A stretch of 64,000 nt of DNA from IMG/VR virus record IMGVR_UViG_3300046665_000548, positions 124,001-188,000 of that record; one strand, written 5' to 3'. A program made the translations under genes and the position numbers. The notes below the pieces were generated by a model that ran no database searches, had not been told where the DNA came from, and saw nothing but the letters and a program-made list of their open reading frames with translations. Shown here piece by piece: positions 1 through 64,000 of the stretch (positions are counted from its first letter, which is position 1; every line of letters starts with the position of its first letter).

Positions 1-233
1 ACCGCAACTGCAAGCACCTGGGCGCTGTTCAGCCCGCGCTCGCCAAGATCACGGCGCACTGATGACCTCCAACGAGAGAGAATTACTGCTACAGATCGGC
101 CGTTGCATGTCTATGCTTATGGCCGAGGCTTCAAGGGGTCATCCGCACCGAACCCTGTTTGAAGATGTTCGAAACGAGCTAATCGGATCGATGGCGAAGG
201 TGCGTGAAGAATCACCTAAAGAGGTAGGCTGAA

Positions 234-602
234 ATGGGTCGCGCTCGTCTCACCCCGGAAGAACGTGATGCCAAGCGCCGCGAGCGTGCTAAGTTCTCGT
301 TCTCGGACGCCGCCTACACCCATTACAATCCGAAGACCGAAGGCTATGGTTCCTACGAAGAGTGGGTGCACACGGCCGAACAGCTTCTGAACGACAAGGG
401 CATTGCTCGCCCGCAGCGCGCCGATACGCAGTTGCAGCGCGATCTCGCGACGCTGTACTTGGACGCGCTGCCGGAGACTGGCGCGATGCTCAAGACGGCA
501 TTCCGCAACACCCTCAAGATCGTCCATCCGGACGTTGGCGGTTCGAACGAAGCGACGGTCGAGGCCATCAAGGCTTTCGAGCGCCTGTCGAAGCACTATT
601 GA
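234..602 (+). CDS. J-domain (DnaJ-like) protein
   Basis: C-terminal LKTAFRNTLKIVHPDVGGSNE with the HPD motif; GAGG SD upstream. Confidence 0.75.
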   Translation: MGRARLTPEERDAKRRERAKFSFSDAAYTHYNPKTEGYGSYEEWVHTAEQLLNDKGIARPQRADTQLQRDLATLYLDALPETGAMLKTAFRNTLKIVHPDVGGSNEATVEAIKAFERLSKHY

Positions 603-1235
603 AGGATATCCAGATGGTCTCCGCGTCGAGCAAGAAGGAAATGAAGCAGTCGTTCACCAACGTCGCGAAATTTCTGTCCGGTGTACTGGTTGGCGTTGCG
701 ATGCTGAAGTTTGGTTTTGGCGAGCGAGACGCAATCGCGGCGGCGGCGGGCATCCCGCTGATCGTCGGCTTCTTTGTGGATTGAGGACATGGGAATCACT
801 CGCGACAAGTTTCTGCTGAGGCACGTCACGTTCGGAAAGCGTGACGAACACGGCAACTATACTGTCAACTACAAGGGGCAGCGCATCGGTGATGTTGTCG
901 AAGACGGCGGCTACTGGTATGGTTGCCCAACGGGTCAGTCCAAGATCGAAGCGTCTTCGCGCCACAATGCCAGCGAGGCCCTGCTCGACGCCTGGATCGC
1001 GGAGCACGGGGAATAATGGCAAACACTGACGTAACATCTTCATTGAGCCGTTGCCGGTTCAGAGTCATGCTCTGGATTGATCTTCTCCCGGAAGAAGCAA
1101 AGGCAGAAGCGTCGATGGCAATGGATGCACTGATGCATACTGCTATTCGTGAAATCGAGCAGGCGTACCGGGATGGTATGACTCACCGATCCGATGCGGT
1201 GCAGTCTCAAAAGATGAAGAACGGAAAATAGGAGG

Positions 1236-1595
1236 ATGGACCCGTTTTTCTTCTTGACCAGCGATAATCCTCGCGTTCTTACCGAGGACGAGGTTCGGGA
1301 CCTGTTTCTCAAACGTGTGGCGGCTATCTCCAACTACTGGGCTACGAACAAAATCGACGGCGAGCAGGGCTCGGTCAAGGGTCGCTGCGAAGGCGTAGCA
1401 TTCTCCATACTTGCGCTGCTCGATGGCTCCAATGTCGGAATGCCCGGCATGAAGGTTATTCCGAACCCGCACGCCGAGGATGAAGAATATCTTCGGGGCG
1501 ATGGTAAGAATTGGTTTCCGGATGACGTGGATATCGCCGGAGGTCTTCACGAGCATATCCACAAATATTTCAACAACACTCCAGGGGATAAGTGA
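1236..1595 (+). CDS. hypothetical phage protein
   Basis: Strong GGAGG SD; part of a co-oriented gene string. Confidence 0.6.
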   Translation: MDPFFFLTSDNPRVLTEDEVRDLFLKRVAAISNYWATNKIDGEQGSVKGRCEGVAFSILALLDGSNVGMPGMKVIPNPHAEDEEYLRGDGKNWFPDDVDIAGGLHEHIHKYFNNTPGDK

Positions 1596-2050
1596 TGGGC
1601 GAGTATGCACGCAAGCTTCGAGCACGGACGCTCGGCAACACACAAGCCCCAACGGCGGCAGCCGATGCGCCGAAGCAAATGACCAACAGCGAATTTCTCC
1701 ATCAGCGCCAGATGTTCTGCGTGATCGATGGTATTCCATACGTGGCCGCGCCAAACGATTCGCGCTACCATCGGGAATGGATGAACGAACTTGTCGATGG
1801 CGGCCACATTGATGATCGAACCTACAATCAGTCGCCGCGTGGTTTCTACCTTGCGCCAGACATGGTTTGGTATCGCGGGCCGATGCAGCCCGTTGGTATG
1901 CGTGACATTACCGAAAAAATTGCGGTCCTCACGCTGATGATGGCGTTGCCGCAAGAGACCATGGTTTATTCGGGCGCGCGGTCGGGGCACGACGACGTGC
2001 TCAAGGGCGTCAACATGATCGGTACAATTCAGGATATTTCGGAGTATTAA
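1592..2050 (+). CDS. hypothetical phage protein
   Basis: Abuts the previous gene; co-oriented. Confidence 0.55.
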   Translation: MMGEYARKLRARTLGNTQAPTAAADAPKQMTNSEFLHQRQMFCVIDGIPYVAAPNDSRYHREWMNELVDGGHIDDRTYNQSPRGFYLAPDMVWYRGPMQPVGMRDITEKIAVLTLMMALPQETMVYSGARSGHDDVLKGVNMIGTIQDISEY

Positions 2051-2051
2051 G

Positions 2052-2624
2052 ATGCCCCGCTACGTCTGTCAGCATAACGGAATATGGTTCGAATGGTCCA
2101 CCGTCGTGGACGCTCCTGTCACGTATGGGATGAACAAGGAAGAGTTCATCGCTTACTACCAGGAAGAATACGGCAGGCGTGAGCGCGAGCAAGGTGCTCA
2201 GGACGCCGTTGCGGCCCGAATGACTCGCGCCGAGGTGAAAGGCACTTCTGCGTTGAACTATTCATCGCTCGAAGACCTGATCGTGGCCAATCGCGCGGGG
2301 TACCGTGAGAAATATCTCACGCTGAAAGAGATCGAACGCATCTACCTGATCGAGAAGCGTGACCTTGTTGAGGGCGATGGCACGAAGATGTGGCACGAAA
2401 TGCATGACGACAAAATTGAGGTCGCACTCGTTTCTCTCAACAAACATCTGATCGACAATCCAGGCGAAGAGATCGCCCATGTTCGAAATCGCGGCAAGAC
2501 AATCCAAGTCTTCCGCAAGAACGATCAATACGCGGTGTTCGCAGATGGCGTCGAACGTCATCCGAAATGCACCCCCGAAGATGCCATTCGTGCGCTCACC
2601 ACCTACATGCACGACGGAAGCTAA
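2052..2624 (+). CDS. hypothetical phage protein
   Basis: GGAG SD; 190-aa ORF in an operon. Confidence 0.6.
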   Translation: MPRYVCQHNGIWFEWSTVVDAPVTYGMNKEEFIAYYQEEYGRREREQGAQDAVAARMTRAEVKGTSALNYSSLEDLIVANRAGYREKYLTLKEIERIYLIEKRDLVEGDGTKMWHEMHDDKIEVALVSLNKHLIDNPGEEIAHVRNRGKTIQVFRKNDQYAVFADGVERHPKCTPEDAIRALTTYMHDGS

Positions 2625-2914
2625 TCATGGCGATAAACGTGCTTCTTCTAGTACGACTTGATAGTCTTCTAGAAGAAGTAAGCTCGCTCAGGAAAGTTAT
2701 TGCTGAGCAAACTCTCCAAGAGCTAACGGAAGAACCGAAATGCCCTGCGTGCGGAAGCGGTGTGTTGCGGCCGAAATGCATGTTAGCGTCGGACGATTGT
2801 CCTCGCCATCTTATAGTTCAAGAGTTGGGCGGTCACGACCGACTATGGACTCGCGTGCGTGAAGTCACGAAAGTAAAATTCATTCAAGATTTGGACGGAC
2901 GGAAGAAATAATAG

Positions 2915-3883
2915 ATGGCTAATAAGTTTGTAGGCCCGACATTGGCGGCGATCACGATTTTCATGAAGTCAACAAAACTGTTGGCTGTATTGAAATCCGT
3001 CAGCTTCGCCAAGCCTCTGATCACTGTCATATCGATGCTGATCTCGGCCATCGTTTACGGGCTATGGCTCGGACCGTGGTTCGGCATCGGTCTCGTAGGG
3101 ATCATCTTCGTTCACGAGATGGGGCATATCATTGCTTTGCGTCAACGAGGTTATGAGACGCCCGGACCTGTCTTCATCCCGTTTCTCGGCGCGGCTATTT
3201 TCGCCCCGAAATTCGAGGATCGAGACACCGAAGCTTATGTGGCTTTCGGCGGTCCGCTAATCGGGACGCTGTTCGCACTGATCACCTTTATCGCGTGGTA
3301 CGTCACGGGTTCGGAGATTATGATCATGCTGACTTACATTGGTGTGTTCTTAAATCTTTTCAATATGCTTCCAATCAGCCCGCTCGACGGCGGACGAATC
3401 ACACAGGCCGTGGGTTCTTGGTTCAAATGGATCGGCCTCGGTCTGTTATTGGCGTACAGCTTCTTGATGGCGCAGCCGTCTATTCTGCTGATCTGGATTC
3501 TGATCCTTGATAGTTTCGAGAATATGCCACTCCGCGTACGGCCGATCTTGGCGGGATTGATCACTGTTGTGATGGGTGTGTTCATGCTGCTCGGATACGG
3601 CTCTCAGCCACTGTGGGTTAATTGGCTGGATATCTTCCTGGCTTGCTTCTTTGTGTGGATGTTCAACTTTCGCGACAATCAGCGAGTGAAAAATCCAGAG
3701 GAAGAAGAGAAGCCTGACCTCCGACCGGCCGCGACTCCGGCGCAGCGACGGAAATGGCTGGTTTGCTTTATCGGCCTCACTGCCGTGCTTGCAGGTCTGT
3801 TGGTTATCACGGTCGGACATCTTCCTCAGAAGGTGAAGACGGATGCAGCCACGATGGCCGCTCCAACGCCAGAGAAGCAATAA
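2915..3883 (+). CDS. site-2 protease family (M50) membrane metallopeptidase
   Basis: HEMGH zinc motif, GGP, NMLPISPLDGG, multiple TM segments. Confidence 0.9.
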   Translation: MANKFVGPTLAAITIFMKSTKLLAVLKSVSFAKPLITVISMLISAIVYGLWLGPWFGIGLVGIIFVHEMGHIIALRQRGYETPGPVFIPFLGAAIFAPKFEDRDTEAYVAFGGPLIGTLFALITFIAWYVTGSEIMIMLTYIGVFLNLFNMLPISPLDGGRITQAVGSWFKWIGLGLLLAYSFLMAQPSILLIWILILDSFENMPLRVRPILAGLITVVMGVFMLLGYGSQPLWVNWLDIFLACFFVWMFNFRDNQRVKNPEEEEKPDLRPAATPAQRRKWLVCFIGLTAVLAGLLVITVGHLPQKVKTDAATMAAPTPEKQ

Positions 3884-4172
3884 CGCATGTTGCCTGGACA
3901 CCCTTCCCACGGTCTGCCACGACGTTTCGGGTATCTGATGCGTAATTGCGGCCTATCGTATCGCAACTTTTTAGTTGTCACGAGACCGTGGCAAGACTGG
4001 ACCGAGTTGGGGCCGATCAAGAAACGTCTCGGGATCAAGACCAAATACAAGGTGGAGCCTTGGACACCATCAACGACGACAGTTCGTTGGTGGATCGCGC
4101 TAGTATGCGCATTTTTATTTGGACGTTACCTCTAAACTTGACCATTGGGGATGCATCGCTGTAAATAGAGAC

Positions 4173-4211
4173 ATGCGTAACCCTCGAAACCCAATCTTTG
4201 CTGTCGATTGA
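4173..4211 (+). CDS. putative leader peptide MRNPRNPIFAVD
   Basis: ATG 5 nt after TAAATA (4162-4167); its stop lies in a hairpin (4204-4234) abutting the GAGG SD of the next gene. Confidence 0.55.
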   Translation: MRNPRNPIFAVD

Positions 4212-4242
4212 GCGGACTTTCCCGCTTTAATCGAGGTACATC

Positions 4243-4812
4243 TTGTCTAAGAAAGATTGGCGCAATCTGGGCGCTGTAACTGTTTGCGACTACAACAACC
4301 GTCGCTATCAGTTCAACTCTCTTGCCGAAGCTGCTCGTTACTTTGAACGCTACATCCCCGACCTGAAAAAGGGTCACCTGGGATATGAGCAGTTTGAGAC
4401 GCGTCCCTACCGGCGAGTTTTCATCGGCGGCGATAGCCACGTGTTCTACGACGAACTCGGGCTCACCATTCCTGTGTGGAAAGTTCAGGAAGCCTGCCGC
4501 AACCTGCCCTACGAAGCCCGCAGAAGCCGCTGGAGCCGTTTCCCTGATTACGATCATGCCAAGCACTACCGCAACGGTAGCGTGCCTGGAGTGCGTTGTA
4601 GGCGCTGGCATCGCGGCACTGGATCGCCGCGTCTCCACACTCAGTCGGAGATTCGCGAAAATGACTTTGCGAACAACTACGATGAGGACTGCGCGGAATT
4701 CCAAATCAAAACGCGCGGGCGGCGCTCTAAGCTTCCCCACCAGTGGGACGATCCAATGCGCTCGCGGCGCGGCGACGGATGGAAGCAGCACCGCCACAAT
4801 CAGTGGCGGTGA
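4243..4812 (+). CDS. Arg-rich hypothetical protein (TTG start)
   Basis: GAGG SD at 4233; 189 aa; basic C-terminus LPHQWDD...WK...QWR. Confidence 0.65.
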   Translation: MSKKDWRNLGAVTVCDYNNRRYQFNSLAEAARYFERYIPDLKKGHLGYEQFETRPYRRVFIGGDSHVFYDELGLTIPVWKVQEACRNLPYEARRSRWSRFPDYDHAKHYRNGSVPGVRCRRWHRGTGSPRLHTQSEIRENDFANNYDEDCAEFQIKTRGRRSKLPHQWDDPMRSRRGDGWKQHRHNQWR

Positions 4813-5242
4813 CTCAGACTTTTCGGATCATATAGTAGAGGTCCCAGACAAGGACCGAGACTGCGCCATCTTCGTGATCTTCCCACGGCCACGCCTCCTC
4901 ATCTGGAAAGGGCGGAAACGGAAACAGCATCACCGATGGGTCTTTGCGCGCCCAACGCGCAGACGCTTCCATACCGGCATGAAACGCTACCCGTGCTTGG
5001 GCATCAAGGAGAGTGGGAACCTCCGTAAACCCGTTCATCTCTACTAGCGCGTCATTGCAGTGAACAGTGAAACTCATGTGCTCAAATCGATGTCAGGGCG
5101 GACCCGAGTTAGGTATACGAATGCAGTGGCGAAGCCTATTGCCCCCGCCAAGTTATCCACGCGCGGTAGATCAAACATCCAACAAACTGTACCAGCGAGG
5201 GCTAATGCGGCCAAAGCTCCTCCGCATGACAATCTGACCACT

Positions 5243-5629
5243 TCAAGAAACCTGCGCATTTTTCATCATTTCTTGTTCGAGTTGACCCACGTCAAGAACA
5301 GGCATTGCGGTAATGTCTATCACGCCTTTGTATAGAAATACACCAGGAACGTCTATCAGATGAGGATCGTGTCTTAGCATGGTTTCATTCACGCGCGCAT
5401 CATCGATAACAATAACACGAAATTCTTTTAGCTGTTGAGAAGGAATACTATTCTCGTCACCCGCGTCGATATAGTGCTCGATCAGAAAATAGAGACAGAA
5501 TTCTGGCGTAAGACTGAGATAGACGCCGTTGTCACAGTCTGGATAGTTCTTCTCTACCAAAGCTCCGCCCAGCCCAAACCGGCGAATACTCGGGAGCTTC
5601 CAGGAGTGGGTTCCGTGATAGTAGGGCAT
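5243..5629 (-). CDS. ADP-ribosyltransferase-like / KptA-Tpt1-like fold protein
   Basis: YYHGT...IRRFGL...GVYLS pattern typical of the H-type ART/Tpt1 fold. Confidence 0.55.
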   Translation of the reverse strand: MPYYHGTHSWKLPSIRRFGLGGALVEKNYPDCDNGVYLSLTPEFCLYFLIEHYIDAGDENSIPSQQLKEFRVIVIDDARVNETMLRHDPHLIDVPGVFLYKGVIDITAMPVLDVGQLEQEMMKNAQVS

Positions 5630-5705
5630 CCAACGATGGTACCAGAAATATTTGGTTTGACCAGACAAGCATGATACCCAAGTGCATTGACTGGAAAGTT
5701 TTCGC

Positions 5706-6170
5706 ATGCTCGGATATTCGTACGAAGTTGATATCGTCTCAACACCCCTCTCAATCGATGAAATCCGGTCCTGGCTGGACGAATTTTTACCGCCAGAGCG
5801 ATGGAAGCTGATGAAGCATCCTTATGAGGATCGGTGCGTGCTGTTGTGGTTCAGGTTCGAAGCTGACGCTCTCATGTTCGGCTTTGCACATGATCGGAGA
5901 CCGAAAAGCGGTGCACTAGTTTATCTGTCGATGCTATCCCGTCTGGCATCCATATGCGTATTGGCGGGCATGATGCTTTGGTTGTATCTTTGGTCCAGAA
6001 TAGGATATCATATTGCTCGTCTCTTTCGAAGCAAGGATCATCTCGTCTATGAACCGGAGTTTGACGAGTTCGTAGAAGACCTAGTTCACGTTAGATTTCC
6101 ATTTCTACGAGGATTTGGTCAGTGGTTTGAAGATTGGCATAGAACTGCAACAGGAGGAGGCGAACTGTGA
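5706..6170 (+). CDS. hypothetical protein, F-x-F-x3-DA-x2-F paralog family, with TM segment
   Basis: WFRFEADALMF motif shared with other small ORFs in the window. Confidence 0.55.
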   Translation: MLGYSYEVDIVSTPLSIDEIRSWLDEFLPPERWKLMKHPYEDRCVLLWFRFEADALMFGFAHDRRPKSGALVYLSMLSRLASICVLAGMMLWLYLWSRIGYHIARLFRSKDHLVYEPEFDEFVEDLVHVRFPFLRGFGQWFEDWHRTATGGGEL

Positions 6171-6393
6171 TCTGTCAGGCGCTCTGGTTTCTGATCAAAG
6201 AAGGTCTGTTCAACTACGTCAAACATATGGGTTTCATATCCCATGAGGTCTACGTGGTCATAGAAAGCCATGGCTATCAGGAAGGCAACAAAATCTACCT
6301 TCCTAAGACCCGTGTGATCTCCAAGCTGAGGCTGCCAGGATTGAGCAAGATCGTCGGTCGATACCATCACGTCATTGAGCGTGAGTTGGTACT

Positions 6394-6792
6394 GTGACGG
6401 AACAGCTATGGGCGTTCGAAATCGAGCGCATGGGGATGTCTACTGATCTTGATCCCCATATAGATTCCCTCCTCAGTGCTGTTGGAGACGCCATAGATAA
6501 ATTTCGAAACAGTCCTTTTCCGCTGCGTGAGTGGTTACAGAGGTTCGATACGCTCATGGATTGGGTAGAAAAAAACCAAATTGAATGCTCAGTCTCTTAC
6601 GAGCTAATCGGACATGGCGTGAGCCATACCGGAAAGGTCGCGCATGTTCGTCTTATGCTAGTAATGGACGAGAAAACTGCTACGTTGTTTCGCTTATATC
6701 ATCCAGAGACGAAGCACGAACCATTCGAACGCCACTGGAAAGAATGCAAACTCAAATGGCCAAGAGTATCCGATGACGCTGTATGCGTTTAA
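6394..6792 (+). CDS. hypothetical protein, paralog of 6773-7210
   Basis: LVMDEKTATLFRLYHPE vs LVMEEKEASLFRIFFPE. Confidence 0.6.
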   Translation: MTEQLWAFEIERMGMSTDLDPHIDSLLSAVGDAIDKFRNSPFPLREWLQRFDTLMDWVEKNQIECSVSYELIGHGVSHTGKVAHVRLMLVMDEKTATLFRLYHPETKHEPFERHWKECKLKWPRVSDDAVCV

Positions 6793-7210
6793 GCTGGTCG
6801 ATAGAAATCTCTACGTATGGCCAGAGGCCAACATCGTTGATCCATTCGGCAGTTATCTACGAGACGACGCTATACTGCGTAAGAAGAGAAATGTATTTCT
6901 CGCCGCGATGAAGCACGTGGAAGAAAACCAAATCGCTTCTGCCACTGCCTGTCGCATTATTAAGAGCGACAATTGCAGCATTCGTGACGGGCAGCTTTAT
7001 CGGCGTGTCCACGTCTTCTTGGTAATGGAAGAAAAAGAAGCTTCGCTCTTCCGCATCTTTTTTCCAGAATTGAAATGGGAGAAATGGACCAAGACGCGAT
7101 TGAACAATGTGAAAAAACCGAAGCCGTCTAATTTCGAATTCGCTTCTTGGTACGCAACCATGCGCGCAAAGAAGACACTGGCGTCAGCCAAACAGACACC
7201 AGCCCAATAA
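6773..7210 (+). CDS. hypothetical protein, paralog of 6394-6792
   Basis: Shared motif, also VEKNQI/VEENQI. Confidence 0.6.
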   Translation: MTLYAFKLVDRNLYVWPEANIVDPFGSYLRDDAILRKKRNVFLAAMKHVEENQIASATACRIIKSDNCSIRDGQLYRRVHVFLVMEEKEASLFRIFFPELKWEKWTKTRLNNVKKPKPSNFEFASWYATMRAKKTLASAKQTPAQ

Positions 7211-7994
7211 GAATCGCGCAGACTATCCAATAGGTGCTCACCAAGGTATTAAGCCGCGACGCTTCGCATCGTAGTCATCCGCCTCTGCTTGAGTGCTGAG
7301 TTCGCGCACATCAGCCGTAGACCTGCCAGTCACATAATCCGCGAACTTGCCCTGAGCTTCATATGGGCGGATGCGATAACCGTTCGGTTTCACTCCTTCG
7401 ACCTTGCCGAAGCCAACCTCGCCCATACCTTCATAAACCATCACGAAATCACCGACCTCAAATACCGAGTCGGGAGCATCCGAGATAGCCTGGACGATTT
7501 TGGCCGCGTATTCGTCAGTTATCGTCAAGCCTTCATACCTGAGCATTTCGTGCAGGACTTTGATTTTCTGGTTAATCATCTTTGCTCACATTTCGGATCA
7601 GGACCCGCTTGCACGTAGTCCCAACTTTGTCAAATCAAGTTATTGGGTACAGGTTGTAAATTAATGGGTATTGACCCTGGAACAAACGGGAGTTCAAATT
7701 AACGGGCGATGAACGCTAACCACATTTAAGGGGCTTAGTATGATCTGCACCGTTGTCGAAGCTCGCTCCCTGAATAATAACGCAAAGATTCTAAAAAATA
7801 ACATTTCCCCTCACGAAATCGCCTGCCTTTACCACCTGACAGAGGGCGACCTACAACGAATGAAGGCAGAACTAATTCGGGTGGGGATTTATTACGTTAC
7901 GACGAATACCGTCATCACTCTACGACATGCCGTACATTAATATCAAGGTATCCTCTTGATCAGGGGTGTAACCACTCCAGATCAGGGTATCTGA

Positions 7995-8414
7995 TCAAGT
8001 ATCTCCACGGACGCAATTGAAGCCTAGCGGGGCGAGTGACTGCTCGATACGGTCAGCCAGGAAACGAATTTGATTGTGACCGAGGTGATGTTCGGCTGAT
8101 CGGTTGTACTCTTCGAGAGCTTCCTCGATCTGATGCCAATGAATATCATCTCCTTCGTCACACTGTGCCATCAGGCGCTTGACGATCTTACGGCAAATCT
8201 CGTCGTCCGACATCGGCAGACCATCTTCGATTTCATCGATAGTCACGATACGACTATCCAAACTCTTCGCAACGTCAATATACGACCAATCGACGGTAGC
8301 ATTGCTCAGATGAGGATGGATACCCTTGACCTCTAATGCCTCTTGAATGACTTTAGCCAACGTAGTTTTACCGGACCCCTTCGGGCCGCAAATCTTAATC
8401 GTAATGCTCATCAA
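7995..8414 (-). CDS. P-loop-containing small protein
   Basis: Walker A GPKGSGKTT near the N-terminus. Confidence 0.6.
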   Translation of the reverse strand: MMSITIKICGPKGSGKTTLAKVIQEALEVKGIHPHLSNATVDWSYIDVAKSLDSRIVTIDEIEDGLPMSDDEICRKIVKRLMAQCDEGDDIHWHQIEEALEEYNRSAEHHLGHNQIRFLADRIEQSLAPLGFNCVRGDT

Positions 8415-8438
8415 TACTCACAAATGAAAAAGTAGAAA

Positions 8439-8897
8439 TTATTTAACGACTACTGCCTTCAACGCGGATGCTGCACCGTAGAGCGAGAATTCAATCATCT
8501 CACCACCGTCGTTGGAGGTCATAAACGTAATAAACATACGCCTACTCGTTGCCAGCTTCTCTCTAAGATCGGCATCTATGTGGAGAGAACCTTCACACGA
8601 AGTCTGATCGCAGCTATCGTAGAAGCCTAGACCGTACTGCTTGCCGTCGAAACCGAAAGCAAACCTATCCGTGGCGCGCGGCGTCTTAACCTGGAGTTCA
8701 ACCCTGCGATGCTCATCCGACGAAATGACCAGCTTAGTCCACACGCTGTCATTATTCGCGGGTTTTGCCGTTAGGGTTGCTATACAATCGTCGTTTAGGC
8801 AATCAATAGACCACTGACCTGCGCTCTCTTCTGCAACAGACGCCACCGGGGTCGCCATGAGAAGCACCGCAAGACTTTTGAGGATCATCGATTTCAT
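8439..8897 (-). CDS. secreted IalB (invasion-associated locus B)-like protein
   Basis: Signal peptide, GQWSIDC...C, C-x4-C, FSLYGAASAL C-terminus. Confidence 0.55.
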   Translation of the reverse strand: MKSMILKSLAVLLMATPVASVAEESAGQWSIDCLNDDCIATLTAKPANNDSVWTKLVISSDEHRRVELQVKTPRATDRFAFGFDGKQYGLGFYDSCDQTSCEGSLHIDADLREKLATSRRMFITFMTSNDGGEMIEFSLYGAASALKAVVVK

Positions 8898-9088
8898 CTG
8901 TAGACCATAACTCGTTCGAACCGGTGCACGCAATATAAGCAATCAAGCTCGATTGATAGGCGCAGGCGGTCCCGGTCGCTCTAACGTGCCGCCGAAAGCC
9001 TTCCAGCGGCTCAGATCATTCACTCGAAGCCTCCGGCGCGGCGGTGGTGCTAGGAGAAGCGCAAACACCGCAAGACCAACAAGCCAAA

Positions 9089-9349
9089 TCATACCGTTAC
9101 TCCCGGAATATGTGCGACCCAGCCGTGGTTCTCTTCCAACTGCTCAATCCGACGTTCCTCGGCCTGCGCGGCGAGTGGACTCATTGCCATCGAATTCTCA
9201 ATCATCTGCCGCATAAACTCGGCAGGCTTGAGCTTCAATTCAGCAGCACGCCTCTTGACGTAATCTTGATGCTCGCGGCTAACCGCAAAGTTCATCGTGC
9301 ATACGAGAGAAGTTCTTGGGCTTCGCTTCCCCAGGTTGATCTTATACAT
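9089..9349 (-). CDS. possible ribbon-helix-helix DNA-binding protein
   Basis: TMNFAVSREHQDYVKRRAAELKLKPAEFMRQMI pattern. Confidence 0.4.
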   Translation of the reverse strand: MYKINLGKRSPRTSLVCTMNFAVSREHQDYVKRRAAELKLKPAEFMRQMIENSMAMSPLAAQAEERRIEQLEENHGWVAHIPGVTV

Positions 9350-10077
9350 TCACGCTCTCAAGAACAGTCGGGATATTAGCTGTGGACATTTCGCGAATTC
9401 TCTTTCGCTCGGCGGCTCTGTTTCGTGCTTGATACTCGGGCCACACCAGAATGAACAGTGATAGCAATATGCCCGCAGCGATAGCGATCCATGCAGCCGC
9501 AGTGGCCATCTGAGTATGAACCCCATCAGCTAAGACCTTATCTAGAAGCCAATCAATCCCTATCCACGCCACGGCATCAAACGCGAGCGCGTAGAGGAAC
9601 AACTTCCAATACGATGTTGGAATGAAGGTCTCGGGCTTGTCCAGCCGCATGAAGCCCCACTGGGCAAGACCAGATTCTATCTTTGCCTCAGGTCCATTCC
9701 ATCGGCCAAGAATGTTATCGGTTCTCACGATGGTTTCCACCGTGTCGCCCACACCATTTCCGAACAGCATTCGATACTCTGTCATCATATCCCCAACAAC
9801 CAAAGAACGAATTTTCCCCTCTCTATCACCCAAAACGACCTCTAACAAGAGAAACCAAATAACTTTAGAAATCTTTGACAAAATACCAAAGCATGCTACG
9901 CATACCGTGCTCGACGCGGCTCCCAACTGCACTCACTGAACCGTTACGCTTACCTGCTGTGGACGGATACTTGGAATCCCCCTCCAAGGACCAGTGGCGC
10001 GAAGAACAGGGTAGGGGACGGGGCTGCGTGGTGTAGGCTGAAGGCCCCCTTAGCCGCGTCGGGCACAAGGAGATCGC

Positions 10078-10464
10078 ATGAGAACCGAACCGATAGCTGA
10101 AATTTTGAAAAAAGCTTTCGATGAAGAAAGCCCTATTTCAGTTGCCCTGGTTGAAGCCGCTGGCAGAACCAAAGACGATCTGGACAATTTCCTGAACCAG
10201 ATCGCGATCATGATGTGCATCGATGTGGATGGGTATTGCGTCATCTCTCAGAACGATCTCATGAATTTGCGCATTGCGGCCGGACACTACGCAGACCTTA
10301 GCGAAGCCGCTATCCATCAAGTCAGAGAAATCTGTGTCGCTATGGATGCCAACGCGGCCTTCATAGATGACGCCGTGGTCCAGGCAATCCAGATCGCGTA
10401 CAAACGGGGGCAAGCTGGCGAACCATTGCAGCCGCCGCGCCCTACCGAGGAAGCAGCAGGATAA
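10078..10464 (+). CDS. hypothetical protein
   Basis: AAGGAG SD; preceded by a long structured leader. Confidence 0.6.
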   Translation: MRTEPIAEILKKAFDEESPISVALVEAAGRTKDDLDNFLNQIAIMMCIDVDGYCVISQNDLMNLRIAAGHYADLSEAAIHQVREICVAMDANAAFIDDAVVQAIQIAYKRGQAGEPLQPPRPTEEAAG

Positions 10465-10826
10465 TGCAAGGATACCTCTATCTGTCGCAAGAGCGCATAG
10501 AGATGCTTCTAAAGCTCAACATCCCCGATCCGGAGTTGGTCAAAACCTTAGAACATCATCTAGCACGCTATACCGAACAGGATTGGATAACGCTGCGGGT
10601 GAGATTCGGTCTAAGAAGCCGAGATGCAGCAAGTTCAATGTTTCGTTGGTGCAATGAGCATTTTGGAGACAGAAATATGATCGACCGTCGCTGGTATGTC
10701 GCGACAGATCATAAGACTAAGCTCTATCGCCACATCCGAGTTGCTTTCCGCTATCCAGCCGATCAGATGCATTTCAAGATTTACTGGCACGACAATCTGT
10801 GGGAACCGAAGGTGAAAGAAGCATGA
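10464..10826 (+). CDS. hypothetical protein, F-x-F-x3-DA-x2-F-K-L-x-W paralog family
   Basis: WCNEHFG...RW...FRYPADQMHFKIYW. Confidence 0.6.
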   Translation: MQGYLYLSQERIEMLLKLNIPDPELVKTLEHHLARYTEQDWITLRVRFGLRSRDAASSMFRWCNEHFGDRNMIDRRWYVATDHKTKLYRHIRVAFRYPADQMHFKIYWHDNLWEPKVKEA

Positions 10827-11425
10827 CCGCCTTAGTCACTATATCCACGATTATGTTCGCTATTTTGTGGTTCAACCGTAAAACTTGGTGGCCGATTTGA
10901 CGTTCACTGAGAAAGACCTCTCAATGCTACGCCTTCTGAAGCAGAACGCTCGGCGGCTAGACGGCGACGGACGATATATGGATCGTTTCTCAGAGGCTAC
11001 TGTCGGAAAGAAGCTTTTCCGAAAGATGCCCAGAGAATGGATGGTGCAAACTGGCATATTCCTGATGAGCGGGCGGGCCTGCTACCGGCTCACACCGGCC
11101 GGACTGAAAGCCATCGCATGACCATCCTCCCCCTAGACCCCGACAACCGCATGGCCCGTATGGGCTTCGGAAAGAATAAGGGCAACTGGTTCTTCCGAAT
11201 CGATCTGTGGTTTTTCGGATTTCGCTTCGGCGGTGCCAAATCTACAATGGAGATATCCAAATGTCTAAAGACGAAGTGATCGCCATTCTTAATCGTCTCC
11301 ATGAAGCCGCGTTGGATGAAATGAGCAACCTGATGGTCATCGAAACCATACCAGGACAAAGCGATGCGGCCAGCAACATCAGTATAAAAATACAGGAAGA
11401 GATCGACAAACTTAACGCTTGACGA

Positions 11426-11456
11426 AAGCCCCGGTGTAAAAGCCGGGGCTTCTTTC
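11426..11456 (+). terminator. intrinsic terminator
   Basis: AAGCCCCGG/CCGGGGCTT stem followed by CTTTC. Confidence 0.7.
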
Positions 11457-11482
11457 GTGTTGAGGCGGCACATAAATATTTA

Positions 11483-12637
11483 ATGACCCCAACATTCTGT
11501 GCTGCGGCTTGGTCGAACGCCGTTCTCAAAACAAACGGCCGAAGCTCTATCTGCTGCGCAAATTCGGAATCATACGAGGTGCCGCACCTCACCGAATCGC
11601 TTCAACATCCCGTTCGTCTCGCTGCACGCGAAACTATGTTGCTGGGTCAGCCCGCGCGCGGATGCGAATCCTGCTATATGACTGAGGCAAACGGATCAAA
11701 AAGCCTCAGACACGAATACAACAATATGTTCGAGAACTCGCTCGACCGCAAAAGGCTGAACGAGCCCGCATACAGCCCAATCATGTATTACGATCTCTCA
11801 CTGTCGAATACATGCAATCAGAAATGCAGAATGTGCGGCCCCGATTCCTCTACGCACTGGATAAAAGATTACGCCGCTCTCCAAAAAGAGGGAATAGCTC
11901 CGGCTCAGGAAAACCAAGCGCATAGTCAAATCAATTCAATCGATTCAATCATCGATTCGATGAAAAGAAGCCTTGTGATCAGGCTCTCACTGAAAGGGGG
12001 CGAACCCCTATACATGCGCGAGGTAAAAATTCTGCTGCGAAAGATGGTAGAAAATAATCTCCATAGACGAACAACCTTCCTCCAGATCATCACGAACGGA
12101 TCAGTAGCCGATCAAGAAACGCTCGATCTTCTTCGACATTTTCAAATCTGCTATATCACTCTAAGCATCGACGCGTGTGGTCCCCTCTACAATTACATTC
12201 GGGGATTTAACAAGCCGTTCGAAGAAGTCGAAGAATCATTCCGGAAGATCATCGAAGTGCTACCGAGACACGTCACGCCGCGCATCAACACGACTGTCCA
12301 AGCCCTCAACGTCCTGCATCTGAACGATCTCGAAATATGGATCAGAAAATTCTTCAACGGGCCAGTCGATCAATACCTGTCGTTGCTGATATACCCAAAT
12401 TTCCTCAACATCTCTAACCTTCCCCTCATCGTCAAAGAAACAGCCATCGCCCGGCTCCAGCCACTTGGAGCCAGAGCCAATCACATCATCGCTCGTCTGA
12501 ACGAAGAAGAAAATCCGGAACACTTTCGCCAGTTCTTCCCTTATACGAGGGCGCTCGATGCACGCCGCGACGAAAATCTTGAAAACGTAGCACCAGAACT
12601 TGCCGAAATGCTCAGTTACAAAAAAACTGAAAAATAG
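11483..12637 (+). CDS. radical SAM protein with N-terminal twitch/SPASM-like Cys cluster
   Basis: CNQKCRMC (CxxxCxxC), GGEP, N-terminal C...CC...CxxC; TAAATA 4 nt before the ATG. Confidence 0.85.
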   Translation: MTPTFCAAAWSNAVLKTNGRSSICCANSESYEVPHLTESLQHPVRLAARETMLLGQPARGCESCYMTEANGSKSLRHEYNNMFENSLDRKRLNEPAYSPIMYYDLSLSNTCNQKCRMCGPDSSTHWIKDYAALQKEGIAPAQENQAHSQINSIDSIIDSMKRSLVIRLSLKGGEPLYMREVKILLRKMVENNLHRRTTFLQIITNGSVADQETLDLLRHFQICYITLSIDACGPLYNYIRGFNKPFEEVEESFRKIIEVLPRHVTPRINTTVQALNVLHLNDLEIWIRKFFNGPVDQYLSLLIYPNFLNISNLPLIVKETAIARLQPLGARANHIIARLNEEENPEHFRQFFPYTRALDARRDENLENVAPELAEMLSYKKTEK

Positions 12638-12639
12638 TG

Positions 12640-12671
12640 TTGACTTTCGAAACATGGTCTGTGTATAAATA
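12640..12671 (+). promoter_or_regulatory. promoter of tRNA cluster 1 (TTGACT -35 overlapping T4-type late box TATAAATA)
   Basis: TTGACT 12640-12645, TATAAATA 12664-12671. Confidence 0.75.
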
Positions 12672-12674
12672 GAA

Positions 12675-12782
12675 ATGTTCGCGGATGGTCCGCGTCAAAA
12701 GGATTCGATACGTAAGATGTCCAGCTTGTTTAACAAACGCTTTTGGCGGCGCGTGCGCGCTGTCTCGGAGGTCGCAAGCTGA
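12675..12782 (+). CDS. attenuator leader peptide MFADGPRQKDSIRKMSSLFNKRFWRRVRAVSEVAS
   Basis: Codon run TTG TTT AAC AAA CGC TTT TGG CGG CGC GTG CGC matches the downstream tRNAs; 3' end overlaps the antiterminator arm (alternative start ATG at 12717). Confidence 0.75.
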   Translation: MFADGPRQKDSIRKMSSLFNKRFWRRVRAVSEVAS

Positions 12783-12813
12783 TCTGACGCTTTCACGTGT
12801 CATCAGGTTACCG

Positions 12814-12850
12814 AAGCCCTCCGAGGAAAATGATTTCCGGAGGGTTTTTT
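12814..12850 (+). terminator. attenuator terminator T1
   Basis: AAGCCCTCC/GGAGGGTTT stem plus T-tract. Confidence 0.8.
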
Positions 12851-12864
12851 CTTGTCTGCTTTGC

Positions 12865-12906
12865 AGAGCCCTCCCTGGAAAATCCTCGGAGGGCTTTTGT
12901 TGTTTT
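12865..12906 (+). terminator. attenuator terminator T2 (duplicate of T1)
   Basis: AGAGCCCTCC/GGAGGGCTTT stem plus TGTTGTTTT. Confidence 0.8.
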
Positions 12907-12939
12907 AGATAGGAGAAATACACGGGCGAATGCCCACAT

Positions 12940-13015
12940 GCTTCTGTAGCTCAGTTGGTAGAGCACTCGACTGAAAATCGGGGTGTCGGCGGTTCGAGCC
13001 CGCCTGGAAGCACCA
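12940..13015 (+). tRNA. tRNA-Phe(GAA)
   Basis: Cloverleaf, loop CT-GAA-AA, encoded CCA. Confidence 0.95.
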
Positions 13016-13031
13016 ATTCAATGCTGGTCAC

Positions 13032-13115
13032 GCGGGCGTGGCGGAATGGTTTAGACGCGCTGGCTTCAAACCCCAGTTCTTCGGAGTGGGGGTTCAAGTC
13101 CCTCCGCCCGCACCA
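13032..13115 (+). tRNA. tRNA-Leu(CAA)
   Basis: Class II, loop TT-CAA-AC, C31-C39 mismatch, A73, CCA. Confidence 0.85.
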
Positions 13116-13130
13116 GCATATACCAAGTTT

Positions 13131-13206
13131 AAGGGTGTAGCTCAATTGGTAGAGCGTCGGTCTCCAAAACCGAAGGTTGCAGGTTCGATGCCTGTCGCCC
13201 TTGCCA
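13131..13206 (+). tRNA. tRNA-Trp(CCA)
   Basis: Loop CT-CCA-AA, G73, CCA. Confidence 0.95.
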
Positions 13207-13207
13207 C

Positions 13208-13284
13208 GGTCTTATAGCTCAACTGGATAGAGCACCTGACTACGAATCAGGAGGTTTCAGGTTCGAGTCCTGATAAGACCGCCA
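13208..13284 (+). tRNA. tRNA-Arg(ACG)
   Basis: Loop CT-ACG-AA, A20, CCA. Confidence 0.95.
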
Positions 13285-13330
13285 CCTTATAGTCCACTTG
13301 GGCGCATCCACGGGGTGCTCTAGGCCGACT

Positions 13331-13405
13331 GGTCCGTTAGCGCAGCGGTAGCGCATTCGCCTTCGAAGCGACTGGTCGGCGGTTCGAATCCGTCACGGAC
13401 CTCCA
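13331..13405 (+). tRNA. tRNA-Arg(TCG), atypical identity elements
   Basis: Loop CT-TCG-AA, U73, no A20, CCA. Confidence 0.85.
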
Positions 13406-13448
13406 AATACGTGAAGGCTACGATAGTGCCAGCGAGACGATTTTTGAT

Positions 13449-13524
13449 GGGCGTATAACTCAGTTGGTAGAGTAGCTGACTCTTAATCAGTTTGTCGCAG
13501 GTTCGAACCCTGCTGCGCCCACCA
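13449..13524 (+). tRNA. tRNA-Lys(CTT)
   Basis: Loop CT-CTT-AA, A73, CCA. Confidence 0.95.
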
Positions 13525-13535
13525 AAAATCGTTTT

Positions 13536-13622
13536 GAGCCGGTGTCCCGAGTGGCGAAGGGGGCGGACTTTTAATCCGTTGTTGAGAGACCATCGTGGGT
13601 TCGAGTCCCACCCGGCTCCCCA
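13536..13622 (+). tRNA. tRNA with TTT (Lys) anticodon in a class II, Tyr-like body
   Basis: GAGCCGG/CCGGCTC acceptor, loop CT-TTT-AA, 15-nt variable region, C73, CCA. Confidence 0.8.
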
Positions 13623-13673
13623 TCTATCTCAGTTTCGCGAAGCTAAATACTAGTTTAGCTCAGTAGGACTGAA

Positions 13674-14213
13674 ATGTTTTCTTGTGATGTTTGCTCTAAA
13701 GATTTTGCCACTTATCGCGGCTTAAACGGACACAAAAGACTCCATGGAGAATCCAGGGGGACGTATGTTGAAGGCTCTAGAGTTGGCGTTGGAGGGAAGA
13801 AACCGTTTAGACAAAACAAACCGTGCCAACGGTGCGGTCAAGAGTCTTTGAACAGCAAATACTGTTCGAATAAGTGTCAGAACGCTTATGAAAAAAGCTC
13901 TTTGATTGAGGACTGGCTGAACGGAAAAGACTCAGGTCTAGCTGCGGGCAACCGTCTGAAGAAATCAATACGTGATCATCTTCTTGCAGAAGCAGAATAC
14001 AAGTGCTCTTCATGCGGTTGGGACAAGATCAATCCAAAGAGCGGAAAGACTCCGTTAGAGATAGATCACATCGACGGAAATTCGGACAATTGCGTGAAAG
14101 ATAACCTAAGGGTCTTGTGCCCTAACTGTCATTCTCTGACGCCCACATATCGGGCGTTAAATTACGGTCGCGCAAATAAAGGTAGACTAAGATACTCTCG
14201 CCTGTGTAAATAG
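13674..14213 (+). CDS. HNH homing endonuclease with N-terminal C2H2 zinc finger
   Basis: CDVC...H-x3-H, LEIDHIDGN...NLRVLCPNCH; inserted within the tRNA cluster. Confidence 0.9.
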   Translation: MFSCDVCSKDFATYRGLNGHKRLHGESRGTYVEGSRVGVGGKKPFRQNKPCQRCGQESLNSKYCSNKCQNAYEKSSLIEDWLNGKDSGLAAGNRLKKSIRDHLLAEAEYKCSSCGWDKINPKSGKTPLEIDHIDGNSDNCVKDNLRVLCPNCHSLTPTYRALNYGRANKGRLRYSRLCK

Positions 14214-14220
14214 GGGTATT

Positions 14221-14296
14221 GGCCGGTTAGCTCAGCGGTAGTAGCGTTTCCTTTACATGGAAAATGTCGGGAGTTCGATCCTCTCACCGGCTACCA
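14221..14296 (+). tRNA. tRNA-Val(TAC)
   Basis: Loop TT-TAC-AT, A73, CCA. Confidence 0.9.
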
Positions 14297-14565
14297 CAAT
14301 TTCCCAACGAGAATTCCATTGGCCAAATACTGGTATTTCGCAAAGTGCGATAAGTGCAAAGAAGTCGCGCACGTGATGGTGAATAATCCCATCGCTTCTG
14401 CCAGCTATCTTGGCGCGAAGAGCGGAAACATCCAGGCTTGGTTGACGAAGCATTATGCTTGCGAACTAACATTGGGATGGCGCGACGATCATCTCGATCA
14501 GCTTTGGGACGAAGGCTACACCAACGCCGATCTCCGAATGGATGACGACAAACCATAAATATCGG

Positions 14566-14943
14566 ATGAACTTGTCAGAAGTCATCCAGCCCGAACTTTC
14601 AAATGATTTGCTCGCCCAATTCACTGATGAGCTTGAGCAGCGTCTTGGCCTCAAGACCTTTTCCGTTTTCCTGTCCGGCAACGATATCAAGTTGAACCTG
14701 ATAGTCCTAGGAAAGGACAATCAGAGACTTGGGCGCGGCACTCAGGCCGTCTTCGCTCTGTGTGGACTGGCTGACAAGTATCACAAGCGAATCATCCTCA
14801 CGCCCGCTCAGAAGGACACGCACCATGGAACGACTTCCACTGCGCGGCTGGTCAATTTCTATAAGCGTTTCGGCTTCAAAGAGAACCGTGGGCGCAACAA
14901 GGATTTCTCGATTACTGCCGGAATGTATCGCGATCCTATGTAG
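14566..14943 (+). CDS. GNAT-family acetyltransferase-like protein, late leaderless
   Basis: QRLGRGT motif A, RLVNFYKRFGF; TAAATA 14556-14561 then ATG (MNLSEVIQPE). Confidence 0.7.
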   Translation: MNLSEVIQPELSNDLLAQFTDELEQRLGLKTFSVFLSGNDIKLNLIVLGKDNQRLGRGTQAVFALCGLADKYHKRIILTPAQKDTHHGTTSTARLVNFYKRFGFKENRGRNKDFSITAGMYRDPM

Positions 14944-14995
14944 AATTTGACTACACAACGCCGCTTTAGTAGTCACAAAGGACTCTCTAGCGATT

Positions 14996-15754
14996 GTGAA
15001 ACAGATGTCTGCAAAATTCGATAGCCTCGTTGAACGTTTGGTCAAGAAGATGGGTCTGTCTCAGACTCCAGTTCCTGGCTTCATCATTGGCCTCAGCGGC
15101 ACCGATTCAATCATTGCATTCCTCTTGGCTTACCGTGCATGTGAGCGCCTCGACCTCCCTCCTGGTGGGATGGCTGATCGCCTTCTTGGCGTTCACTACA
15201 AATCTGGCGATAAGGTCGATTGGTTCGAGGCTGAGATCATGCCTTGGCTTGCTGCCGAATGTCCCAAAGCTACTTTGATAACTCGCGTGCCACGTGGCGG
15301 AAACGCCGATCCTCAGCGTTGGGCGGATATGCACCTACGTGCGTTAAATTCAAACGTTGATGAGAACACCACGCGATACACGCCGCACGATGCAGGCAAG
15401 AACTATTGGGTTGCCGGGACCATCAACGCTACTGAAAAGGTTCTTGGCAAGTTCAGCATGCTCGCGGAGAGCGTCAGCATCCAACTTATTCAGACCGTGT
15501 GGAAGAGCGAGATCATGGCTCTTTGTGAAGAGTATGGTGTGCCGTCGATTGCGATGGAGATGTCGCGTATTCCTGATTGTCTATGCGGGCGTGACGAGAT
15601 CGCGGCCAACAACATTGAACTTATTGATCAAATCATTCGTCACAAGGTGAAGCCATCTGAGCATCCACCTGAATTGCTCGATACGCTGTTCTCGTACATC
15701 GCGATGGTCAGGTCAGAAAATGACTTTAAGAATCGCATTCCGTACACAATTTGA
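14996..15754 (+). CDS. NAD synthetase (NadE)-like PP-loop protein
   Basis: IIGLSGTDS PP-loop, GTINATE...LG, WKSEIMALCEEYGVP. Confidence 0.65.
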   Translation: MKQMSAKFDSLVERLVKKMGLSQTPVPGFIIGLSGTDSIIAFLLAYRACERLDLPPGGMADRLLGVHYKSGDKVDWFEAEIMPWLAAECPKATLITRVPRGGNADPQRWADMHLRALNSNVDENTTRYTPHDAGKNYWVAGTINATEKVLGKFSMLAESVSIQLIQTVWKSEIMALCEEYGVPSIAMEMSRIPDCLCGRDEIAANNIELIDQIIRHKVKPSEHPPELLDTLFSYIAMVRSENDFKNRIPYTI

Positions 15755-15875
15755 GCAGTCGAGCTTTACGAATTTACTAAAAAACCTTCTCTCGCGCCTT
15801 GACTAACTTCACGTTCTGGTAGACTTTACGCGTGCCGGGCGATTCCGGTGTGGTCAGCAACCAGGACGGGGAAAG

Positions 15876-17276
15876 ATGTCATCACAAGACTTGATCGCGG
15901 CGCGCGATCTTATTCGCGAGCAGGGTGAAATTCTTGAGCGTTACGCCGAGGGTGGATTGACGCTGGCTTCCGTTCTGTCCGTCACGAACGAGCGCGTGTT
16001 GATTTCCACATCGTCGGGAATCATGGAAACCGCTCGTCCCAAGGAGATTTGGGGTAAGAAACTTAAGCCGGGTTCGGCTGTTCTCATAATCGAAGGCGCA
16101 ATCGTCAAGACGTGCGATATGCTTGCCTATGGAAGTATTTCGACAGTCTCTCGGCTTGTGGACGCAACCACGGTCGAGGTTACCTCCGAAGGACAGCCAC
16201 GTTTGGTCTATTCTGGCGTTGCTTGTCAGGTTGGTGATACGGTTTGTCTTGACGCGACCAATCGCGTCGTCGTGCGAGTTCTTCCGCAAGACAGCAAACG
16301 TTTCGAGGTGGCTATTCCGTTCGTCTCTTGGGATCATATCGGCGGCCAAGAACAGGCCAAGATGGAGATGCGCGAGGCGGTCGAATTGCCGCTTCTGCAC
16401 CCGAAGCTTTTCGAAGCATACGGCAAGAAGCCGTCTCACGGCATCATGCTGTACGGTCCTCCCGGCTGCGGCAAGACCAAGATCGGCAAAGCAACGGCAT
16501 CGTCCCTTGCTCAGCGCGGTGATGGCGGCGGCTTCATGTATGTCAAGGGCGCGGAAGTGCTCGATCCTTACGTGGGCGTGGCTGAAGCTACTGTGCGGGC
16601 GATCTTCGACCGGGCGCGAAAATACAAGAACGAGACGGGGCAGCAGGCTGTGGTGTTCGTTGACGAAGCCGATGCTATTCTCGGTCGGCGCGGCGGGCGG
16701 CAGTCTCATATGGAGAAGACAATCGTCCCGACTTTCTTGACCGAAATGGACGGTCTCGAAGAGTCTGGCGCGATGGTGATCCTTTCCACGAATCGTCCGG
16801 ACACGCTCGACTCGGCCATTACTCGTGACGGTCGTATCAGCCGTCAGGTGAAGGTATCTCGACCGACGAAGAAGGATGCGGCTGAAATCTTCAACATCTA
16901 TTTGAAGGACAAGCCGCTGACAGACAAGTCGGCCGAGGTGGCTGAGGCTGCGAGCCACGCGTTGTATGATCCGGCTCTTCGGATTTTCTCGTTGAAGCTT
17001 TCGGACAACACCGATCATGATTTCACTCTCGCCAATCTCGCCAGCGGCGCGATGGTCGAAGGTATCGTGGATCGGGCGGTGTCTCGGGCTATGCGCCGGG
17101 ATATCGAAAACAAGGAACGTAAGGCCACGGGTCTCAAGGCAGAAGATGTGCTGGAGGCCGTTGTTAGCACGTATCGTCAGAACATCTCTGGCGATCACAT
17201 CGAGGCTCTAGTCGATTTCGCGGATGGTCGCGAGATCATGAGAAAGGATAGGTACCATGTTTCAGAAGCAGCGTAA
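15876..17276 (+). CDS. ARC/Mpa-like AAA+ ATPase
   Basis: N-terminal coiled coil and OB-like region, WDHIGG, GPPGCGKT, VFVDEAD, TNRPDTLDSAITRDGR, SGAMVEGIVDRA. Confidence 0.85.
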   Translation: MSSQDLIAARDLIREQGEILERYAEGGLTLASVLSVTNERVLISTSSGIMETARPKEIWGKKLKPGSAVLIIEGAIVKTCDMLAYGSISTVSRLVDATTVEVTSEGQPRLVYSGVACQVGDTVCLDATNRVVVRVLPQDSKRFEVAIPFVSWDHIGGQEQAKMEMREAVELPLLHPKLFEAYGKKPSHGIMLYGPPGCGKTKIGKATASSLAQRGDGGGFMYVKGAEVLDPYVGVAEATVRAIFDRARKYKNETGQQAVVFVDEADAILGRRGGRQSHMEKTIVPTFLTEMDGLEESGAMVILSTNRPDTLDSAITRDGRISRQVKVSRPTKKDAAEIFNIYLKDKPLTDKSAEVAEAASHALYDPALRIFSLKLSDNTDHDFTLANLASGAMVEGIVDRAVSRAMRRDIENKERKATGLKAEDVLEAVVSTYRQNISGDHIEALVDFADGREIMRKDRYHVSEAA

Positions 17277-17466
17277 GGTTGGTGACGGCGGCGGTTCCCC
17301 CAACATGCCGGGGTACGATCCGGCTGGTGGCCGCGAGGCCAAGGATGCTGTTGCCAAGGCAAAGGCGATGATGTCGAAGCTCGACGGCAGCATCAAGTCC
17401 TCGCAAAACGAGGAAAAGGCGCAGAAGAAGAAAGAGGAGTGGACGGGCCGTGGGTGTGTTTGCTGA
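17257..17466 (+). CDS. small disordered protein, Pup-like N-terminus, C-terminal GCVC
   Basis: MFQKQRKVGDGGG...; AAAGGA SD; overlaps the ATPase stop. Confidence 0.6.
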   Translation: MFQKQRKVGDGGGSPNMPGYDPAGGREAKDAVAKAKAMMSKLDGSIKSSQNEEKAQKKKEEWTGRGCVC

Positions 17467-17821
17467 ATACTTTATTCTGTGTGCTCTTGCGGTGTCGGCC
17501 ATCTCTTTGACGGTCGCCCGCACGAAGATCACAATGCAGGCAAGGGACTGGGCATTGGATCGATCTCCAATGCTCGGACACCTTTTGGGTTGCCCTTATT
17601 GCTTGTCGCACTGGGCGGCGTTCTTCGTAGCGTTCACCTTTCCCTACCAGGGCTTGGTGCATTTCGTGATCCTGACGTTCGGCCTCATTGGGGCTAGCGC
17701 GATTATCACTGCACTGGTCGTGCATTTCTTGCTCAAGCAAGAAAACGAGATCGAGTATCTTCGAGAAAAGCTCACGGAGTCTCGTGATATGATCCAGTCG
17801 CTACTCCCCAACGAAGACTAG
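17450..17821 (+). CDS. DUF1360-like membrane protein
   Basis: LGHLLGCPYCLSHW motif, TM helices; GAGGAG SD. Confidence 0.65.
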   Translation: MGVFAEYFILCALAVSAISLTVARTKITMQARDWALDRSPMLGHLLGCPYCLSHWAAFFVAFTFPYQGLVHFVILTFGLIGASAIITALVVHFLLKQENEIEYLREKLTESRDMIQSLLPNED

Positions 17822-18228
17822 CGGTTATCGAATTCGAATTTGGCGTATCCGACTGACTTTCTGCCGGTGATCCTGAATCCTTTGGTGATCCGCAGAAAGT
17901 TTGGTACGTCCTTGATGGCCCAGTCGTGGTCACCGAGTGGAATCCACTCGCACTGGATATCGCCGTCTTTGTCTGGCGTCACGATGATGATAGCCACCTC
18001 TCCATAAATGTGAAGACCCTGGCTCATTGGCGAATGGGTCGCTTCCATAGCATCCCAATAGTATTGATTCCCAGCCTCATCGATCAGACCGCGCAATTCG
18101 GTGTGCATCTTAAGCCCGGCGAGGAATTGCGTTCGGGAAGGGTTCGCGTACACCCTCACGTTCTTGTTGAAGATTTGTATCTGGAGGATTTTACCCTCGG
18201 TGAGGGTCAAGACTTCACGTATACGCAT
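17818..18228 (-). CDS. late leaderless hypothetical protein (paralog of 20176-20601)
   Basis: TAAATA 4 nt upstream; MRIREVLTLTE; NP...LRGL.D. Confidence 0.7.
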   Translation of the reverse strand: MRIREVLTLTEGKILQIQIFNKNVRVYANPSRTQFLAGLKMHTELRGLIDEAGNQYYWDAMEATHSPMSQGLHIYGEVAIIIVTPDKDGDIQCEWIPLGDHDWAIKDVPNFLRITKGFRITGRKSVGYAKFEFDNR

Positions 18229-18235
18229 CCGATAT

Positions 18236-18742
18236 TTAGGCTCTGTATCGATCAATTACCGCGAAGCATCGTGCGAGGTCTGGCATCATCTGCGTGGCCT
18301 CGATTTTGAAGCGGTCGTATTCCATTGGCTTCTGAATCTTGATTGCTCGGATAGCTTTCACGACGCCCTGAACGGGTCCGACAATCCGTTCCTCATATTC
18401 AGAATATGTTGGCGAGCCGCTTTTGAAACCGTCATCGAACGGCACGATCTTATGACGTTGCACGAGAATGTTGCGGTCGAAGACAATCACCGCGCCGCAT
18501 ACAGAATTTCCTGAGGGAAGGCATTGGATCAACTGATCTTCGATGTCGGTATCTTCGAGATCGATGAGCGTTCTGGTTGTTGCGAATTTCGAAGCGATAG
18601 CGGGTGATCGCGTGAGGCTTGCTGATCGAGCGCCTTCTGCGGTCAGTCTATCCGTTTCAATGATACGTACGAGCCATGGTAAACTGGTCCCGTGGTACAA
18701 GACAGATTGTCCAACATCTTCGTTGAGTTCGCGTACTAGCAT
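18236..18742 (-). CDS. ART-like protein, late leaderless
   Basis: LYHGT...SLTRS...EYEE; TAAATA 4 nt upstream; MLVRELNE. Confidence 0.6.
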   Translation of the reverse strand: MLVRELNEDVGQSVLYHGTSLPWLVRIIETDRLTAEGARSASLTRSPAIASKFATTRTLIDLEDTDIEDQLIQCLPSGNSVCGAVIVFDRNILVQRHKIVPFDDGFKSGSPTYSEYEERIVGPVQGVVKAIRAIKIQKPMEYDRFKIEATQMMPDLARCFAVIDRYRA

Positions 18743-18774
18743 CCGATATTTAGGATGTTCGAGTAAATACTTTC

Positions 18775-19041
18775 ATGGATATTCGTGCAATCATGAACCT
18801 CATTGAAGGTTCTTCAATCTACCCGTCGAAGAAGCATGGATCAGACCATGATTACGATGATAAGCATCTCGCTGCGCTAGAAAAAGCAGGCGTCGGTAAG
18901 GGTCCTTCTATTGAGGATCAGAAGAAGGAACGCGACGACGCCAAAGAGCGTGTTGCTGACAAGCGCGAAAAACGCGCCGTTTCCGAAGAAGAGCGCGTCC
19001 AGGTTCGCGAGTGGTTAGATCGGATTCTCGATAACCGCTAA
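18775..19041 (+). CDS. late leaderless small charged protein
   Basis: TAAATA 5 nt upstream; MDIRAIMNLIE. Confidence 0.7.
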   Translation: MDIRAIMNLIEGSSIYPSKKHGSDHDYDDKHLAALEKAGVGKGPSIEDQKKERDDAKERVADKREKRAVSEEERVQVREWLDRILDNR

Positions 19042-20099
19042 GAGACTATCTCTGGCAGCGGCCGACCGATGAACGGGATGTTTTCGAGTTCGAAGACATC
19101 CTTCGCCAAAATCAGGCAGCCGTGTCCGGTCAAATTGAAGCGCCGCGTATTGTGACGCTTTGCCAATTCAACCACCTCCTCAACCTCTTCCAACGCACCG
19201 CACGGCACGAGACTGTTCGTGTAAGGCGCGTCTTCGATATAGACGTGCGCGTGCATCATGTACTGGGCATCATCGAAGCGGCTGAACAGTTCACGCTGTA
19301 TCGGCGCATCGACTGACGGCTTTGCCTCTCCATAGTATTGGATTTGCGGCGTTAGTTCGGCTTCAATAGCCACGAAACCATCTGTGCTGATCTGGCGCTT
19401 GTCGATGTTACGCCGAGAGATGTAGAGCTTGTCTTCGTGTCGGAATGCCGGGAAGCCGCCCTTTGTACAGCGATACGAAGCATTGCCGAGGAAGCGCGAA
19501 GGGTTCACGCCATGGACCAATTCATGGAAGCGATCCGCGTAACCGTGGACGAACCCGAAGAACCGCTCCAGGTCTGCATTAGACGGCGACGCAATGGCTT
19601 CACCAACTTGCTTGGACCCAAGTCGGGTAAAACCCATAAGAGCCTTGGTGCGCCCATACAGGGCTTGCGCGACGGTTTCCACGTTTCCTTCACGCCACGC
19701 GAATGCGTTTCCGAGCGGATCGAGCACCGAAGCGTGGAAGGGAGCGCCGGTATCGATGATCAGGCTCAGGTTGGCGCGGGCCGCCAGCATGCGCCCCACG
19801 ATATCAATCGGCTGATACTTGTCTTGACTGTTGTTCTTTGAGATTACCAGGACGGTTCTCGGTGCATTCTGCTTCAATGATCCGACGAACTTCGGAACCG
19901 AGTTGTCGATCTCCGGCATCCACCAGATTGCCCGATACCGGTGACAGTCGCCAAGGATTCGCGAGAGATCATCGAGAGACCCGCCGTTGATCAGGGTTAT
20001 GTCCGCGTCAGGTAGGGCGGCTGCGATCTTCGCCATATAGCCCGATGGCTTACCGCCTTCATGATCGAAACGACCGGCCACGAACAGAATTTCTGACAT
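19038..20099 (-). CDS. class II aldolase/adducin-domain protein
   Basis: GNAS.R, KPSVDAPIQ, MHAH, GHG motifs. Confidence 0.65.
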   Translation of the reverse strand: MSEILFVAGRFDHEGGKPSGYMAKIAAALPDADITLINGGSLDDLSRILGDCHRYRAIWWMPEIDNSVPKFVGSLKQNAPRTVLVISKNNSQDKYQPIDIVGRMLAARANLSLIIDTGAPFHASVLDPLGNAFAWREGNVETVAQALYGRTKALMGFTRLGSKQVGEAIASPSNADLERFFGFVHGYADRFHELVHGVNPSRFLGNASYRCTKGGFPAFRHEDKLYISRRNIDKRQISTDGFVAIEAELTPQIQYYGEAKPSVDAPIQRELFSRFDDAQYMMHAHVYIEDAPYTNSLVPCGALEEVEEVVELAKRHNTRRFNLTGHGCLILAKDVFELENIPFIGRPLPEIVS

Positions 20100-20175
20100 T
20101 TTGTAATCCCACGGTGTATTGTTTCGACTCAATCTACATCATTTCGATATTCAAGCAAGCGAAGTAAATACTCTC

Positions 20176-20601
20176 ATGAATATGCGAGAGATCATGAACC
20201 TGACCGAACGAGCTTCGGCGGTCAGGGTGACGACCCGATACGGCGACGAGAAAAAGGTTGTGGTTCATCGCAATCCTACCGCTATGGACCTTCATGCGTT
20301 CTTCTCAAATAAGGGCGATCTACGTGGTTTGTTGGACGTATCTAGTGGTACCGTTTTCTGGTGGGCTGCGGAAGAAGCTGTTCATTACGACGTGATCGAC
20401 GCGCTCGGGCTGGATAACTCGAAGGCTCTCTATGTGTATCCGGAGAGTTCTCCCGAAGCCGAATACTACGAACGCAATACTGGACGCCAGCCCCACGAAG
20501 CTGTTCTGTTGTATCCTAATTTGGATCAGAAAGTTGTTTTGAGCAATCGTTTCATCAAGTCTTACATGGAAAGCGGAATGTTTGATCCGCAGCGATACTG
20601 A
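20176..20601 (+). CDS. late leaderless hypothetical protein (paralog of 17818-18228)
   Basis: TAAATA 5 nt upstream; MNMREIMNLTE. Confidence 0.7.
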   Translation: MNMREIMNLTERASAVRVTTRYGDEKKVVVHRNPTAMDLHAFFSNKGDLRGLLDVSSGTVFWWAAEEAVHYDVIDALGLDNSKALYVYPESSPEAEYYERNTGRQPHEAVLLYPNLDQKVVLSNRFIKSYMESGMFDPQRY

Positions 20602-20638
20602 CGCTTGACGAAATTGCAATCTGTCGTAGATTGCGTGA

Positions 20639-21262
20639 GTGAAACATCCCCTGACATTCAAGCGGGCTCTCGATACCGAGGGCGACAAAAATCGCGGTTG
20701 GCGCGTAGACCGGCTCGACGCGTTCCTGCATGGTCAGGAAGTCGGCTATCTAAAAATGTCCTATATTCCAAGTGATCGTTTCCGACGCTATTATCCGACG
20801 ATATTCAACTATATGGATCAAATCCTCGGTAAGCATGTTCTTCCATATGATCGGCGGACTGCTCTTTATGTTGAATTGTTCGCGCCGGAATTGAAGAAGC
20901 TTCTCTGGTATAGCCAGCACGGTTGGTCGTCCACTGAGCCCGAGGGCACACGCGTAGAGCTTCTACGGATGGCCACTCAGCGCGAGCGCGAGCTTCTTGA
21001 GGGGCGCTTAGGAAAGTCCTTCAAGCAATTCAAGGCTTTCCACGTGAACAAGCCGATTGTGGACTATATCAATGTGGATGTGCGTCGCCAGGGTATTGGC
21101 ACGGCGCTGTATTTCGAGGGTGCCCGCTGGATGTCCGAGCGGCGCATGAAGCTGTATCGGTCGGGTATTCAAACCGACGAAGCCAAGATGGCTTGGAACA
21201 AATTTACTCAAGACGGGAACACTGGCGAGGATCGTCGCGGGATGTTCCTGATCGCCCAATAA
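20639..21262 (+). CDS. GNAT-family acetyltransferase-like protein
   Basis: VDYINVDVRRQGIGTALY; TTGACG-N16-TAGATT promoter 6 nt upstream. Confidence 0.7.
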   Translation: MKHPLTFKRALDTEGDKNRGWRVDRLDAFLHGQEVGYLKMSYIPSDRFRRYYPTIFNYMDQILGKHVLPYDRRTALYVELFAPELKKLLWYSQHGWSSTEPEGTRVELLRMATQRERELLEGRLGKSFKQFKAFHVNKPIVDYINVDVRRQGIGTALYFEGARWMSERRMKLYRSGIQTDEAKMAWNKFTQDGNTGEDRRGMFLIAQ

Positions 21263-21782
21263 TTCGATTGACATTCGTCTGAATACTGGTAAATTGCGGC
21301 GAACAGGAGATCGTGATGGAAGAACCCGTCGAGAAACTACATTGGACCGACCGGTTGGTCACCATTCCGATTGTCGTTCTCATGATTTTGGTCTTCGGGA
21401 TCGTCGCGATCAGGTCGGGGATCGTTTGGCTCCTGAACCGAGGTCTGGCTCGTTTTGACTATGAGATCATCGAGCCCGATTTTAAGGGCCGTCACGGATA
21501 TCAGATTGTTCGGCCGAAACTCGATCTTGAGAGGAAGCTGCGTCAGGACGCAGAAGATTCAGCGCAGGTTGCTCGTTTCCGAGAATGGCTCAAGAAGGTT
21601 TAAATGCGCGCGCGGTCAATGGCATTGTATTCACCAGAGCATGAGAAATTCATGCGAGAAGAGTTCTATGGTCATCGATTTAATGACCATAGCAGTCCGT
21701 TGCGCGATGCATTCTACATCGGATTAATTCTGATGAATATTGCTGCTCCAATTGCAATTCTTGTCAAACTGATTGGTGGATA

Positions 21783-22100
21783 ATGTCACACTACCCGACG
21801 TGGAAATCACTCCACCCGCAATACGATCTCAGCTATCTTGGGCCGTTTCTGCCGACGTTCCTAAACGTGTCGGACCCGCGTCCGGCAGCGCAGCAGATCG
21901 ATGATGCGTACGTGTCGGGCTGGAGTCCATTTCCGGGCTTCGAGATGCTGGAGGGCAACCGCCTCAAGTATCCCGGCGATCCCGCGATTGCACCGCTGGC
22001 GACCACCACCCTTCGCGATGAAACGCTTTTCCTTTACGAGGGCGAATGGCTCGCCATCATCCAGAAGGATGGATCGTTCGAAGTCTGTCGGGTAGATTAG
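21783..22100 (+). CDS. hypothetical protein
   Basis: GGA SD; globular-looking 105-aa ORF. Confidence 0.6.
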   Translation: MSHYPTWKSLHPQYDLSYLGPFLPTFLNVSDPRPAAQQIDDAYVSGWSPFPGFEMLEGNRLKYPGDPAIAPLATTTLRDETLFLYEGEWLAIIQKDGSFEVCRVD

Positions 22101-22102
22101 CA

Positions 22103-22549
22103 ATGTATGTGTTGTGGATCATCCTGACATATTGGTTTGGCATCGTCGTCCATGAACTTGGCCACTACGTTGCGGCCAAGTCTATCGGAATGATGGTCTC
22201 GCACGTAGAGATCGGATCGGGAAAGTTGCTTTACCGGTTCACGATGTTTCACGATAACTGGCGTGTCTACATGTTGCCGAATCGGGCGTTCGTGGCGATG
22301 TTCGTGTCCGGAAAGCAATGGAAAAATCTCGTCTCGTTCGCCGCAGGACCATTTGCATCGTTTTCGTTGGCCCTTGTATTGTGGTGGTTTGGTCTTTCGT
22401 ATTTGGCAGTGATCCCGCTCTATCAAGGCGCGTTGAACTGCATCCCGTTCAAGACCAAACATTTCAATTCAGACGGATACAACATCCGCAAGGCATGGCG
22501 GAAGCGTAACGAGAAAGCCTATCCGAAATACATGTATTCGACGGAGTGA
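22103..22549 (+). CDS. M50-family peptidase (short)
   Basis: HELGH, AAGP, NCIP...SDG. Confidence 0.75.
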   Translation: MYVLWIILTYWFGIVVHELGHYVAAKSIGMMVSHVEIGSGKLLYRFTMFHDNWRVYMLPNRAFVAMFVSGKQWKNLVSFAAGPFASFSLALVLWWFGLSYLAVIPLYQGALNCIPFKTKHFNSDGYNIRKAWRKRNEKAYPKYMYSTE

Positions 22550-22733
22550 CAATGGTCGATCAATACGATCAGTATTTCGGAGTAATGCGGCTCTATTCAC
22601 AGTACGACAAAGAGCAGAGCGGGCTCCGCCGATATGACCTTTCGCTGTTCAATTGGGGTCTGACTGATCAGGAGATCGCGCGCGATATCGCCGTGTATTG
22701 TCGTAGTGTCGGTCTAAAGTGGAGAAAGCTTCG

Positions 22734-23024
22734 ATGAGCCTGACGACGATTGTCCGACGATACACGGCAATGATCCGGAACGGACGGACGCCCAAGACCA
22801 TCATCGCGCATATGCGCGGCGAGGTCGAAGAGCTTCAAGCCGAGATCGACGGCACCGGAGACGGCCGGGACGGAATTGTTGGCGAGAACATCGACGTAAT
22901 TGCCTGCGCGCTCGATATGATCTTCGAGGTTCAGCCAAATATTACCGACGAAGAACTCGATGCCATCATGGAAGCGAAATGCGCTAAGTGGGCCAGGAAG
23001 GTCAATGAGGGCGCATACCAGTGA
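22734..23024 (+). CDS. MazG-like nucleotide pyrophosphohydrolase
   Basis: GEVEEL...GENIDVIACALD pattern; ATGA coupling. Confidence 0.6.
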   Translation: MSLTTIVRRYTAMIRNGRTPKTIIAHMRGEVEELQAEIDGTGDGRDGIVGENIDVIACALDMIFEVQPNITDEELDAIMEAKCAKWARKVNEGAYQ

Positions 23025-23546
23025 TGGACTATATCAAAGGCATTTCACTGTTAATCGCTCCAATTGTTTGCGTAATCCTACTATTCTTGGCAGCTATGGG
23101 CATAGATAAAGGATTGGATGCCCAGCTAGGCCCCATGGTGTGCACCGAGAAATCCAAAATCAAAGAAATCACGTCACTCCGTTATAGGAGTGCTACTGTC
23201 CTGCTTGAGAATGGACAAAGTGTAGATGCTTATCAGGCAACGCTAAAGCCTGGAGATTACTGGTGTCTGAAAAGAGAACGAGTAAAGGTAGGTGAATGAC
23301 ATGGACCACGAGCTATTCTTCAACAAAGTCATGGAGCAGTTGCCTCCGGCCGATGGGATGCCGCTTATGCGAGCTTACATTATGAAGCATGGCGTAAACC
23401 CGGCTAACGCGCCTGCGCGATTTATCTCTGATTACGGGGCTCGCGCGTACGTCAACGGCAAACTGAACATTAACGAGCCCGCCGATCCTCACGCGGCGCT
23501 CGAAGAATTTCTTCACAGGAATAACCTAAAGGGCTAAATAAGCCCC

Positions 23547-24068
23547 ATGGACATGCGCACAATCATCGACGCTTCTCGGGCGTCTCCGCTTACAGAGAAA
23601 AAAGTCGGTGGTTCTGCGTGGGTGTTGATTGCCTGTCCAGATACCAGCGAAGTGCTATTGGCCAAGCGAGCCAAGTCAGCAAACAATCCAGGACAGTGGA
23701 ATCTATTTGGCGGCGGGCTCGAATACGGAGAGCAAGCCGTAGATACTGCATTGCGTGAGCTTGGCGAGGAAGCCGGAATAACCATTAACGTGGATATGCT
23801 CAAGTACAAGGGCTCCCACAACGGCATGAGCTTCTTCGTCCTGTATGCGCCACGCAATATGGTCAACTCTGCGATCCGCCCGAACCGCAAAGAAGTAGCG
23901 AAGATCAAGTGGTTTCCTCTCACCGCGCTCCCTAACGATCTGCATAAAAGCACGAAGATGTTCATCAAGGTTTGCACCCGACCAAAGAAGGTTTTCGGAG
24001 AGAGCCTGACAGAGACAATGGACCTGATCGAGTTCGAGAGTATCCTAACGGCCTCTCAGAAGACTTGA
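23547..24068 (+). CDS. Nudix hydrolase, late leaderless
   Basis: Nudix box GGGLEYGEQAVDTALRELGEEAG; TAAATA 6 nt upstream; N-terminal MDMRTII...PLTE. Confidence 0.9.
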   Translation: MDMRTIIDASRASPLTEKKVGGSAWVLIACPDTSEVLLAKRAKSANNPGQWNLFGGGLEYGEQAVDTALRELGEEAGITINVDMLKYKGSHNGMSFFVLYAPRNMVNSAIRPNRKEVAKIKWFPLTALPNDLHKSTKMFIKVCTRPKKVFGESLTETMDLIEFESILTASQKT

Positions 24069-24435
24069 CCAATTAATCATTGTCGGTAGATTGTCGGCCC
24101 GGAGGCCGATATGATCGATTTACTGTTTTACTTCACCGCTGTTCTTCTTTGGCTATTCACGGGATTGATCATCTGGTTCGTATGGGCCGATGGTATTTGG
24201 TTTTTGGCCTGGGGCAGAACCGGGCAAGCTTGCCTGTTGTTTGCGACCTTGGGTCCGGTAAGCATTTTATCATTTCCGGTCGAATGGATAATGTACCGGA
24301 TCATCGATCCGGATCATCCGGAAAAGACGCGCGCTCGTGTCTTGGCCATATTGCTCGGGATGATGCCGTTGCTAATGGCCGCATATCTAGCATTACGTTG
24401 ACAAACATCCTATACATGGTAGATTGGAGATCGAA

Positions 24436-24630
24436 ATGACCGAGCGTTTTTCCGCACATATCGGAAAGCCATACGACGAGATCGAAGACGAAATTAAATC
24501 CGAAAACCCAGGGATGAAGGTACATTTCCTCCCCGAGTTCTCCATCGTGACGATGGATTATAATACGAAACGTATGCGGGTTTGGTACAACAAAGACACG
24601 AAGAAGGTGAGCAGGATCACCATAGGATAA
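24436..24630 (+). CDS. protease inhibitor I78/potato-I family protein
   Basis: IVTMDYNTKRMRV reactive-loop motif. Confidence 0.7.
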   Translation: MTERFSAHIGKPYDEIEDEIKSENPGMKVHFLPEFSIVTMDYNTKRMRVWYNKDTKKVSRITIG

Positions 24631-24642
24631 TCGAGGACCGCC

Positions 24643-24807
24643 GTGGATTATCAAGAGCGTAAAGAAGAGCGCCGTAAGCGCTTCGCTGCCGAGTATGGCA
24701 AGAAGCTCGTGACTTGCACGGCGTGCAGCGGCTCCGGCTACTACGATAATCACGGCTCGCCCCGGTGCGGCGGATGCAATGGCACGGGCAAGGTTCGGGA
24801 ACGTTAG
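24643..24807 (+). CDS. small DnaJ-type zinc-finger protein (54 aa, not in ORF track)
   Basis: CTACSGSG...CGGCNGTG; GAGGA SD, GTG start. Confidence 0.7.
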   Translation: MDYQERKEERRKRFAAEYGKKLVTCTACSGSGYYDNHGSPRCGGCNGTGKVRER

Positions 24808-25066
24808 GTTTGGCTATCGTTAATTTTGAGCACGATTCTCTAAATAGTTTTGTGCCTAGACGACCGCAAACAAGATTTTCTCGATTTATGGTTCACCTTC
24901 GCGGCGCAATGCGTGCCGCTAAGGTGGCCTTCTGCGTTATCGCGGCCTCCGTGGTCCTTTATCGGATCATCTTCACTGAGATCGATATGGCCGAAGCGAT
25001 AACCTCGCTACTTTCGGTCATTGCGGCGATGAACTAAAATAATTCACGTCAAACATGATTTTCTCG

Positions 25067-25098
25067 TTGACATCGAAATAACACCTGTGTGATAAATA
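25067..25098 (+). promoter_or_regulatory. promoter of tRNA cluster 2
   Basis: TTGACA 25067-25072 and TAAATA 25093-25098. Confidence 0.75.
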
Positions 25099-25103
25099 AA
25101 ACC

Positions 25104-25178
25104 ATGAACAAGAATGTCACAACAACCGTCGTTATTATTACGACCGTACGAAGCGGGAGCTTCGAACGAACGATGTGA
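25104..25178 (+). CDS. attenuator leader peptide MNKNVTTTVVIITTVRSGSFERTM
   Basis: 11 consecutive Thr/Val/Ile codons; the 3' half forms the antiterminator 5' arm. Confidence 0.9.
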   Translation: MNKNVTTTVVIITTVRSGSFERTM

Positions 25179-25202
25179 CGCGAGTTCATCAGTTCAGTTT
25201 CG

Positions 25203-25233
25203 AAACTCCCAGGGAAACCTCGGGAGTTTTTTT
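25203..25233 (+). terminator. attenuator terminator directly before tRNA-Ile
   Basis: AAACTCCC-AGG-GAAA-CCT-C-GGGAG-TTTTTTT. Confidence 0.85.
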
Positions 25234-25308
25234 GTGCTTGTAGCTCAGTGGTAGAGCGCTCGGCTGATAACCGAGAGGTCGGAGGTTCGAGCCCTCCCAG
25301 GCACACCA
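25234..25308 (+). tRNA. tRNA-Ile(GAT)
   Basis: Loop CT-GAT-AA, CCA. Confidence 0.95.
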
Positions 25309-25325
25309 CATTTTTTGGAGGGAAG

Positions 25326-25523
25326 ATGAAGATCAGCGCGTTAGAACTACGACTCGCTGAGGCGAGAGAACGATTTGGTGATCTAGATGTCTACGTTGGA
25401 GAGGCAAGCTCTCAGCTTCGATCTCGTATCGACGTGAACGTGGATAGCGCCATCGCCAAAGGCGAAGACGAAACGGGTGAACGAAAAATCTGCATCGTCC
25501 AGGCTTATGTCATTTTCTCCTGA
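25326..25523 (+). CDS. small hypothetical protein within the tRNA cluster
   Basis: GGAGG SD, 65 aa. Confidence 0.6.
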   Translation: MKISALELRLAEARERFGDLDVYVGEASSQLRSRIDVNVDSAIAKGEDETGERKICIVQAYVIFS

Positions 25524-25547
25524 CTAAATTATTGAGTGAAATGGAAT

Positions 25548-25622
25548 GCTGGTGTAGCACAGCGGTAGTGCAGTCGCTTCGTAAGCGAAAGGTCGGGAGT
25601 TCAATCCTCTCCACCAGCACCA
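25548..25622 (+). tRNA. tRNA-Thr(CGT)
   Basis: Loop TT-CGT-AA, CCA. Confidence 0.93.
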
Positions 25623-25632
25623 TTTTCTCAAC

Positions 25633-25707
25633 GCCGGTTTAGCTCAGCGGTAGAGCAGCGGTTTTGTAAACCGAAGGTCGGGAGTTCAATCCTCTCAACC
25701 GGCACCA
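25633..25707 (+). tRNA. tRNA-Thr(TGT)
   Basis: Loop TT-TGT-AA, CCA. Confidence 0.93.
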
Positions 25708-25715
25708 CACGTTTA

Positions 25716-25790
25716 GCTGACTTAGCACAGTGGTAGTGCACCTCATTGGTAATGAGGAGGTCGCCGGTTCGAACCCGGCAGTCAGCACCA
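25716..25790 (+). tRNA. tRNA-Thr(GGT)
   Basis: Loop TT-GGT-AA, CCA. Confidence 0.95.
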
Positions 25791-25791
25791 C

Positions 25792-25866
25792 GGGAACATA
25801 GCTCAGCGGTAGAGCGTCTGCTCGACATGCAGAATGTCCAAGGTTCGATTCCTTGTGTTCCCACCA
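25792..25866 (+). tRNA. tRNA-Val(GAC) with C33
   Basis: Loop TC-GAC-AT, CCA. Confidence 0.9.
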
Positions 25867-25944
25867 CCTTTCACTGATCGATGATTATGGATTGAATTTG
25901 GATTTAGACTTATGGTCTTTCCGAAACCCCATTTTCGTAGGTGA

Positions 25945-26562
25945 TTGGTGAAGAAGAGTAAGATTGCTGACAAAATTTTTCTGGTTCGTACCAAAACACA
26001 ATACGAACTTACGGCGACCTTTTTGCGATTTCAGGAACATTATGAGTCCCCGAAATTTCACGGCAAAATCTTCTCACTCGAAACGTATATGGATTGGTAC
26101 GCCAAGACCTACGGCAATTTTACCTACTATAGCGACTGGTCTGGGTTCAATCTTCCCTCATCAACATTCAAAGCATTCTACGATGGAAAATTTGATCCAT
26201 TGTCAGAAAAAGAACAAGCGTTCTTGCGTCTCTTCGAAAATGAAACGGGATCATTCTACGTAATTGGCGTTTACGGTGACGGCGATGGTGCGCTTATACA
26301 TGAGAAGGCTCACGCTCTGTTCTCTGTCGATGACGAATATAAGAAACAGTCACTTAAGCTTATTCGAAAGTTTGATACAGACGATCTGCGCGAGACATTG
26401 CTTCAAGAAGGCTATACCAAGCATGTCCTTGACGACGAGGTACAAGCATATATGGTAGAAGGTCTCAAATCAGTTACAGATCAACGTTTCAAGATACTGC
26501 GCAAAGAGATGAAATCTCTCTATAAAGAAAGAGCCAAGGTGATCTATGGACCCGCTGTCTGA
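25945..26562 (+). CDS. hypothetical protein with HExxH-like motif
   Basis: LIHEKAHALF...DEVQAY; possible zincin. Confidence 0.55.
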   Translation: MVKKSKIADKIFLVRTKTQYELTATFLRFQEHYESPKFHGKIFSLETYMDWYAKTYGNFTYYSDWSGFNLPSSTFKAFYDGKFDPLSEKEQAFLRLFENETGSFYVIGVYGDGDGALIHEKAHALFSVDDEYKKQSLKLIRKFDTDDLRETLLQEGYTKHVLDDEVQAYMVEGLKSVTDQRFKILRKEMKSLYKERAKVIYGPAV

Positions 26563-27840
26563 CGAAGCTTCTCTTGATGACCGCATGAAAGCGGCTGGTA
26601 TGTTCACGATTGACCAAATGATGGGCATCACCCCGCTCAGTCGTTTCACGATCCATGCCGGGATGACCGATCTCAAGTTCTTCGAAGCATGGCTGGATCG
26701 CCGGGCGCGCGAGATGCTGATGATGCGCGTCAAGTATGAGCTTGGTGATAAGCCGAAAGACGACATGTACGAATGGGTCGTGTCGCATGCCGCCTCGCTC
26801 ATGGAGGTTCGGGCCAATTTCAAAGCGGCGCTGGCAGGGGGAAACCCTAGCCGAGCCGACGATGATCCAATACCAAATAATTGACGTACAGCCGCGTCGT
26901 GATAGACTACGGGCATGAACAACCGTAGTTACGCCATGAAACGCGACAGTTTTGATTATTTCTTTTGGGGGCTTGGTGCTTTCATCGCCTGCCTCTTTGC
27001 TTTGATTATCTTCGTCGTTGTTGACGAGGCTGGCGGCACCGATCAGTCAACCCTGTCCGGCAAGGTTACGGGACGATATTACACCCCGCCTCAGACCCGC
27101 ACCACGGTGGACGGCCAGGGTCGAGTTTCGACCACGACTGATCCGGAAGAGTTTCACGTCTATGTCGAGGTTGAACAGATCGGCAATCAGAACCTCTCCA
27201 CCGATAGCCGCATCTACGGACGCGCACTAATTGGTGCTCCGGCAACGGTCGTCGGACGTGCTGGATGGATGACCGGCAACATCTACTATCGACTGAAAAG
27301 CATCGGCTCGCAGGGCGGCTCTACCGTCCAGTTCTGATGGCTTGACATTTGACAATTTTCTGTTAGTTTTCGTAGACAATTCACAGAGGGTCGGATGGGT
27401 AATTTGGAAAACACGTCGGAACGCATTAAGGCCGTGAAATCGGCCTTTAGTATCCTTGGATACGACGTGACCAGCGATCCCATTGAAGGTGCCGAGGAAG
27501 CCTTTTTGGCTGAGATTTCGCAGGTCTATATCAAGACTGAGAATTTCTATAGGAAGATTCTCAAAAAGAATCGGTACACGATGTTCAGCGACCGGTCTCT
27601 CGCGGACTTGCATAAACAGTTCCCCGAACCCGCTTGGGGGATCGAGGTTCGCCATGCGTCGGAGAAGGAAGCTCTTGAGCAAAAGATCGCTCGCGCCAAG
27701 GTAGACTTAGAGCAAGCGATTGAAGAACGCGATTCGGCTCAGCGTCGGATTGACGAGGCTCGAAGCGCCTTCCATGTGGCCGAACGCGCGCTGTTAAACT
27801 TTGAAGTTAACGCAACTGCGGCAGCTATTACTGCGAGGGC

Positions 27841-28397
27841 GAATGGCATCGAACGGAAAAATTAAGCGCAAGCGCCTCAAGAAGGAATTAGCCAAAGAGC
27901 CTGCTGCTCTCCCGGCTCGTCCTCCAGTGCTGTGCCGCCTGGAAGTGGTCAATGACCATTATAGCCACACCACTCGTCATCCCGACACCAATGACAGGTG
28001 GGATCGCGGCAATACCCATTCAAATTGGACCGTGAGCGGTCTCCGTCTGACTAATCGGGAATATGGCGACGTTACCGCCGATTTCGAGGTCATGGCCGGG
28101 GACGTGCTCTACATGGTCTACGCGATCTATTCGACCGGCGATTCGTTCGGCCGGGACGAGAACGGTCGTATTGACTACATCACTGTCCACAAGAGCGGCG
28201 AGATCGCGCGAGCGAACGAGAAGGCGCTCAACGCCAAGACCACGCTCAAGGGCAAGAACGGCGACTACGAATGGAACGTCAATCTCCAGACCGATTCGGG
28301 GATTGTATTCCCATACCATGTGCCGTGGCTCGGATACTTTGAGTCGTTGACTGGCGTCTACGTCGAGGCGTTCGAGGTCCGACCATCGGAAGATTGA
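27841..28397 (+). CDS. hypothetical phage protein
   Basis: Long ORF in an operon; start approximate (MASNGKIKR). Confidence 0.55.
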
Positions 28398-28531
28398 TTT
28401 GGAACCAAATTTGGTTTACTGCTATCAGTGATCCGCTGGTGGCCACAGTGGAAGAGGACCCCCGGTGCGTGCTGGCCGGTTACAATAACAGTTGCGACCG
28501 GGGGCCTCGATATTTTGAAACAGGGGTTTGA

Positions 28532-29134
28532 TTGATGATTTGGATAGTTTTGATTCTCGCGCTAAACGTCGCGATCTCGTTCTGGAATGCAAAGGTTTGC
28601 GGCGAGGCTTGGGCCGAGTCGAAGGCGGTCGGCGGCTTCATCAGGTGGGTTGTCTGGTCAGGAGCCATCCAATCAGCCGTTGGCTTCTCAATGCTCTACG
28701 TCTTCATGATGGCTGGCGCGGGCTACGTCACGGGTTTTCTCTCACTTAAGGCTATCGAAGCTCTGCTGTCGCTTTGGTACCTCGCGGTCATCATTCCGGT
28801 TCTCGGCACCGGCCTGATCATCACCGTCCATTCATGGATTGTCGCTTATCGCGAACGAAGCCTGCTCAACATGGGCACGGCGGCCTACAACACCTTCGCC
28901 CAGGCCCATAACATGTACAGTGCCGTTGACGGCATCGGAAAGTCATTCGGCAAGGTTGGCGATCTGTTCGATTCGGATAGCGACAATCCTCAGGCCGCGA
29001 TTGTCTTCATTCTAGCGGCTGTGGCGCTTGCTGCCGGGGCTCTCACCACCTACTCGATCATCAACATCTACGCTGGCACGCTGCCGCTTCCGAAGCCCGT
29101 TGCTTCGGTTAGCAACAATCGTCGCTACGCCTAA
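28532..29134 (+). CDS. multi-pass membrane protein
   Basis: Four hydrophobic segments. Confidence 0.65.
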   Translation: MMIWIVLILALNVAISFWNAKVCGEAWAESKAVGGFIRWVVWSGAIQSAVGFSMLYVFMMAGAGYVTGFLSLKAIEALLSLWYLAVIIPVLGTGLIITVHSWIVAYRERSLLNMGTAAYNTFAQAHNMYSAVDGIGKSFGKVGDLFDSDSDNPQAAIVFILAAVALAAGALTTYSIINIYAGTLPLPKPVASVSNNRRYA

Positions 29135-29319
29135 GGCCGCACATGCGTTCGGATTTGATTATCGGAATACTGATGGGGATAGTGCTGCTGGGTGCCGTGT
29201 ATGCTTTGCTATCACACAAACTAGACTGAGACGTGACATGCCGTGGCTGTTGATTACATTCGTAATACTAGTCGCGGCTATGTTGTTCGTTGGAAAAATC
29301 ATTGAACGGAGGGCTGAAC

Positions 29320-29805
29320 ATGGGAAGGGTGATCATGAGTGACAATGCGACGTTTGCAACCATAGGGACGGGGGTGATAGCGGTTTTCTGTGCCTTCTTC
29401 TTCTGGATTTTCTGCCTCAATCATCTGGCAGTCCAAGAGGTCGGGATCACCTACAATTCGTGGACCGGCGATATTGGGGTGCAGCGTCAACCGGGCTGGC
29501 ATATCACTGGCCCGACAGTAAGTGTAGCCACGGTAAGCACGCTACCGACCCAGGTTTGCCTGTACGCGGGCAGTCGAATCACGAACTGTAAGCTCGTGCG
29601 GTTCAAAGCGACCGATGAGGCCGTGGCGGAGTTCGTGATGCAGCAGGGTTTCCACTACTACAATGGTGGGAACAGCAGGTCGAACTGTAACAACGGTGGC
29701 ACCTGCTCGGGAGTTCCGCTCATATTGAAGGGGTATGCGTTTAGCGGCGAGACTCCGAAATTCCTCGAAATTATCCGGGAAGAAAATCCCCTATCGAAAG
29801 GCTGA
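29320..29805 (+). CDS. membrane-anchored SPFH-like protein
   Basis: TM helix followed by EVGITYN...PGWH. Confidence 0.4.
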   Translation: MGRVIMSDNATFATIGTGVIAVFCAFFFWIFCLNHLAVQEVGITYNSWTGDIGVQRQPGWHITGPTVSVATVSTLPTQVCLYAGSRITNCKLVRFKATDEAVAEFVMQQGFHYYNGGNSRSNCNNGGTCSGVPLILKGYAFSGETPKFLEIIREENPLSKG

Positions 29806-30689
29806 ACTGATGGCACAGACGATTAACGATGACGCTGGCGAACCCCAGGCCACTGAACTGCTTGATGCAATTCTGACGCCTGAAATTCAGAACGCCATCG
29901 CAGAAGGGCGTCTCCGTTTCCAACTCAAGTACGAAATGTTTCGGGACGACATGAACGAAGAGACCTGCATGCGGCCCAATATTCTGATCGAACCCGCTTG
30001 ACAATTTGTGTTTCTCTGTTAGATTGAGTGTCTAACAGGGAGACGCTACGATGGCTGATCGACTCCGTATTACTGAGGCGGTTATCGCGAATCAGATCGA
30101 AGCCCATCATTACAAGGGCGACGACGGGTATCCGACCGCCAGCGTATTTTCTCCTGTCGGCGTCACGACCGAAGATGGTCGTGACTTTTTCTTTCCCATG
30201 GGGAAGAAGGTTGTCGATGAAGAGGGGTACGTATTTTACGCGCCGCGTTACGACGCCGTAACTTTTCGCGCCAAGGTCGAAGCGGAAGGCTCTATTGACC
30301 CTGATCTGTGGATCGAGGTTCTTCCAATCGATCTGGAAGCCGAGTTCGGCTGGCAGGCGGCTTGGCGCGAGCGCGAAGAAGATCGATGGGCTCATTGAGG
30401 GAGGATCGACAATGTATGCATGGGTACTAATTCTTACGCTGTACGGCGCAACCCAGCCTATCACGGTTTCAAATATCGAATCGGAGGATGGGTGCAGGAA
30501 GCTAGGCGAGCAGATTCTTAACGATCATTTCTCGGCCACGCCTGTGCCGCGCGCTGATAAGTCACCAATCAACTGTTACCGGTATCGCGCATCATATCGT
30601 TTTTAAACAAACACCTAGATTGGTCTCTTGACAGAGATCGATTTCGTGGGCAGTCTCGCTGATCTAATCTTACAACGGGGCTTTTTTAC

Positions 30690-31727
30690 ATGTTCAGACT
30701 TCTGACGTTTCTCGCAGGTATGTTCGCGGCGACATCTGCTCTTGCCGCAGTTGGCGACGCCTGCCAAGAACTCACCGGACTCCAGGTCGCGGTGGGCTTT
30801 GTCTCGTGGCTTGGCTTTCTCAAGGTCTTAGCCATCGTTATCGGCGTGGCCAGCGTTCTCGTCCTCGGCCGACATTACGTCATGCTTCTCGTGATGGCGT
30901 TCGCGATGATCCCCATCGTGGTCTACGAGGCATTGGGCTACGGCGCGGCTCTTACGCTGCTTTACTTTGCGACCAAGGTCGGGGCGGCCGATCAGTTCTG
31001 GTACGTGTTCGGTGGGGCTCTCTTCCTCGGCGGTATGTTCATGTTGACGTGTCGTCGGTTCGATAGTGAGAACCCGTCCATGTTCTTCGGCGTTCTCACC
31101 GCGCTGTGGGCTCCAATCGCGATCTACTTCAACAGCGATGCCGTGGGTTTCCTGGCCGTGCTATCGTTCATGGGTATGCTTGGCTTCTCAGCCGCAGTAA
31201 TCCCGATGGGCTATGTAGTTGGGTTCACCGACAAAGATTCTGTCGGCCGCGCTACTGCCGCTGCGTTCATCGTTACTGCCATGGCGACGTTCAACCATAT
31301 TATGACGAGCGGTGGAGCCAAGGTTCTGAACGTCACTGGCACGACGTACAACAACCCGTTCCAGTGGGGCGCGCTTTGGATTGGGCCGTTCGTCCTATTC
31401 TTGGGGCTCTTGATCGTGGCAAGCCGCTACTATGACTGGGCGGGCGGACGCGGCGGTCGTAGCAACAACTACATTGCTCGTCAGTTTCTTCCCATCGTGA
31501 TGGGAATCGTGGCGACGATGATCGGCACGACTTACGGGGTGCCTCATCTGGCCGGGATCGGCGGCACATTCTTTGTGCTTTACCTGATTGAAAAAGCCTC
31601 AGACATTCCAATCGATGGCATGGTAGGATATGCCACAGTTGGTTTGGTGACGGCATCCATTCTTGGAGTCGGCGTGTGGTGGGCGCAGCATCATATGGAC
31701 GTGATACAGCCATACTTGCTATTTTAG
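30690..31727 (+). CDS. multi-pass membrane protein
   Basis: About 10 hydrophobic segments, 345 aa. Confidence 0.75.
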   Translation: MFRLLTFLAGMFAATSALAAVGDACQELTGLQVAVGFVSWLGFLKVLAIVIGVASVLVLGRHYVMLLVMAFAMIPIVVYEALGYGAALTLLYFATKVGAADQFWYVFGGALFLGGMFMLTCRRFDSENPSMFFGVLTALWAPIAIYFNSDAVGFLAVLSFMGMLGFSAAVIPMGYVVGFTDKDSVGRATAAAFIVTAMATFNHIMTSGGAKVLNVTGTTYNNPFQWGALWIGPFVLFLGLLIVASRYYDWAGGRGGRSNNYIARQFLPIVMGIVATMIGTTYGVPHLAGIGGTFFVLYLIEKASDIPIDGMVGYATVGLVTASILGVGVWWAQHHMDVIQPYLLF

Positions 31728-31751
31728 GAAAACTAATTTTTGGAGTAATCT

Positions 31752-32333
31752 ATGTTGCGCGGCGTTATTTTAGTGTTTTTGTGTTTCTCTTCGATGGCCA
31801 ATGCGGCCGGTTATTTGAAAGTCGGAGAGGTAACGCGAGCGCCGCGCGGCTGGATAGAATTCTGCTCTGAAAATCCGAAAGAATGTGTCGTGGGCCAATA
31901 TCAGGCCCGCGACATCATTATTACGCAGACGGCGTGGAAGGATTTGGTACGGGTCAATCGTTGGGTCAACGAGACCATCAAGCCAATGACCGACATGGAC
32001 CATTGGGGTGTGATCGAGAAGTGGTCGCTACCGACTGATGGTTACGGCGATTGCGAAGATTACGTCTTGCTCAAGCGCAAAATGCTGATCGACGCTGGCT
32101 GGCCCCGCGAGGCGCTGCTTGTCGCCGTGGTGCGCGACAAGAAAAACGATGGCCATGCCGTGCTCATCGTGAAAACCGACAAAGGCGAGTATGCTCTGGA
32201 TAACCAGAACGAAAACGTTTTGCCGGTTGGAGAAACAGGGTATCGTTACGTAAAGCGTCAGTCGCAGACTGACGAAAATTCCTGGGTCTCGCTCGGTTAT
32301 TCGACGGGTCCGGAAGCTGTAGGCAGCAACTGA
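31752..32333 (+). CDS. bacterial transglutaminase-like cysteine proteinase (BTLCP, peptidase C93)
   Basis: Signal peptide, GDCEDYVLLKR, GHAVL, LDN catalytic triad. Confidence 0.92.
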   Translation: MLRGVILVFLCFSSMANAAGYLKVGEVTRAPRGWIEFCSENPKECVVGQYQARDIIITQTAWKDLVRVNRWVNETIKPMTDMDHWGVIEKWSLPTDGYGDCEDYVLLKRKMLIDAGWPREALLVAVVRDKKNDGHAVLIVKTDKGEYALDNQNENVLPVGETGYRYVKRQSQTDENSWVSLGYSTGPEAVGSN

Positions 32334-33398
32334 GGATTGCTATGCGAACCACACGGCAAGGCGGGATGATGCACGGTGGCCCATTCGGGGGCAAGGCCAT
32401 GGCCTATAATTCCCATTTGATTCCCGTGATCATCAATGGTCTACGTGTTGGGGCATATGTGTGGGACGAGGACCATTGGGTGTGGGAACGTGAATAATCG
32501 TTTCCAACCATGGCAATGCCAAAAATGCGGAGCACAGATCGGTTATCTCGGTCTGTTCTTCCAGAAATTCTTGGGGTGCTTCCTTTTCGTTGATTGCGAG
32601 AGGAAGAAATAACAACGGGGGTGTCATGTGTCGCAGTTTCTTGACGCGCTTAAGGACTTCTTCTCGTTCGGGAAGAACCGTCCTATTGTAATTTGCGTGA
32701 GGGTCGCTAATACGCGCGTGTGGCCTCCCTACCTTGATGAACGTTGCGAGGCAGTATGCTTTTCTTGCGACACAATGGTATCGTATGAAAAGAAGAATAC
32801 CCGATATAGAAAGCTCTGCTACGAGTGCCACTTGCAGGGGAGAGCTTGAGATTTGATTGGACTATAATGGCTAAGAAGAAGCTCGCGCGGCCTCCCGTGC
32901 GTTCAATTCGCAAGGACCTTCGCGAGTGTTTGAAAGAATGTGCTCACCGAGATGAACTGTATTCGTCTTCGGTGCATTGGGTAAAGATACTCGAAATCGA
33001 ACGTCGCAAAAAGCTAGCCAAGCTTCTCAGGCTGCAAATCAAAACATTCGCGAGAAAATCGTAATCAGCCACGAACCTACTGGTTCTCCAAACATCAGCA
33101 ATACACAAAACACAATGAGAAATGGCACTGCCAGACAACGGGCTTGCACGCGTTTTAGAATGTCCATCATCGCTCCTGTCTAATCATTTTGTTCATAGAT
33201 CGCATAGTGTTTAACTTGCGATCTATCTCTTTCAATTTATTCTGCAATTCGTCATTTTTGGTCAGCGTTGAATTGAAGCTCGCCATGCCGACCAAACACG
33301 TCAAAACGTCCAGTTCCTCGTTTGTGAATTTCGACATCATGTCCTCCCGTTGAAAGAATTTACTCGACTATCTACCAGATTTCGTTCTAAATAGGGTC

Positions 33399-33476
33399 AT
33401 GAAGAAGTTAGCCGTTCAGTTTTTGCGACTTATGAACCCGTCCGCCTTGGCGGCCGGGAACGATTTAGCGCACTGA
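33399..33476 (+). CDS. putative leuS leader peptide MKKLAVQFLRLMNPSALAAGNDLAH
   Basis: TAAATA 5 nt upstream; 5 Leu codons (TTA, TTG, CTT, TTG, TTA); followed by an SD-sequestering hairpin. Confidence 0.7.
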   Translation: MKKLAVQFLRLMNPSALAAGNDLAH

Positions 33477-33485
33477 CGGCATGCT

Positions 33486-33516
33486 CTCAAGAGTGTGTCG
33501 CCCACACACTTTTGAG
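33486..33516 (+). promoter_or_regulatory. 13-bp hairpin sequestering the leuS Shine-Dalgarno
   Basis: CTCAAGAGTGTGT/ACACACTTTTGAG includes GAG of GAGGA. Confidence 0.7.
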
Positions 33517-33522
33517 GACGAA

Positions 33523-34785
33523 ATGGAAAACGATTTTTACTGCACCGTCATGTTTCCGTATCCATCTGGAGCGGGACTGCACCTGGGCCATTACTACAAT
33601 TACGCGATCACCGACTCGTACTGCCGATGGCTGCGCTATCGCGGGCAGTCTGTGTTTCAACCATTCGGCTATGATGCCTTTGGTCTGCCCGCTGAGAACT
33701 ATGCACGCGAGATTGGCGGCGATCCGGCCGATGTGACGCGAGCGAACATTGCGCGTTTTCGCGTGCAAATGGATCGCATGAACACGCAGTTCGATGAGCG
33801 GCTGGTAACATGCGAGCCGCCATATGTGAAATGGACGCAGTGGCTGTTTCTGCGAATGCAGGAGCGCGGACTGGCTTACAAGGCTTGGGGTCGAGTGAAC
33901 TGGTGCCCATCGTGCGAAACCGTACTGGCTAATGAGCAGGTCCAAGACGGCCACTGCGAGCGCTGTAGTTCGGCCGTAGACCCACGAGAGATGAACCAGT
34001 GGTATTTCCGGATCACCGACTACAAAGACCGCCTGATTGCCGGACTGGATCATATCGATTATCCGGAAGGCACAAAGAAAATGCAGCGCGTCTGGCTGGA
34101 GAACCTGCAAGATTGGTGCGTGTCTCGTCAACGTAAATGGGGCTGCCCGATCCCGGTAGAGGGAGAAACGGATACCCTGGATACGTTCGTGGACTCGTCA
34201 TTTTACTTTCTGCGGTATCTGACCGATTCGACGGAGGAGTTTTTGCCAGAGGGTGCGTTCAAACAGGTCGATCTGTACGTGGGCGGGGCCGAGCATGCCT
34301 GTATGCATCTGATCTACGCGCGCTTTGTGCATATGTTTCTGTATGATATCGGCGTCGTTCCAGTTGAGGAGCCATTCAAAAAGGTCATTCACCAGGGCAT
34401 GATCACCAAGGATGGGGCAAAGATGTCCAAGTCCAAGGGAAACGCGGTCAACGCGGATGATTATGATGCGGATGAACTGCGGTTCTACCTGATGTTCCTG
34501 GGACATTACTTCGACGGTGGTGATTGGTCCGATCAACACATCACTGGCGTTCGTCGCTTTTTCGGCAAGATGAAACGTTGGATGAGCGAACCCGGCTCGG
34601 ATCAAATCGACACGTCTAAGTTCGAGGAACTGATCGACCGCAACACGCGAGCGTTCAAGTTCAACAAGGTGGTAAGCGGCTTCATGGAGTTCTATAATCA
34701 GAACAAATCACGTAAGCCTGATGCGGAAAGCTGTCAGAAAATCGAGACACTACTGCGAATATTCGCACCTGGATTCGGTAACTAA
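33523..34785 (+). CDS. leuS: leucyl-tRNA synthetase, minimal (no CP1 editing domain)
   Basis: MFPYPSGAGLHLGH, GYDAFGLPAEN, WCPSCETVLANEQV, DWCVSRQRKWG, DTFVDSS, KMSKS; only 420 aa. Confidence 0.9.
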   Translation: MENDFYCTVMFPYPSGAGLHLGHYYNYAITDSYCRWLRYRGQSVFQPFGYDAFGLPAENYAREIGGDPADVTRANIARFRVQMDRMNTQFDERLVTCEPPYVKWTQWLFLRMQERGLAYKAWGRVNWCPSCETVLANEQVQDGHCERCSSAVDPREMNQWYFRITDYKDRLIAGLDHIDYPEGTKKMQRVWLENLQDWCVSRQRKWGCPIPVEGETDTLDTFVDSSFYFLRYLTDSTEEFLPEGAFKQVDLYVGGAEHACMHLIYARFVHMFLYDIGVVPVEEPFKKVIHQGMITKDGAKMSKSKGNAVNADDYDADELRFYLMFLGHYFDGGDWSDQHITGVRRFFGKMKRWMSEPGSDQIDTSKFEELIDRNTRAFKFNKVVSGFMEFYNQNKSRKPDAESCQKIETLLRIFAPGFGN

Positions 34786-34834
34786 TGTCTGTGAAATTTT
34801 TGAAATACGTGCCGCGATGGCCAAAGCGGGTTGT

Positions 34835-34863
34835 TAGCCGGGCTCCTTTTTGGAGCCCGGTTA
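34835..34863. terminator. 12-bp hairpin downstream of leuS
   Basis: TAGCCGGGCTCC/GGAGCCCGGTTA. Confidence 0.5.
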
Positions 34864-35145
34864 CTCATCCAAGGTTACTGAGTAAAGGTTGGGGGCCGTT
34901 TCGTTCGGAATGGTATTCGTTCTGCTCTCGGCATCCATATCATGACGAGACCTGCGGCGCGTGTCACGCCGGAACATGGAATAACATCTATAAGCTGTGG
35001 ATTTCCAACAAAGTCCACGACTGGGCGTATCCGCTATGGTATTGGTGGAAGAACTCAAGGATATCGAAATGACTTTTGATCTCGGAATACCTCCATTCAC
35101 CCGCGCGCGGCATCGGGCCGCACCACCTCGCGGGTGGAGGATGAC

Positions 35146-35391
35146 ATGGCTAAACGAGCAGAACGACGACACCACCGTGCCCGCCTAAAGCAAGCGCGAA
35201 GCGGCTATCATGGAGCCGGAAAATATTGGACTCCAGACGAAAAGGTACTTTCACGTTGGGTTGACACACCGTGCCCATGTTCGTGCATGGGATGTGGCAA
35301 TCCGCGCCGTACTTCTTGGTCTACCGGAGAACGACTAACGATCCAGGAGCGCCGGTTCTTTTGCGCACCGATTGATCCCATGGAGATGTAA
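35146..35391 (+). CDS. small basic Cys-rich protein
   Basis: MAKRAERRHHRARLK...CSCMGCGNPRR...LTIQERR; GGAGG SD within a hairpin. Confidence 0.7.
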   Translation: MAKRAERRHHRARLKQARSGYHGAGKYWTPDEKVLSRWVDTPCPCSCMGCGNPRRTSWSTGERLTIQERRFFCAPIDPMEM

Positions 35392-36193
35392 TGCAGATCG
35401 AGAACCGCATTAGTATCATCAAGCGTCGCATCAGCGATCTTGAGCAACGATCAGAAGAAAATGGCGATCATGTTTACCAGTTAAGGGATGATATCTTGTC
35501 TGGAAAGATCAGCCAAAGTGAATTTACCGCTAGACTAGATCGGGTTCGCGAAGTACATTCCAGTCTTCGTGTCGAGCTTGATGCTTTGGCGCGCGAAGCT
35601 GGAGCGTTACGTGGAGCAATTACATCGTGATTATCTAGATATCTTGGCGAAGAAGTTTCGCGCCGAGGTAATGATCGTAACTGCCGATGCTTTTATTGAT
35701 AGGCATCTCGACACTGGTCTGACAATCGAAGACATGGCGACGCGGTTGAACACCAGCGCCGATGCGATTCGCCGTATGTTCGACATGAATGACCCCGCTA
35801 CCAAACGGGGTCTCGGTCTGTTGTCCGATATGTGCGCCGCTTTGGGATGCCGCCCGGTCGTTACCATTCGCGATATCGGCAGTCCTCCTGAAATCACTAC
35901 AGATCGCGAAACTCGTACCGGGGACCATCTGCTCCAAGTGGCGAAATCGCTCGGGTGGCCCGACGATGGCGAGGGCGCGCTTGAGTTCGTTATGCGGAGG
36001 ACACGTGAGGTTGCGCTCGAAGATGCAGCAGCCACGACCGCGCTCCGAGAGATCGCGTCTATCGGTGCCCAAATCACTGATCCGGACAACGTATACGGGG
36101 TTCAGATGACGAACCTTGCCATCGCCGCGTTGGCGCGTCCTCCTGGTTCACAAAACACTTGACGTTTTTCTAATTCCTGTCATTGGATACGGC

Positions 36194-38002
36194 ATGCACG
36201 AATATCGTTCCCATACTTGCGACTCGCTGTCGCCATCACAAATCGATCAGACAGTTCGCCTGTCCGGTTGGTGTCACCGTATCCGTAACCATGGTGGTAT
36301 CCTTTTCATCGATCTTCGCGATCACTACGGCATCACGCAGTGCGTGATCGATCCCGCAGTTCTCCCTCAGGCTGAAAGCCTTGGTGAAGAATGGGTGATT
36401 CGCGTCGATGGTACAGTGCGATTTCGACCCCCAGGTACCGAGAATTCAAAACTCTCGACAGGAGAGATCGAGGTAAAGGTAGCTTCGCTTGACGTGCTCG
36501 GACCGGTCGTCGGGGCGCTGCCGATGCCTGTCGCGCATCTCCATTCCACGAGCGACGGTACGTTGCAGGAAGTCGAATATCCAGAAGACCTTCGGTTGAA
36601 ATATCGATTCTTGGACCTTCGCCGCGAACGGCTGCACGAGAACATGATGAAGCGAATGAAAATCATTCGCTGGCTGCGTCATCGCATGGAGGACGAAGGC
36701 TTCTTCGAATTCCAGACGCCCATCCTTACCGCATCGTCCCCAGAAGGGGCGCGAGACTTTCTCGTGCCTGCTCGGTTGCATCCAGGCAAGTTCTACGCGT
36801 TGCCGCAGGCTCCGCAGCAGTTCAAGCAACTTACCATGGTTGCTGGCTTCGACCGATACTTTCAAATTGCGCCATGCTTCCGTGATGAAGCTGCACGTTC
36901 AGATCGGTCACCGGGCGAGTTCTATCAACTCGACATCGAAATGAGTTTCGTAACTCAGGAAGACGTGTTTCGGGTTGTCGAACCGACGATTCGAGATTTG
37001 TTCAAGGAGTTCGGCGGCGACAAAGCCATCACCGAGACCTTCCCGCGTATTCCGTACAAGGAAGCGTTGCTGCGTTTTGGTACCGATAAGCCAGACCTGC
37101 GTAACCCTCTGCGTATTGTGGACGTGTCCAAGGCTCTCCAAGCCGACGACATGACACTCGCCCCTTTCAAGAAAGGCGTCGGCAGAGCTATCGTTGTGCC
37201 AGCCGCGATGCTGGCCGGGAAGTCGCGCAAGTGGTTCAAGGATATGGAAGGCTGGGCACAATCCCAAGGCGCGGCCGGTTTAGGATATCTGAGCGTCATG
37301 CTGACCGATGGTCGCGTGAGCTTCGCTGGACCGCTTGCTAAGTTTTTCGGTGAGCAATCTAGCGAGTTGGTTCGCGTCGCCGCCGACACAATCTTTGACG
37401 AGGGAGATGTCATTTTCTTCGCCGTTGGCGAGGAAAGCTCCACCATCAAATTCAGTGGACTGCTTCGTACAAAGCTCGGAGAGGAGCTTGGTCTGATCGA
37501 GCAAGACCGGTTCGAGTTCTGCTGGATCGTGGATTATCCCATGTTCGAGTGGAATTCTGACGAGAAGAAGATCGACTTCTCCCACAACCCCTTCTCGATG
37601 CCTCAGGGCGGCCTGGAGGCGCTTGAGGGCGATCCATTAGGTGTTCTTGCCTATCAGTACGATATCGTCTGTAATGGCATCGAGCTTTCGTCTGGTGCCA
37701 TCCGGAACCATCGACCAGATATCATGGAGAAGGCGTTCTCCATCGCTGGCTACGACAAGGAGGTGTTGGAAGAAAAGTTCGGCGGCATGCTGAATGCATT
37801 CCGTTGCGGAGCACCACCGCATGGTGGAATTGCACCGGGTATCGACCGCATGGTTATGCTTCTGTGCGAAGCTGAGAACCTGCGCGATGTCGTGCTGTTC
37901 CCAATGAACCAGAAAGGACAAGACCTGATGATGGGCGCTCCGTCTTCAGTAACTGCAAAGCAACTTGACGAGTTGAATATCAGGATCATTCCGAGGAAAT
38001 AA
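36194..38002 (+). CDS. aspS: aspartyl-tRNA synthetase (non-discriminating type)
   Basis: [50 protein letters not shown]. Confidence 0.95.
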
Positions 38003-38014
38003 ACGGAGGATATC

Positions 38015-38176
38015 TTGCCAGCAGCACGTAAATCGAACAACGGACCTAGCTTCTCGAAGAAGTCTCTCACGAAGCCCCGCGCCGAGTATAGTGATCGAGT
38101 CAATCGACGTTGGGGAAACTTGAAGACCAGCAAGAGCACTAAGATCGGCAACCTGAAACGCTGGAGCCGTTGGTAA
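38015..38176 (+). CDS. small basic protein (53 aa, TTG start, not in ORF track)
   Basis: GGAGGA SD; MPAARKSNNG...KRWSRW. Confidence 0.6.
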   Translation: MPAARKSNNGPSFSKKSLTKPRAEYSDRVNRRWGNLKTSKSTKIGNLKRWSRW

Positions 38177-38182
38177 TTCCCA

Positions 38183-38371
38183 ATGGGTGATGGCTCTAAA
38201 AATGGCGTCGGAACGGGCATGCGCAAGCATGGCCGTTCCGGTCATAACGGAAAATCTCCGAAGATGCGTCACCACGAACGTCTCTTAGCTGAACGTAACG
38301 AGGTCAAGGATCGCACACGTCTGAAGGACCCCAAAGAATCGGTCTCTGACCTTTTCCATAAGAAACCCTGA
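38183..38371 (+). CDS. small basic protein
   Basis: K/R/H-rich 62 aa in an operon. Confidence 0.55.
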   Translation: MGDGSKNGVGTGMRKHGRSGHNGKSPKMRHHERLLAERNEVKDRTRLKDPKESVSDLFHKKP

Positions 38372-38652
38372 TGTTGGACAAGGACGAGGCGTCGCTTCTA
38401 AATTCAATCTACACGCGGTCTATGGAGCAGGGTCGTGAGTGGTTTCCTTGCATCTGCAAAAAACAAGCGAGAATGGATGCGAGCGTACGGCTTATCAAAG
38501 CCGGGTTAATTGCTGTCGGAGAACGCGAGCCGCACCATCAGAGACTTCCACATTATTGGAGGATTCTCGGCCTCACCGAACAGGGAAAATTTATCGCCAA
38601 ACTATCTGGTTTCGATCTAGACATTTCAGACGAAGATTGGTAAATAACAACG

Positions 38653-38697
38653 ATGAATTCCACTCTCACCTACTTTGAGGCGATACGCACGCTCTAA
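38653..38697 (+). CDS. putative leader peptide MNSTLTYFEAIRTL with an ATA codon
   Basis: TAAATA 6 nt upstream; ATA at 38683; hairpin and two AUA-type tRNAs directly downstream. Confidence 0.6.
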   Translation: MNSTLTYFEAIRTL

Positions 38698-38714
38698 CCC
38701 CGAAAGGGGCTTTT

Positions 38715-38806
38715 GGGCGTGACCTTAGGTAGGGCGAGGGATTTATATCCCCTTTCAGGCGGTAGATGACCGTTCGGCTGTTGAGGTTCGAATCCTCCCG
38801 CGCTCA
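38715..38806 (+). tRNA. atypical tRNA-Ile(TAT) with long variable arm
   Basis: GGGCGTG/CGCGCTC acceptor, loop TT-TAT-AT, GGTTCGAATCC T-loop; reduced D-arm, ends ACTA rather than ACCA. Confidence 0.65.
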
Positions 38807-38817
38807 CTACATTTTTC

Positions 38818-38892
38818 GGGGGTGTAGCTCAATGGTAGAGCCGTTCACTCATAATGGACCGGTCGCTGGTTCGATTCCAGCCGCCCCCACCA
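38818..38892 (+). tRNA. tRNA(CAT), most likely Ile2 (lysidine type)
   Basis: Loop CT-CAT-AA; CTCATAAT...GGTCGCTGGTTC resembles E. coli Ile2; paired 1-72, so not an initiator. Confidence 0.85.
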
Positions 38893-39365
38893 TAAATGTC
38901 TCAAACGCAGTCTTGGGCGTGTATTCGTTGTCGTGAAACTCAAAGAGAAGTCCCTATGAAGAAGTTTCTGAAGACGATCATCGATCCGAACTGGCGACCG
39001 CATGATGGACCTATTCCGTTCATGAGAAATTACGGCGCGGCAATTGTCGCGATTGATCTGGCAATCATCATCGCTATCTTATTGCGAAAGATAGTAGGGT
39101 TGTCGCTATAGTCGTTTCATGTCAGATCATCTCGCATATGCATTCGTAATGGAAACCTTCCTCAAGCGGGAGCGCATTGGTTACAGCCGCCGTAACGCGG
39201 CGACCTCCAACAGCATTTACTTTCGACTGCAAGGGAAACGCCATCCATACACACTGCGGATCAGCGATCACGCAGCGATAGAAGAGAAATCCGAAACAGG
39301 ATGGGCAAGGTCTCCGGATTTCAACATCCAATCCTTTGCCGATCTAAAACGGGTTCAAACTACTC

Positions 39366-40076
39366 TCAGCGCGTTGATGAGATAGGGTGTAAATCTTCCT
39401 GGTGGAATACAAGGAAGATGGTCTGTGATTCTGGGCTGCTATCCCAATGTCTGCGGTTCCAAATGATCCCGCGTAGACCAGAGCCCTCCAGCAAGGCTCG
39501 ATACGCCTTGCAGTAGTCGGCGCTCTTACAAACCCGCGTGTAGTATTCCCGGCTCTTCTCAAGCGCGCGATACTTAGCAACCTTATCGGGTTGGCTCCAT
39601 CGAAGAACAGCCACTTCCATAGAGTTTTCGCCCTGTCGCTCCGCTTCGCGCTTTGCCTCGATCCTCAGGTCTTTCATGAACTTGATGTTCGCGCCGTTCA
39701 GGGGATACTTGGAGAGATGATCGGCGGCATCTTTGCCTACTGTGTCGCGAATGATCGGCAGACAATTCAGTACAAGCTCCCAGAAATCCTGATCGCGGCG
39801 AGCTAACAGGTATCGGCCTGGAGGAATTTGATAACCCTCAACGTTTGGCCCGTACATAGTCGTGGCCATCTCGCGGTTCGACGTGAGGTAAGTCCCCATA
39901 CTGTCGTAGGTCTTGATCTCGCGATTGGTAAGGACCTTGCCTAGAGCTTCGTGCGTGGCATGATATGCCATGACCGGCTTCTGTAGCGTGATTTCCTGAC
40001 CAAAAGACGAGCGAGAGTTCGGTTCGATAACCCCGCGATAACGTTCTGAAGCCTCTTTGATCTCACTGTAGCGCAT
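39366..40076 (-). CDS. ART-like protein, late leaderless
   Basis: AYHAT...GTYLTSNREMA..YG; TAAATA 4 nt upstream; MRYSEIKE. Confidence 0.55.
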   Translation of the reverse strand: MRYSEIKEASERYRGVIEPNSRSSFGQEITLQKPVMAYHATHEALGKVLTNREIKTYDSMGTYLTSNREMATTMYGPNVEGYQIPPGRYLLARRDQDFWELVLNCLPIIRDTVGKDAADHLSKYPLNGANIKFMKDLRIEAKREAERQGENSMEVAVLRWSQPDKVAKYRALEKSREYYTRVCKSADYCKAYRALLEGSGLRGIIWNRRHWDSSPESQTIFLVFHQEDLHPISSTR

Positions 40077-40136
40077 CACCTATTTAGAACCTTCAACTTA
40101 TTGCGTTTACTCCTCATCTGGCGATATTCTGGTTCG

Positions 40137-41123
40137 ATGCACGAATATACGCACAACGGTCATTTCAAGTGGGGCTTCAACGGCGTGTGGGGGTCGCCGC
40201 CTTCTAAAGAAGCTGGTCCCCAAAGCTACGCTGTGAAGTTTGGCGTGTCGAGTGGGCGCAAGCCGAATTTCGGTAAGGCGTGTCTGTCGGCCGCTCAGTT
40301 GATACGCGACAAAACCGATCTTCCAATCAACGTCGCGTTGTCCGGAGGTTACGACAGCGAAGTCACACTGCGATCTTTCGTTGATAGCGGCATTCCTGTT
40401 ACGGCGTACGTTGCGCGCTTCAAAGATGATGTAAACGTTGAGGAGTTCGAAACAGCCTGTTCGGTAGCAGATCGTTACGGCGTTCCTCTAAAGATTCTTG
40501 ATCTCGATGTGATCAAGTTCTGGGAAGAGAACTGGCGAGACTACGCTGACAGATACCATGTCATCTCTGGTCAATTCATGGTTCACATCTGGATCATGTC
40601 TCAACTCGATGGCTTCCCCGTTATCGGCGGGGGCGATCCCTATTTGGTGCTGACTAATCCGGATGACTATCAGGCGGCGGACGAAGACAAACGCTGGTAT
40701 TGTCGCTTCCTATCGAGGCAGCTTTCGACTACGCATTACCTGACCAGTGTTGATCGTCCAGGCGTCCCATTGTTTTATTACTATACTCCGGAACTTATTC
40801 TGTCATCGTTCGCCAACAATCACGTGGAATCTTTCATCCGTTACTGGGGCGACATCTACGCGAAATACATTACGAACTCACGGATCAAAAAACTCGTCTA
40901 TGGAGATGACTTTCCAACTCACATAGACAGACCGAAGCGAACTGGTTTCGAAGACATCGAGATCGAAGATATGGCCATTCGAAAGAAGTTGCGCACGATC
41001 TCAGAAAACCGAAACCCGCAGGCCATCTATCCGCGTGAGGATTTTGTAGCTGCGCTTCGTGGTGAACGAGAGTATCCAATCGATTGGGCCGCCCACTCCT
41101 ATACAAAGAGACTGTTTCCGTGA
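40137..41123 (+). CDS. PP-loop (asparagine synthase-like) adenine nucleotide alpha-hydrolase
   Basis: VALSGGYDSE; paralog of the next gene. Confidence 0.7.
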   Translation: MHEYTHNGHFKWGFNGVWGSPPSKEAGPQSYAVKFGVSSGRKPNFGKACLSAAQLIRDKTDLPINVALSGGYDSEVTLRSFVDSGIPVTAYVARFKDDVNVEEFETACSVADRYGVPLKILDLDVIKFWEENWRDYADRYHVISGQFMVHIWIMSQLDGFPVIGGGDPYLVLTNPDDYQAADEDKRWYCRFLSRQLSTTHYLTSVDRPGVPLFYYYTPELILSSFANNHVESFIRYWGDIYAKYITNSRIKKLVYGDDFPTHIDRPKRTGFEDIEIEDMAIRKKLRTISENRNPQAIYPREDFVAALRGEREYPIDWAAHSYTKRLFP

Positions 41124-42550
41124 CACGCATTCCTACACTGACGAAAAACAACTATTTCAAATTCGGTTACAACAACGAGTGGTTTCGTCTGAGACAGTCT
41201 CCAGATGAGGTCTTTACGGTTGATTTCGACCGGTGCACGCGCATGCCAAAAGACTGGCGAACGGAGACTATTCAGGCAGCGCGCGACATCTATGATTCCA
41301 CAGACCTTCCGATCCAAGTCATGTTCAGTGGTGGGATCGACAGCGAGGTTGTAGTGCAGGCTTTCCAAGCGGCCGGTGTGCCTTTCTCATGCGCGATCAT
41401 GCGCTTCAACAAGGGATACAATCAGCACGATATCAAGTTCGCGATAGACTATTGCACCACGCACTCAATTCCAAAGCAGATGTACGAACTCGACCTTGAT
41501 GATTTCTACGAGGGCGGACGGCTGCTTGAATATGCGGACGCCGTGAAGGCTTGCTCGTCCCATCAATGTGTGACGATGTGGTTAGCAGATCAGCTTGATG
41601 GATACCCGGTGATCGGCCAGGGCGAAGGCTATCTCTCGCGCATCGATCACGAGGCCACCGCGAAGCTTAGGGAAGACCCTATGAGCGGCGACGACTATGT
41701 TCTGATGGATAGATGGCAATATCGAGAGAAAGAGCGCATGGCCGCTTGGTATCGCTTCTTTCTTCTCCGCGAGCGTGACGGAGCGCCGGGGTTTCATCAG
41801 TATACGCCTGAGCAGCTTCTCAGCTACATTTCTGATCCTGGCGTGATGTCAGTGGTGAGCCGCAATCTCAAATACTCTACTGCGACCTCTAAGCCGGTCA
41901 TTTACGGTCGGCATTTTGGTTTGAGGCCGCGCGACAAATTCACGGGCTTCGAACAGGCTCTTCACCTTACGGAGAAATGGCAACCGTTTCTTCATGAGAG
42001 GCACATATATGCGGATCAAACCGCTTATTTTGAATATCATGAAATTCTCGATAAGCTAGCGGTAGCTCCTCTCATTCCTGATGATCTTCCGTTCGTTCGC
42101 GACGATTATCCGGATGGCGTATCGGAGGTTGACTACGAGGATTGCGTACCACTGCTGCGCAAGCTCTGGCCCGACAAGGTACCGACGCCTCGCTTCGATG
42201 ATACGCTCAAGCGGATCAAGGTGCCAAAGAGCACTCTGAAGCCTACATTCCTGATTCACGCTATCAATGGCATTCCTGTCGGCACCACGCATGCGTATCG
42301 AACTGGCGACGGCGAGGTTCGTATTCGAGGCACCTATGTTGAGCCCGAGTATAGGCGAACCAGTATTGCTAGCGATCTCGTGCTGGAGGTTCTTAAACTA
42401 TTCCCGGATTGTCACACCGCCTATACGTATCCGCGTGTTGGTTCTGAACAGTTCTATCAGAGCCTGGGTTTCGAGATTACAGGCGGACCATTTCCGATCT
42501 ACAAAGGCATCTATGAGGCCGAAAAATCCTTGCGCGGCAAAGTAGAATAA
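41120..42550 (+). CDS. PP-loop protein fused to a C-terminal GNAT domain
   Basis: VMFSGGIDSE; IRGTYVEPEYRRTSIAS...FYQSLGF; GTGA overlap. Confidence 0.75.
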   Translation: MTRIPTLTKNNYFKFGYNNEWFRLRQSPDEVFTVDFDRCTRMPKDWRTETIQAARDIYDSTDLPIQVMFSGGIDSEVVVQAFQAAGVPFSCAIMRFNKGYNQHDIKFAIDYCTTHSIPKQMYELDLDDFYEGGRLLEYADAVKACSSHQCVTMWLADQLDGYPVIGQGEGYLSRIDHEATAKLREDPMSGDDYVLMDRWQYREKERMAAWYRFFLLRERDGAPGFHQYTPEQLLSYISDPGVMSVVSRNLKYSTATSKPVIYGRHFGLRPRDKFTGFEQALHLTEKWQPFLHERHIYADQTAYFEYHEILDKLAVAPLIPDDLPFVRDDYPDGVSEVDYEDCVPLLRKLWPDKVPTPRFDDTLKRIKVPKSTLKPTFLIHAINGIPVGTTHAYRTGDGEVRIRGTYVEPEYRRTSIASDLVLEVLKLFPDCHTAYTYPRVGSEQFYQSLGFEITGGPFPIYKGIYEAEKSLRGKVE

Positions 42551-42968
42551 TATACGAGATTTGGTAGAAACGGAGCTTGTGAAGATGGCGTCAAATTTTT
42601 CAGAGCGAGAAAAACGATTTCTCGGAATTGGCGCGCTCATGGCGGTTGGCCTCGTATTTCTTCTTGCTCGGTCACCAAGCGTTGTGGTGATGCCTGCGTC
42701 GCCACCACCACCACCACCGGCAGCCGCTCCTGAGGTCCCCGTGACGCCTGTGGCCGCAAATATATCGCCCGTGACAAGAGCCCCGCTGGAATACAAAAAA
42801 GAGACAATGGAGGCTCTGAAGCTCCAGGGCGGTGATTTGGAGATCGGTCGATTGATGATCTACATCGATCCCGAAACACGTTGCCAGTATATCCGGGCAT
42901 TTTACCGAGATGGTTTGACGCCGAGGCTCCGTAAAGACGGTCACCCTTGGTGCGATTGAGGAATTAAC

Positions 42969-43391
42969 ATGGCAGCAATCGTAAAAGAAGTTTTGCTCGT
43001 AGAGCCCCATCCGACGCATGCCGGAGTGGACATCTTCCATTTGGACGGGGCGCAGGCAATCGGCGGGAAGAATGATGACGGAACGCCCCGATTCCAAGCT
43101 GGCGATCACGTTTTGTTCGTGTCTGACGGTAGCATTGTGCCCGAATATCTGCTTCGTCCCGGTTTCTGGAACGAAGACAAGAACGAGGGCACGCTCGCCG
43201 GAAACAAGAAAAACCGGGTGAAGGCTGGCCTGTTCAAGGGTGTGCAGAGCGACGGCATCATGCTGTACAAGGTCACCGACGCTGACCCGATCAGAAACGA
43301 TAAGACGAGTATCGAGAACGAACCCGAGACAGTGTTCGCCCAATTGGGATCGGATGTCAGCGAGTTCTTGGGTATTACGGAGCGCGCGTAA
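42969..43391 (+). CDS. tRNA-binding OB-fold protein (like the N-terminus of DRB0094-type RNA ligase / EMAP)
   Basis: VEPHP...GD.V.F...SIVP...RVKA..FKGVQSDGI. Confidence 0.65.
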   Translation: MAAIVKEVLLVEPHPTHAGVDIFHLDGAQAIGGKNDDGTPRFQAGDHVLFVSDGSIVPEYLLRPGFWNEDKNEGTLAGNKKNRVKAGLFKGVQSDGIMLYKVTDADPIRNDKTSIENEPETVFAQLGSDVSEFLGITERA

Positions 43392-43982
43392 TGTGGACTG
43401 TGATCAGTGAATGGGACCTCGGTTTGGGGGACGTTGTGTTCGCCTCCAAAGATGAAGCTAGAGCCGAGGCCAAGACTGCTCTAGAAAGCTGCGGCATCGA
43501 AGAAAGTCTTGAGGAGTGCGAAGGCGACGGTTTGGTTAGCTACAAACAGTTGAAGGCGCGATGATGCACGATTTAAGACCGGGCGACGGGACAACCGCGA
43601 AGAGCTTCACCAAGGTTCTTCGTTCTGATGATGGCCGCGATGCACTCACCTTGACCTTCAAGCCACCACGTGGCCAGGAATTCGTCACCTTGTTTCTCGG
43701 AGTTGTTCAGAAAGGAACAGCGGACGTGGACATTGATGCGATGTTGGAACGATTGGGTTACGTGCCGAAGAGTAAACCATGAGCGAGAAGATCAAATTAT
43801 ACTCGGAATGGTTTCGTGATCCGTCTTATCATGGCAGCTACGCAGACTACGTGCTGCAAATGACGGTCGCCAATCAACGAGCCAACGAGGATAGGTTGGC
43901 AAATAAAATTGCTGATCTCGTTGTCGAGAAATTGAAGAAGAAAAGCATCGCAGATGCGATGTAACGGCCTAAATAACTTTGT

Positions 43983-44057
43983 GAGCGCGTAGTTCAGCGG
44001 AAGAACACCGCCGTCCTAAGGCGGGTGTCGCAGGTTCAAATCCTGCCGTGCTCTCCA
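43983..44057 (+). tRNA. tRNA-Arg(CCT)
   Basis: Loop GT-CCT-AA, A20, U73, CCA; TAAATA at 43970-43975. Confidence 0.9.
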
Positions 44058-44059
44058 CA

Positions 44060-44569
44060 TTAAACGAAAGGCTTTACGCCTTTCATGGCTTTAGCGCGTT
44101 GCTTCTGTTCTTCCCCATCAACGCTACCTTCGTGGCCAAACTCATCACGTGACCATTTCTTCATCGGACCGTAAAGCTTCGCGATGATCTGCTTTTCCTG
44201 CGGGTCCTGCATATCAAGGATCGCATTCCCATGCATTCCTGCGACTTGCGTCAACCAACCATCTACGATGTAACGTCCATCAACCAGCGCAAAATCATGC
44301 CCGCCGTAGTCCTTAGCTATCAAAGATGATGGGTTGTTCTCGTCACTAAAGCCGAACAACTGCACACGATTTCCAAGTAATCGACGCACGTATTTGGCCC
44401 AACTTGTGCAGATTGCCGAAGCATCTCCATTGGGAAACACATGGCATTCTTCGCTGCGATTGAATTTGTCGGGCAGACTTTTAGCATCGTTGAAGTAACG
44501 TTCGAGTGATGCTCGCACCGGGTTGGCGCTTTCGTTCAACGTACTAGCAAGGTCTATCCAATTCCGCAT
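44060..44569 (-). CDS. hypothetical protein with putative capsid-targeting N-terminus; possible papain-like fold
   Basis: MRNWIDLASTLNE; C...H...D pattern (ICTSWA, GHDFALVDGRYIVD). Confidence 0.55.
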   Translation of the reverse strand: MRNWIDLASTLNESANPVRASLERYFNDAKSLPDKFNRSEECHVFPNGDASAICTSWAKYVRRLLGNRVQLFGFSDENNPSSLIAKDYGGHDFALVDGRYIVDGWLTQVAGMHGNAILDMQDPQEKQIIAKLYGPMKKWSRDEFGHEGSVDGEEQKQRAKAMKGVKPFV

Positions 44570-44570
44570 T

Positions 44571-44801
44571 CTAGGCTCCGATTAGTTTGGTGCGCGCCTG
44601 GATCAGTTTGACCCATGGTGTCGCATGAAAAACGCCCATCAGCACGTACATGACCGTCATACCGGTCAATACCGAGCCGGACCCTGCTACGCACAGCAGG
44701 TCAGGCGGTCCCCAGAAGATATTGAACAGAGCCATGAAGGCGAAAGTCGGTGTTGCTGCCAGGGCCAGCAATTCGATTTTTAACCAATTTGGCATAGGCA
44801 A
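44571..44801 (-). CDS. small two-TM membrane protein of proteobacterial type
   Basis: LALAATPTFAFMAL...GMTVMYVLMGVFHATPW. Confidence 0.6.
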   Translation of the reverse strand: MPMPNWLKIELLALAATPTFAFMALFNIFWGPPDLLCVAGSGSVLTGMTVMYVLMGVFHATPWVKLIQARTKLIGA

Positions 44802-44864
44802 ATCTCCAGGAATCGGTTATTTATTAGCGAACGGAACTCGTCTTTACTGGAGCTATCGGCCGAT

Positions 44865-46151
44865 ATGCATGACATTAACTACATTCGCGATAATCCAGAT
44901 GCTTTCGATGCTGGTCTGGCGGCGCGCGGCCTCAAATCTCAGTCCGAAATATTGATCAACATCGATCAGTCGCGTCGGCACGCCCTGACCGAGCTTCAGC
45001 AAAGACAATCCAAGCGCAACGAGTTGTCGGCGCAAATTGGCGCGGCGATGAAGGCTGGTCAACGCGATGAGGCCGAACGCCTTAAGACAGAGGTGGTAAC
45101 GCTTAAGCACGCAATCGAAGATTGGACCGGTCGCGCTGCAACGTCTCAGACCATACTAACGCATGAACTGGAGCGTATCCCGAATCTACCGGCCGCCGAT
45201 GTGCCCGTTGGCAAGGATGAAACTGCAAATCATTTGGAAACAGTTTGGGAGCCGGACGGTGGGAGGCGCGTGATCGCCAATCCGAAGCCTCACTGGGAGC
45301 TAGGCGAGGCCCTGGGGATGATGGACTTCCAAGCTGGCACGATGCTGGCTGGGCCGAGAAGCACTGTTCTCCGTGGTCCTCTGGCCAAGCTAGCGCGGGG
45401 TCTCGGCAACTGGATGATCGACACTATGACGTTGGAGGGATACAGCGAGGTCGATGTGCCTTGTATCGTCAACGGTGAGATCATGCACGGCACAGGCCAA
45501 CTCCCCAAGTTCGAGGCCGACGCTTATCGGCTGAACGATGCCGACCAATATCTGATCCCCACGGCCGAAGTACCTCTCACCAATCTTGTACGAGACCAGA
45601 TCGTAGATGAGGATGCGCTTCCTCTTCTGTATACGGCTCTGACCCCTTGCTTTCGAAAAGAAGCAGGATCGGCTGGCCGCGACGTGCGTGGCATGATGCG
45701 CCAGCACCAGTTCATGAAATGCGAAGTCGTGATGATCACTCAGCCAGAGTTTTCTGAGATCGACCACATGAAAATGCTCATGCATGTAGGCAACCTCCTC
45801 AAACGACTTTTCCTACCTCACCGGTACATGAAGTTGTGCAGCGGGGACATGGGCTTTTCGGCAAAGAAGACTTACGATTTCGAGGTTTGGCTTCCGAGCC
45901 AAGATGCGTATCGTGAGATTTCTTCCGTGTCGAATTGCGGAGATTTCCAGGCTAGGCGAATGAACGCTCGCTTCCGCAAAAAGGATGGCTCGATCCACTA
46001 TCTGCACACTCTCAATGGGTCTGCTATGGCTGTCGGCCGGACGTTGATTGCCGTCATGGAGAACTACCAGAACGACGACGGATCGATCACGATCCCAGAC
46101 GTTCTCATTCCCTATGTTGGTTTCGGTAAAATCGAAGCGGGCATGCGCTGA
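44865..46151 (+). CDS. serS: seryl-tRNA synthetase
   Basis: GTGQLPKF, YLIPTAEVPL, FRKEAGSAGRDVRGMMRQHQF, EISSVSNCGDFQARR, TLNGSAMAVGR. Confidence 0.96.
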   Translation: MHDINYIRDNPDAFDAGLAARGLKSQSEILINIDQSRRHALTELQQRQSKRNELSAQIGAAMKAGQRDEAERLKTEVVTLKHAIEDWTGRAATSQTILTHELERIPNLPAADVPVGKDETANHLETVWEPDGGRRVIANPKPHWELGEALGMMDFQAGTMLAGPRSTVLRGPLAKLARGLGNWMIDTMTLEGYSEVDVPCIVNGEIMHGTGQLPKFEADAYRLNDADQYLIPTAEVPLTNLVRDQIVDEDALPLLYTALTPCFRKEAGSAGRDVRGMMRQHQFMKCEVVMITQPEFSEIDHMKMLMHVGNLLKRLFLPHRYMKLCSGDMGFSAKKTYDFEVWLPSQDAYREISSVSNCGDFQARRMNARFRKKDGSIHYLHTLNGSAMAVGRTLIAVMENYQNDDGSITIPDVLIPYVGFGKIEAGMR

Positions 46152-46561
46152 TGTCGAAATACGTCAACAAACCGCATGGGCTCGTCATAGGGTCGGACAA
46201 CATCTTTTTCATTGTCGGTGACGGCGAGATGCGCTCTGATTATCGCGCTATCGTATCGTCGTACGACTATCAGTTGGACAACATCGATTCGCTTACTGTG
46301 CAGGTGCGAACCCCGGCTCAACAAATTATTTGGACTCGGGTAGACGGCACCGAAGACACCGATTTTAGGCATCACTATTTGTTAACGCGATGGTGTCGCG
46401 GTTGGCTTGACCAGAACGTAGGGGCGGAACGGGATGCTTGGGATGTTCGCTCCAAGAGCGAAAGAACAACTGAGCCTATTTTCTTCAGACGACGAACTGA
46501 TGCTCTTGCATTTGTTCGTCAAATAGATGATCGTCTCAAGGGCATCAGAATAGAGAAATAA
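46151..46561 (+). CDS. hypothetical protein, F-x-F-x3-DA-x2-F paralog family
   Basis: WLDQNVG...W...IFFRRRTDALAF. Confidence 0.55.
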   Translation: MSKYVNKPHGLVIGSDNIFFIVGDGEMRSDYRAIVSSYDYQLDNIDSLTVQVRTPAQQIIWTRVDGTEDTDFRHHYLLTRWCRGWLDQNVGAERDAWDVRSKSERTTEPIFFRRRTDALAFVRQIDDRLKGIRIEK

Positions 46562-48565
46562 TGATGGTCGAAGATACTGTTGAAGCGCGATATGAAAATC
46601 TGCGCGCCGAATTCCTTGACCTTCAAGAGCGCCACGAGGTGCTTAAGAAAACAGGCGTTTCGGTCGAAGCAATGGAGCCAGAGCGCGCGGTCCTCGTAAA
46701 GTGGGCTTGCGCCGAGGCCGCGCGATGGCTTGATCCGCGCGGCGGTAATGGCTCGACTGATGAAATGGGCAAGAAGCTGCTGGCGATGGCGTACCACCTC
46801 GCCCAAGACTCCTCACTCAAGATGAGCGCGGCAAGAAGCGCTGTGGTCGAAGAGTGCGCAACATATGTGGACGACGTTGCGACGTTCTATCCCCCAACTG
46901 GTGGTAGTAAATCGTTGCTGGATATCATTGCAAAGGAAATTCGAACCTTAGCGGCTCGTCCAAACAATCCGCGTATTCGCCAGGAGCGCGAGATACCGAT
47001 TCCGAGTGCCGTTCTCTGGTCTGCGCGCGAGGACATGTTTATTAGCGATTACGGACGCTGGGGCAACGATACGAAGTTTTATCGAAAGTGGTTCTCGCGA
47101 CGAGAGGAATTCCCAGTCCGAGACGGAGCAATTGGTGACCACTCGCAATGATACTAAGCGCAACAACGGCGGTGGTGATGACAATCACCATGTTCACGCC
47201 GAACGGCACCGAGTTGAAGATGGAGTGGCAAAAAGTCGAGCGCGTAACGCTGGAAGAATGCCTTGATACGAATCGAATTTACGGCCAGGGCGGCAAGGCT
47301 CGTGTTGTAACGGTTCAGTGCAAAGTACAGGAATGATCATGTCTATTTTCAAAGCAGAAGCTCTGTCCGGCAACGCCATTGAGGTGCTTGGCCAACTCTA
47401 CACACGAGGCCCGATCTGGGACGGAAACATTTGCAGTAAGGTTGGACGAGGCGAGCTTGTCCGTGCCGGTCTCGCTCATCACGAACACGGCTACGCCTTC
47501 CTAACATCCGAGGGCGTTCGGACTGCCGTGGAGTGGCCTATCGCTGATTTGCGGGTACGAAAAGAAGATCAGTGGATCGAGAAACGGAAACGATCATGAC
47601 CGTAGAATTCGAAGACCCACGCGTACAAGCGGTCTACGCAATACTGTGCGATGACACGATGCCTCCGAACCCGGAAGAACATTGGGAGGGATGGAAGGCT
47701 CGACGGATCGTTGACGCGCTGATTAATTTTCCAGATGTGCCGCGCGAAAAGATCAAGGGCGTCATCGACGGTTACGCGGATAGCTATCGTCGCATGTCTG
47801 GCGACGGCACGGGTACGGTTCATGCGGCGAGCGTTCGCGCCGACCTGATCAACAACATTCTTCCGCAAATTCTCTCTTTGCTCCCAGAACCAGCGCCAAG
47901 TGTCGTTGCATCACCAACAGCCTTGGAGCCCTTCTTAACGTTCGCCAAGGACAATGTAGATTTCGATGGCGAGACCTACACCTGGAAGACAAAATGCCAT
48001 CAAGAGCGCGTCTCGGATTGGTTTGGCCCAACCGATTTCGGATTGCTTGAACAATTTGCAGGCACCGAGACTGCATCGCCGGATGCGGTAAGCGCGCTAG
48101 CATCTATTGCTGAGTTTTGCAGCGGAGACGACAGCAAGCTTGGAGCGATAGCTCGTCTAGCCGAAGTGCAAAAGGTCGCACACGATGCCCTTTCTCGACA
48201 CGGAAAATGGCAAGGAAAAACCGTAAGCATCGAGCACGATGTTTTTACGGGTAGCGTGATTGGCTCTTATGTCACTCACGAAGGAAAGCGCGGTGTCGTA
48301 GTTCAGCAGGATGGCACTCGCGTTGTCCACGTTTACGGCGAAAAATGGCTTACGGAGAAAAAGTAATGGCTACCGATTGGCGCGTCGTCAAACAAGATTG
48401 GGGTGGCCACGCGGCAGGGTGGCCCTCAGTATGGAGCGACGAAGAAGATCGCTCGGTTATTCATACAGACGGCTTCAAGCAGGAATACTGGAGCGGGCCG
48501 ACTCTGAAGGAGGCGATGGAGATCGCCCAGCTTGTAGCTGATTACATGAACAGCAAAGGCGCAAA

Positions 48566-49279
48566 ATGACAACGCGCGTCACAGAGGAAATGGTCATCGC
48601 TGCGATGCGCGCTTTCGAGCCGTTCGCAATGCGTCTGCTTCGATATCCGGAAAAAGATCGTTGGCACCTGAATGACATTCAAGGCATGCGTCATGCTTTG
48701 TGGGCGGCATTCGAGTTGGATAAGAAGGATGACCCTTCGCTTGTCGAAGCGTACAAGATGGCGCGCACTCGTCTTGAGCGATTTGCCGACGAGGCCCAAG
48801 CCGGTCGTGTTCACTATGATGCCCGAGAACTGAAGAGAAAAATCTGGGGCGCTTTTTCCGACGCCGATGCATTGCCGAGTCCAACCGCGTGGCAGGATGT
48901 CAGCACGGCACCTAAGGATGGCTCTGAAATCTATTTTCTGCGAAAGCCTCCATACGGCGGGACGGGCAATATCTGTATCGGTTTCTGGCACGATGGACAG
49001 AACGAGCCGTGTTTCGTAGCGGATGGAACGGGCCATCGTATTGACCTCAATGTTTGGTCGCGATGGAAGCCAGTAGAAACGTTCATCGATTTGGAGTATA
49101 CTGACCGCACCTCTGCCGCTGAACGAGAGTACCGCATATCGCTCGCGACAGATGCTATCATGTCGTGTCCGGCGTTCTCTGATTTCAGCGCTCCTCCAAG
49201 TTTTTGTGCTCGCGATATGGCAATCGCGGTCATTGACGCTATTCAACCTAACACGCCGATGCCGGGCACCGCGCCATGA
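48566..49279 (+). CDS. DUF551-like domain protein
   Basis: WQDVSTAPKDGSEI...WKP. Confidence 0.55.
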   Translation: MTTRVTEEMVIAAMRAFEPFAMRLLRYPEKDRWHLNDIQGMRHALWAAFELDKKDDPSLVEAYKMARTRLERFADEAQAGRVHYDARELKRKIWGAFSDADALPSPTAWQDVSTAPKDGSEIYFLRKPPYGGTGNICIGFWHDGQNEPCFVADGTGHRIDLNVWSRWKPVETFIDLEYTDRTSAAEREYRISLATDAIMSCPAFSDFSAPPSFCARDMAIAVIDAIQPNTPMPGTAP

Positions 49280-50497
49280 CCCGACACCCACCACTCTGGT
49301 TTATCCGACTGATGATCTGGTTGCATGTCTGGTGCGAAGACGAAGGTGATACTCGTCACTGTCGTAAATGCGGAAGGCCATCCGCATGACGCATCCATAT
49401 ACCGAATGCGGTTGTGATCCGCCGCTTGGTAGCCTTTGCGATAGATGCAAAGCGGAGCGTGTCTGCGTTCATGGCGTTTCGCTTCAATCAGCGTGTACAT
49501 CGTGCGAGCTTAGGCGGTTGCGCGAGGTTCTTGTGATAGCCGAAGATGTTCTGTCTCGTGCACCTTTTTCTACTGGTATTTGGCCTAACGGAATGCACCC
49601 CAACGAGGGAATTGAGATTATCAGATCGGCAATAAAGTCTCCCTTGCTTGGTGACCGATCTGAGTAGAGCATGCCGGATATTCCACGCGGAAAATTTATG
49701 GGAAATCCTGTCACCGCGACGGATAATGCGGAGCACTTTATCAAGTGCGAAGAATGCGGCGGTTGGATTGACTGTCGCGACCTGGGATCGGTGTTCGATC
49801 ACGAAGGACCATTGCCACATCCTATTGGGGATCAAGTACAATGACACTGGAACAGCTTCGCGCTTGGCGCGATGGTGAAGCTCTGAAAGACACGGGGCCA
49901 AAGTTCATGAATATACCCGATGCGTGGTACGAAGATCGCCACTGGTTCTGCACAAATGGGCACGTCTCTAGTGCATTCTTGAAGAGCGAAGAGCGCGGTG
50001 ACCGTTGCTTGGGATGTCGCGAGCCTGTACTACTTGGTCCGCCAATCGGTGAAGATGAATTCGCCAGACTGGCTCCCGCTATCACCACGTCGAGAATTCA
50101 AGATGGCGCTTCTACATGAGCGCTTCAGTCGAGGGCATTCACATACACGTTCTCCTTCGTCTGGCTGAGTTGAAGCCGGATGTCGGAACTAAACCCGATC
50201 CGCTCGCAATTGGTATGATCACGGCATTCGATGAAGTACGCGCACACATTGAAAGCCTGTTGAGCCAAAGGACCACCAAATGAGCCTGCAATCGCTAGTA
50301 TTATTGCCGATAACATTACTCTTGTCCGTGGTGTTGATTGCGACAGGCGAAACATACCTAACGCCTCATAATGCGATCATTTTCGCTTGGGTAATCGGAA
50401 CAATTTCTGCGACAATCATCATTCATTGTGCCGAGCACGACGCGCGACTGAGAACAGAGCGCCGGAACAATGACAACCGAACCGGAGGGCCGCGCTC

Positions 50498-51022
50498 ATG
50501 AGCACTACTACGATTTACGTTCTAGGCGCAGAGCCGGGCGAGATAGGAGAATGCCGCAACGCGTGGCGCGGCGCGATGTATGTTTGGAACGACATCGCCA
50601 AGCGCTATTTCAATCTTGAGGGCTTTCCTATGGGCATGAGTGGTCCAGGAGGAAAAGCCAACGAAATTTGGAATGCTGCATCCACGCATCCGCTGTCCAA
50701 GCATGAACAAATCGTTCTGCTCTCGACAATGGACAATGCCATCATCTGGGCAAAGGACATCGAAGAGGCTGCCCAAGCTTTCGACAAGTACGGCGAAGAA
50801 CATCCGAACAGCAGTCTTGCCGAACAGGCAAAAATTATGCGTTCACATTTTATTCGCCCCGACGACGCCGTTGCATGGTTGCAGACATCCGTGTCCGAGT
50901 TTTGGGGGCACGACTGGAACGATGAACGCGAAGACTACGATTGGTATGAACCCGCATCAGGTACGAAGCATTTTGACGTGATGGCGGAAGTGCGATCACG
51001 AGTGTTGGAGGAAGAGACATGA
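50498..51022 (+). CDS. hypothetical phage protein
   Basis: GGAGG SD, 174 aa. Confidence 0.6.
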   Translation: MSTTTIYVLGAEPGEIGECRNAWRGAMYVWNDIAKRYFNLEGFPMGMSGPGGKANEIWNAASTHPLSKHEQIVLLSTMDNAIIWAKDIEEAAQAFDKYGEEHPNSSLAEQAKIMRSHFIRPDDAVAWLQTSVSEFWGHDWNDEREDYDWYEPASGTKHFDVMAEVRSRVLEEET

Positions 51023-51774
51023 AGGTCGATGAACCGTTTACAGGTCTTGGATTTCTGATGTTCTCATGGGCATCATATTGCGATGGTGCGATCTGGGCAT
51101 CCGGCTGCTGCGCAGGAGTCGGGTTGATGTTCACTGCCTGCTGGCTCTCCACAATAGCAGAGCGTCGTAACCTGGAGAAAGCGCAATGATGCCTCCACAT
51201 CACGAAGCCTATTGTAACGCAAACCCTTCTTTGGAAGTTGGTTGCGACGGTTGTTCTTGCCGAGCCGGGCGTGAGATCAAACGGCTACGCCGCTTGTTGT
51301 CCAACACCGATCCCGTCGCGTGGGAGGTCTGGTGGGGCATTGGCGAGATGACCAGAAGTGACCAAGTTTTTCGGAACCGCGTTGACGCTCTGACACATGC
51401 GGCACAGATCAAAAGCGGCACCGATGTTCGGCCGCTATACGATACCCCGGCCGTCTCGCCTGATGATATCGCGTCTCCTCCTCCGGCCGAAAACAGAATG
51501 AATGACGAGCCGCGCCTCGCTCTTTGGTGTGCTCAACATCCTGATGATGCAGCAGCCGAGATCGAGCGATTGCGAGCGATTATATCCTCACAGCACTGGA
51601 CAGAGCCAAGCTTGCTTCAGCAGCGCGTAGACGCGTTGTTCGCCGCGCACGATGCATCTACGGATCACAAAACCCGCGATGCCCTTCGCGCCGCTATGTC
51701 CGCATTAGAGCAGCGACGTGATTAATTCGGATCAAGCCGATTACGATAAGCCTTTGCAAGGACTCGGCTTCATA

Positions 51775-52449
51775 TCATTTCCTGGAAATTGTTCGAACCG
51801 TACGATCCTGCACGTCCTCCGGAAGGATCACGATTTCATCCTCACGGTCTAACAGCGCCAGAACTTTGTTTTTTGGAGCTAACCCCGACGCAAGCCGAGG
51901 ATTCCGGCACTGACCATCTGAAAAGCGACGAGCAAACCATATCGCGGCCTCCTTGTCGAAGCTCCAAGAGAGCCCATCCAAGCCGTCCTTGTGCGTGAAC
52001 CCTCGCCATATCGGGATTAGGTCTGGCATGGAAGAAAGTCGCTGGCGCTGCTCTTTGCTCATCGCGTAATTGATTTCTTCGTCCAGCACCGGCTGCCACG
52101 TATCGCGCCAGTCATCCAAATTCTGCCAGATGTTCTCGCTGTCCACCCATACCTTTCCGACAGCGCTCCAATAAGCCTTGGGATCGCGCTGAGCGAGATC
52201 ATCACCAAGGTACTGGTGCAGAGCGTTGAACCGATAAGGACGCTCATGGAGCCATATAACGGCATCCCATCGTCGTTCTTTGAGAGCTTCCTCCAGAGCA
52301 TCCTTCTTACGAAGATACATCCGGTTGATCAGATCATATTCGTTGGAGAAAATACTCGCGATCACCAAAGGCGAATGGACGAGCCGCCCGAGAACGGTCG
52401 CTTCCTGAACCCAAGGAACGAGGTCATCATGCAGAGCGGCGTCGCTCAT
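51775..52449 (-). CDS. putative R-S-E type ADP-ribosyltransferase-like protein
   Basis: IWRG...GLSWS...REDEIVI. Confidence 0.55.
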   Translation of the reverse strand: MSDAALHDDLVPWVQEATVLGRLVHSPLVIASIFSNEYDLINRMYLRKKDALEEALKERRWDAVIWLHERPYRFNALHQYLGDDLAQRDPKAYWSAVGKVWVDSENIWQNLDDWRDTWQPVLDEEINYAMSKEQRQRLSSMPDLIPIWRGFTHKDGLDGLSWSFDKEAAIWFARRFSDGQCRNPRLASGLAPKNKVLALLDREDEIVILPEDVQDRTVRTISRK

Positions 52450-53231
52450 TTGGGTTCCCATCCAAGAAGAACTGTTTCGGTAACCTCCGGCAACAGGGCA
52501 GCAATTTCAGCGGCCTTGGCTTCTCGAATTGGCTTGTTGTCTTTTACCCAATCTGTCGCCCGGTGCAGAAGCTCGAATACATTGCTGGCCGTGACGCCAC
52601 CGTTGTCTTGCACGTGACGATCTACGAGAATATCGCTCGCAAGACTCCAGGCTCTTGCTTCGATGGTGTCGATGAATGGAAGCACCTCAGACGGCTTAGG
52701 ATAGCCGACAGCGGACAATACGCTAAACTCTAGTCCTGCGTTGCCGGGGCGGCCATCGCGCCCCAGGATGGCATCCCAGGTCTTTTTACGGGCCGTCCAT
52801 TGGCGGGCGGAGATACCGTCTTCGCGATCCGAATTGTCCCAGTACGAGTAATCCTCGATCTCGGGCAACGCCGTGAACCACGTCGTCCACTCACGTTGAT
52901 CGCAATGCAAGATTCCATAGACGCGGCTCTTGTGCGGCATCACACTGATAGAGAATTCAAAATCCACCTGCGGATCGCGATGTCCCGTTGTTTTTATTTC
53001 TTTTTGCCTGTCACGCAATTCGTTTCCAACATGCGACAACGGATGTTCGATTTTCTCGCCACGTCCAATGGAGTTGCGGTCGATAATACCGATTGCGTTG
53101 CTGGCCAAAAACTGCAAATGCGCAGCGCGTTGTTTCTCTTGAACTACCGGCCGCAGTTCCGCCAATAGACGATAGACGCCATCAAGCGTTCTAGGCTTGA
53201 AGCGAAAACCGTTATAGATGCGGGTGCTCAT
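52446..53231 (-). CDS. hypothetical phage protein
   Basis: 261-aa ORF coupled to its neighbours. Confidence 0.65.
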   Translation of the reverse strand: MSTRIYNGFRFKPRTLDGVYRLLAELRPVVQEKQRAAHLQFLASNAIGIIDRNSIGRGEKIEHPLSHVGNELRDRQKEIKTTGHRDPQVDFEFSISVMPHKSRVYGILHCDQREWTTWFTALPEIEDYSYWDNSDREDGISARQWTARKKTWDAILGRDGRPGNAGLEFSVLSAVGYPKPSEVLPFIDTIEARAWSLASDILVDRHVQDNGGVTASNVFELLHRATDWVKDNKPIREAKAAEIAALLPEVTETVLLGWEPK

Positions 53232-53443
53232 CGGCCGGAATCCCACCTGAGTTTGAACAGCAACGCAAGCTGCTGTTCCTTAAAATAGAACATCGTCGCG
53301 TCGCCGGGTTCTTCGACGTGACAGTCATCCCAAAATTCACAATTACCAGTCTGCTGAATCAACCATGCGGTGATTTCAGCAAGCTCTCCGCGCGTGAAGG
53401 AGCGACGAATCATCACTCGTTCTGCATAATCGTCTTTGATCAT
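53228..53443 (-). CDS. paralog family protein (FYFKEQQLALLFKLRW)
   Basis: Shared C-terminal motif. Confidence 0.6.
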   Translation of the reverse strand: MIKDDYAERVMIRRSFTRGELAEITAWLIQQTGNCEFWDDCHVEEPGDATMFYFKEQQLALLFKLRWDSGR

Positions 53444-53444
53444 T

Positions 53445-53909
53445 CTACCTGAACTTTTCGACGGCCCTACAAAGGGCTTCGATTTCGAAGTTGGACATTT
53501 GCGAGCGGAGACGATCACGAACCGCTTCAATAGCGGCACGGGTTTCGTCACGATCCTTTTGCGCCTGTTCGGCGGCGGCGCGGGCCTTCTCGTCTTCAAG
53601 TCGGCGCTTCTCAGAAACGGCGGCTGCGTGAGCAATACGGTCCTCGATGGCCTTAAGACCATCTTCGGTTATCGTGTATAAACGGACAGTCCAAACCCGT
53701 CCATGCTTCTCTGGATCGTACCCAAACGAGTGGCGAGGCGCTGGGATATCTTTTTCCTCAGCGGAGACCAGCCCTCGCTTCATGAGGCTTTCGAGGATGC
53801 TTGCGTGGGTACTGCCCCACAGCCATCCAGCGCCCTGATACCAACCTTTCTCCCTGTACAGGGTCCAGAGAAAGCTCTTCTGTGAGGTGCCGAGTGGGCG
53901 GGTTTTCAT
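53445..53909 (-). CDS. winged-helix-like hypothetical protein
   Basis: LESLMKRGLV...YTITEDG; TTGACG-N16-TAGATT promoter 7 nt upstream. Confidence 0.55.
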   Translation of the reverse strand: MKTRPLGTSQKSFLWTLYREKGWYQGAGWLWGSTHASILESLMKRGLVSAEEKDIPAPRHSFGYDPEKHGRVWTVRLYTITEDGLKAIEDRIAHAAAVSEKRRLEDEKARAAAEQAQKDRDETRAAIEAVRDRLRSQMSNFEIEALCRAVEKFR

Positions 53910-53945
53910 GGTTGCAAATCTACCATGAAACTGAGTTTCGTCAAG

Positions 53946-54608
53946 TCATTTCTTGAACTGGATAGGTTGCTCGGCAGGGTCTATCATGACTAATCCGGCA
54001 TATGCAGCCCAAGTCTTGGGGTCGCCAAGATTCTTTTCCAAAGCCGCAAGATGAATTTCAACCTGGGGGAAATTCATTAGACCAACCTCTACGGCGGCCT
54101 GTCTGGCGTTCCACTGCGCCTCGTTATAGACAGTAAGCGCGGCATGAGCGTTCGCGTAAACTCGACCAGCCTGTTTCAGTTCTTCGAAAAACTGTTCGTA
54201 GGTCCCGTGATAACGTCCGTCTTCTTTTCTGTATTCGAAATTATTACGGATATTGTCCATGATTTCTCGTTCATGGCCGTATTCGTTCCTGAGGTAGCGA
54301 AGAGCTTTCCTGACCTTGGGCGCAACCGTTCCGTAGCCGCAGTTGCCGTGAACAACGTGTTCGCCATCAGCCATGCGATGAGTCAAATCACCGATATGCT
54401 CGGTATCCCAAGCGTAAAGACCTGCGCCGTGGTGAATATTAGGATTGCCGTTACAGGCACCGCCCATATTTTCAGGCTTTCCCAACTGACCTTTCGCGAG
54501 ACCATCGAACGCTTTGATAGCATTTGATTTGGCTGGCTCCGGTAGAGCCAAGATGACGGCCCATCCGCGAATAACCTCTTCTTCATTGATCAGATCACGA
54601 TATCGCAT
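53946..54608 (-). CDS. late leaderless hypothetical protein
   Basis: TAAATA 4 nt upstream; MRYRDLINE. Confidence 0.7.
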   Translation of the reverse strand: MRYRDLINEEEVIRGWAVILALPEPAKSNAIKAFDGLAKGQLGKPENMGGACNGNPNIHHGAGLYAWDTEHIGDLTHRMADGEHVVHGNCGYGTVAPKVRKALRYLRNEYGHEREIMDNIRNNFEYRKEDGRYHGTYEQFFEELKQAGRVYANAHAALTVYNEAQWNARQAAVEVGLMNFPQVEIHLAALEKNLGDPKTWAAYAGLVMIDPAEQPIQFKK

Positions 54609-54822
54609 GCGATATTTAGTGCTTCTCTACCTTGCGAACGAGTTGAGTCAGTTGATCGGATGTAATGTCGTATACGCGTAAATTCGGCGTTGGTGCGAGA
54701 AGCCAGTATTTCGAATCGAACTCGGACGAGCACGAGGAATCAGCGCCCATGGCTGCTGCGAGTAACACGCATCCTGGGCGCATTAGCGTAATGTCAAAGC
54801 ATATTTTCATCTGAACAGTCCA

Positions 54823-55095
54823 TTAGCCCCATCGGAGCTTAAAGAGTGCGGCGTCACGTGCCCGTCTGAAATAGAAACTCGATTTGTACCATGTCCAGTT
54901 AAATCCTTCATCGTACATATCGTGAAAGATTCCACCATCCTGATAATGGATCGATCCGGTAATTGGAGTTTTAAAGATATGCTCACCCCACTCGCCAGCC
55001 TCCTGTAGAGGTCCGAATTCATTGAGCGTTATGACGTGAGGTAAGCGCTTCTTAAGCCAATCATCAAGCTCAGACTGTTTAACCCGCGTCGGCAT
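54823..55095 (-). CDS. paralog family protein (FYFRRARDAALFKLRWG)
   Basis: Shared C-terminal motif. Confidence 0.65.
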   Translation of the reverse strand: MPTRVKQSELDDWLKKRLPHVITLNEFGPLQEAGEWGEHIFKTPITGSIHYQDGGIFHDMYDEGFNWTWYKSSFYFRRARDAALFKLRWG

Positions 55096-55903
55096 GGAAC
55101 ACCGGATCGGCGTCTTCGAAGATCATTTCCACTCGGTTTTTTATCTTTAGTATCTTTGGGAAGTGGAACGTCCGTAGACGACTTCTCACAACGGGACCAG
55201 TCGGCCGTCTTGCCTCTGGAATGAGAACTAATTTCTCAGCAGGAAGCTCAGCCTCGAACACCTCTGAACGAATGAACGTCCCGCGTTTGAACGCTTCGGG
55301 ATAATCCTCGAACGTCACACCCTTCTCGCTCAGCAATTCAACCATTCCCTGACGAGATACGCCATTAAGCCGCTTGTGGCTCAAATGATGATGTGCGGCC
55401 ATCGAAACGGAATTGCGTTCGGCGTCGAGCACTCTCCAGAGAATTGCATTGGCAGCTTCTTCCTTTGACGGAAGCTCAAACACCCGAGCGTCGAAATGCG
55501 GAAGCTTGTCAGCATTCTTCGCGAACTGTTCGCTGCTTGCTAGCACAGCCTGATTGAAACGGGCCGTCGCCATGCCAGCAAGGATCGAGCATAGCTTCTG
55601 CACCTTGCCGCCAAACATCAGTTCCTGAGCCGGGTTCTCGCCATCGAGGTACCAAAGCAGAGAAATTTCATCCGACTGCGTATAGCCGATAACCGCATTT
55701 GTTTTCTGAACCAAATAAGATGCGGTCTCAACCATGCAGGCGTGAAACTCGGCGTCGAACGGGCGGACCATTCCCTTAGTGAACTTAGAGAAACCTCGGC
55801 CGTCAATTCGAGCATAGAGCGGCTGCCGCGCATCGAAACGAAGGGAGGTCTGCGCCGACTCGTACTGTTTCATACGGTCGCCCAAATCATCTTTAAACAT
55901 CAC
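55079..55903 (-). CDS. tRNA(His) guanylyltransferase Thg1-like protein
   Basis: RMKQYE, RIDGRGFSKFT, GYTQSDEISL, FGGKVQK, FDARVF. Confidence 0.93.
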   Translation of the reverse strand: MMFKDDLGDRMKQYESAQTSLRFDARQPLYARIDGRGFSKFTKGMVRPFDAEFHACMVETASYLVQKTNAVIGYTQSDEISLLWYLDGENPAQELMFGGKVQKLCSILAGMATARFNQAVLASSEQFAKNADKLPHFDARVFELPSKEEAANAILWRVLDAERNSVSMAAHHHLSHKRLNGVSRQGMVELLSEKGVTFEDYPEAFKRGTFIRSEVFEAELPAEKLVLIPEARRPTGPVVRSRLRTFHFPKILKIKNRVEMIFEDADPVFHADAG

Positions 55904-56568
55904 TGTCCTCTCGGAGGAGACCTTTTCGTTTCAGTCCGGCAACCTCGTCGTCAGGCACGAATCTTTTCATCCCGTTGATGAACGTGACTTTCGTGTAGCT
56001 GGTTGTCGTCCCACCCGTGTAAAGATCAAGCTCGATCTCGCGCTTGATCTCGTCTAGTACACGCGACCGTTCTTCGTTGAGTTCAACGACAAGCTTTTCA
56101 TTCAGCCGGAGTGCTTCAACGGCAGCAAGAAACTCACTCACGTTGCCTTCATTACGAGGATCAGCGTGTAGGGCTTCGACAGCCTTCCGGTGCCGCTCAC
56201 GCGCCTTCTCGCCATCAACCTTCCACGCTTTCGTGTAGGCTTCGTTAGCAAGGTCGAAACGTTTTCGCTCGTCTTTGGTCTGGGCTCGCATTACTTTACT
56301 CGAAAGCATGTATGATAGGGACGAACTAGCTGAAAATACTCGTCCTTTTTGGGCTCAGATGGCTTCGCGGACTTTTCATCTTTTTCCGCGTCATCTTCTT
56401 CTTCGGTAGCGTGCTCTTGGGCTATACCCGTGTGAGTCTTTACCAAAGCGAGGCCCGCTGCTTCGCACAAGTCCTTGGAAGCGAAACCGTCGAAACGATC
56501 TCGCTCCAAGCGCACGTCAGCACCACTCGATTGCTGGATGAAGAGCAGCGTGAATAGGAGCGTCCACA

Positions 56569-56988
56569 TTAGACGAGCGCATCCTTGACTACCTGCGACG
56601 CAACCTTGCCGTCATAACGACCACCGTAGTTGTCCTTCAGGTGCTTCATCACGATGCCCATGTTCGCGCTGGGGTTCTCTCGGCGGATGACGAGAACGAC
56701 TTCACGAAGCTCATCCTGGCTCATCTGCTGCGGCAGATAAGCTTCGAGAATTTTGATTTCGGCCGCGATCTTGTCCGAGGGGGCAAGACCCATGGTCTCG
56801 CGGGCATTCTTGAGGAACTTTTGAACCATCGCGATAGCCTCCTCCTCGGTGGTCTCGCGATTACCCGCGTCCTTTCCGACGCGATCCGCTTCGCCCTTCA
56901 GGGCGGTAAGCAGACCGATGGCGGTCTCGTCCTTTGCCTTGCGAGCCTGGAGTTGATCGGCGCGAATGCGCTCCATCAGCGTCGTCAT
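56569..56988 (-). CDS. GatB/YqeY domain protein
   Basis: ARKAKD, EIKILEAYLPQQMS, MGIVMKHLK...G.YDGK. Confidence 0.9.
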   Translation of the reverse strand: MTTLMERIRADQLQARKAKDETAIGLLTALKGEADRVGKDAGNRETTEEEAIAMVQKFLKNARETMGLAPSDKIAAEIKILEAYLPQQMSQDELREVVLVIRRENPSANMGIVMKHLKDNYGGRYDGKVASQVVKDALV

Positions 56989-57030
56989 GATACGGTCCTC
57001 TATATTAAAGAATGCGTGTGTACCAGAAAA

Positions 57031-57573
57031 TCAGCTTTTGGCAACATTGTTTCGTGAATTTGGTGCAGAAGAACCACTGCACAGGAGTGGTACCAGAGGG
57101 CGCTTCGCCAGATTGCTGTTGGCATATCGGTTATCGTGAGAGACCTCTTCGCCAAGCCAGTCCGGCGTAACAAAGTCTTCATCCTCTCCCCCAAGCTCGA
57201 TTTCGGCCGTCACAAGCCCGTCGTGCGCACCTTCGAACACATCCACATGCCAGACATGCGAGGGATCATCTTTAACCAACACGTGATATCGCGTCTTGGA
57301 AAGAACGTACTCGCACAATTTGAGCATTTCGTTCGCGTCATCGTATGGCACCTCATATTCGTACTCGGCGCGAGATACCCCGGATGTCTTGCCCTTGACT
57401 GTCAAAAATCCCTGACGCCGGTCGCCGTCCACGACTGTACGAACGCGCACGACCGATGGCTTGGTTTGAAGGTAGCCCTGGCAGAGCTTTTCGCCGTTGG
57501 CGCTTTTCCAGCAGCCAATCTCCCGCCAGCCATCACTCTTAACTAGGAATTTTCTCTCAATCTCTACAGGCAT
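57031..57573 (-). CDS. CYTH-domain triphosphate tunnel metalloenzyme
   Basis: EIERKFLV, QGYL, VRVR, TVKG, EYEY, AEIEL. Confidence 0.92.
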   Translation of the reverse strand: MPVEIERKFLVKSDGWREIGCWKSANGEKLCQGYLQTKPSVVRVRTVVDGDRRQGFLTVKGKTSGVSRAEYEYEVPYDDANEMLKLCEYVLSKTRYHVLVKDDPSHVWHVDVFEGAHDGLVTAEIELGGEDEDFVTPDWLGEEVSHDNRYANSNLAKRPLVPLLCSGSSAPNSRNNVAKS

Positions 57574-57620
57574 TCATTTTCCCCAACTAAAGTAAGTTCT
57601 GATCCCTCCTAAATAGCAGG

Positions 57621-58097
57621 ATGATGACCATTCGGGAAATACTGTTGTTGCTTGAGAGCGAAGAAATTCAGCCTCCGGATCACGTTCGGGCGGCGGAGAT
57701 GGATTCCAGGCTGCGCGACGTTGTGAGCGCTCTCCCACCGGTTACAGAGTGGGTCCCGCTTTTGAGGTCTCAAGCATGGTTCTCTCCGTTGCATTTCAGC
57801 GGCAACGAGGCAAATGCCATGGACTTCCAACCGAACGAATACGTATATTCACCAGTGGTCGATATTAGAACTGACCCGACCGCAAGAAGCGCGCATTATC
57901 GTAGAGGCGTGAAGAAGTATGTCGCGGCATTACGGCGCGGCGATACCTTGCCTCCGATCACGTACGTGTGGAATGCCCATTACTTAAAATGGAACATGCT
58001 CGACGGCAACCACCGTTCACAAGCTTACGCAGAGACAGGCACCTCAAAGATGCCTGCCATCTTTGCTTACCCTATTCGGGCTTTACTCCAACGGTAG
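57621..58097 (+). CDS. ParB/Srx-like domain protein, late leaderless
   Basis: LPPI...MLDGNHR; TAAATA 5 nt upstream; MMTIREILLLLE. Confidence 0.65.
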   Translation: MMTIREILLLLESEEIQPPDHVRAAEMDSRLRDVVSALPPVTEWVPLLRSQAWFSPLHFSGNEANAMDFQPNEYVYSPVVDIRTDPTARSAHYRRGVKKYVAALRRGDTLPPITYVWNAHYLKWNMLDGNHRSQAYAETGTSKMPAIFAYPIRALLQR

Positions 58098-58469
58098 GTC
58101 GCGATCTCGTTCAATAGGGGAATTGAGGAAGGCCGTCTTATCAGGACGAGTCGCTTTGTCCTCACGGGTCTCTCGTTTACGGCGACGCATCTGCTTGGCA
58201 ACCTTCTCCATGGCTACACCAAACGCGACGTAGATATCCTTGTGGGAATGTTCGCCAATGAATGGAGGTATACTTCCAACGTGAACGTTTACTGTGCAAA
58301 CGTAAGACGAGCCTTCTTGGCGGAAATGCACGGATGCAGATGTTATTCGATTGAACCATTTCGAAGCTGTCAGGACGATAGTGCTACGAACATGTTCGGG
58401 GAGAGCATCTCCTAGATCAATATGAGCCCCTTGAACTGTGATCTCTTTATCGACACCTTGAAGCTTCAT
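58083..58469 (-). CDS. hpf: ribosome hibernation promoting factor (HPF/RaiA, S30AE)
   Basis: ITVQGAHIDLGDAL...DIYVAF..AMEKVAKQMRRRKR. Confidence 0.85.
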   Translation of the reverse strand: MKLQGVDKEITVQGAHIDLGDALPEHVRSTIVLTASKWFNRITSASVHFRQEGSSYVCTVNVHVGSIPPFIGEHSHKDIYVAFGVAMEKVAKQMRRRKRETREDKATRPDKTAFLNSPIERDRDLPLE

Positions 58470-58870
58470 GCATTCTCTCCATTGGGTGACATATTTGTGG
58501 TTCGATTCCACGATGCCGTCAAGGACCCCTGAACTAAATATAACCGTGCAGATCATTGGAACAAATCGTCGCGAAGGAATTGACTGGGTTCAAGATAAAC
58601 TCGGTCCTATGTGCCCGCGCACCACGGCCGAAACAACTTTCTTGGGGCTTCTCAAGGAAGGTCAGATCATCGGCTGCAAATCCGCATTCATTCTAGCGGA
58701 AGACATGGGAGACGATGATCTTCGCAACATCGCTACCGATGAAGTAAAAAAGCGAATGTCCGAACAGGACAAGAAGCGACGTAAAGCACCTCGCGCGAAT
58801 AACAATTTCGCAGTAAAGCGAGACGGCAGCGAGGACGATGGTTCTTTGATCACCGTCCAAGTGCCAAACC

Positions 58871-59539
58871 CTACGCCTTCTTCGCAACCTTAATTCGATA
58901 GCTGCGAACCTGCGCGCGGATTTCACCCCGATCATACTTTGCGAACCGCACAAGATTTTCCATCAACGCCAGCACCAGAGCGGGACTGTACTTGTGGCCG
59001 TACAAGGGCCAGAGAGTATCGAGCAGGACGCGCGGGATGGTGGGCTTGGCTTGGACGAACATCACGTACTCAGGAGCGCCGTTCTTATTGAAGCGGCGCT
59101 TGAACTTGCTCTGGCCACCCTTGCCCTGGACGAAAATGGGCGGATGCTTAGAACGATCATTATAGAGCTTGCTCACCACCTTTTGGACCTCAGCCATGGT
59201 TGCAGGCTTCGCCTTGGGCGTAACCTCTTCGTACCACCAACGCCAAATGCGTGAAGATTGATAGTCACGAGGCTTTGACGCCTTGAACCTTTTAGGTCCT
59301 GCTTCTAGCTGAGCGTAAAATCCGACCTCGGCCGAATCATAATCAGTAAAGCTTTGTACCCAACGCAACTGGGTACTAGCGACAACCGTTCGGCCGTTCC
59401 AACCTTCCCAGCCAACAAAGTACCAGTTATTGGCCGCCCGACCCAAGACCAACTTGGCTTCGGTCTGGAGATGAGGAACCCTCATAAGAATTTCGGCTGG
59501 TTGTAGTGTAAGATCAAGAGTTGATCCAAACAAACCCAT
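58871..59539 (-). CDS. hypothetical protein
   Basis: GAGGAG SD, 222 aa. Confidence 0.65.
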   Translation of the reverse strand: MGLFGSTLDLTLQPAEILMRVPHLQTEAKLVLGRAANNWYFVGWEGWNGRTVVASTQLRWVQSFTDYDSAEVGFYAQLEAGPKRFKASKPRDYQSSRIWRWWYEEVTPKAKPATMAEVQKVVSKLYNDRSKHPPIFVQGKGGQSKFKRRFNKNGAPEYVMFVQAKPTIPRVLLDTLWPLYGHKYSPALVLALMENLVRFAKYDRGEIRAQVRSYRIKVAKKA

Positions 59540-59817
59540 GGCAAACTCCTCTGTTATGGGCTCAGATGATGTAAATCACCAACGCATATATTGTACGATA
59601 CTTCACGTATACACACAAGAGCTATGTTATTTGCTCAAACGACTTTGTTGCTTCAACTATTGTTCGTTTTTACTTTGGCTTGTTTTTGGCTTTACTTGTC
59701 TAATCTTAAAGTATGCACGTTTTGAACAGTATTCTCATAGATCAATACAATCATAAAACGAGTGACAAATTCGGAGAATCTGGTAAATACAAGCCATTCC
59801 CAACTATGGAGAAGGAA

Positions 59818-60135
59818 ATGCGTAAGGTGCCCAGGCGAAGGAGCACGACTGCTCGTGCTCTGTCCGACACTCGCTACCGTCAGCGGGTAGTCATCTCGAA
59901 GAAGGTTTATTCCAGGAAGGCTCGATCTCAGAAGGTCGAGCCTTCTGACTTCCGGGGATGCGGAGATTGGGTGGGGTATTCTCCGCATATAGTGCGGAGA
60001 ATGATTGGCACGCCCGGAGAGATTCGAACTCCCGACCTACAGGGTAGAAACCTGCCGCTCTACCGGCTGAGCTACGGGCGCATGCGATTATTTAACATTC
60101 TCGATACCAAAAGAATAGCAAAAATGCTTGCATAA
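59818..60135 (+). CDS. ArfA-like (alternative ribosome-rescue factor) basic protein, probably from a truncated mRNA
   Basis: ARALSDTRYRQRVVISKKVYSRK resembles ArfA [30 protein letters not shown] SD; in-frame hairpins before any stop. Confidence 0.55.
   Translation: MRKVPRRRSTTARALSDTRYRQRVVISKKVYSRKARSQKVEPSDFRGCGDWVGYSPHIVRRMIGTPGEIRTPDLQGRNLPLYRLSYGRMRLFNILDTKRIAKMLA
60006..60081 (-). tRNA. tRNA-Arg(TCT)
   Basis: Reverse-complement cloverleaf, loop TT-TCT-AC, G73, CCA; TAAATA at 60089-60094. Confidence 0.92.
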
Positions 60136-60233
60136 CTTGATATTTTGGTGCATCTTGAATGCTCGTTGTGTGAGCACCGCAGTTCATGAGTCGATCCGAT
60201 GGTTGCATTGCATTGCAGCAGAAGGAGAAGATC

Positions 60234-60608
60234 ATGTATTACGGAGATTTCAGCAACACCGAGGACGTGTGCAGAGCGTTCGACATCGGCTACGTCGATG
60301 GCGTAATCGTCTTTGCGGCCTACGAGATAGACGGGTACGAAGGCTCCGCCGACGTGCTTTATATCAAGGACGGCAAAATCTATCATGTTACGGGCAGTCA
60401 TTGTTCCTGCTACGGCTTGGAAAATCAATGGTCGCCCGACGAGATGCCCATCGAGGCTCTGCGACACGTCGTGGAGAATGGGAGTTACGGCATTATGCAC
60501 GACCACAAGGAGGGCTTGCTCTCACTGTTGGAAGTGTTGCACGAACTGAACCTCGAAGGAGCTAAGCCGGAAACGGTTCAAATGGCTCTAAAGCTCGTCT
60601 ACGGATGA
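60234..60608 (+). CDS. conserved-type hypothetical phage protein
   Basis: YEGSA...GSHCSCYGLE; AAGGAG SD. Confidence 0.65.
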   Translation: MYYGDFSNTEDVCRAFDIGYVDGVIVFAAYEIDGYEGSADVLYIKDGKIYHVTGSHCSCYGLENQWSPDEMPIEALRHVVENGSYGIMHDHKEGLLSLLEVLHELNLEGAKPETVQMALKLVYG

Positions 60609-60612
60609 GACC

Positions 60613-60650
60613 AAACGGCTCCCTCGAAGAGATTCGACGGGGCCGTTTTG
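60613..60650 (+). terminator. intrinsic terminator
   Basis: AAACGGCTCC/GGGGCCGTTTT. Confidence 0.6.
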
Positions 60651-60667
60651 CGTTGGTATACTAGCCT

Positions 60668-60928
60668 ATGGCTTGCAAACGAAATTCAAAACTGACGGAA
60701 GCAATTGCCCCGCATCGCGTAGAGGTACGCGTGGCCGCAGAGTATTCCGGCCGCTGGAGCAAGCAACGCTGGAGGGATGCACAAAACCAGATGTTCTGGC
60801 TCGGTCACCCAGACAATGGCGCGGTTGGTGAATTCAACAACCGCTGGATCAATGAGGACGAAGGGCACGCCTGCTACTTGTTTACGGACGAGCGGACCGC
60901 TCTCCATTTCAAGATGGCGTTCGGCTAA
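60668..60928 (+). CDS. paralog family protein (YLFTDERTALHFKMAFG)
   Basis: Shared C-terminal motif. Confidence 0.6.
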   Translation: MACKRNSKLTEAIAPHRVEVRVAAEYSGRWSKQRWRDAQNQMFWLGHPDNGAVGEFNNRWINEDEGHACYLFTDERTALHFKMAFG

Positions 60929-61093
60929 TCAGCTTTCGAGATTAACTGCGTCGATGCGATACATGCTCTGCTCGACGCCAGCCGCAGCAGCGACAGCCGC
61001 AACCTTCTGCTGAGCTTTGATGTTCGTGGTGTGCACGCTGATCACAGTAACTCCGGTATTGGTCTTGCGGGAGACGACGTATACGATCTTCAT
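60929..61093 (-). CDS. small late leaderless protein (54 aa, not in ORF track)
   Basis: TAAATA 6 nt upstream of the ATG; MKIVYVVSRK. Confidence 0.55.
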   Translation of the reverse strand: MKIVYVVSRKTNTGVTVISVHTTNIKAQQKVAAVAAAAGVEQSMYRIDAVNLES

Positions 61094-61102
61094 GGTGATT
61101 AT

Positions 61103-61324
61103 TTATCCCTGATGTTGATGCGAACGTAAGCTCCTGGCCTTGTCGGCTAGACGCATTACGATGTTTGCTGAGTAGAATGGAAACAGAGCAGGGATTAACG
61201 CGTGTATGATCGAAGCCACCCCGGCAACGACTAATAAAACGCCAGCACTCAATGCGAAACAGGCATGAGCCATATAAGACTTGCCAGCTTCTTTGAGATG
61301 TTTAGCCGCAAAGGTTTCCCACAT
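61103..61324 (-). CDS. DUF6356-like small membrane protein
   Basis: KHLKEAGKSYMAH..FAL...IHALIP; TAAATA 5 nt upstream. Confidence 0.65.
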   Translation of the reverse strand: MWETFAAKHLKEAGKSYMAHACFALSAGVLLVVAGVASIIHALIPALFPFYSANIVMRLADKARSLRSHQHQG

Positions 61325-61354
61325 AACCCTATTTAGAGCGATGTAAATAGTCGC

Positions 61355-62833
61355 ATGACAGACGTTATTACGCGAAACTTGATTTCGCAGACCATTGAAA
61401 TCCATGAGCCATCTGGAGAGATCGTCCGTTACGAAGTCATAATTCGAATGATTGATTTCTATCGGGATTGGCTTGGCAGTGTTGGGATCGTTCGCGGCCA
61501 ACGCGGCATCATCTGCTTGCCCAACAGTGCAAACATGCAGGCATTGTTCTTCGCGTGTTTGGAGCTAGGGATACGGTTCATTGGTGCAGAGGAAAGGGAA
61601 TTCTACAAGTTTCCACGCTATCGAGTAGCCAACGTCGATTTTGCAATCACCTGTTCGGACTGGAAAGAGGAGATGGACGACCTTCCTTACCCTTTGCATG
61701 TTATGCCTGATGTAGCAGATATCAGCGGCATCGAGCTTCGGACACACATTGACCCAGAGGTCGAACCAGATGAGCCAGCCATCTTGGCGATCACCTCCGG
61801 AACGACCGGTGCTCCAAAAATTATTCAACACACGCACCAAACAATTTTGCCAGCAATCCGCCGCGCCATGGAATGGTACGACCCCAAAGATCGAGTTCTG
61901 TTCTACATGAACCTCAACCATCTTGGCGTGCTTACTATCTTTACCCTGCCAGTGCTCCTCACCGGCTGTCGGATCGTTCTCTGTCGCAACAATTTCGTAG
62001 AGCCACTTATCGAGGGGCTAACGACACGAAGCCTTGGCGGAATAGATAAGCTGCTCATGTTTGATTGGTCTTGGGGGCGGATCGTCAACGCGTATAAAGG
62101 CGAGCAGCCGTTGCTCGGTACAAACAAACCAACGGTGATAACTGGCGGAAAACCAATCCCGCCATCGTTCATTGAGAGCTTGCTGATCAACGGGGCAGGA
62201 GAAGTCAAAGTCGCTTATGGAATGACCGAAGCCCCGCCACCAGTGATAGTGAAGTCTGTGACCTCGGTCGAAGGTTACAGTCGTTCATTTCTGGGCCAAC
62301 CCCTGGAAGGCTGGCGTACAATCGTCATGGCAAACGGATCGCTTCTCCTACGAGGAGACGGCATTGGTTTAGACAATCGGGGCAGGTCTTTGAGCGACCC
62401 GCTTGGATGGTTTATGACCCCTGACTTGTGCTGGTTGGAGGGCGATGAGATACACATTCGATCCAGGCGAACGATCAATAAACGAAACGGTCAAACCGTA
62501 TTCCTTGACGACATTATCGCTGAGATGTTTTTCAAGCCGCTCGATGTGCCTTTTGTAATCTGTCCGCTTCAAACGAAAGAGGACGAAGACCTCAAAATAT
62601 GTGCGTTCACGGGTCGCAATCAAATTATGATCGATGGTGGACCCACGAACCTGGAAACGATCAACTCGATAATTCGCTCCACCATGATACCCGAGTACCA
62701 GATCGACCATCTGTTTCTGATGGATGAGATACCCGATAACGGTCTAAAGCCAGATCACACAAAGCTACGAAAGATTGCGCTTCAGACCATTGCGGAACAG
62801 GGAGAAAAAGGGGAATATCTGGTGAAGATTTAA
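61355..62833 (+). CDS. AMP-binding (ANL superfamily) adenylate-forming enzyme
   Basis: TSGTTGAPK, YGMTEA, C-terminal K; TAAATA 5 nt upstream. Confidence 0.85.
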   Translation: MTDVITRNLISQTIEIHEPSGEIVRYEVIIRMIDFYRDWLGSVGIVRGQRGIICLPNSANMQALFFACLELGIRFIGAEEREFYKFPRYRVANVDFAITCSDWKEEMDDLPYPLHVMPDVADISGIELRTHIDPEVEPDEPAILAITSGTTGAPKIIQHTHQTILPAIRRAMEWYDPKDRVLFYMNLNHLGVLTIFTLPVLLTGCRIVLCRNNFVEPLIEGLTTRSLGGIDKLLMFDWSWGRIVNAYKGEQPLLGTNKPTVITGGKPIPPSFIESLLINGAGEVKVAYGMTEAPPPVIVKSVTSVEGYSRSFLGQPLEGWRTIVMANGSLLLRGDGIGLDNRGRSLSDPLGWFMTPDLCWLEGDEIHIRSRRTINKRNGQTVFLDDIIAEMFFKPLDVPFVICPLQTKEDEDLKICAFTGRNQIMIDGGPTNLETINSIIRSTMIPEYQIDHLFLMDEIPDNGLKPDHTKLRKIALQTIAEQGEKGEYLVKI

Positions 62834-62847
62834 CGCCGGGGATTTAA

Positions 62848-63135
62848 ATGACTCTCAGTGAGATGGAAACACTCTTCGAGAAACACGACGGGGAATACGG
62901 CAAATACGACCGTGTGATACCTAAGGCCAGCGGAAGGCCCGATCTCGATGCTTTCATACTCTTGAACACGCTCTGCCCCGGTAGTGGCGACATTATTTCA
63001 GCGGCAGAGCACGACGAATTCTGGATAAGCGTTGACCCTGCCGATTTCGCCAAGGTTGCCGACGAGGGTCACATCCTTACGCTAATCCGCTGCGGCGTCT
63101 TCTTGATAGATGATGGTTTTAAGATGAATGCCTAG
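62848..63135 (+). CDS. hypothetical phage protein
   Basis: 95-aa ORF after the ANL gene. Confidence 0.55.
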   Translation: MTLSEMETLFEKHDGEYGKYDRVIPKASGRPDLDAFILLNTLCPGSGDIISAAEHDEFWISVDPADFAKVADEGHILTLIRCGVFLIDDGFKMNA

Positions 63136-64000
63136 CGGCAGAGTCCATCGCAGTAAGCTGGGCCTGTTCACGTCGTTGGTCAGGTACGGTGCGCTGGAGT
63201 TCTGGATTGAAGATCACGATTTCCATCGATTCTTTCTCATCTGCATATTGGTAGACATCGTTGGTGGAAGTAAACACCACAAAATCGTACTTTCCGAACA
63301 CCGCATCGCTAATCTTCGGAAGAACGTCTTCGTAAGCTTCACCGATCTGCTCACCAAAAATAATTTGTATCAGAGCGGCGCTCTCATAAAGACCCTCGTA
63401 TGGGCTCATGCGTGCGAGAAGCTGGAAAAGTTGGATACGAAACTGGCTGATCTTGCGGCCCTTCTCGTAATCGCGATCCTTGGGGCCAAACTTTACTTTG
63501 TTCTTAAGCTCTGCCAGGAGCGCGGCATCATCGAAGCGAGTCGCGTTCTGTCGGACAGTCTGCTCCATTTGTGGGGACCAGTCGCTGCGAGATTTTTGAA
63601 GGCATGTGATGAGTGCGTTCAGCACATCATCACGAGACATCTTCTTGTTTGCCGTGGAAACGAGCGGCGATCCGTTGTCCCAATGATCGTAGTTCTCACC
63701 GCATCGCTTGAACGCGGCTTTCAAAGCGCGAAGAACTAGGCTGAAACCGGTGTTCTTCCACGAGGCGTCATTGATGCGCTTATATCGGCAGCCCTGGGGG
63801 ATAACAACGCGAAACACGTTCGGGCCAAACTGAGCCGCAAAGCGTGGATTGTTTGTCGCATACATTCCGTTACCGAGGGGATTCCAATACTGCTCGCCTT
63901 TGTCGGCCGCGTGCGGGTTGAACTTATCAAAGGCAGCACTCTTCGTGCCGTGATAAAAAACCCACTCTCTCTTATTGACCTCTTCGTCAATGACAATCTC
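63119..64000 (-). CDS. ART-like protein, 5'-truncated by the window edge
   Basis: Frame open to the window end: EIVIDEE...FYHGT..AFDKF...LGNGMYATNN..FA. Confidence 0.6.
   Translation of the reverse strand, partial: EIVIDEEVNKREWVFYHGTKSAAFDKFNPHAADKGEQYWNPLGNGMYATNNPRFAAQFGPNVFRVVIPQGCRYKRINDASWKNTGFSLVLRALKAAFKRCGENYDHWDNGSPLVSTANKKMSRDDVLNALITCLQKSRSDWSPQMEQTVRQNATRFDDAALLAELKNKVKFGPKDRDYEKGRKISQFRIQLFQLLARMSPYEGLYESAALIQIIFGEQIGEAYEDVLPKISDAVFGKYDFVVFTSTNDVYQYADEKESMEIVIFNPELQRTVPDQRREQAQLTAMDSAARHSS

What the first reader, a model, noticed from the sequence alone, without database searches (positions are those of the whole stretch)
13536..13622. tRNA with a Lys(UUU) anticodon on a class II Tyr-like scaffold
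Seen: an 87-nt tRNA with D-arm TCCCGAGTGGCGAAGGG and anticodon stem GCGGA/TCCGT resembling bacterial tRNA-Tyr, a 15-nt variable region, anticodon TTT and discriminator C. Normal tRNA-Lys is class I with A73. Established: tRNA-Lys(UUU) is the target of PrrC and of PARIS (AriB). Inference: a re-scaffolded AAA decoder that escapes those nucleases, or a missense tRNA inserting another amino acid at AAA.
Basis: partly seen in the sequence, partly recalled or inferred. Interest (0 to 1): 0.75.

Follow-up and report, generated by a model that had tools for sequence, protein, structure and literature searches.

The report
Phage lysine tRNA with tyrosine-type body
A 608-kb phage carries a lysine tRNA (anticodon UUU) whose acceptor stem and anticodon loop match lysine tRNAs of its likely host group while its core, including a long extra arm, matches that group's tyrosine tRNA; it belongs to a widespread phage family of such tRNAs that I could not find described, and it may bear on how phages keep translating when bacteria attack lysine tRNA.

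Summary
Window 13536-13622 (+) is an 87-nt tRNA with anticodon UUU, a 15-nt variable arm, discriminator C73 and an encoded CCA. It is a mosaic. Its acceptor stem (7/7 pairs) and anticodon loop equal the ordinary tRNA-Lys(UUU) of two sampled Alphaproteobacteria. Its D arm and anticodon stem equal alphaproteobacterial tRNA-Tyr (28 of 30 nt), and the variable arm has Tyr-type geometry. It is not unique: at least 27 distinct long-arm Lys(UUU/CUU) tRNAs occur in phage contigs, including cultured Caulobacter, Brevundimonas, Ruegeria and Rhodobacter phages, where they are annotated simply as tRNA-Lys. Their cloverleaf covaries strongly. None appeared in 101 alphaproteobacterial genomes apart from one phage-like contig. 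A parallel long-arm tRNA-Asn family includes phiKZ. Most likely this is a true AAA-reading lysine tRNA charged by the host LysRS, probably the class I enzyme common in Alphaproteobacteria. AAA codons in a phage gene align with lysines. The missense readings (Tyr, Ser) are disfavoured. Nuclease escape is plausible but untested. I found no published description of such tRNAs.

The parts
13536..13622 (+). Long-arm (class II-bodied) tRNA-Lys(UUU), 87 nt including the encoded CCA
   Evidence: ARAGORN; Rfam 49.8 bits; family covariation
13536..13542 (+). Acceptor stem 5' strand GAGCCGG (pairs with 13612-13618); Lys-type
   Evidence: 7/7 identical to class I tRNA-Lys(UUU) of genomes G026 and G046, 2/7 to host tRNA-Tyr; unique among 587 collected tRNAs
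13543..13567 (+). Connector, D arm, position 26 and anticodon-stem 5' strand; Tyr-type
   Evidence: 24/25 identical to alphaproteobacterial tRNA-Tyr(GUA) L072 (19/20 plus 5/5); unlike host tRNA-Lys
13568..13574 (+). Anticodon loop CTTTTAA, anticodon TTT at 13570-13572; Lys-type
   Evidence: 7/7 identical to host tRNA-Lys(UUU); 5/7 to tRNA-Tyr, differing at positions 34 and 36
13575..13579 (+). Anticodon-stem 3' strand TCCGT; Tyr-type
   Evidence: 4/5 to host tRNA-Tyr, 2/5 to host tRNA-Lys
13580..13594 (+). 15-nt variable arm: 1 nt, 3-bp stem, 4-nt loop, 4 unpaired 3' nt; Tyr-type geometry
   Evidence: ARAGORN bracket structure; class comparison: Tyr 3-bp stem with 3 unpaired nt, Ser 5-7-bp stem with 1 unpaired nt
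13595..13611 (+). T arm GTGGG-TTCGAGT-CCCAC
   Evidence: 16/17 to G046 tRNA-Lys(UUU), 15/17 to host tRNA-Tyr; the stem is nearly invariant in the family
13612..13618 (+). Acceptor stem 3' strand CCGGCTC (A2:U71); Lys-type
   Evidence: 7/7 to host tRNA-Lys(UUU)
13619..13619 (+). Discriminator C73, matching neither Lys-type nor Tyr-type (both A)
   Evidence: Sequence; family discriminators A12/U11/C1, true Tyr A13/13, class I Lys A25/26
13449..13524 (+). Ordinary class I tRNA-Lys(CUU), 11 nt upstream; the partner isoacceptor
   Evidence: ARAGORN; the same adjacency of class I Lys(CUU) and long-arm Lys(UUU) occurs in L003 and L004 and in a relative's contig
12940..14296 (+). tRNA array: Phe, Leu, Trp, Arg, Arg, Lys(CUU), long-arm Lys(UUU), [HNH ORF], Val
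   Evidence: ARAGORN and Rfam
13674..14213 (+). 179-aa ORF with a C2H2 zinc finger and an HNH endonuclease motif, inserted between Lys(UUU) and Val; context, probably mobile
   Evidence: ORF list; Pfam zf-C2H2_6 27.4 bits, HNH 21-22 bits, near threshold; a relative's contig has 74 nt in place of these 628 nt
36116..38002 (+). Context: phage-encoded aspartyl-tRNA synthetase. The phage encodes no LysRS, so lysine charging must use the host enzyme
   Evidence: NF001750 763.7 bits; no class I or class II LysRS in the genome; 50-62% identical to alphaproteobacterial AspRS
44865..46151 (+). Context: phage-encoded seryl-tRNA synthetase, relevant to the Ser-missense rival
   Evidence: TIGR00414 469.6 bits

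Best explanation
It is a working phage tRNA that reads AAA (and probably AAG by wobble) as lysine, built as a mosaic. SHOWN: the acceptor stem and anticodon loop are those of an alphaproteobacterial tRNA-Lys(UUU). The D arm, anticodon stem and long variable arm are those of alphaproteobacterial tRNA-Tyr. It belongs to a conserved, covarying, phage-borne family of long-arm Lys(UUU/CUU) tRNAs. INFERRED: it is charged with lysine by the host lysyl-tRNA synthetase, because the phage has none of its own. That enzyme is probably the class I LysRS used by about 70% of sampled Alphaproteobacteria. Class I LysRS reads U35, U36 and the acceptor stem around pair 2:71, cares little about base 73, and (from general knowledge of class I enzymes) approaches from the side away from the variable arm. 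The tyrosine determinants A73 and G34 have been removed, so TyrRS should not take it. MORE SPECULATIVE (about 0.35): the Tyr-type body is kept because it hides the tRNA from factors that recognise the body or anticodon stem of host tRNA-Lys, such as defence nucleases. The stated confidence refers to the identity and charging parts only.
For: Real tRNA. Mosaic, with segment identities against host tRNA-Lys(UUU) and host tRNA-Tyr. That acceptor stem occurs in tRNAs of G026 and G046 only in Lys(UUU), and both genomes have class I LysRS. Role in the set: the genome has 57 tRNAs covering all 20 amino acids, with class I Lys(CUU) plus this one as the only UUU. Family: 27 distinct members with both UUU and CUU anticodons. 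phiCbK-like phages have only long-arm Lys tRNAs. AAA means Lys: 9 AAA codons of the phage AspRS gene lie opposite K 35% and R 19% in 30 homologues, like AAG (K 36%, R 13%), while TAT and TAC lie opposite Y 72-86%. AAA is 15 per 1000 codons. Not Tyr: true Tyr tRNAs have A73 in 13/13, the family has A12/U11/C1, and A73 and U35 are critical for TyrRS (PMC9976931). Not Ser: 3-bp stem with 4 unpaired nt, against Ser's 5-7 bp with 1 unpaired nt and G73. Host enzyme: no LysRS in the phage. Alphaproteobacterial host: alpha-type tmRNA, AspRS 50-62% identical, and every cultured carrier infects Alphaproteobacteria. Class I LysRS passes the cut-off in 71/101 and class II in 25/101 sampled Alphaproteobacteria. 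U71 occurs in 10/27 family members (G2.U71 in 7) and in 4/4 sampled host tRNA-Lys(UUU). G2.U71 is essential for Borrelia class I LysRS, and A73 is marginal for it. Defence context: PARIS AriB and a bacterial Schlafen cleave tRNA-Lys(UUU). The anticodon stem differs from sampled host tRNA-Lys at 4 of 5 pairs. The phage carries RtcB and a T4 Rnl1-type RNA ligase.
Against: There are no expression, processing, modification or charging data. The sequencing runs held only relatives' DNA. The host is inferred, not known. C73 departs from the A73 of all sampled host tRNA-Lys, and would lower charging by a class II LysRS. The exact acceptor match was found in only 2 of 101 sampled genomes. In the other testable case (G001) the long-arm tRNA's acceptor differs from that genome's own tRNA-Lys, so acceptor mimicry is not a family rule. 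Most family members were fished with a D-arm pattern, which inflates the apparent Tyr-likeness of the family and its clustering with long-arm Asn. One member sits on a contig binned with a Bacteroidota MAG that lacks class I LysRS. Long-arm tRNA-Asn in Pseudomonas phage phiKZ must be handled by a class II enzyme, so a long arm does not require a class I synthetase. T5 escapes PARIS by one base-pair swap, so a body swap is not needed for that escape. The codon test rests on 9 AAA codons in one gene and cannot exclude low-level missense. The MFE fold does not give the canonical anticodon arm.
Confidence: 0.65

Rival explanations
1. Same identity (a lysine tRNA), but the Tyr-type body has no function of its own. 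It would be a historical accident: recombination between neighbouring tRNA genes, or an anticodon shift of a tRNA-Tyr copy followed by acceptor adaptation. It would be tolerated because the host LysRS reads only the anticodon and acceptor end, and then spread among phages by descent and exchange of tRNA arrays.
For: Lys and Asn identity rest mainly on the anticodon plus the acceptor end, so a body swap can be nearly neutral. Long-arm Lys, long-arm Asn and some Tyr tRNAs cluster together (SH-aLRT 97). Tyr GUA, Asn GUU and Lys UUU/CUU anticodons are one or two substitutions apart. An HNH endonuclease sits beside the gene and is absent from a relative, which shows that the array is recombinationally active.
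Against: The type persists in many unrelated phage groups with full covariation, yet was not seen in 101 host-class genomes. That asymmetry suggests a phage-specific benefit. The Tyr determinants A73 and G34 were specifically removed. The clustering is partly an artefact of my search pattern.
Confidence: 0.25
2. Missense tRNA charged with tyrosine by the host TyrRS or by the phage's own TyrRS, placing Tyr at AAA codons.
For: The core and variable arm are Tyr-type, and U35, a major TyrRS determinant, is kept. The phage encodes its own TyrRS, whose specificity is unknown.
Against: A73 is C here, while true Tyr tRNAs have A73 in 13/13. G34 and A36 are changed. The acceptor stem is that of tRNA-Lys(UUU). 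AAA codons align with K/R and not Y/F. AAA is frequent at 15 per 1000 codons. phiCbK-like phages carry the family without any synthetase reported or any Tyr tRNA.
Confidence: 0.05
3. Missense tRNA charged with serine (or leucine) because SerRS and LeuRS recognise long-arm bodies and ignore the anticodon, as in nematode nev-tRNAs and bacterial allo-tRNAs.
For: It has a long variable arm, and the phage encodes its own SerRS in this window. GenBank annotators occasionally labelled phiCbK-group members tRNA-Ser.
Against: The variable arm is a 3-bp stem with 4 unpaired 3' nt. Ser tRNAs, including this phage's own, have 5-7-bp stems with 1 unpaired nt and G73. Leu tRNAs have A73 in 38/38. C73 fits neither. 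AAA codons do not align with S or L.
Confidence: 0.03
4. Not a translational tRNA at all: a decaying duplicate, or a tRNA-like RNA used as a decoy, primer or regulator.
For: There are no expression data. The MFE fold is not the canonical cloverleaf. C73 is unique within the family.
Against: All universal tertiary positions are invariant across the family (U8, A14, G18, G19, U33, G53-T54-T55-C56, A58). CCA is encoded. Covariation is full. A relative keeps the tRNA with 4 changes in 75 nt. It fills the otherwise empty UUU slot in the phage's tRNA set.
Confidence: 0.05

Closest known systems
Phage T5 tRNA-Lys, which neutralises PARIS (Burman et al. 2024, PMC11464382)
   Same: A phage-encoded tRNA-Lys(UUU) isoacceptor that differs from the host tRNA in the anticodon stem, the region the AriB nuclease reads and cuts (between positions 40 and 41).
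   Different: T5's tRNA is an ordinary class I tRNA with a base-pair swap. Here the whole core (D arm, anticodon stem, variable arm) is of tRNA-Tyr type. Resistance to any nuclease has not been tested for the window tRNA.
Bacterial (alphaproteobacterial) tRNA-Tyr(GUA)
   Same: The connector, D arm, position 26 and anticodon stem are 28/30 identical. The variable arm has the same geometry of a 3-bp stem with several unpaired 3' nucleotides.
   Different: The anticodon is UUU, not GUA. The discriminator is C, not A. The acceptor stem is 2/7 identical on each strand.
Alphaproteobacterial class I tRNA-Lys(UUU)
   Same: The acceptor stem is 7/7 pairs identical (G026, G046). The anticodon loop is 7/7. 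The T arm is 16/17 (G046). U71 is present.
   Different: 87 nt with a 15-nt variable arm instead of 76 nt with a 5-nt loop. The D arm and anticodon stem are unrelated. C73 replaces A73.
tRNA-Lys genes of Caulobacter phages (phiCbK group, Bertelyvirus), Brevundimonas, Ruegeria and Rhodobacter phages; tRNA-Asn of Pseudomonas phage phiKZ
   Same: The same kind of object: long-arm tRNAs of 85-90 nt with Lys or Asn anticodons, already in GenBank.
   Different: They are annotated only by anticodon. The phiCbK genome paper counts them without structural comment. Their acceptor stems and discriminators differ from the window tRNA.
Long-arm tRNAs with non-cognate anticodons: nematode nev-tRNAs (charged with Leu) and bacterial allo-tRNAs (charged with Ser); recalled from my own knowledge, not checked here
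   Same: A class II body carrying an anticodon of a class I-type amino acid.
   Different: Those bodies belong to synthetases that ignore the anticodon, so they mistranslate. Allo-tRNAs also have 8/4 or 9/3 acceptor/T stacks. Here the body is Tyr-type, whose synthetase reads the anticodon, the stack is the normal 7/5, and the acceptor stem is cognate for the anticodon.

Membership tests
tRNA (Rfam RF00005) | Cloverleaf with 7-bp acceptor stem, D arm, 5-bp anticodon stem, 7-nt loop with U33, 5-bp T stem, and conserved tertiary positions | tested here: met
   Rfam 49.8 bits against 29; ARAGORN; invariant U8, A14, G18, G19, U33, T54, T55, C56, A58; covariation
Bacterial tRNA-Lys | Anticodon UUU or CUU in a CUNUUAA-type loop | tested here: met
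   Loop CTTTTAA, identical to sampled host tRNA-Lys(UUU)
Bacterial tRNA-Lys | Acceptor stem of tRNA-Lys type | tested here: met
   7/7 pairs identical to tRNA-Lys(UUU) of G026 and G046; in those genomes no other tRNA has it
Bacterial tRNA-Lys | Discriminator A73 | tested here: not met
   C73; class I Lys tRNAs have A in 25/26
Bacterial tRNA-Lys | Class I body with a 4-5-nt variable loop | tested here: not met
   15-nt variable arm with a 3-bp stem
Bacterial tRNA-Lys | Accepts lysine from LysRS | not testable with these tools
   Needs aminoacylation assays. Indirect support only: AAA codons align with K/R
Bacterial tRNA-Tyr | Anticodon GUA (G34, U35) | tested here: not met
   UUU; only U35 is kept
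Bacterial tRNA-Tyr | Discriminator A73 | tested here: not met
   C73; true Tyr tRNAs have A in 13/13; A73 is critical for TyrRS
Bacterial tRNA-Tyr | Tyr-type D arm and long variable arm (short stem, several unpaired 3' nt) | tested here: met
   19/20 plus 5/5 plus 4/5 identity to host tRNA-Tyr; arm geometry
tRNA-Ser | Variable arm with a 5-7-bp stem and about 1 unpaired 3' nt; G73 | tested here: not met
   3-bp stem, 4 unpaired nt, C73
Phage long-arm tRNA-Lys family (defined here) | UUU or CUU anticodon with a 7/5 cloverleaf, a variable arm of 10 nt or more, and a CCCGAG..GG..AGGG-type D arm in most members | tested here: met
   Nearest neighbours up to 83% identical with the anticodon masked; aligned in A1
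Nuclease-escaping phage tRNAs (T5 tRNA-Lys against PARIS; T5 tRNA-Tyr against retron/Septu) | Same anticodon as the targeted host tRNA but changed at the nuclease's recognition site | tested here: inconclusive
   The anticodon stem differs from sampled host-class tRNA-Lys at 4 of 5 pairs, but the true host and its defences are unknown
Nuclease-escaping phage tRNAs | Resists cleavage and rescues infection | not testable with these tools
   Needs cleavage and plaque assays
Missense long-arm tRNAs (nev-tRNA, allo-tRNA) | Body belongs to an anticodon-blind synthetase (Leu or Ser); allo-tRNAs have an 8/4 or 9/3 stack | tested here: not met
   Tyr-type body, 7/5 stack

The most novel reading that the evidence does not exclude
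Phages, especially those of Alphaproteobacteria, maintain a distinct class of body-swapped tRNAs. The identity elements of tRNA-Lys (and in a parallel family tRNA-Asn) sit on a tRNA-Tyr-type long-arm core. The host synthetase, for Lys the class I LysRS, still charges them correctly, while enzymes that recognise the body or anticodon stem of the host's own tRNA-Lys or tRNA-Asn do not see them. Such enzymes could be defence nucleases or the phage's own host-shutoff factors. This would be a general counter-defence principle, and a natural exception to the rule that only Leu, Ser, Tyr and Sec tRNAs are class II.
Probability: 0.3. Interest if true: 0.85.

Novelty: new variant of a known kind. Interest (0 to 1): 0.72.

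Why it matters
Textbook tRNA biology holds that in bacteria only Leu, Ser, Tyr and Sec tRNAs have a long variable arm. This is a lysine tRNA that breaks the rule, and it is one of a conserved phage family. A parallel asparagine family includes the much-studied phage phiKZ. The mosaic shows which parts of a tRNA can be exchanged while keeping identity: the acceptor stem and anticodon stay, the core is swapped. That bears on the identity rules of class I LysRS and on the design of orthogonal tRNAs. tRNA-Lys(UUU) is a preferred target of several anti-phage nucleases (PrrC, PARIS, Schlafen-type). If the swapped body protects the tRNA, this would be a new and widespread counter-defence. It can be tested directly in the tractable Caulobacter/phiCbK system. 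It also matters for annotation: isotype-specific tRNA models may mislabel these genes, and some GenBank records call them tRNA-Ser.

Tried and rejected
1. Stop-codon recoding as context for the odd tRNAs. Standard-code frames of at least 150 aa already cover 79% of the genome, and TAG ends 73 of 458 long ORFs. Rejected as a genome-wide feature.
2. A phage-encoded LysRS or AsnRS that might co-evolve with the tRNA. None was found; the only class IIb enzyme is AspRS.
3. Expression evidence from public runs. The four runs hold only fragments of relatives or conserved tRNAs, and no run holds the phage.
4. Acceptor-stem mimicry as a rule for the whole family. It fails in G001, where the long-arm tRNA on contig C12 and the chromosomal tRNA-Lys(UUU) have different acceptor stems.
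5. The first pattern search for the acceptor stem returned nothing because my second gap was one base too short. Corrected.
6. Tree-based origin. The alignment has only 67 columns and the sample was selected by a D-arm pattern, so the cluster of long-arm Lys, long-arm Asn and Tyr is only suggestive.
7. Thermodynamic folding as support for the cloverleaf. Not informative.
8. Nine literature searches found no description of long-arm Lys or Asn tRNAs. Subscription journals are not covered, so a prior description cannot be excluded.
9. Complex prediction with a LysRS was considered and not run. Its RNA controls are shuffles, so it could not separate this tRNA from any other tRNA.

Full report
THE OBSERVATION. 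ARAGORN finds a tRNA-Lys(ttt) of 87 nt at window 13536-13622 on the + strand. Rfam's tRNA model scores it 49.8 bits against a threshold of 29. From the sequence it has a 7-bp acceptor stem GAGCCGG/CCGGCTC and a D arm TCCCGAGTGGCGAAGGG. The anticodon stem is GCGGA/TCCGT with loop CTTTTAA. The 15-nt variable region has a 3-bp stem, a 4-nt loop and four unpaired 3' nucleotides. The T arm is normal, the discriminator is C73, and CCA is encoded.

THE GENOME. The window is bases 124001-188000 of a 607,744-bp virus record that is estimated complete.
- The genome holds 57 tRNAs covering all 20 amino acids, plus a two-piece tmRNA.
- Its only Lys tRNAs are an ordinary class I Lys(CUU) at window 13449-13524 and this long-arm Lys(UUU), 11 nt downstream.
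- The tmRNA matches the Alphaproteobacteria model, 65 bits against a threshold of 50.
- The phage's AspRS is 50-62% identical to alphaproteobacterial AspRS.
- So the host is probably an alphaproteobacterium. This is an inference.
- The standard genetic code fits.

NOT A ONE-OFF.
- A pattern for the D arm plus a CTTTTAA loop found 14 other viral contigs. All carry long-arm Lys(UUU) tRNAs of 81-90 nt.
- The CUU version found 6 more contigs.
- Cultured phages carry the type, annotated simply as tRNA-Lys and occasionally as tRNA-Ser: the phiCbK group and Bertelyvirus of Caulobacter, Brevundimonas phages, Ruegeria/Roseobacter phages and a Rhodobacter phage. All of these hosts are Alphaproteobacteria.
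- The same pattern in about 186,000 cellular species found only three real tRNAs, all on tRNA-dense MAG contigs.
- An alignment of 27 distinct members (A1) shows 98.1% pairing in the four stems and compensatory changes at 18 of 20 pairs. Shuffled and slid controls fall far below. The universal tertiary positions are invariant.
- This is therefore a conserved, functional tRNA family.
- A DNA run holds a relative's contig with the same order Arg, Lys(CUU), long-arm Lys(UUU), Val, with 4 differences in 75 nt.

WHAT THE SCAFFOLD IS.
- With the anticodon masked, the nearest neighbours are other long-arm Lys tRNAs (up to 83%), then long-arm Asn (74%), then true Tyr (72%).
- The variable-arm geometry matches Tyr and not Ser or Leu.
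- Covariance model R1, built from the family, was run on 101 alphaproteobacterial genomes. Its top hit was one phage-like contig (G001, a 229.7-kb contig with a tRNA array). After that it found only the hosts' own tRNA-Tyr(GUA) and tRNA-Ser genes. No cellular long-arm Lys tRNA was seen in the genomes searched.
- Against one such tRNA-Tyr (L072), the window tRNA is 19/20 identical over the connector, D arm and position 26, and 5/5 and 4/5 over the two anticodon-stem strands.
- This core is closer to host-type tRNA-Tyr than to the phage's own tRNA-Tyr, whose D arm differs.

WHAT THE ENDS ARE.
- Host tRNA-Lys genes fetched from the same genomes include a class I tRNA-Lys(UUU) in G026 whose acceptor stem is identical to the window tRNA at 7 of 7 pairs.
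- A pattern search found this stem together with a UUU loop in 2 of 101 genomes, G026 and G046. Both are ordinary tRNA-Lys(UUU) genes.
- G046 also shares the T stem, giving 16/17 over the T arm.
- In those two genomes no other tRNA has this acceptor stem. None of the 587 other collected tRNAs has it either.
- The molecule is therefore a mosaic. The acceptor stem, anticodon loop and T arm are Lys-type. The D arm, anticodon stem and variable arm are Tyr-type. The discriminator C matches neither.

WHICH AMINO ACID.
- Published identity rules (PMC9976931): TyrRS depends critically on A73 and U35. Class II LysRS reads the three anticodon bases and A73. Class I LysRS reads U35, U36 and the acceptor stem (G2.U71 is essential in Borrelia), and A73 is marginal for it.
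- The window tRNA lacks A73, G34 and A36, so tyrosine is unlikely.
- True Tyr tRNAs in my sample have A73 in 13/13, whereas the family has A12/U11/C1.
- The arm is not Ser-type, and C73 fits neither Ser (G73) nor Leu (A73).
- The phage encodes AspRS, SerRS, TyrRS, TrpRS and ThrRS but no LysRS of either class. A lysine tRNA must therefore use the host enzyme.
- Among 101 sampled Alphaproteobacteria, 71 have class I LysRS above the cut-off and 25 have class II, almost complementarily. The unpublished genome G035 is one of the 25; no other claim rests on it.
- G026, G046 and G001 have the class I enzyme.
- U71 occurs in all four sampled host tRNA-Lys(UUU) genes and in 10 of 27 family members.
- Direct test of meaning: in the phage AspRS gene, the 9 AAA codons lie opposite K (35%) and R (19%) in 30 homologues, like the 20 AAG codons (K 36%, R 13%). 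TAT and TAC lie opposite Y at 72-86%.
- AAA makes up 31% of Lys codons, 15 per 1000, so an efficient missense tRNA would damage the whole proteome.

WHY A TYR BODY. This part is inference.
- tRNA-Lys(UUU) is cut by PARIS AriB between positions 40 and 41. AriB recognises the anticodon stem-loop, and T5 escapes with a base-pair swap (PMC11464382).
- A bacterial Schlafen nuclease also cleaves tRNA-Lys(UUU) (PMC13056530).
- The window tRNA keeps only the loop-closing pair of the sampled host tRNA-Lys anticodon stems.
- The phage carries RtcB and a T4 Rnl1-type ligase. From my own knowledge, Rnl1 is the enzyme family T4 uses to repair cleaved tRNA-Lys.
- This fits an escape role but does not show one. 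A neutral origin by recombination or anticodon shift is a serious rival.
- The long arm may be tolerated because class I synthetases approach from the side away from the variable arm (my own knowledge). However, phiKZ's long-arm tRNA-Asn must work with a class II enzyme, so this cannot be the whole story.

NOVELTY. The genes exist in GenBank as plain tRNA-Lys. The phiCbK genome paper counts them without comment (PMC3556154). Nine full-text searches found no description of long-arm Lys or Asn tRNAs. I rate it a new structural variant of a known kind (a phage-encoded tRNA), with the caveat that subscription literature was not searched.

Noticed in passing
Genome 343310-343395 (outside the window); L016:1492-1578 (phiKZ); L018:2996-3082; L029-L054: A parallel family of long-arm tRNA-Asn(GUU) of 85-91 nt. 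This phage has one beside a normal Asn tRNA. So do phiKZ-like Pseudomonas phages, a 635-kb uncultured phage and 26 IMG/VR contigs. They keep U1:A72 (21/25) and G73 (22/25), the Asn and amidotransferase determinants, on a Tyr-like arm.
   Followed up: partly
Genome 4091-4178 and 4180-4256 (outside the window): Two adjacent tRNAs with the amber-reading anticodon CUA, one long-armed (88 nt, A73) and one class I (77 nt, G73). Yet TAG is used as an ordinary stop at 73 of 458 long ORFs, and the standard code fits the genome.
   Followed up: partly
Genome 1944-2020 (outside the window): A tRNA with an 8-nt anticodon loop (four-base anticodon GGAA by ARAGORN), the shape of a +1 frameshift suppressor.
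   Followed up: no
window 13674-14213 (+): A 179-aa ORF with an N-terminal C2H2 zinc finger and a C-terminal HNH motif lies between Lys(UUU) and Val(UAC). A relative's contig has 74 nt in place of this 628-nt segment, so it looks like a mobile homing endonuclease inside the tRNA array.
   Followed up: partly
window 36116-38002 (+), 44865-46151 (+); genome about 455.2-456.4 kb (-), 33.5-34.5 kb (+), 592 kb (-): The phage encodes its own AspRS, SerRS, TyrRS, TrpRS and ThrRS. A sixth class II-type fragment near 590.9-591.4 kb was not identified.
   Followed up: partly
Genome 576377-576796 (L070:372-749): A phage-encoded two-piece tmRNA of the alphaproteobacterial type, tag ANDNVAVSEYALAA. Two other carriers of long-arm Lys tRNAs (L012, L014) also encode permuted tmRNAs.
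   Followed up: partly
Genome 530480-531505 (-) and 492555-493139 (-): An RtcB-type RNA ligase (181 bits) and a T4 Rnl1-type RNA ligase (102 bits), possible tRNA-repair functions.
   Followed up: no
Alignment A1, pair 2:71 and position 73: Within the long-arm Lys family the acceptor end falls into two main types: G2.U71 with A73 (6 members) and G2:C71 with U73 (8 members). The window tRNA (A2:U71, C73) fits neither. Unexplained; it may reflect different host LysRS types.
   Followed up: no
L002:5230-5313 (-); L012:4093-4174 (+); L010:7516-7596 (-): Other phages carry 81-84-nt tRNAs with extended variable regions and Cys(GCA) or Gln(UUG) anticodons. ARAGORN labels the L012 one Ile(aat), but its loop reads TTGCAAA. 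The body-swap phenomenon may reach beyond Lys and Asn.
   Followed up: no
window 11483-12637 (+) and 14996-15754 (+): The tRNA array is flanked by a radical SAM protein (51 bits) and a weak NAD-synthase-like PP-loop protein (23 bits). Their functions are unknown, and no link to tRNA modification was shown.
   Followed up: no
G001 contig C12 (L023, L071, L119): A 229.7-kb contig binned with a Methyloligellaceae MAG carries a phage-like tRNA array including a long-arm Lys(UUU). Its size matches phiCbK-like phage genomes, so it may be a phage or prophage rather than chromosome.
   Followed up: partly

Follow-up and report, generated by a model that had tools for sequence, protein, structure and literature searches.

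TAAATA late-type promoters and a putative T4-type capsid-targeting tag on small enzyme genes of a 607,744-bp T4-superfamily contig

The window, a 64,000-nt stretch of viral DNA, lies on a contig of 607,744 bp from the T4 superfamily, for which Agrobacterium phage Atu_ph07 was the closest cultured relative found. TAAATA occurs 28 times in the window (14 expected), and no other hexamer is as enriched in the 3-8 nt before possible start codons. Counting both strands, the arrangement TAAATA-N3-6-ATG was detected at 20 sites, whereas 200 first-order Markov simulations gave 0.98 on average and never more than 5. The start codons are identical in the independent JGI gene calls. Six bases are conserved, usually after C or G, and no -35 element is present upstream of TAAATA. 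The box is also located before tRNA-Arg(cct) (43970..44057, +; 7 nt from the tRNA 5' end), tRNA-Val 14221 (box at 14207; 8 nt) and tRNA-Arg 60081 (box at 60094, -; 7 nt), indicating that transcription starts a few bases past TAAATA.

The T4-type late promoter is TATAAATA and depends on gp55 and gp33. As in T4, the box found here is a -10-type element with a TAAATA core, lacks a -35 element and stands before head and tail genes, but only six bases are conserved instead of eight. In T4, to our knowledge, TAAATA does not lie so near to an ATG or to the 5' end of a tRNA. TAAATA precedes the head genes of this contig, there with a normal leader and Shine-Dalgarno (SD) sequence, and the sheath genes in L010, L012-L015 and Atu_ph07, likewise with leader and SD. 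Since it drives head and sheath genes as well, it is reasonable to name this promoter the late type. An initial sequence-only reading had described leaderless late genes behind TAAATA; leaderless starts extend beyond this class, since some sigma70-like promoters (TTGAC-N16-TAGATT) are also located 6-7 nt from the start codon.

Behind the box, many genes start with a common peptide, hereafter the tag, of approximate consensus M-x-hydrophobic-R-(E/D)-hydrophobic-hydrophobic...hydrophobic-x-E (a slash below marks its predicted end). On the plus strand these are a GNAT-like protein of 125 aa (14556..14943; TAAATA 14556-14561, 4-nt spacer, ATG 14566, MNLSEVIQPE), an 88-aa protein (18764..19041; TAAATA 18764-18769, 5-nt spacer, ATG 18775, MDIRAIMNLIE/G), a 141-aa protein (20165..20601; TAAATA 20165-20170, 5-nt spacer, ATG 20176, MNMREIMNLTE/R), a Nudix hydrolase of 173 aa with a long tag (23535..24068; TAAATA 23535-23540, 6-nt spacer, ATG 23547, MDMRTIIDASRASPLTE/K) and a ParB/sulfiredoxin-like protein of 158 aa (57610..58097; TAAATA 57610-57615, 5-nt spacer, ATG 57621, MMTIREILLLLE/S). 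On the minus strand, all with 4-nt spacers, are a 136-aa protein (17818..18238; TAAATA 18238-18233, ATG 18228, MRIREVLTLTE/G), a YHGT-motif protein of 168 aa (18236..18752; TAAATA 18752-18747, ATG 18742, MLVRELNE/D), an ART-PolyVal-like protein of 236 aa (39366..40086; TAAATA 40086-40081, ATG 40076, MRYSEIKE/A) and a 220-aa protein (53946..54618; TAAATA 54618-54613, ATG 54608, MRYRDLINE/E). Box and tag are both missing from a YHGT paralogue at 5243-5629 (-).

The cargoes behind the tag include at least three ART-PolyVal-like proteins, one Nudix, one GNAT, one ParB-like protein and several without assigned function, that is, about a dozen small predicted enzymes otherwise unrelated to each other. 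The Nudix assignment comes from Pfam NUDIX (9.9e-19) and phrog_1198 (1.8e-19), with a weak match to the portal-Nudix fusion phrog_15528. The MRYSEIKE protein (Atlas features 0.93, 181-183 shared) has ART-PolyVal, RES, AcrIF11 ART and ART-PolyVal+MuF_C as structural neighbours, and the ParB-like protein (Atlas 0.95, 180-184 shared features) falls to ParB_N clusters, its PHROG ParB match being weak. For the GNAT-like protein the Pfam match is weak, the Atlas features reach 0.95 with TM 0.87, and the 3925-position profile phrog_10691 matches at 9e-28. The predicted-structure GNAT matches start at residue 4-17, so part of MNLSEVIQPE, the weakest tag, may belong to the GNAT fold; other atypical or short tags, such as MKIFEVASK, exist. 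Transglut_core (Pfam, weak, E = 0.044) was the sole match of the MRYRDLINE protein, and no match was found in Pfam or PHROG for the MRIREVLTLTE protein or for the 169-aa protein starting MRNWIDLASTLNE/S.

This last protein (44569-44060, -; unit 44060..44823) has no adjacent box, its gene being second behind a 76-aa ORF that starts 16 nt after TAAATA 44823-44818. At the window end, the ART-PolyVal-like P0003 (297 aa; 63119..64000, -) has its C-terminal 293 codons inside the window and starts 12 nt past it with MRYSEIVIDE/E in the arrangement TAAATA-N5-ATG, behind TAAATAAGACTATG. In the AF2 model of P0003 (mean pLDDT 86) residues 1-7 are below 50, and the tag is thus predicted to lie outside the fold; a Foldseek search of the PDB with P0003 did not confirm the ART fold by any match. 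Both starts had been expected to fit the pattern in the sequence-only reading, and both do. Each TAAATA site listed there was found, with spacers of 4-6 nt to ATG, and the shared N-terminal pattern is real: among the 13 ORFs of 60 aa or more that TAAATA leads, 9 have it, compared with 3 of the roughly 604 remaining ATG positions followed by at least 60 open codons (Fisher p = 5e-15, indicative only, because the pattern was written after the sequences had been seen).

A shared N-terminus could be functionless, either as the footprint of a recombining 5' cassette or as a sequence constraint of leaderless translation or initial transcription. Three starts have the identical 13-mer TAAATATCGGATG, and homology to the contig of a relative begins again at 20164, one base ahead of the box of gene 20176. 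Recombination of a shared 5' region at T-even ip genes was reportedly described by Repoila et al. in 1994. A shared N-terminal signal identifies the T-even ip genes (PMC12373910). We nevertheless regard this explanation as very improbable, since tag codons vary freely while the residues are kept. The conserved Arg is encoded by CGT (7), CGC (6), CGA (4), CGG (2) and AGA (1), and all four Asp/Glu codons are used for the acidic residue. The differences listed for the tag MDIRAIMNLIE in an approximately 88%-identical relative include three synonymous changes, I>L and I>V. Orthologues of 36-71% identity, on contigs of 549, 520, 447 and 183 kb, differ in tag letters and keep the pattern; P0002, the 71% identical orthologue of the YHGT protein 18742, carries the different same-pattern tag MKIQEIIDLVE/G behind TAAATATTTGCATG. 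L007 (10001-13887) contains an operon of five tagged genes in a row whose stops and starts overlap, one of the genes having SD, and the tag evidently works without an adjacent promoter. The variety of Arg codons, the pattern kept by orthologues and the operon-internal occurrence argue that selection acts on the tag as a peptide.

Conversely, eight leaderless TAAATA genes lack the tag. TAAATA leads the untagged gene 58546 (GTG start) and a radical-SAM protein of 384 aa (11473..12637, +; start 11483, 4-nt spacer, untagged), and no canonical tag is present on three further ORFs of the locus 60929..62833: an AMP-binding enzyme of 492 aa (box 61344, start 61355, +), a divergent DUF6356 protein of 73 aa (box 61335, start 61324, -) and a 54-aa ORF (box 61105, start 61093, -). 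Since the box is found on untagged metabolic genes and on tRNAs, the promoter class alone is no marker of head proteins. The modular promoter-plus-tag cassette proposed before is supported insofar as both often occur together; as an inseparable unit it fails, and promoter and tag appear as separable modules, often but not always combined.

Also encoded on this contig are a T4-type portal (Portal_T4, 1.9e-96), a gp21-family (S77) prohead protease (Peptidase_S77, 6e-27; L046:9980-10627) and a gp23-type capsid protein (Gp23, 1.2e-94), which bears out the likeness to T4 claimed at the outset. The predicted maturation site of this capsid protein, SRLNE/A, is aligned with SFLTE/A of T4 gp23 (LNE/A against LTE/A), and the hydrophobic-x-E of the tag is the same kind of site. 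The tag core is R-(D/E)-hydrophobic-hydrophobic-x-hydrophobic-x-E, or the shorter R-E-hydrophobic-x-E. In the T4 record (AF158101), IPII and IPIII start with MKTYQEFIAE/A, Alt with MELITELFDE/D, Inh with MIDKDYIAE and gp22 with MLKEQLIAE/A; of these, IPII, IPIII, Alt and Inh are picked up by our pattern, in agreement with the proposed internal-protein likeness. The earlier interpretation is thus partly supported, namely for the tag, the T4 head machinery and the late-type box, and not for an inseparable cassette.

In T4, IPI-III and Alt bear a capsid-targeting sequence (Mullaney and Black 1996; PMC3012670, PMC5694885, PMC12373910). As here (8-17 residues), proteins with nothing else in common share an N-terminal leader (10-19 aa) that has a hydrophobic-polar-acidic-hydrophobic-hydrophobic core and ends in hydrophobic-x-E; the genome has a gp21-family protease and a late promoter containing TAAATA, and an ADP-ribosyltransferase (Alt) is among the cargoes. 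In contrast to T4, the tag carries Arg at the position of Gln or Lys in T4 and is often one residue longer; the tagged genes are many more, scattered on both strands instead of grouped at two loci, and lack SD with the box 4-6 nt from ATG, the T4 ip genes having leader and SD; and most cargoes can be recognised as enzymes and are not small inhibitors. Packaging is a prediction for this phage.

The tag might target the prohead while its bearers are core, scaffold or internal structural proteins, or act within the head, and are not injected effectors, with cleavage perhaps partial. An 82-aa ORF between portal and protease starts with MKLFELAQDD, a 363-aa acidic head-module protein with MRSILEKAIVHLLNE, and the virion-structural phrog_14802 in relatives is tag-like (MDLKQYIAE, MKTLQDYLTE), as is the start of T4 gp22. 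However, most tagged window proteins are small enzymes (ART, Nudix, GNAT, ParB-like), for which a structural role is implausible, and the T4 enzyme and inhibitor precedents, Alt and the IPs, are injected (PMC5512222, PMC12373910); we consider this alternative unlikely. In T4, the ART Alt is itself packaged, and polyvalent, MuF and portal fusions contain ART, ParB, Nudix and GNAT domains (PMC5512222). The match of the cargo domains to those known or predicted to be injected speaks for head loading and injection; phrog_10691 and the ART-PolyVal+MuF_C clusters tie these domains to giant or head-associated proteins.

We give a slightly smaller chance to a non-capsid signal, which might be a degron or adaptor tag read by AAA+ proteases of phage or host, limiting the lifetime of the enzymes, or another intracellular address. 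The motif is short, N-terminal, disordered and amphipathic, an AAA ATPase is encoded in the window, seven Clp-family proteins are encoded by Atu_ph07 (PMC6102473), and the number of tagged genes is large for head cargo. Against this, the hydrophobic-x-E end is common to the capsid maturation site and all known gp21-family sites (PMC5694885), the proven T4 head-targeting leaders match the pattern, and the tagged genes use the promoter of head and tail genes.

Related strategies exist in other phages. In phiKZ-like SPN3US and 201phi2-1, head and ejection proteins are processed (PMC5694885, PMC7411985): a gp21-related protease cuts after Glu in small-or-hydrophobic-x-E, many internal proteins are ejected, and paralogues have conserved N-termini in common. 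Those phages are of another lineage with a virion RNA polymerase, and their propeptides mostly exceed 100 residues, whereas the leaders here are T4-sized. For phage P1 DarB, an N-terminal packaging signal of 30 residues is enough to bring a large enzyme or reporter into the head for delivery (PMC9024508); P1 is unrelated and has one cargo, with no sign of a cleavable motif in common. Polyvalent proteins and MuF-toxin fusions carry domains predicted to enter the cell with DNA (PMC5512222) and share the domain vocabulary found here (ART-PolyVal, ParB-like, Nudix/GNAT neighbours), but as one polypeptide or head-protein fusion, not as separate small proteins each with its own address tag.

Taken together, a T4-type capsid-targeting peptide probably brings the tagged proteins into the assembling head, and they probably enter the next host along with the DNA. 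Late in infection, a factor like T4 gp55 would redirect host RNA polymerase to start at TAAATA, a -10-type element without -35. The relative Atu_ph07 has such a late sigma factor (PMC6102473); a gp55 homologue was confirmed in relatives only and was not located on this 607,744-bp contig. With the box 4-6 nt before ATG, leaving no room for SD, the mRNA would be essentially leaderless and translated SD-free. The first 8-17 residues would bind the prohead core or scaffold, like the leader of T4 IPs and Alt, and would then be cut off behind the Glu of hydrophobic-x-E by the phage's own S77 protease. Carried in the head, the mature ADP-ribosyltransferases, Nudix, GNAT and ParB-like nuclease/NTPase proteins, together with the other cargoes, would work on targets in the host directly after injection. 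At least 12 tagged genes lie in 73 kb here, and 21 kb of a relative contain at least 10. Should the whole genome be as rich in them as the window, the phage would carry far more tagged genes than T4, which would be unprecedented and might mean another use of the tag.

TAAATA was the most enriched hexamer 3-8 nt 5' of possible starts in the window, where it occurs 28 times (14 expected); the arrangement TAAATA-N3-6-ATG was observed 20 times, whereas simulated sequences had 0.98 on average and never more than 5. The sequence-only reading had listed nine starts with this box close to the ATG in genes sharing a short N-terminal peptide (hereafter the tag, approximately M-x-hydrophobic-R-[E/D]-hydrophobic-hydrophobic and ending in hydrophobic-x-E). 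All nine were found, with box-ATG spacers of 4, 5 or 6 nt, and the same ATGs were used in the independent JGI gene calls. No conserved -35 was detected in 22 aligned TAAATA sites. The T4 late promoter is TATAAATA, in which TAAATA is contained; the hexamer makes up six of the eight bases of this octamer, the first two of which are not conserved here. As in T4-type late promoters, the box is a -10-type element without a -35 located before structural genes, and we predict that TAAATA is a T4-late-type promoter element, so that the tagged genes would be expressed late. Two sites, at 12666 and 25093, were removed from this class, because each has a -35 element, TTGAC(T/A), and resembles the sigma70-type promoters expected for the tRNA clusters.

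Three tRNAs also have the box in front of them, 7-8 nt from the 5' end (43970-43983, 14207-14221 and 60094-60081 on the minus strand), indicating a transcription start a few bases downstream from the box; with such a start, the transcripts of the tagged genes would be essentially leaderless. The combined geometry, 4-6 nt from box to ATG and 7-8 nt from box to tRNA, fits a putative leaderless mRNA. These tRNAs may have nearly no 5' leader and may thus need little or no trimming by RNase P. At 13644-14213, a box is followed by a tRNA-like 5' half (GTTTAGCTCAGTAGGAC) that was not called by ARAGORN. Immediately after it come an ORF of 179 aa, with a weak match to C2H2 zinc fingers, and then the next TAAATA with tRNA-Val; this may be a tRNA gene broken up by a mobile ORF. 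The box is not confined to leaderless genes, since it also precedes head-module and tail genes with a leader. On the same contig it is located 20 nt upstream of a 941-aa gene adjoining the portal gene, and 48 nt upstream, with a Shine-Dalgarno sequence (SD), of the gene for a 363-aa acidic head-module protein. In Agrobacterium phage Atu_ph07 and five other relatives, (C)TAAATA is located 30-56 nt upstream of the tail-sheath/tail-tube genes, with a GGAGG-type SD in between.

A second, sigma70-like class of promoters, TTGAC(N)-N16-TAGATT, was recognized at 20605-20641, 26881-26917 and 53944-53907 (minus strand), and also at 21268, 24065, 24398 and 27342; these promoters are probably early or middle. 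GTAGAT, considered as a second special box, is the -10 (TAGATT) of such ordinary promoters with TTGAC at -35. In three cases only 6-7 nt separate the promoter from the GTG or ATG start codon, so that leaderless genes also exist outside the TAAATA class. Other promoters of this kind are followed by an ordinary leader with an SD.

Nine of the 13 TAAATA-led ORFs (box 3-6 nt before the ATG) fit the peptide pattern, against 3 of about 604 other ATG positions, a contrast that is indicative only because the pattern was drawn up post hoc. The gene cut by the window end (63119-64000, minus strand) had been predicted to fit as well, and the next 9 kb bore this out by showing its start, MRYSEIVIDEE, behind TAAATAAGACTATG; the same 9 kb contains a divergent pair of TAAATA-led genes starting with MKIFEVASK and MRLDEMFLPEE. 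The counts of tagged genes come from about 94 kb of the 608-kb contig. The tags are 8-17 aa long and end in LTE, LIE, LNE, IKE, INE, IDE or LLE, and, like the leaders of the T4 IP/Alt class, they are carried by otherwise unrelated proteins (GNAT, Nudix, ADP-ribosyltransferase (ART), ParB-like and unfamiliar ones).

Among 27 tagged starts, five different codons are used for the conserved Arg and four for the acidic residue, and on this codon usage a nucleotide-level cause of the common N-terminus was rejected. For gene 18775, the differences listed between its tag and that of an 88%-identical relative comprise three synonymous substitutions together with I>L and I>V. The 168-aa YHGT protein (18236-18752, minus strand; tag MLVRELNE) has in a 42%-GC relative an orthologue with a 71% identical body, and its tag, MKIQEIIDLVE behind TAAATA-N5-ATG, is a different instance of the same pattern. 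The 19 orthologues of the 297-aa ART-like protein encoded at the window end, on contigs of up to 549 kb, start with MRLREILME, MRYHEILDE, MRITEILNE, MHIRELLE..RLDE, MDIRHIITLVE and similar peptides. The 549-kb relative has at least 10 tagged genes within 21 kb. Five of these make up a single operon in which stop and start codons overlap; none of the five has a box next to it, and one is preceded by a clear SD. Conversely, eight leaderless TAAATA genes carry no tag (radical SAM, AMP-binding enzyme, DUF6356, PhoH, GDSL-like, GIY-YIG-like and two small ORFs). Promoter and tag are therefore separable, and the promoter-plus-tag cassette proposed earlier is not supported as one inseparable unit; on the same two groups of genes, leaderless translation was rejected as the cause of the tag. 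That the common start is a functionless footprint of a cassette, or a mere constraint of translation, is considered very improbable, and the tag is, on these comparisons, selected as a peptide.

A 140-aa ORF at 42969-43391 (plus strand) lacks TAAATA and is preceded by an ordinary SD; its start, MAAIVKEVLLVE/P (the slash marks a predicted cut after Glu), fits the tag pattern, and it may be one more tagged gene that does not use this promoter. An additional ART-like paralogue with YHGT, at 5243-5629 (minus strand), has neither box nor tag, so the members of this enzyme family are not all addressed alike. Isolated tag-like starts were also seen at head and tail loci of more distant T4-superfamily IMG/VR contigs with 33-44% GC (loci L071, L072, L020, L022 and L017): MKVKDILIE, MRYRELIKE, MKIRDIISE, MKITEIIQE and MNQRDLLYE, two of them directly behind TAAATA. 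The tag system probably extends well beyond the clade studied here.

In T4, leaders of 10-20 residues direct proteins to the prohead core, where the protease gp21 cleaves them off behind a Glu (PMC5694885, PMC3012670), and among the T-even internal proteins the leader is the sole common feature (PMC12373910). The T4 starts read from AF158101 are MKTYQEFIAE/A for IPII and IPIII, MKTFKEF...ITE/A for IPI, MELITELFDE/D for Alt and MLKEQLIAE/A for gp22. The tagged proteins share with the IP/Alt class a short N-terminal leader ending in hydrophobic-x-Glu on unrelated proteins, and the huge-phage tag pattern, applied to 45 kb of T4, recovered IPII, IPIII, Alt and the protease inhibitor Inh together with a handful of chance hits. 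By this likeness, the tagged proteins would bind to the prohead core, be cleaved after the Glu and be packaged. In Atu_ph07 (MF403008.1, locus L023; 14394-15149, minus strand), the deposited CDS AUZ94910.1 begins 29 codons past an in-frame ATG that has a good SD and a TAAATA box 32 nt in front of it. Translation from this ATG would give a longer product beginning with MKTLQDYLTE, almost the T4 leader MKTYQEFIAE, and the family is 'virion structural protein' phrog_14802, as assigned through the homologue at 18300-19076 of locus L014.

A search with the S77 protease profile retrieved contig positions 359,558-380,181. This region encodes a T4-type portal (Portal_T4 1.9e-96), a small 82-aa ORF starting with MKLFELAQDD (TAAATA-N7-ATG), the 363-aa acidic protein starting with MRSILEKAIVHLLNE, a gp21-family prohead protease (9980-10627 of the head locus L046; Peptidase_S77 6e-27, phrog_207 3e-56), a scaffold-like protein and a gp23-type major capsid protein (Gp23 1.2e-94). 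Between the portal and Gp23, the 82-aa ORF, the 363-aa acidic protein and a coiled-coil-like phrog_10922 protein take the positions of T4 gp67, gp68 and gp22, without a family match to those. The genome itself thus encodes a protease of the gp21 family (Peptidase_S77), with predicted cutting after Glu. A common N-terminal peptide could also serve another recognition system, such as AAA+ proteolysis, which we regard as quite unlikely; in BLASTP, SRLNE/AATAG of the capsid protein aligned with SFLTE/AEIGG of T4 gp23, the known maturation cut, and LNE and LTE are the exact endings of several tags (MLVRELNE, ...STLNE, ...MNLTE and ...LTLTE). The window also contains two M50-family (site-2 protease-like) peptidase genes (2915-3883 and 22103-22549), a Peptidase_C93 gene (31752-32333) and, at 24436-24630, a 64-aa ORF with a precomputed Pfam match to potato inhibitor I, a serine-protease inhibitor family. 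The latter is unusual for a phage, and T4 Inh, the prohead-protease inhibitor, would be a worthwhile comparison.

As to the late sigma factor, the product of Atu_ph07 locus L106, 6472-7305, matches proteins annotated as gp55 late sigma factors in cyanophages and Rak2-like phages (PMC6102473), and it has 1,708 relatives in the library. For the contig under study, a single-protein scan for gp55 found only Atu_ph07 itself, and a profile-based scan matched more than 577 loci, with the contig not in the best 80. Many of the metagenomic gp55-like homologues have lengths of 450-980 aa, and the similarity is split into two or three blocks, which suggests that inteins or other insertions interrupt this small transcription factor.

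Among the cargoes, the Nudix assignment is firm (9.9e-19), the 125-aa protein is a GNAT with a further match to one part of a 3925-position phage giant-protein profile, and the 158-aa protein is ParB/sulfiredoxin-like. The 236-aa (39366-40086, minus strand) and 297-aa proteins are ART-PolyVal-like and have the YHGT motif in common with the 168-aa protein; the neighbours of the 236-aa protein include an ART-PolyVal fused to the head protein domain MuF_C. For five other tagged proteins no recognizable family was found. The AF2 model of the 297-aa ART (mean pLDDT 86) has residues 1-7 below 50 and a fold from about residue 10. Foldseek of this model against PDB gave nothing significant, and its assignment as an ART is based on Pfam ART-PolyVal matches in the orthologues and on Atlas neighbours. 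T4 Alt is the classic packaged ART. The tagged proteins are not polyvalent proteins, which carry two to fifteen effector domains per polypeptide: they are 88-297 aa long with at most one recognized domain each, and the overlap is in domain types only. They might be internal to the head without being injected, which is unlikely in our estimate; domains of these types are known, or have been predicted, to be delivered into cells along with phage DNA (PMC5512222), and we infer that the tagged proteins would be injected with it.

The window (GC about 52%) is part of the 607,744-bp contig JGI 3300046665, Ga0495661_0000003 (IMGVR_UViG_3300046665_000548). It contains 16 tRNA genes and accessory genes for an aspartyl-tRNA synthetase, a class I synthetase, an AAA ATPase, a radical-SAM enzyme and others. 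Three aminoacyl-tRNA synthetase genes are located at 33481-34785, 36116-38002 and 44865-46151, and a run of translation- and RNA-related genes at 55079-58556 (minus strand) encodes a Thg1-like tRNA-His guanylyltransferase, YqeY, CYTH and a ribosome hibernation factor (Ribosomal_S30AE). Cultured phages gave no match to the window DNA (megablast, 12 kb) or to the 297-aa ART (tblastn); by sheath protein, the closest cultured relative is Atu_ph07 (47% identity). The sheath-based search for the contig's own tail module returned relatives only. No sequencing run, DNA or RNA, containing 6 kb of window sequence was found, and a one-gene search of runs gave only relatives with at most 13% of the words, no RNA run among them.

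The T4 IP/Alt principle itself is already known. In the searchable literature, whose coverage is incomplete, neither the spread of this principle to many enzyme cargoes in huge phages related to Atu_ph07 nor the leaderless late arrangement was found described. A more far-reaching reading, held at somewhat less than even confidence, is that the T4 internal-protein principle has been expanded clade-wide, with dozens of address-labelled enzymes per genome and a leaderless late mRNA class. The clade may be one of uncultured 400-600-kb T4-superfamily phages, with several ADP-ribosyltransferases, Nudix, GNAT, ParB-like and many unassigned proteins as cargoes, and the leaderless class is possibly linked to the phage-carried translation genes. 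The SD-less late genes, together with the tRNAs, the aminoacyl-tRNA synthetases and the hibernation factor, would offer a concrete case for the translation bias of huge phages. If the tag is a head-targeting signal, the effectors injected by huge, never-cultured phages at the onset of infection could be inventoried from sequence alone, and many enzymes for anti-defence and host takeover are to be found among such first-injected proteins. A head-targeting tag would also provide a compact, portable means of putting foreign proteins into very large capsids, and the capsid-targeting principle of T4 would be ancient and scalable across the T4 superfamily.

Follow-up and report, generated by a model that had tools for sequence, protein, structure and literature searches.

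A huge phage genome of 607,744 bp carries a module of three overlapping genes, encoding a proteasome-type unfolding ATPase, a small protein from a family related to the bacterial tag Pup but ending in Cys-x-Cys, and a small membrane protein. The module recurs, usually with overlapping genes, in about 40 uncultured phage contigs and genomes of CPR bacteria (Patescibacteria), and no Pup ligase or proteasome gene was found in the phage genome or in the five triad-bearing small genomes examined, so that it looks like an undescribed, ligase-free offshoot of the Pup system. The module was identified in a window of 64,000 nucleotides (positions 124,001 to 188,000 of IMG/VR record IMGVR_UViG_3300046665_000548), in which a first-pass annotation had described an ARC/Mpa-like ATPase, a Pup-like peptide with a terminal CxC and a DUF1360 membrane protein with a CPxC motif. 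That description of the sequence is borne out. The accompanying interpretation, a proteasome-independent unfoldase or extraction module in which a Pup-like adaptor attaches through Cys (by disulphide or shared zinc) to a membrane partner, is supported only in part.

The three genes and their predicted products

The three open reading frames lie on the + strand at 15876-17276 (466 aa), 17257-17466 (69 aa) and 17450-17821 (123 aa, GTG start), overlapping by 20 nt and 17 nt, and each start is preceded by a Shine-Dalgarno-like purine run. The single upstream promoter proposed in the first-pass annotation rests on weak evidence: TTGACT and TAGACT, separated by 15 nt, can be read by eye at 15799-15825, about 50 nt upstream of the ATPase start, but a consensus scan, which requires a spacer of 16-18 nt, did not report it.

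The first gene encodes an Mpa/ARC-type AAA+ ATPase. Besides a PF00004 match, its best NCBIfam model is TIGR03689 (pup_AAA), matched over nearly the full length (model positions 24-482 of 512, E 1.9e-82), although the score of 277.6 bits falls below the curated equivalog cut-off of 504.75 bits, and the PDB sequence match to Mpa (5kwa) covers residues 44-436. The AlphaFold2 model (pLDDT 88) contains an N-terminal helix (aa 3-24, 15882-15947), two consecutive OB-like beta-barrels (aa 29-80 and 85-136, 15960-16283) and a single AAA module (aa ~150-440, 16323-17195), and the top 30 PDB hits in a Foldseek search with this model are all Mpa, over about 470 aligned columns and at E values of 5e-36 to 8e-30. 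The N-terminal helix is the counterpart of the Mpa coiled coil that binds Pup (PMC8223512), binding here being inferred. The AAA module contains Walker A GPPGCGKT (aa 194-201), the pore loop PYVG (aa 231-234), Walker B VVFVDEAD (aa 259-266) and the SGAM...IVDRA motif, which is shared with actinobacterial ARC; K200, G234, D263, E264, N306, R317 and R320 are invariant in 30 homologues, indicating that the ATPase and pore-loop residues are intact. In contrast, the C-terminal GQYL or penultimate aromatic motif that docks Mpa on the 20S core (PMC8223512) is lacking: the protein ends HVSEAA, only 3 of 113 members of its clade have an aromatic penultimate residue, and there is no GQYL.

The second gene encodes a 69-aa protein that begins MFQKQRKVGDGGG, with a basic, Gly-rich N-terminus and a helical middle, and ends GCVC, the codons of the terminal Cys-Val-Cys lying at 17455-17463. 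It belongs to a family of 56-104-aa proteins for which the evidence of homology to Pup is at the level of the family profile. A profile of 34 members finds Pup as the two best of 177,635 PDB sequences (E 0.0065 and 0.0083), aligning the N-terminus and the DDLLDEIDDVLEE helix, and the Pup N-terminus cited in the first-pass annotation is as printed in that alignment. A profile without the Cys tail picks true actinobacterial Pup genes (ending KGGQ) out of 17,326 ORFs at E 8.6e-5 and 0.02, and an hhalign comparison with one of these gives 90% probability (E 1.5e-6). Each of these links is modest in E-value, and the window's own protein is a divergent member whose likeness to Pup rests on a chain of links: it has no Pfam, PHROG or NCBIfam hit, and pairwise BLASTP against a true Pup gives E 0.04. 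A leave-one-out HMM of its relatives finds it at E 3e-4, as the only hit among 5,807 ORFs of the genome, whilst the tail-less version of that profile does not find it; it does, however, match the family member from one other locus (L004) by BLASTP at 2.9e-8, and L004 in turn matches the tail-less profile of the others at 4.5e-4. Single-sequence searches with the 69-aa protein, by word index and by exhaustive phmmer over 1.8 billion representatives, returned only the protein itself, and the family became visible only through synteny; similarly, a search for related loci with the single ATPase sequence found nothing, whereas an alignment-based scan did.

The third gene encodes a three-helix membrane protein that matches PF07098 (DUF1360) above the Pfam gathering score (28.1 vs 21 bits) and also phrog_781. 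In the AlphaFold2 model (pLDDT 95) its CPYC motif (residues 48-51, codons at 17591-17602) sits at the start of the second membrane helix, and the positive-inside count, with 3.9 Lys and Arg in the loop before CxxC against 1.0 and 0.4 on the other side, places CxxC on the cytoplasmic side. All 34 DUF1360 partners in the alignment match PF07098 (best E 3.9e-9), with no other Pfam family found, and all keep R32, C48, C51 and W55. A PDB fold search returned nothing at E <= 0.001, and AFDB fold hits are mostly DUF1360 entries. The top AFDB cluster hit bears the name of the prepilin peptidase A24 N-terminal domain (PF06750), but kinship with this Zn-binding domain of PilD was rejected because no aligned DUF1360 partner matches PF06750 and hhalign against five PilD N-domains gives 1.3% probability.

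Distribution and conservation of the module

The triad was found in 38 loci by automatic criteria, plus variants, in viral contigs and Saccharibacteria/Parcubacteria-type genomes. The spacing from the small gene to the DUF1360 gene is always -59 to +33 nt, the two overlapping or abutting in all 36 loci, and the spacing from the ATPase gene to the small gene is within about 30 nt in most loci; there is no fourth conserved gene. On the ATPase tree the triad is clustered (16 changes against 32 in shuffles), and the clade is separate from actinobacterial ARC (support 95), its closest cellular carriers being CPR bacteria rather than Actinobacteria. Among cultured phages none with the triad was found, the search returning only distant ATPases in Brevundimonas phages without the other two genes. 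No match to Pup ligase/Dop (PF03136) or the proteasome (PF00227) was found in the window, as the first-pass annotation had noted, nor anywhere else in the phage genome, nor in five triad-bearing genomes of 0.9-1.3 Mb.

Co-conservation of the genes and of the terminal cysteines, the absence of either having been set beforehand as grounds for rejection, was found for both. All 34 small proteins in the family alignment end in CxC or a Cys cluster with 0-6 further residues, and none has GG[QE]. As this alignment was assembled from ORFs chosen for Cys tails, its invariant Cys columns are partly built in, and the unbiased counts are those conditioned on DUF1360 and those from the tail-less search. 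In the former, every locus with DUF1360 downstream of the ATPase has a Cys motif in the intervening small protein; in the latter, the complete new proteins retrieved, six in number, all end in CxC. By comparison, CxC within the last six residues occurs in only 0.4-0.9% of six-frame ORFs of this size. This conservation also rules out a chance ORF. Where DUF1360 is absent, the Pup-like ORFs after the ATPase carry knuckles of 3-4 Cys/His instead of a bare CxC, and some loci carry two or three different Pup-like ORFs.

Two other identities were considered for the locus. An anti-phage defence system was not supported, PADLOC giving only generic AAA matches and nothing for the other two proteins, and a RiPP precursor, suggested by the Cys-rich C-terminus and a radical SAM gene 3 kb upstream, was dropped because the radical SAM gene is not co-conserved and the conserved neighbours are the ATPase and DUF1360.

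Mechanistic interpretation and alternatives

We favour, with a probability of roughly 0.55, a conserved, translationally coupled module derived from the Pup-ARC/Mpa system that works without Pup ligase, depupylase or proteasome. The analysis itself establishes the three parts, namely an Mpa/ARC-type ring unfoldase that is catalytically intact by its residues and lacks the docking tail, a small-protein family homologous to Pup in its N-terminal basic/Gly part and its helix but with Cys-x-Cys in place of Gly-Gly-Gln/Glu, and a DUF1360 membrane protein with an invariant CxxC at the cytoplasmic entrance of its second helix; how they act together, including any binding, threading or metal coordination, is our inference. 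In this view the small protein, as Pup does on Mpa, would lay its helix on the ATPase coiled coil and offer its N-terminus to the pore, whilst its CxC, pointing away from the ring, would couple non-covalently or by disulphide to DUF1360, for example with two thiols from each chain sharing one zinc. The link that pupylation makes enzymatically would then be hard-wired genetically, and the unfoldase would be brought to the inner face of the membrane, there to pull on, remodel or release DUF1360 or whatever DUF1360 holds. The two Cys pairs would lie on the same side of the membrane, the small protein having no membrane segment, and the Cys/His knuckles in loci without DUF1360 fit the idea that CxC is half of a site. 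Nevertheless, the proposed Cys link to DUF1360 has no direct support: a prediction of the complex of DUF1360, the small protein and zinc scored 0.02, which we take as evidence in neither direction. Furthermore, CxxC is a family-wide feature, conserved in actinophage DUF1360 proteins that have no ATPase, of which only 3 of 6 have a Cys-rich upstream ORF, so CxxC may serve DUF1360 itself, and four triad members have CC..CC tails whose four Cys do not need a partner's thiols.

A more far-reaching version, which we regard as possible but doubtful, is that phages and CPR bacteria use a ligase-free form of 'pupylation', in which a Pup-derived protein is joined through its Cys-x-Cys, by a shared metal or a disulphide, to CxxC-bearing partners such as DUF1360, and an ARC-type motor pulls on the joined pair to extract the membrane protein, release it or trigger it, for example as a timed membrane event in infection. 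The varied Cys-knuckle tails of sister Pup-like proteins would then be interchangeable targeting heads for one unfoldase.

Of the alternatives, the one that survives best, though it remains the less likely, is that the small protein docks on the ATPase as above but its tail does not bind DUF1360, instead forming its own metal site between two or more tails, like a zinc hook, or recognising other targets, such as host proteins, for delivery to the unfoldase; DUF1360 would then be an independent co-factor or simply one substrate. The self-sufficient knuckles in loci without DUF1360, the loci with several Pup-like ORFs, the CC..CC tails and the actinophage proteins that keep CxxC without any Pup-like partner are consistent with this. 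However, DUF1360 downstream of the ATPase is never seen without a Cys-bearing small ORF directly before it, the two genes overlap or abut, and a bare two-Cys tail is the rule exactly where DUF1360 is present.

It is unlikely that the terminal cysteines are a site of covalent chemistry, lipidated or joined by disulphide or thioether to target cysteines, with DUF1360 as the membrane enzyme or oxidoreductase in a Cys-based counterpart of pupylation. The CxC lies at or within 0-3 residues of the C-terminus, CPYC sits at a helix N-terminus with invariant His, Ser, Arg and Trp nearby, and CGC and CPYC motifs are redox-active, CPYC being the glutaredoxin-type motif; but CxxC faces the reducing cytoplasm, DUF1360 has no detectable similarity to any known enzyme in the PDB fold and Pfam searches, and there is no evidence of modification. 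It is similarly improbable that the small protein is a convergent low-complexity peptide, such as a regulator or inhibitor of the ATPase or a membrane-associated peptide, with a merely compositional likeness to Pup. Whilst the lack of any Pfam, PHROG or NCBIfam hit for the window's protein, the failure of phmmer with it to find anything but itself and of the tail-less profile of its relatives to find it, and the fact that only 2 of 34 members touch Pfam Pup (PF05639; best E 0.058), favour this, three independent profile tests point specifically to Pup, the matched segment is the Mpa-binding helix, the gene sits directly after an Mpa homologue, and CPR members read ...EVDDLLGEIDQLL..., close to the Pup helix. 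Classical pupylation by host enzymes, with processing to expose a Gln/Glu, ligation by a host PafA and degradation by a host proteasome, is largely refuted, despite the derivation of the ATPase and small protein from the Pup-ARC system, by the lack of GG[QE] and of the docking motif, the absence of ligase and proteasome from the five cellular genomes, and the CPR rather than actinobacterial affinity of the closest cellular carriers.

Relation to known systems

The closest known system is Pup with Mpa/ARC of Actinobacteria, including proteasome-less lineages that keep ARC and Pup. The ATPase architecture and fold are the same, the small disordered protein has, at family level, a Pup-like N-terminus and helix, and the actinobacterial ARC genes retrieved here (Actinomycetaceae, Bifidobacterium) also lack a GQYL end while having true Pup downstream. 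The present module differs in that no gene for PafA, which ligates Pup to lysines, for Dop, which removes it, or for the 20S core was found, in the CxC terminus, in a Pup-like gene that directly follows and overlaps the ATPase gene, in its DUF1360 partner and in its phage and CPR carriers. UBact, a Pup homologue reported in several Gram-negative phyla, is likewise a Pup relative outside Actinobacteria encoded next to an Mpa-like ATPase; its loci reportedly keep the ligase/depupylase and proteasome genes and a C-terminal Gln/Glu, none of which was found here. Literature searches on DUF1360, UBact, Pup-like proteins, pupylation in bacteriophages and Pup with Mpa in Patescibacteria found no description of such a system within the library searched.

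As mechanistic analogies only, without homology, in the CD4/CD8-Lck zinc clasp and the Rad50 zinc hook two short Cys pairs on different chains (CxC + CxxC, or CxxC + CxxC) share one zinc, and the motif arithmetic here is the same. Membrane-anchored AAA+ machines (FtsH, Msp1, Cdc48 with membrane adaptors) offer a further parallel, since a ring unfoldase would be held at the cytoplasmic face of a membrane with its entry face toward the bilayer, although here, by inference, the anchor would be a separate three-helix protein joined through a Pup-like adaptor, without a protease domain.

Pup is regarded as a tag that needs a dedicated ligase and mostly serves a proteasome in Actinobacteria and a few other phyla. 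The sizeable Pup-related family described here, in phages, including genomes of 480-607 kb, and in ultra-small CPR bacteria, with a chemically different terminus and a fixed membrane partner, would show how the Pup-unfoldase pair can be re-used without conjugation, and points to a phage-encoded unfoldase acting at the host membrane. It also gives a first functional handle on DUF1360, a widespread phage and bacterial membrane family of unknown function. In actinophages, for example Gordonia phage Sixama (gp71) and the mycobacteriophage PG1 gp7 family, DUF1360 keeps the CxxC..W motif, in seven members, without an accompanying ATPase, and in seven actinophages the gene sits immediately upstream of the portal gene, which is annotated as portal in five of them.

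Three overlapping genes and their predicted products

The window (bases 124001-188000 of a single 607,744-bp virus record rated as complete by CheckV) carries 16 tRNA genes and many phage-type genes, and therefore derives from a huge phage of unknown host. The first-pass annotation described three overlapping genes at 15876-17821, under one upstream promoter, and this observation is confirmed: three + strand ORFs lie at 15876-17276 (466 aa), 17257-17466 (69 aa) and 17450-17821 (123 aa, GTG start), overlap by 20 nt and 17 nt, and are each preceded by a purine-rich run resembling a ribosome-binding site. Whilst a promoter-like sequence (TTGACT, 15 nt, TAGACT) is present at 15799-15825, it was not listed by a consensus promoter scan, so that the proposal of a single promoter remains a guess.

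The first gene encodes an ATPase in which Pfam identifies one AAA domain. The best-matching NCBIfam family is TIGR03689 (proteasome ATPase), aligned over positions 24-482 of 512 with E 1.9e-82, although the score of 277.6 bits is below the equivalog cut-off of 504.75 bits, and among single-ring PDB proteins Mpa (5kwa) aligns over residues 44-436. An AlphaFold2 model built from 30 homologues (pLDDT 88) contains a helix (residues 3-24), two beta-barrels (29-80 and 85-136) and one AAA module; its 30 best PDB fold matches are all M. tuberculosis Mpa (E 5e-36 to 8e-30), followed by eukaryotic Rpt subunits at about 1e-25. The Walker A/B, pore-loop Y-V-G, sensor and arginine residues are invariant in the family, and the SGAM..IVDRA motif is shared with actinobacterial ARC. 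However, the protein ends ...SEAA, and only 3 of 113 relatives have an aromatic penultimate residue, so that the GQYL-type proteasome-docking motif (PMC8223512) is missing.

The 69-aa product of the second gene, taken alone, matches nothing in Pfam, PHROGs or NCBIfam, and both a word-index search and an exhaustive phmmer search recovered only the protein itself. Accordingly, we collected homologues of the ATPase, together with their loci from viral contigs, genome contigs and assemblies (designated here by L numbers), and examined the genes downstream. In about 40 loci the ATPase is followed by an ORF of 56-104 aa and then by a membrane protein of 100-165 aa. The small ORFs share a basic N-terminus (4-7 Lys/Arg in the first 16 residues), a Gly/Pro-rich stretch, a helix motif of the type ..P-E-V-D-D-L-L-x-E-I-D-x-L-L.., and a C-terminal Cys-x-Cys with 0-3 further residues, usually CGC, CGCW, CTC or CRC.

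Three tests agree that this family is related to Pup. Firstly, a profile of 34 sequences, searched against 177,635 distinct PDB sequences, gave Pup as the two best hits (7px9_G, E 0.0065; 3m9d_G, E 0.0083), with the alignment covering the N-terminus and the Mpa-binding helix. Secondly, a profile from which the Cys tail had been removed, searched against 17,326 six-frame ORFs from all of the loci retrieved, identified genuine actinobacterial Pup genes (E 8.6e-5 and 0.02) that end in KGGQ and lie about 1.5 kb downstream of the ARC gene in Actinomycetaceae. Thirdly, hhalign of the family against one of these Pups gave 90% probability (E 1.5e-6) over the helix. Single members rarely reach Pfam Pup (2 of 34, best E 0.058), and the window's protein is itself a divergent member: a profile of the other 33 sequences finds it as the only hit among 5,807 ORFs of its genome (E 3e-4), but does not find it when the tail columns are omitted. 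It matches its nearest relative, the small protein of locus L004, at E 2.9e-8, and the L004 protein in turn matches the tail-less profile of the remaining members at E 4.5e-4. The Pup assignment for this particular ORF is therefore transitive, and is reinforced by its position directly after an Mpa homologue.

The third product matches PF07098 (DUF1360) above the cut-off, as well as phrog_781, and all 34 partner proteins match DUF1360. Their alignment contains invariant R32, C48, C51 and W55, and near-invariant T21, G43, L45, S53 and H54, with the consensus G-x-L-x-S-C-P-Y-C-x-S-H-W. The AlphaFold2 model is very confident (pLDDT 95) and comprises a membrane helix (2-24), two short helices (26-47), a membrane helix (49-62) that begins immediately after C48, and a long helix (69-118). 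The loop preceding CxxC carries 3.9 Lys+Arg on average, compared with 0.4 and 1.0 on the other side, such that by the positive-inside rule CxxC and the C-terminal tail face the cytoplasm. A fold search found no solved structure that resembles it, and the AFDB hits are mostly DUF1360 entries; one is named after the prepilin-peptidase N-domain, but this relationship was supported neither by Pfam nor by hhalign against five PilD N-domains (1.3% probability).

Conservation and distribution of the gene triad

Of 142 loci with an ATPase homologue and at least 900 nt of downstream sequence, 38 contain both partners by automatic criteria, and four more have variant motifs or a short flank (L007, L017, L021, L091). 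Locus L059, initially scored as having the membrane protein only, contains a small ORF with GCGCGG followed by an acidic extension. Every locus with DUF1360 after the ATPase thus has a Cys-bearing small ORF between the two, a count that is independent of how the alignment of small proteins was chosen; that alignment was itself assembled from ORFs selected for Cys tails, and so its invariant Cys columns are partly built in. As a further unbiased check, a profile lacking the last 15 residues was used to retrieve proteins from a collection of 5.8 billion, and all complete hits, including six absent from the alignment, end in CxC, whereas the background frequency of CxC in the last six residues is 0.4-0.9%. 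The spacing between the small gene and DUF1360 is -59 to +33 nt in all 36 loci, of which 21 overlap, and that between the ATPase and small genes is within about 30 nt in most. An all-against-all comparison of flanking ORFs identified no fourth conserved gene; in particular, the radical SAM protein (PF04055 plus a 4Fe-4S cluster domain, Fer4_12) encoded at 11483-12637, just upstream of the first tRNA array of the window, is not co-conserved with the triad. On a maximum-likelihood tree the phage/CPR ATPases form a group (support 95) apart from actinobacterial ARC and DPANN archaeal homologues, and the triad is scattered through this group but clustered (16 changes, compared with 32 in shuffles).

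The triad occurs on viral contigs of 13-482 kb and in genomes labelled Saccharibacteria, Parcubacteria, Woesebacteria, Uhrbacteria, Peregrinibacteria and others. In two Saccharibacteria contigs it lies among chromosomal genes, and in one of these (L166:1-9500) it sits beside a diversity-generating retroelement (bAvd and reverse transcriptase), AbiEii, RadC, an SMC-like ATPase, a SET-domain gene, an S24 repressor and a serine recombinase, in what looks like a mobile or defence island. It is rare there: 4 of 301 sampled genomes of that phylum have any DUF1360. Neither Pup ligase nor proteasome or HslV was found in five triad-bearing genomes of 0.9-1.3 Mb, nor in the phage genome, and no cultured phage in the collection has the triad. 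The distant "proteasome-associated ATPase" of one cultured phage, Brevundimonas phage Polewnik (L185:2075-3496), has its own disordered, Gly-rich N-terminal extension with a CGDPNC motif, but is followed by neither a Pup-like nor a DUF1360 gene.

In ATPase loci without DUF1360, the ORF after the ATPase often retains the Pup-like N-terminus (MQKQ+K.PG..) and helix but ends in a 3-4-Cys/His knuckle, e.g. ..ICICGxxGCxIGPF.. or CxxCGxxxC, in place of CxC. ORFs of this type directly after ATPase homologues are located at L004:5427-5669, L005:5446-5901, L006:5361-5717, L026:5369-5878, L050:5155-5427, L022:5133-5351, L038:5602-5847 and L029:5461-5757, and some loci have two or three (L004, L005, L006, L026, L094/L095). 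In the two Saccharibacteria contigs L094 and L095 a second Pup-like ORF (L094:3298-3540 and L095:3313-3558), with a very Pup-like helix (ETD+LLDEIDEILE) and a CGSCWG end, lies 1.4 kb downstream of the triad. The Pup-like part therefore behaves as a common, putative ATPase-docking module joined to variable cysteine heads, of which the bare two-Cys head goes with DUF1360.

DUF1360 is also found without the ATPase. In seven actinophages (Sixama, GMA2, Phendrix, Atuin, Zooman, Belphegor and phiAsp2; loci L168 and L179-L184, from Gordonia, Arthrobacter, Microbacterium and Actinoplanes phages) the gene lies immediately upstream of the portal gene (annotated as portal in five of the seven), and CxxC..W is retained. 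The ORF just upstream is Cys-rich in three of six, with a small Cys-rich ORF overlapping or abutting the start of the DUF1360 gene in Sixama, GMA2 and Atuin. CxxC is thus a property of the family and not only of the triad, which weakens, but does not exclude, the possibility that it shares a site with the CxC tail.

A possible ligase-free derivative of the Pup-ARC system

Our data establish, at the level of sequence, predicted structure and gene order, an intact Mpa/ARC-type motor, a small protein from a Pup-homologous family with a Cys-x-Cys end, a membrane protein with a CxxC that faces the cytoplasm, tight operon coupling, and the absence of ligase and proteasome from the genomes examined. 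In the established system Pup folds into a helix on the Mpa coiled coil, and Mpa then unfolds the tagged substrate (PMC8223512). The N-terminus of Pup enters the pore first. What follows is inference: the small protein would dock in the same way, leaving its C-terminus at the far tip of the coiled coil, and its CxC would then join the CxxC of DUF1360, either through a shared zinc ion, as do the CxC of CD4/CD8 and the CxxC of Lck, or through a disulphide, such that the motor is tethered under the membrane and can pull on DUF1360 or its cargo. We consider a ligase-free, Pup/ARC-derived module that acts together with DUF1360 to be likely (probability about 0.7), whilst the Cys-Cys link itself is tentative and somewhat less likely than not, the only direct test of it, a prediction of the complex, having returned no verdict. 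The interpretation in the first-pass annotation, of a proteasome-independent unfoldase/extraction module whose Pup-like adaptor attaches through Cys to a membrane partner, is accordingly supported only in part. We found no description of such a system in the literature that could be searched, and regard it as a variant of the Pup-ARC system rather than as Pup or Mpa proper, because defining features of both were tested and found lacking, i.e. the GG[QE] end, the ligase, the docking motif and scores above the family cut-offs.

Neighbouring genes and additional homologues

One further ATPase homologue (P0028, 748 aa) carries intein and HNH domains (PF14890, PF13392) and appears to be an intein-interrupted copy. 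Elsewhere in the same phage genome, outside the window, there is a second, distant AAA-type ORF of 536 aa (G000:C1:228506-228991; L002/L003), within which falls a weak Pfam Pup match (E 0.009) that is probably spurious.

The sixteen tRNA genes of the window (12940-14296, 25234-25866, 38818-38892, 43983-44057 and 60006-60081) lie mostly in two arrays, and an HNH endonuclease gene with a C2H2 zinc finger (13674-14213) sits between tRNA-Lys and tRNA-Val. An NAD synthetase-like protein (phrog_11189, E 1e-41; weak PF02540) is encoded directly upstream of the triad, at 14996-15754, and a 133-aa ORF at 14542-14943 matches only positions 2689-2796 of a 3,925-position PHROG profile (phrog_10691, E 1e-27), and looks like a stand-alone copy of a domain of giant phage proteins. 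Two unannotated ORFs flanking the region, at 17818-18255 (-) and 20119-20601 (+), are paralogues (BLASTP E 2e-8, 30% identity over 91 aa) with no family match, and a 364-aa protein encoded at 19038-20132 (-) weakly matches class II aldolase/adducin in its C-terminal part (PF00596, E 6.6e-6).
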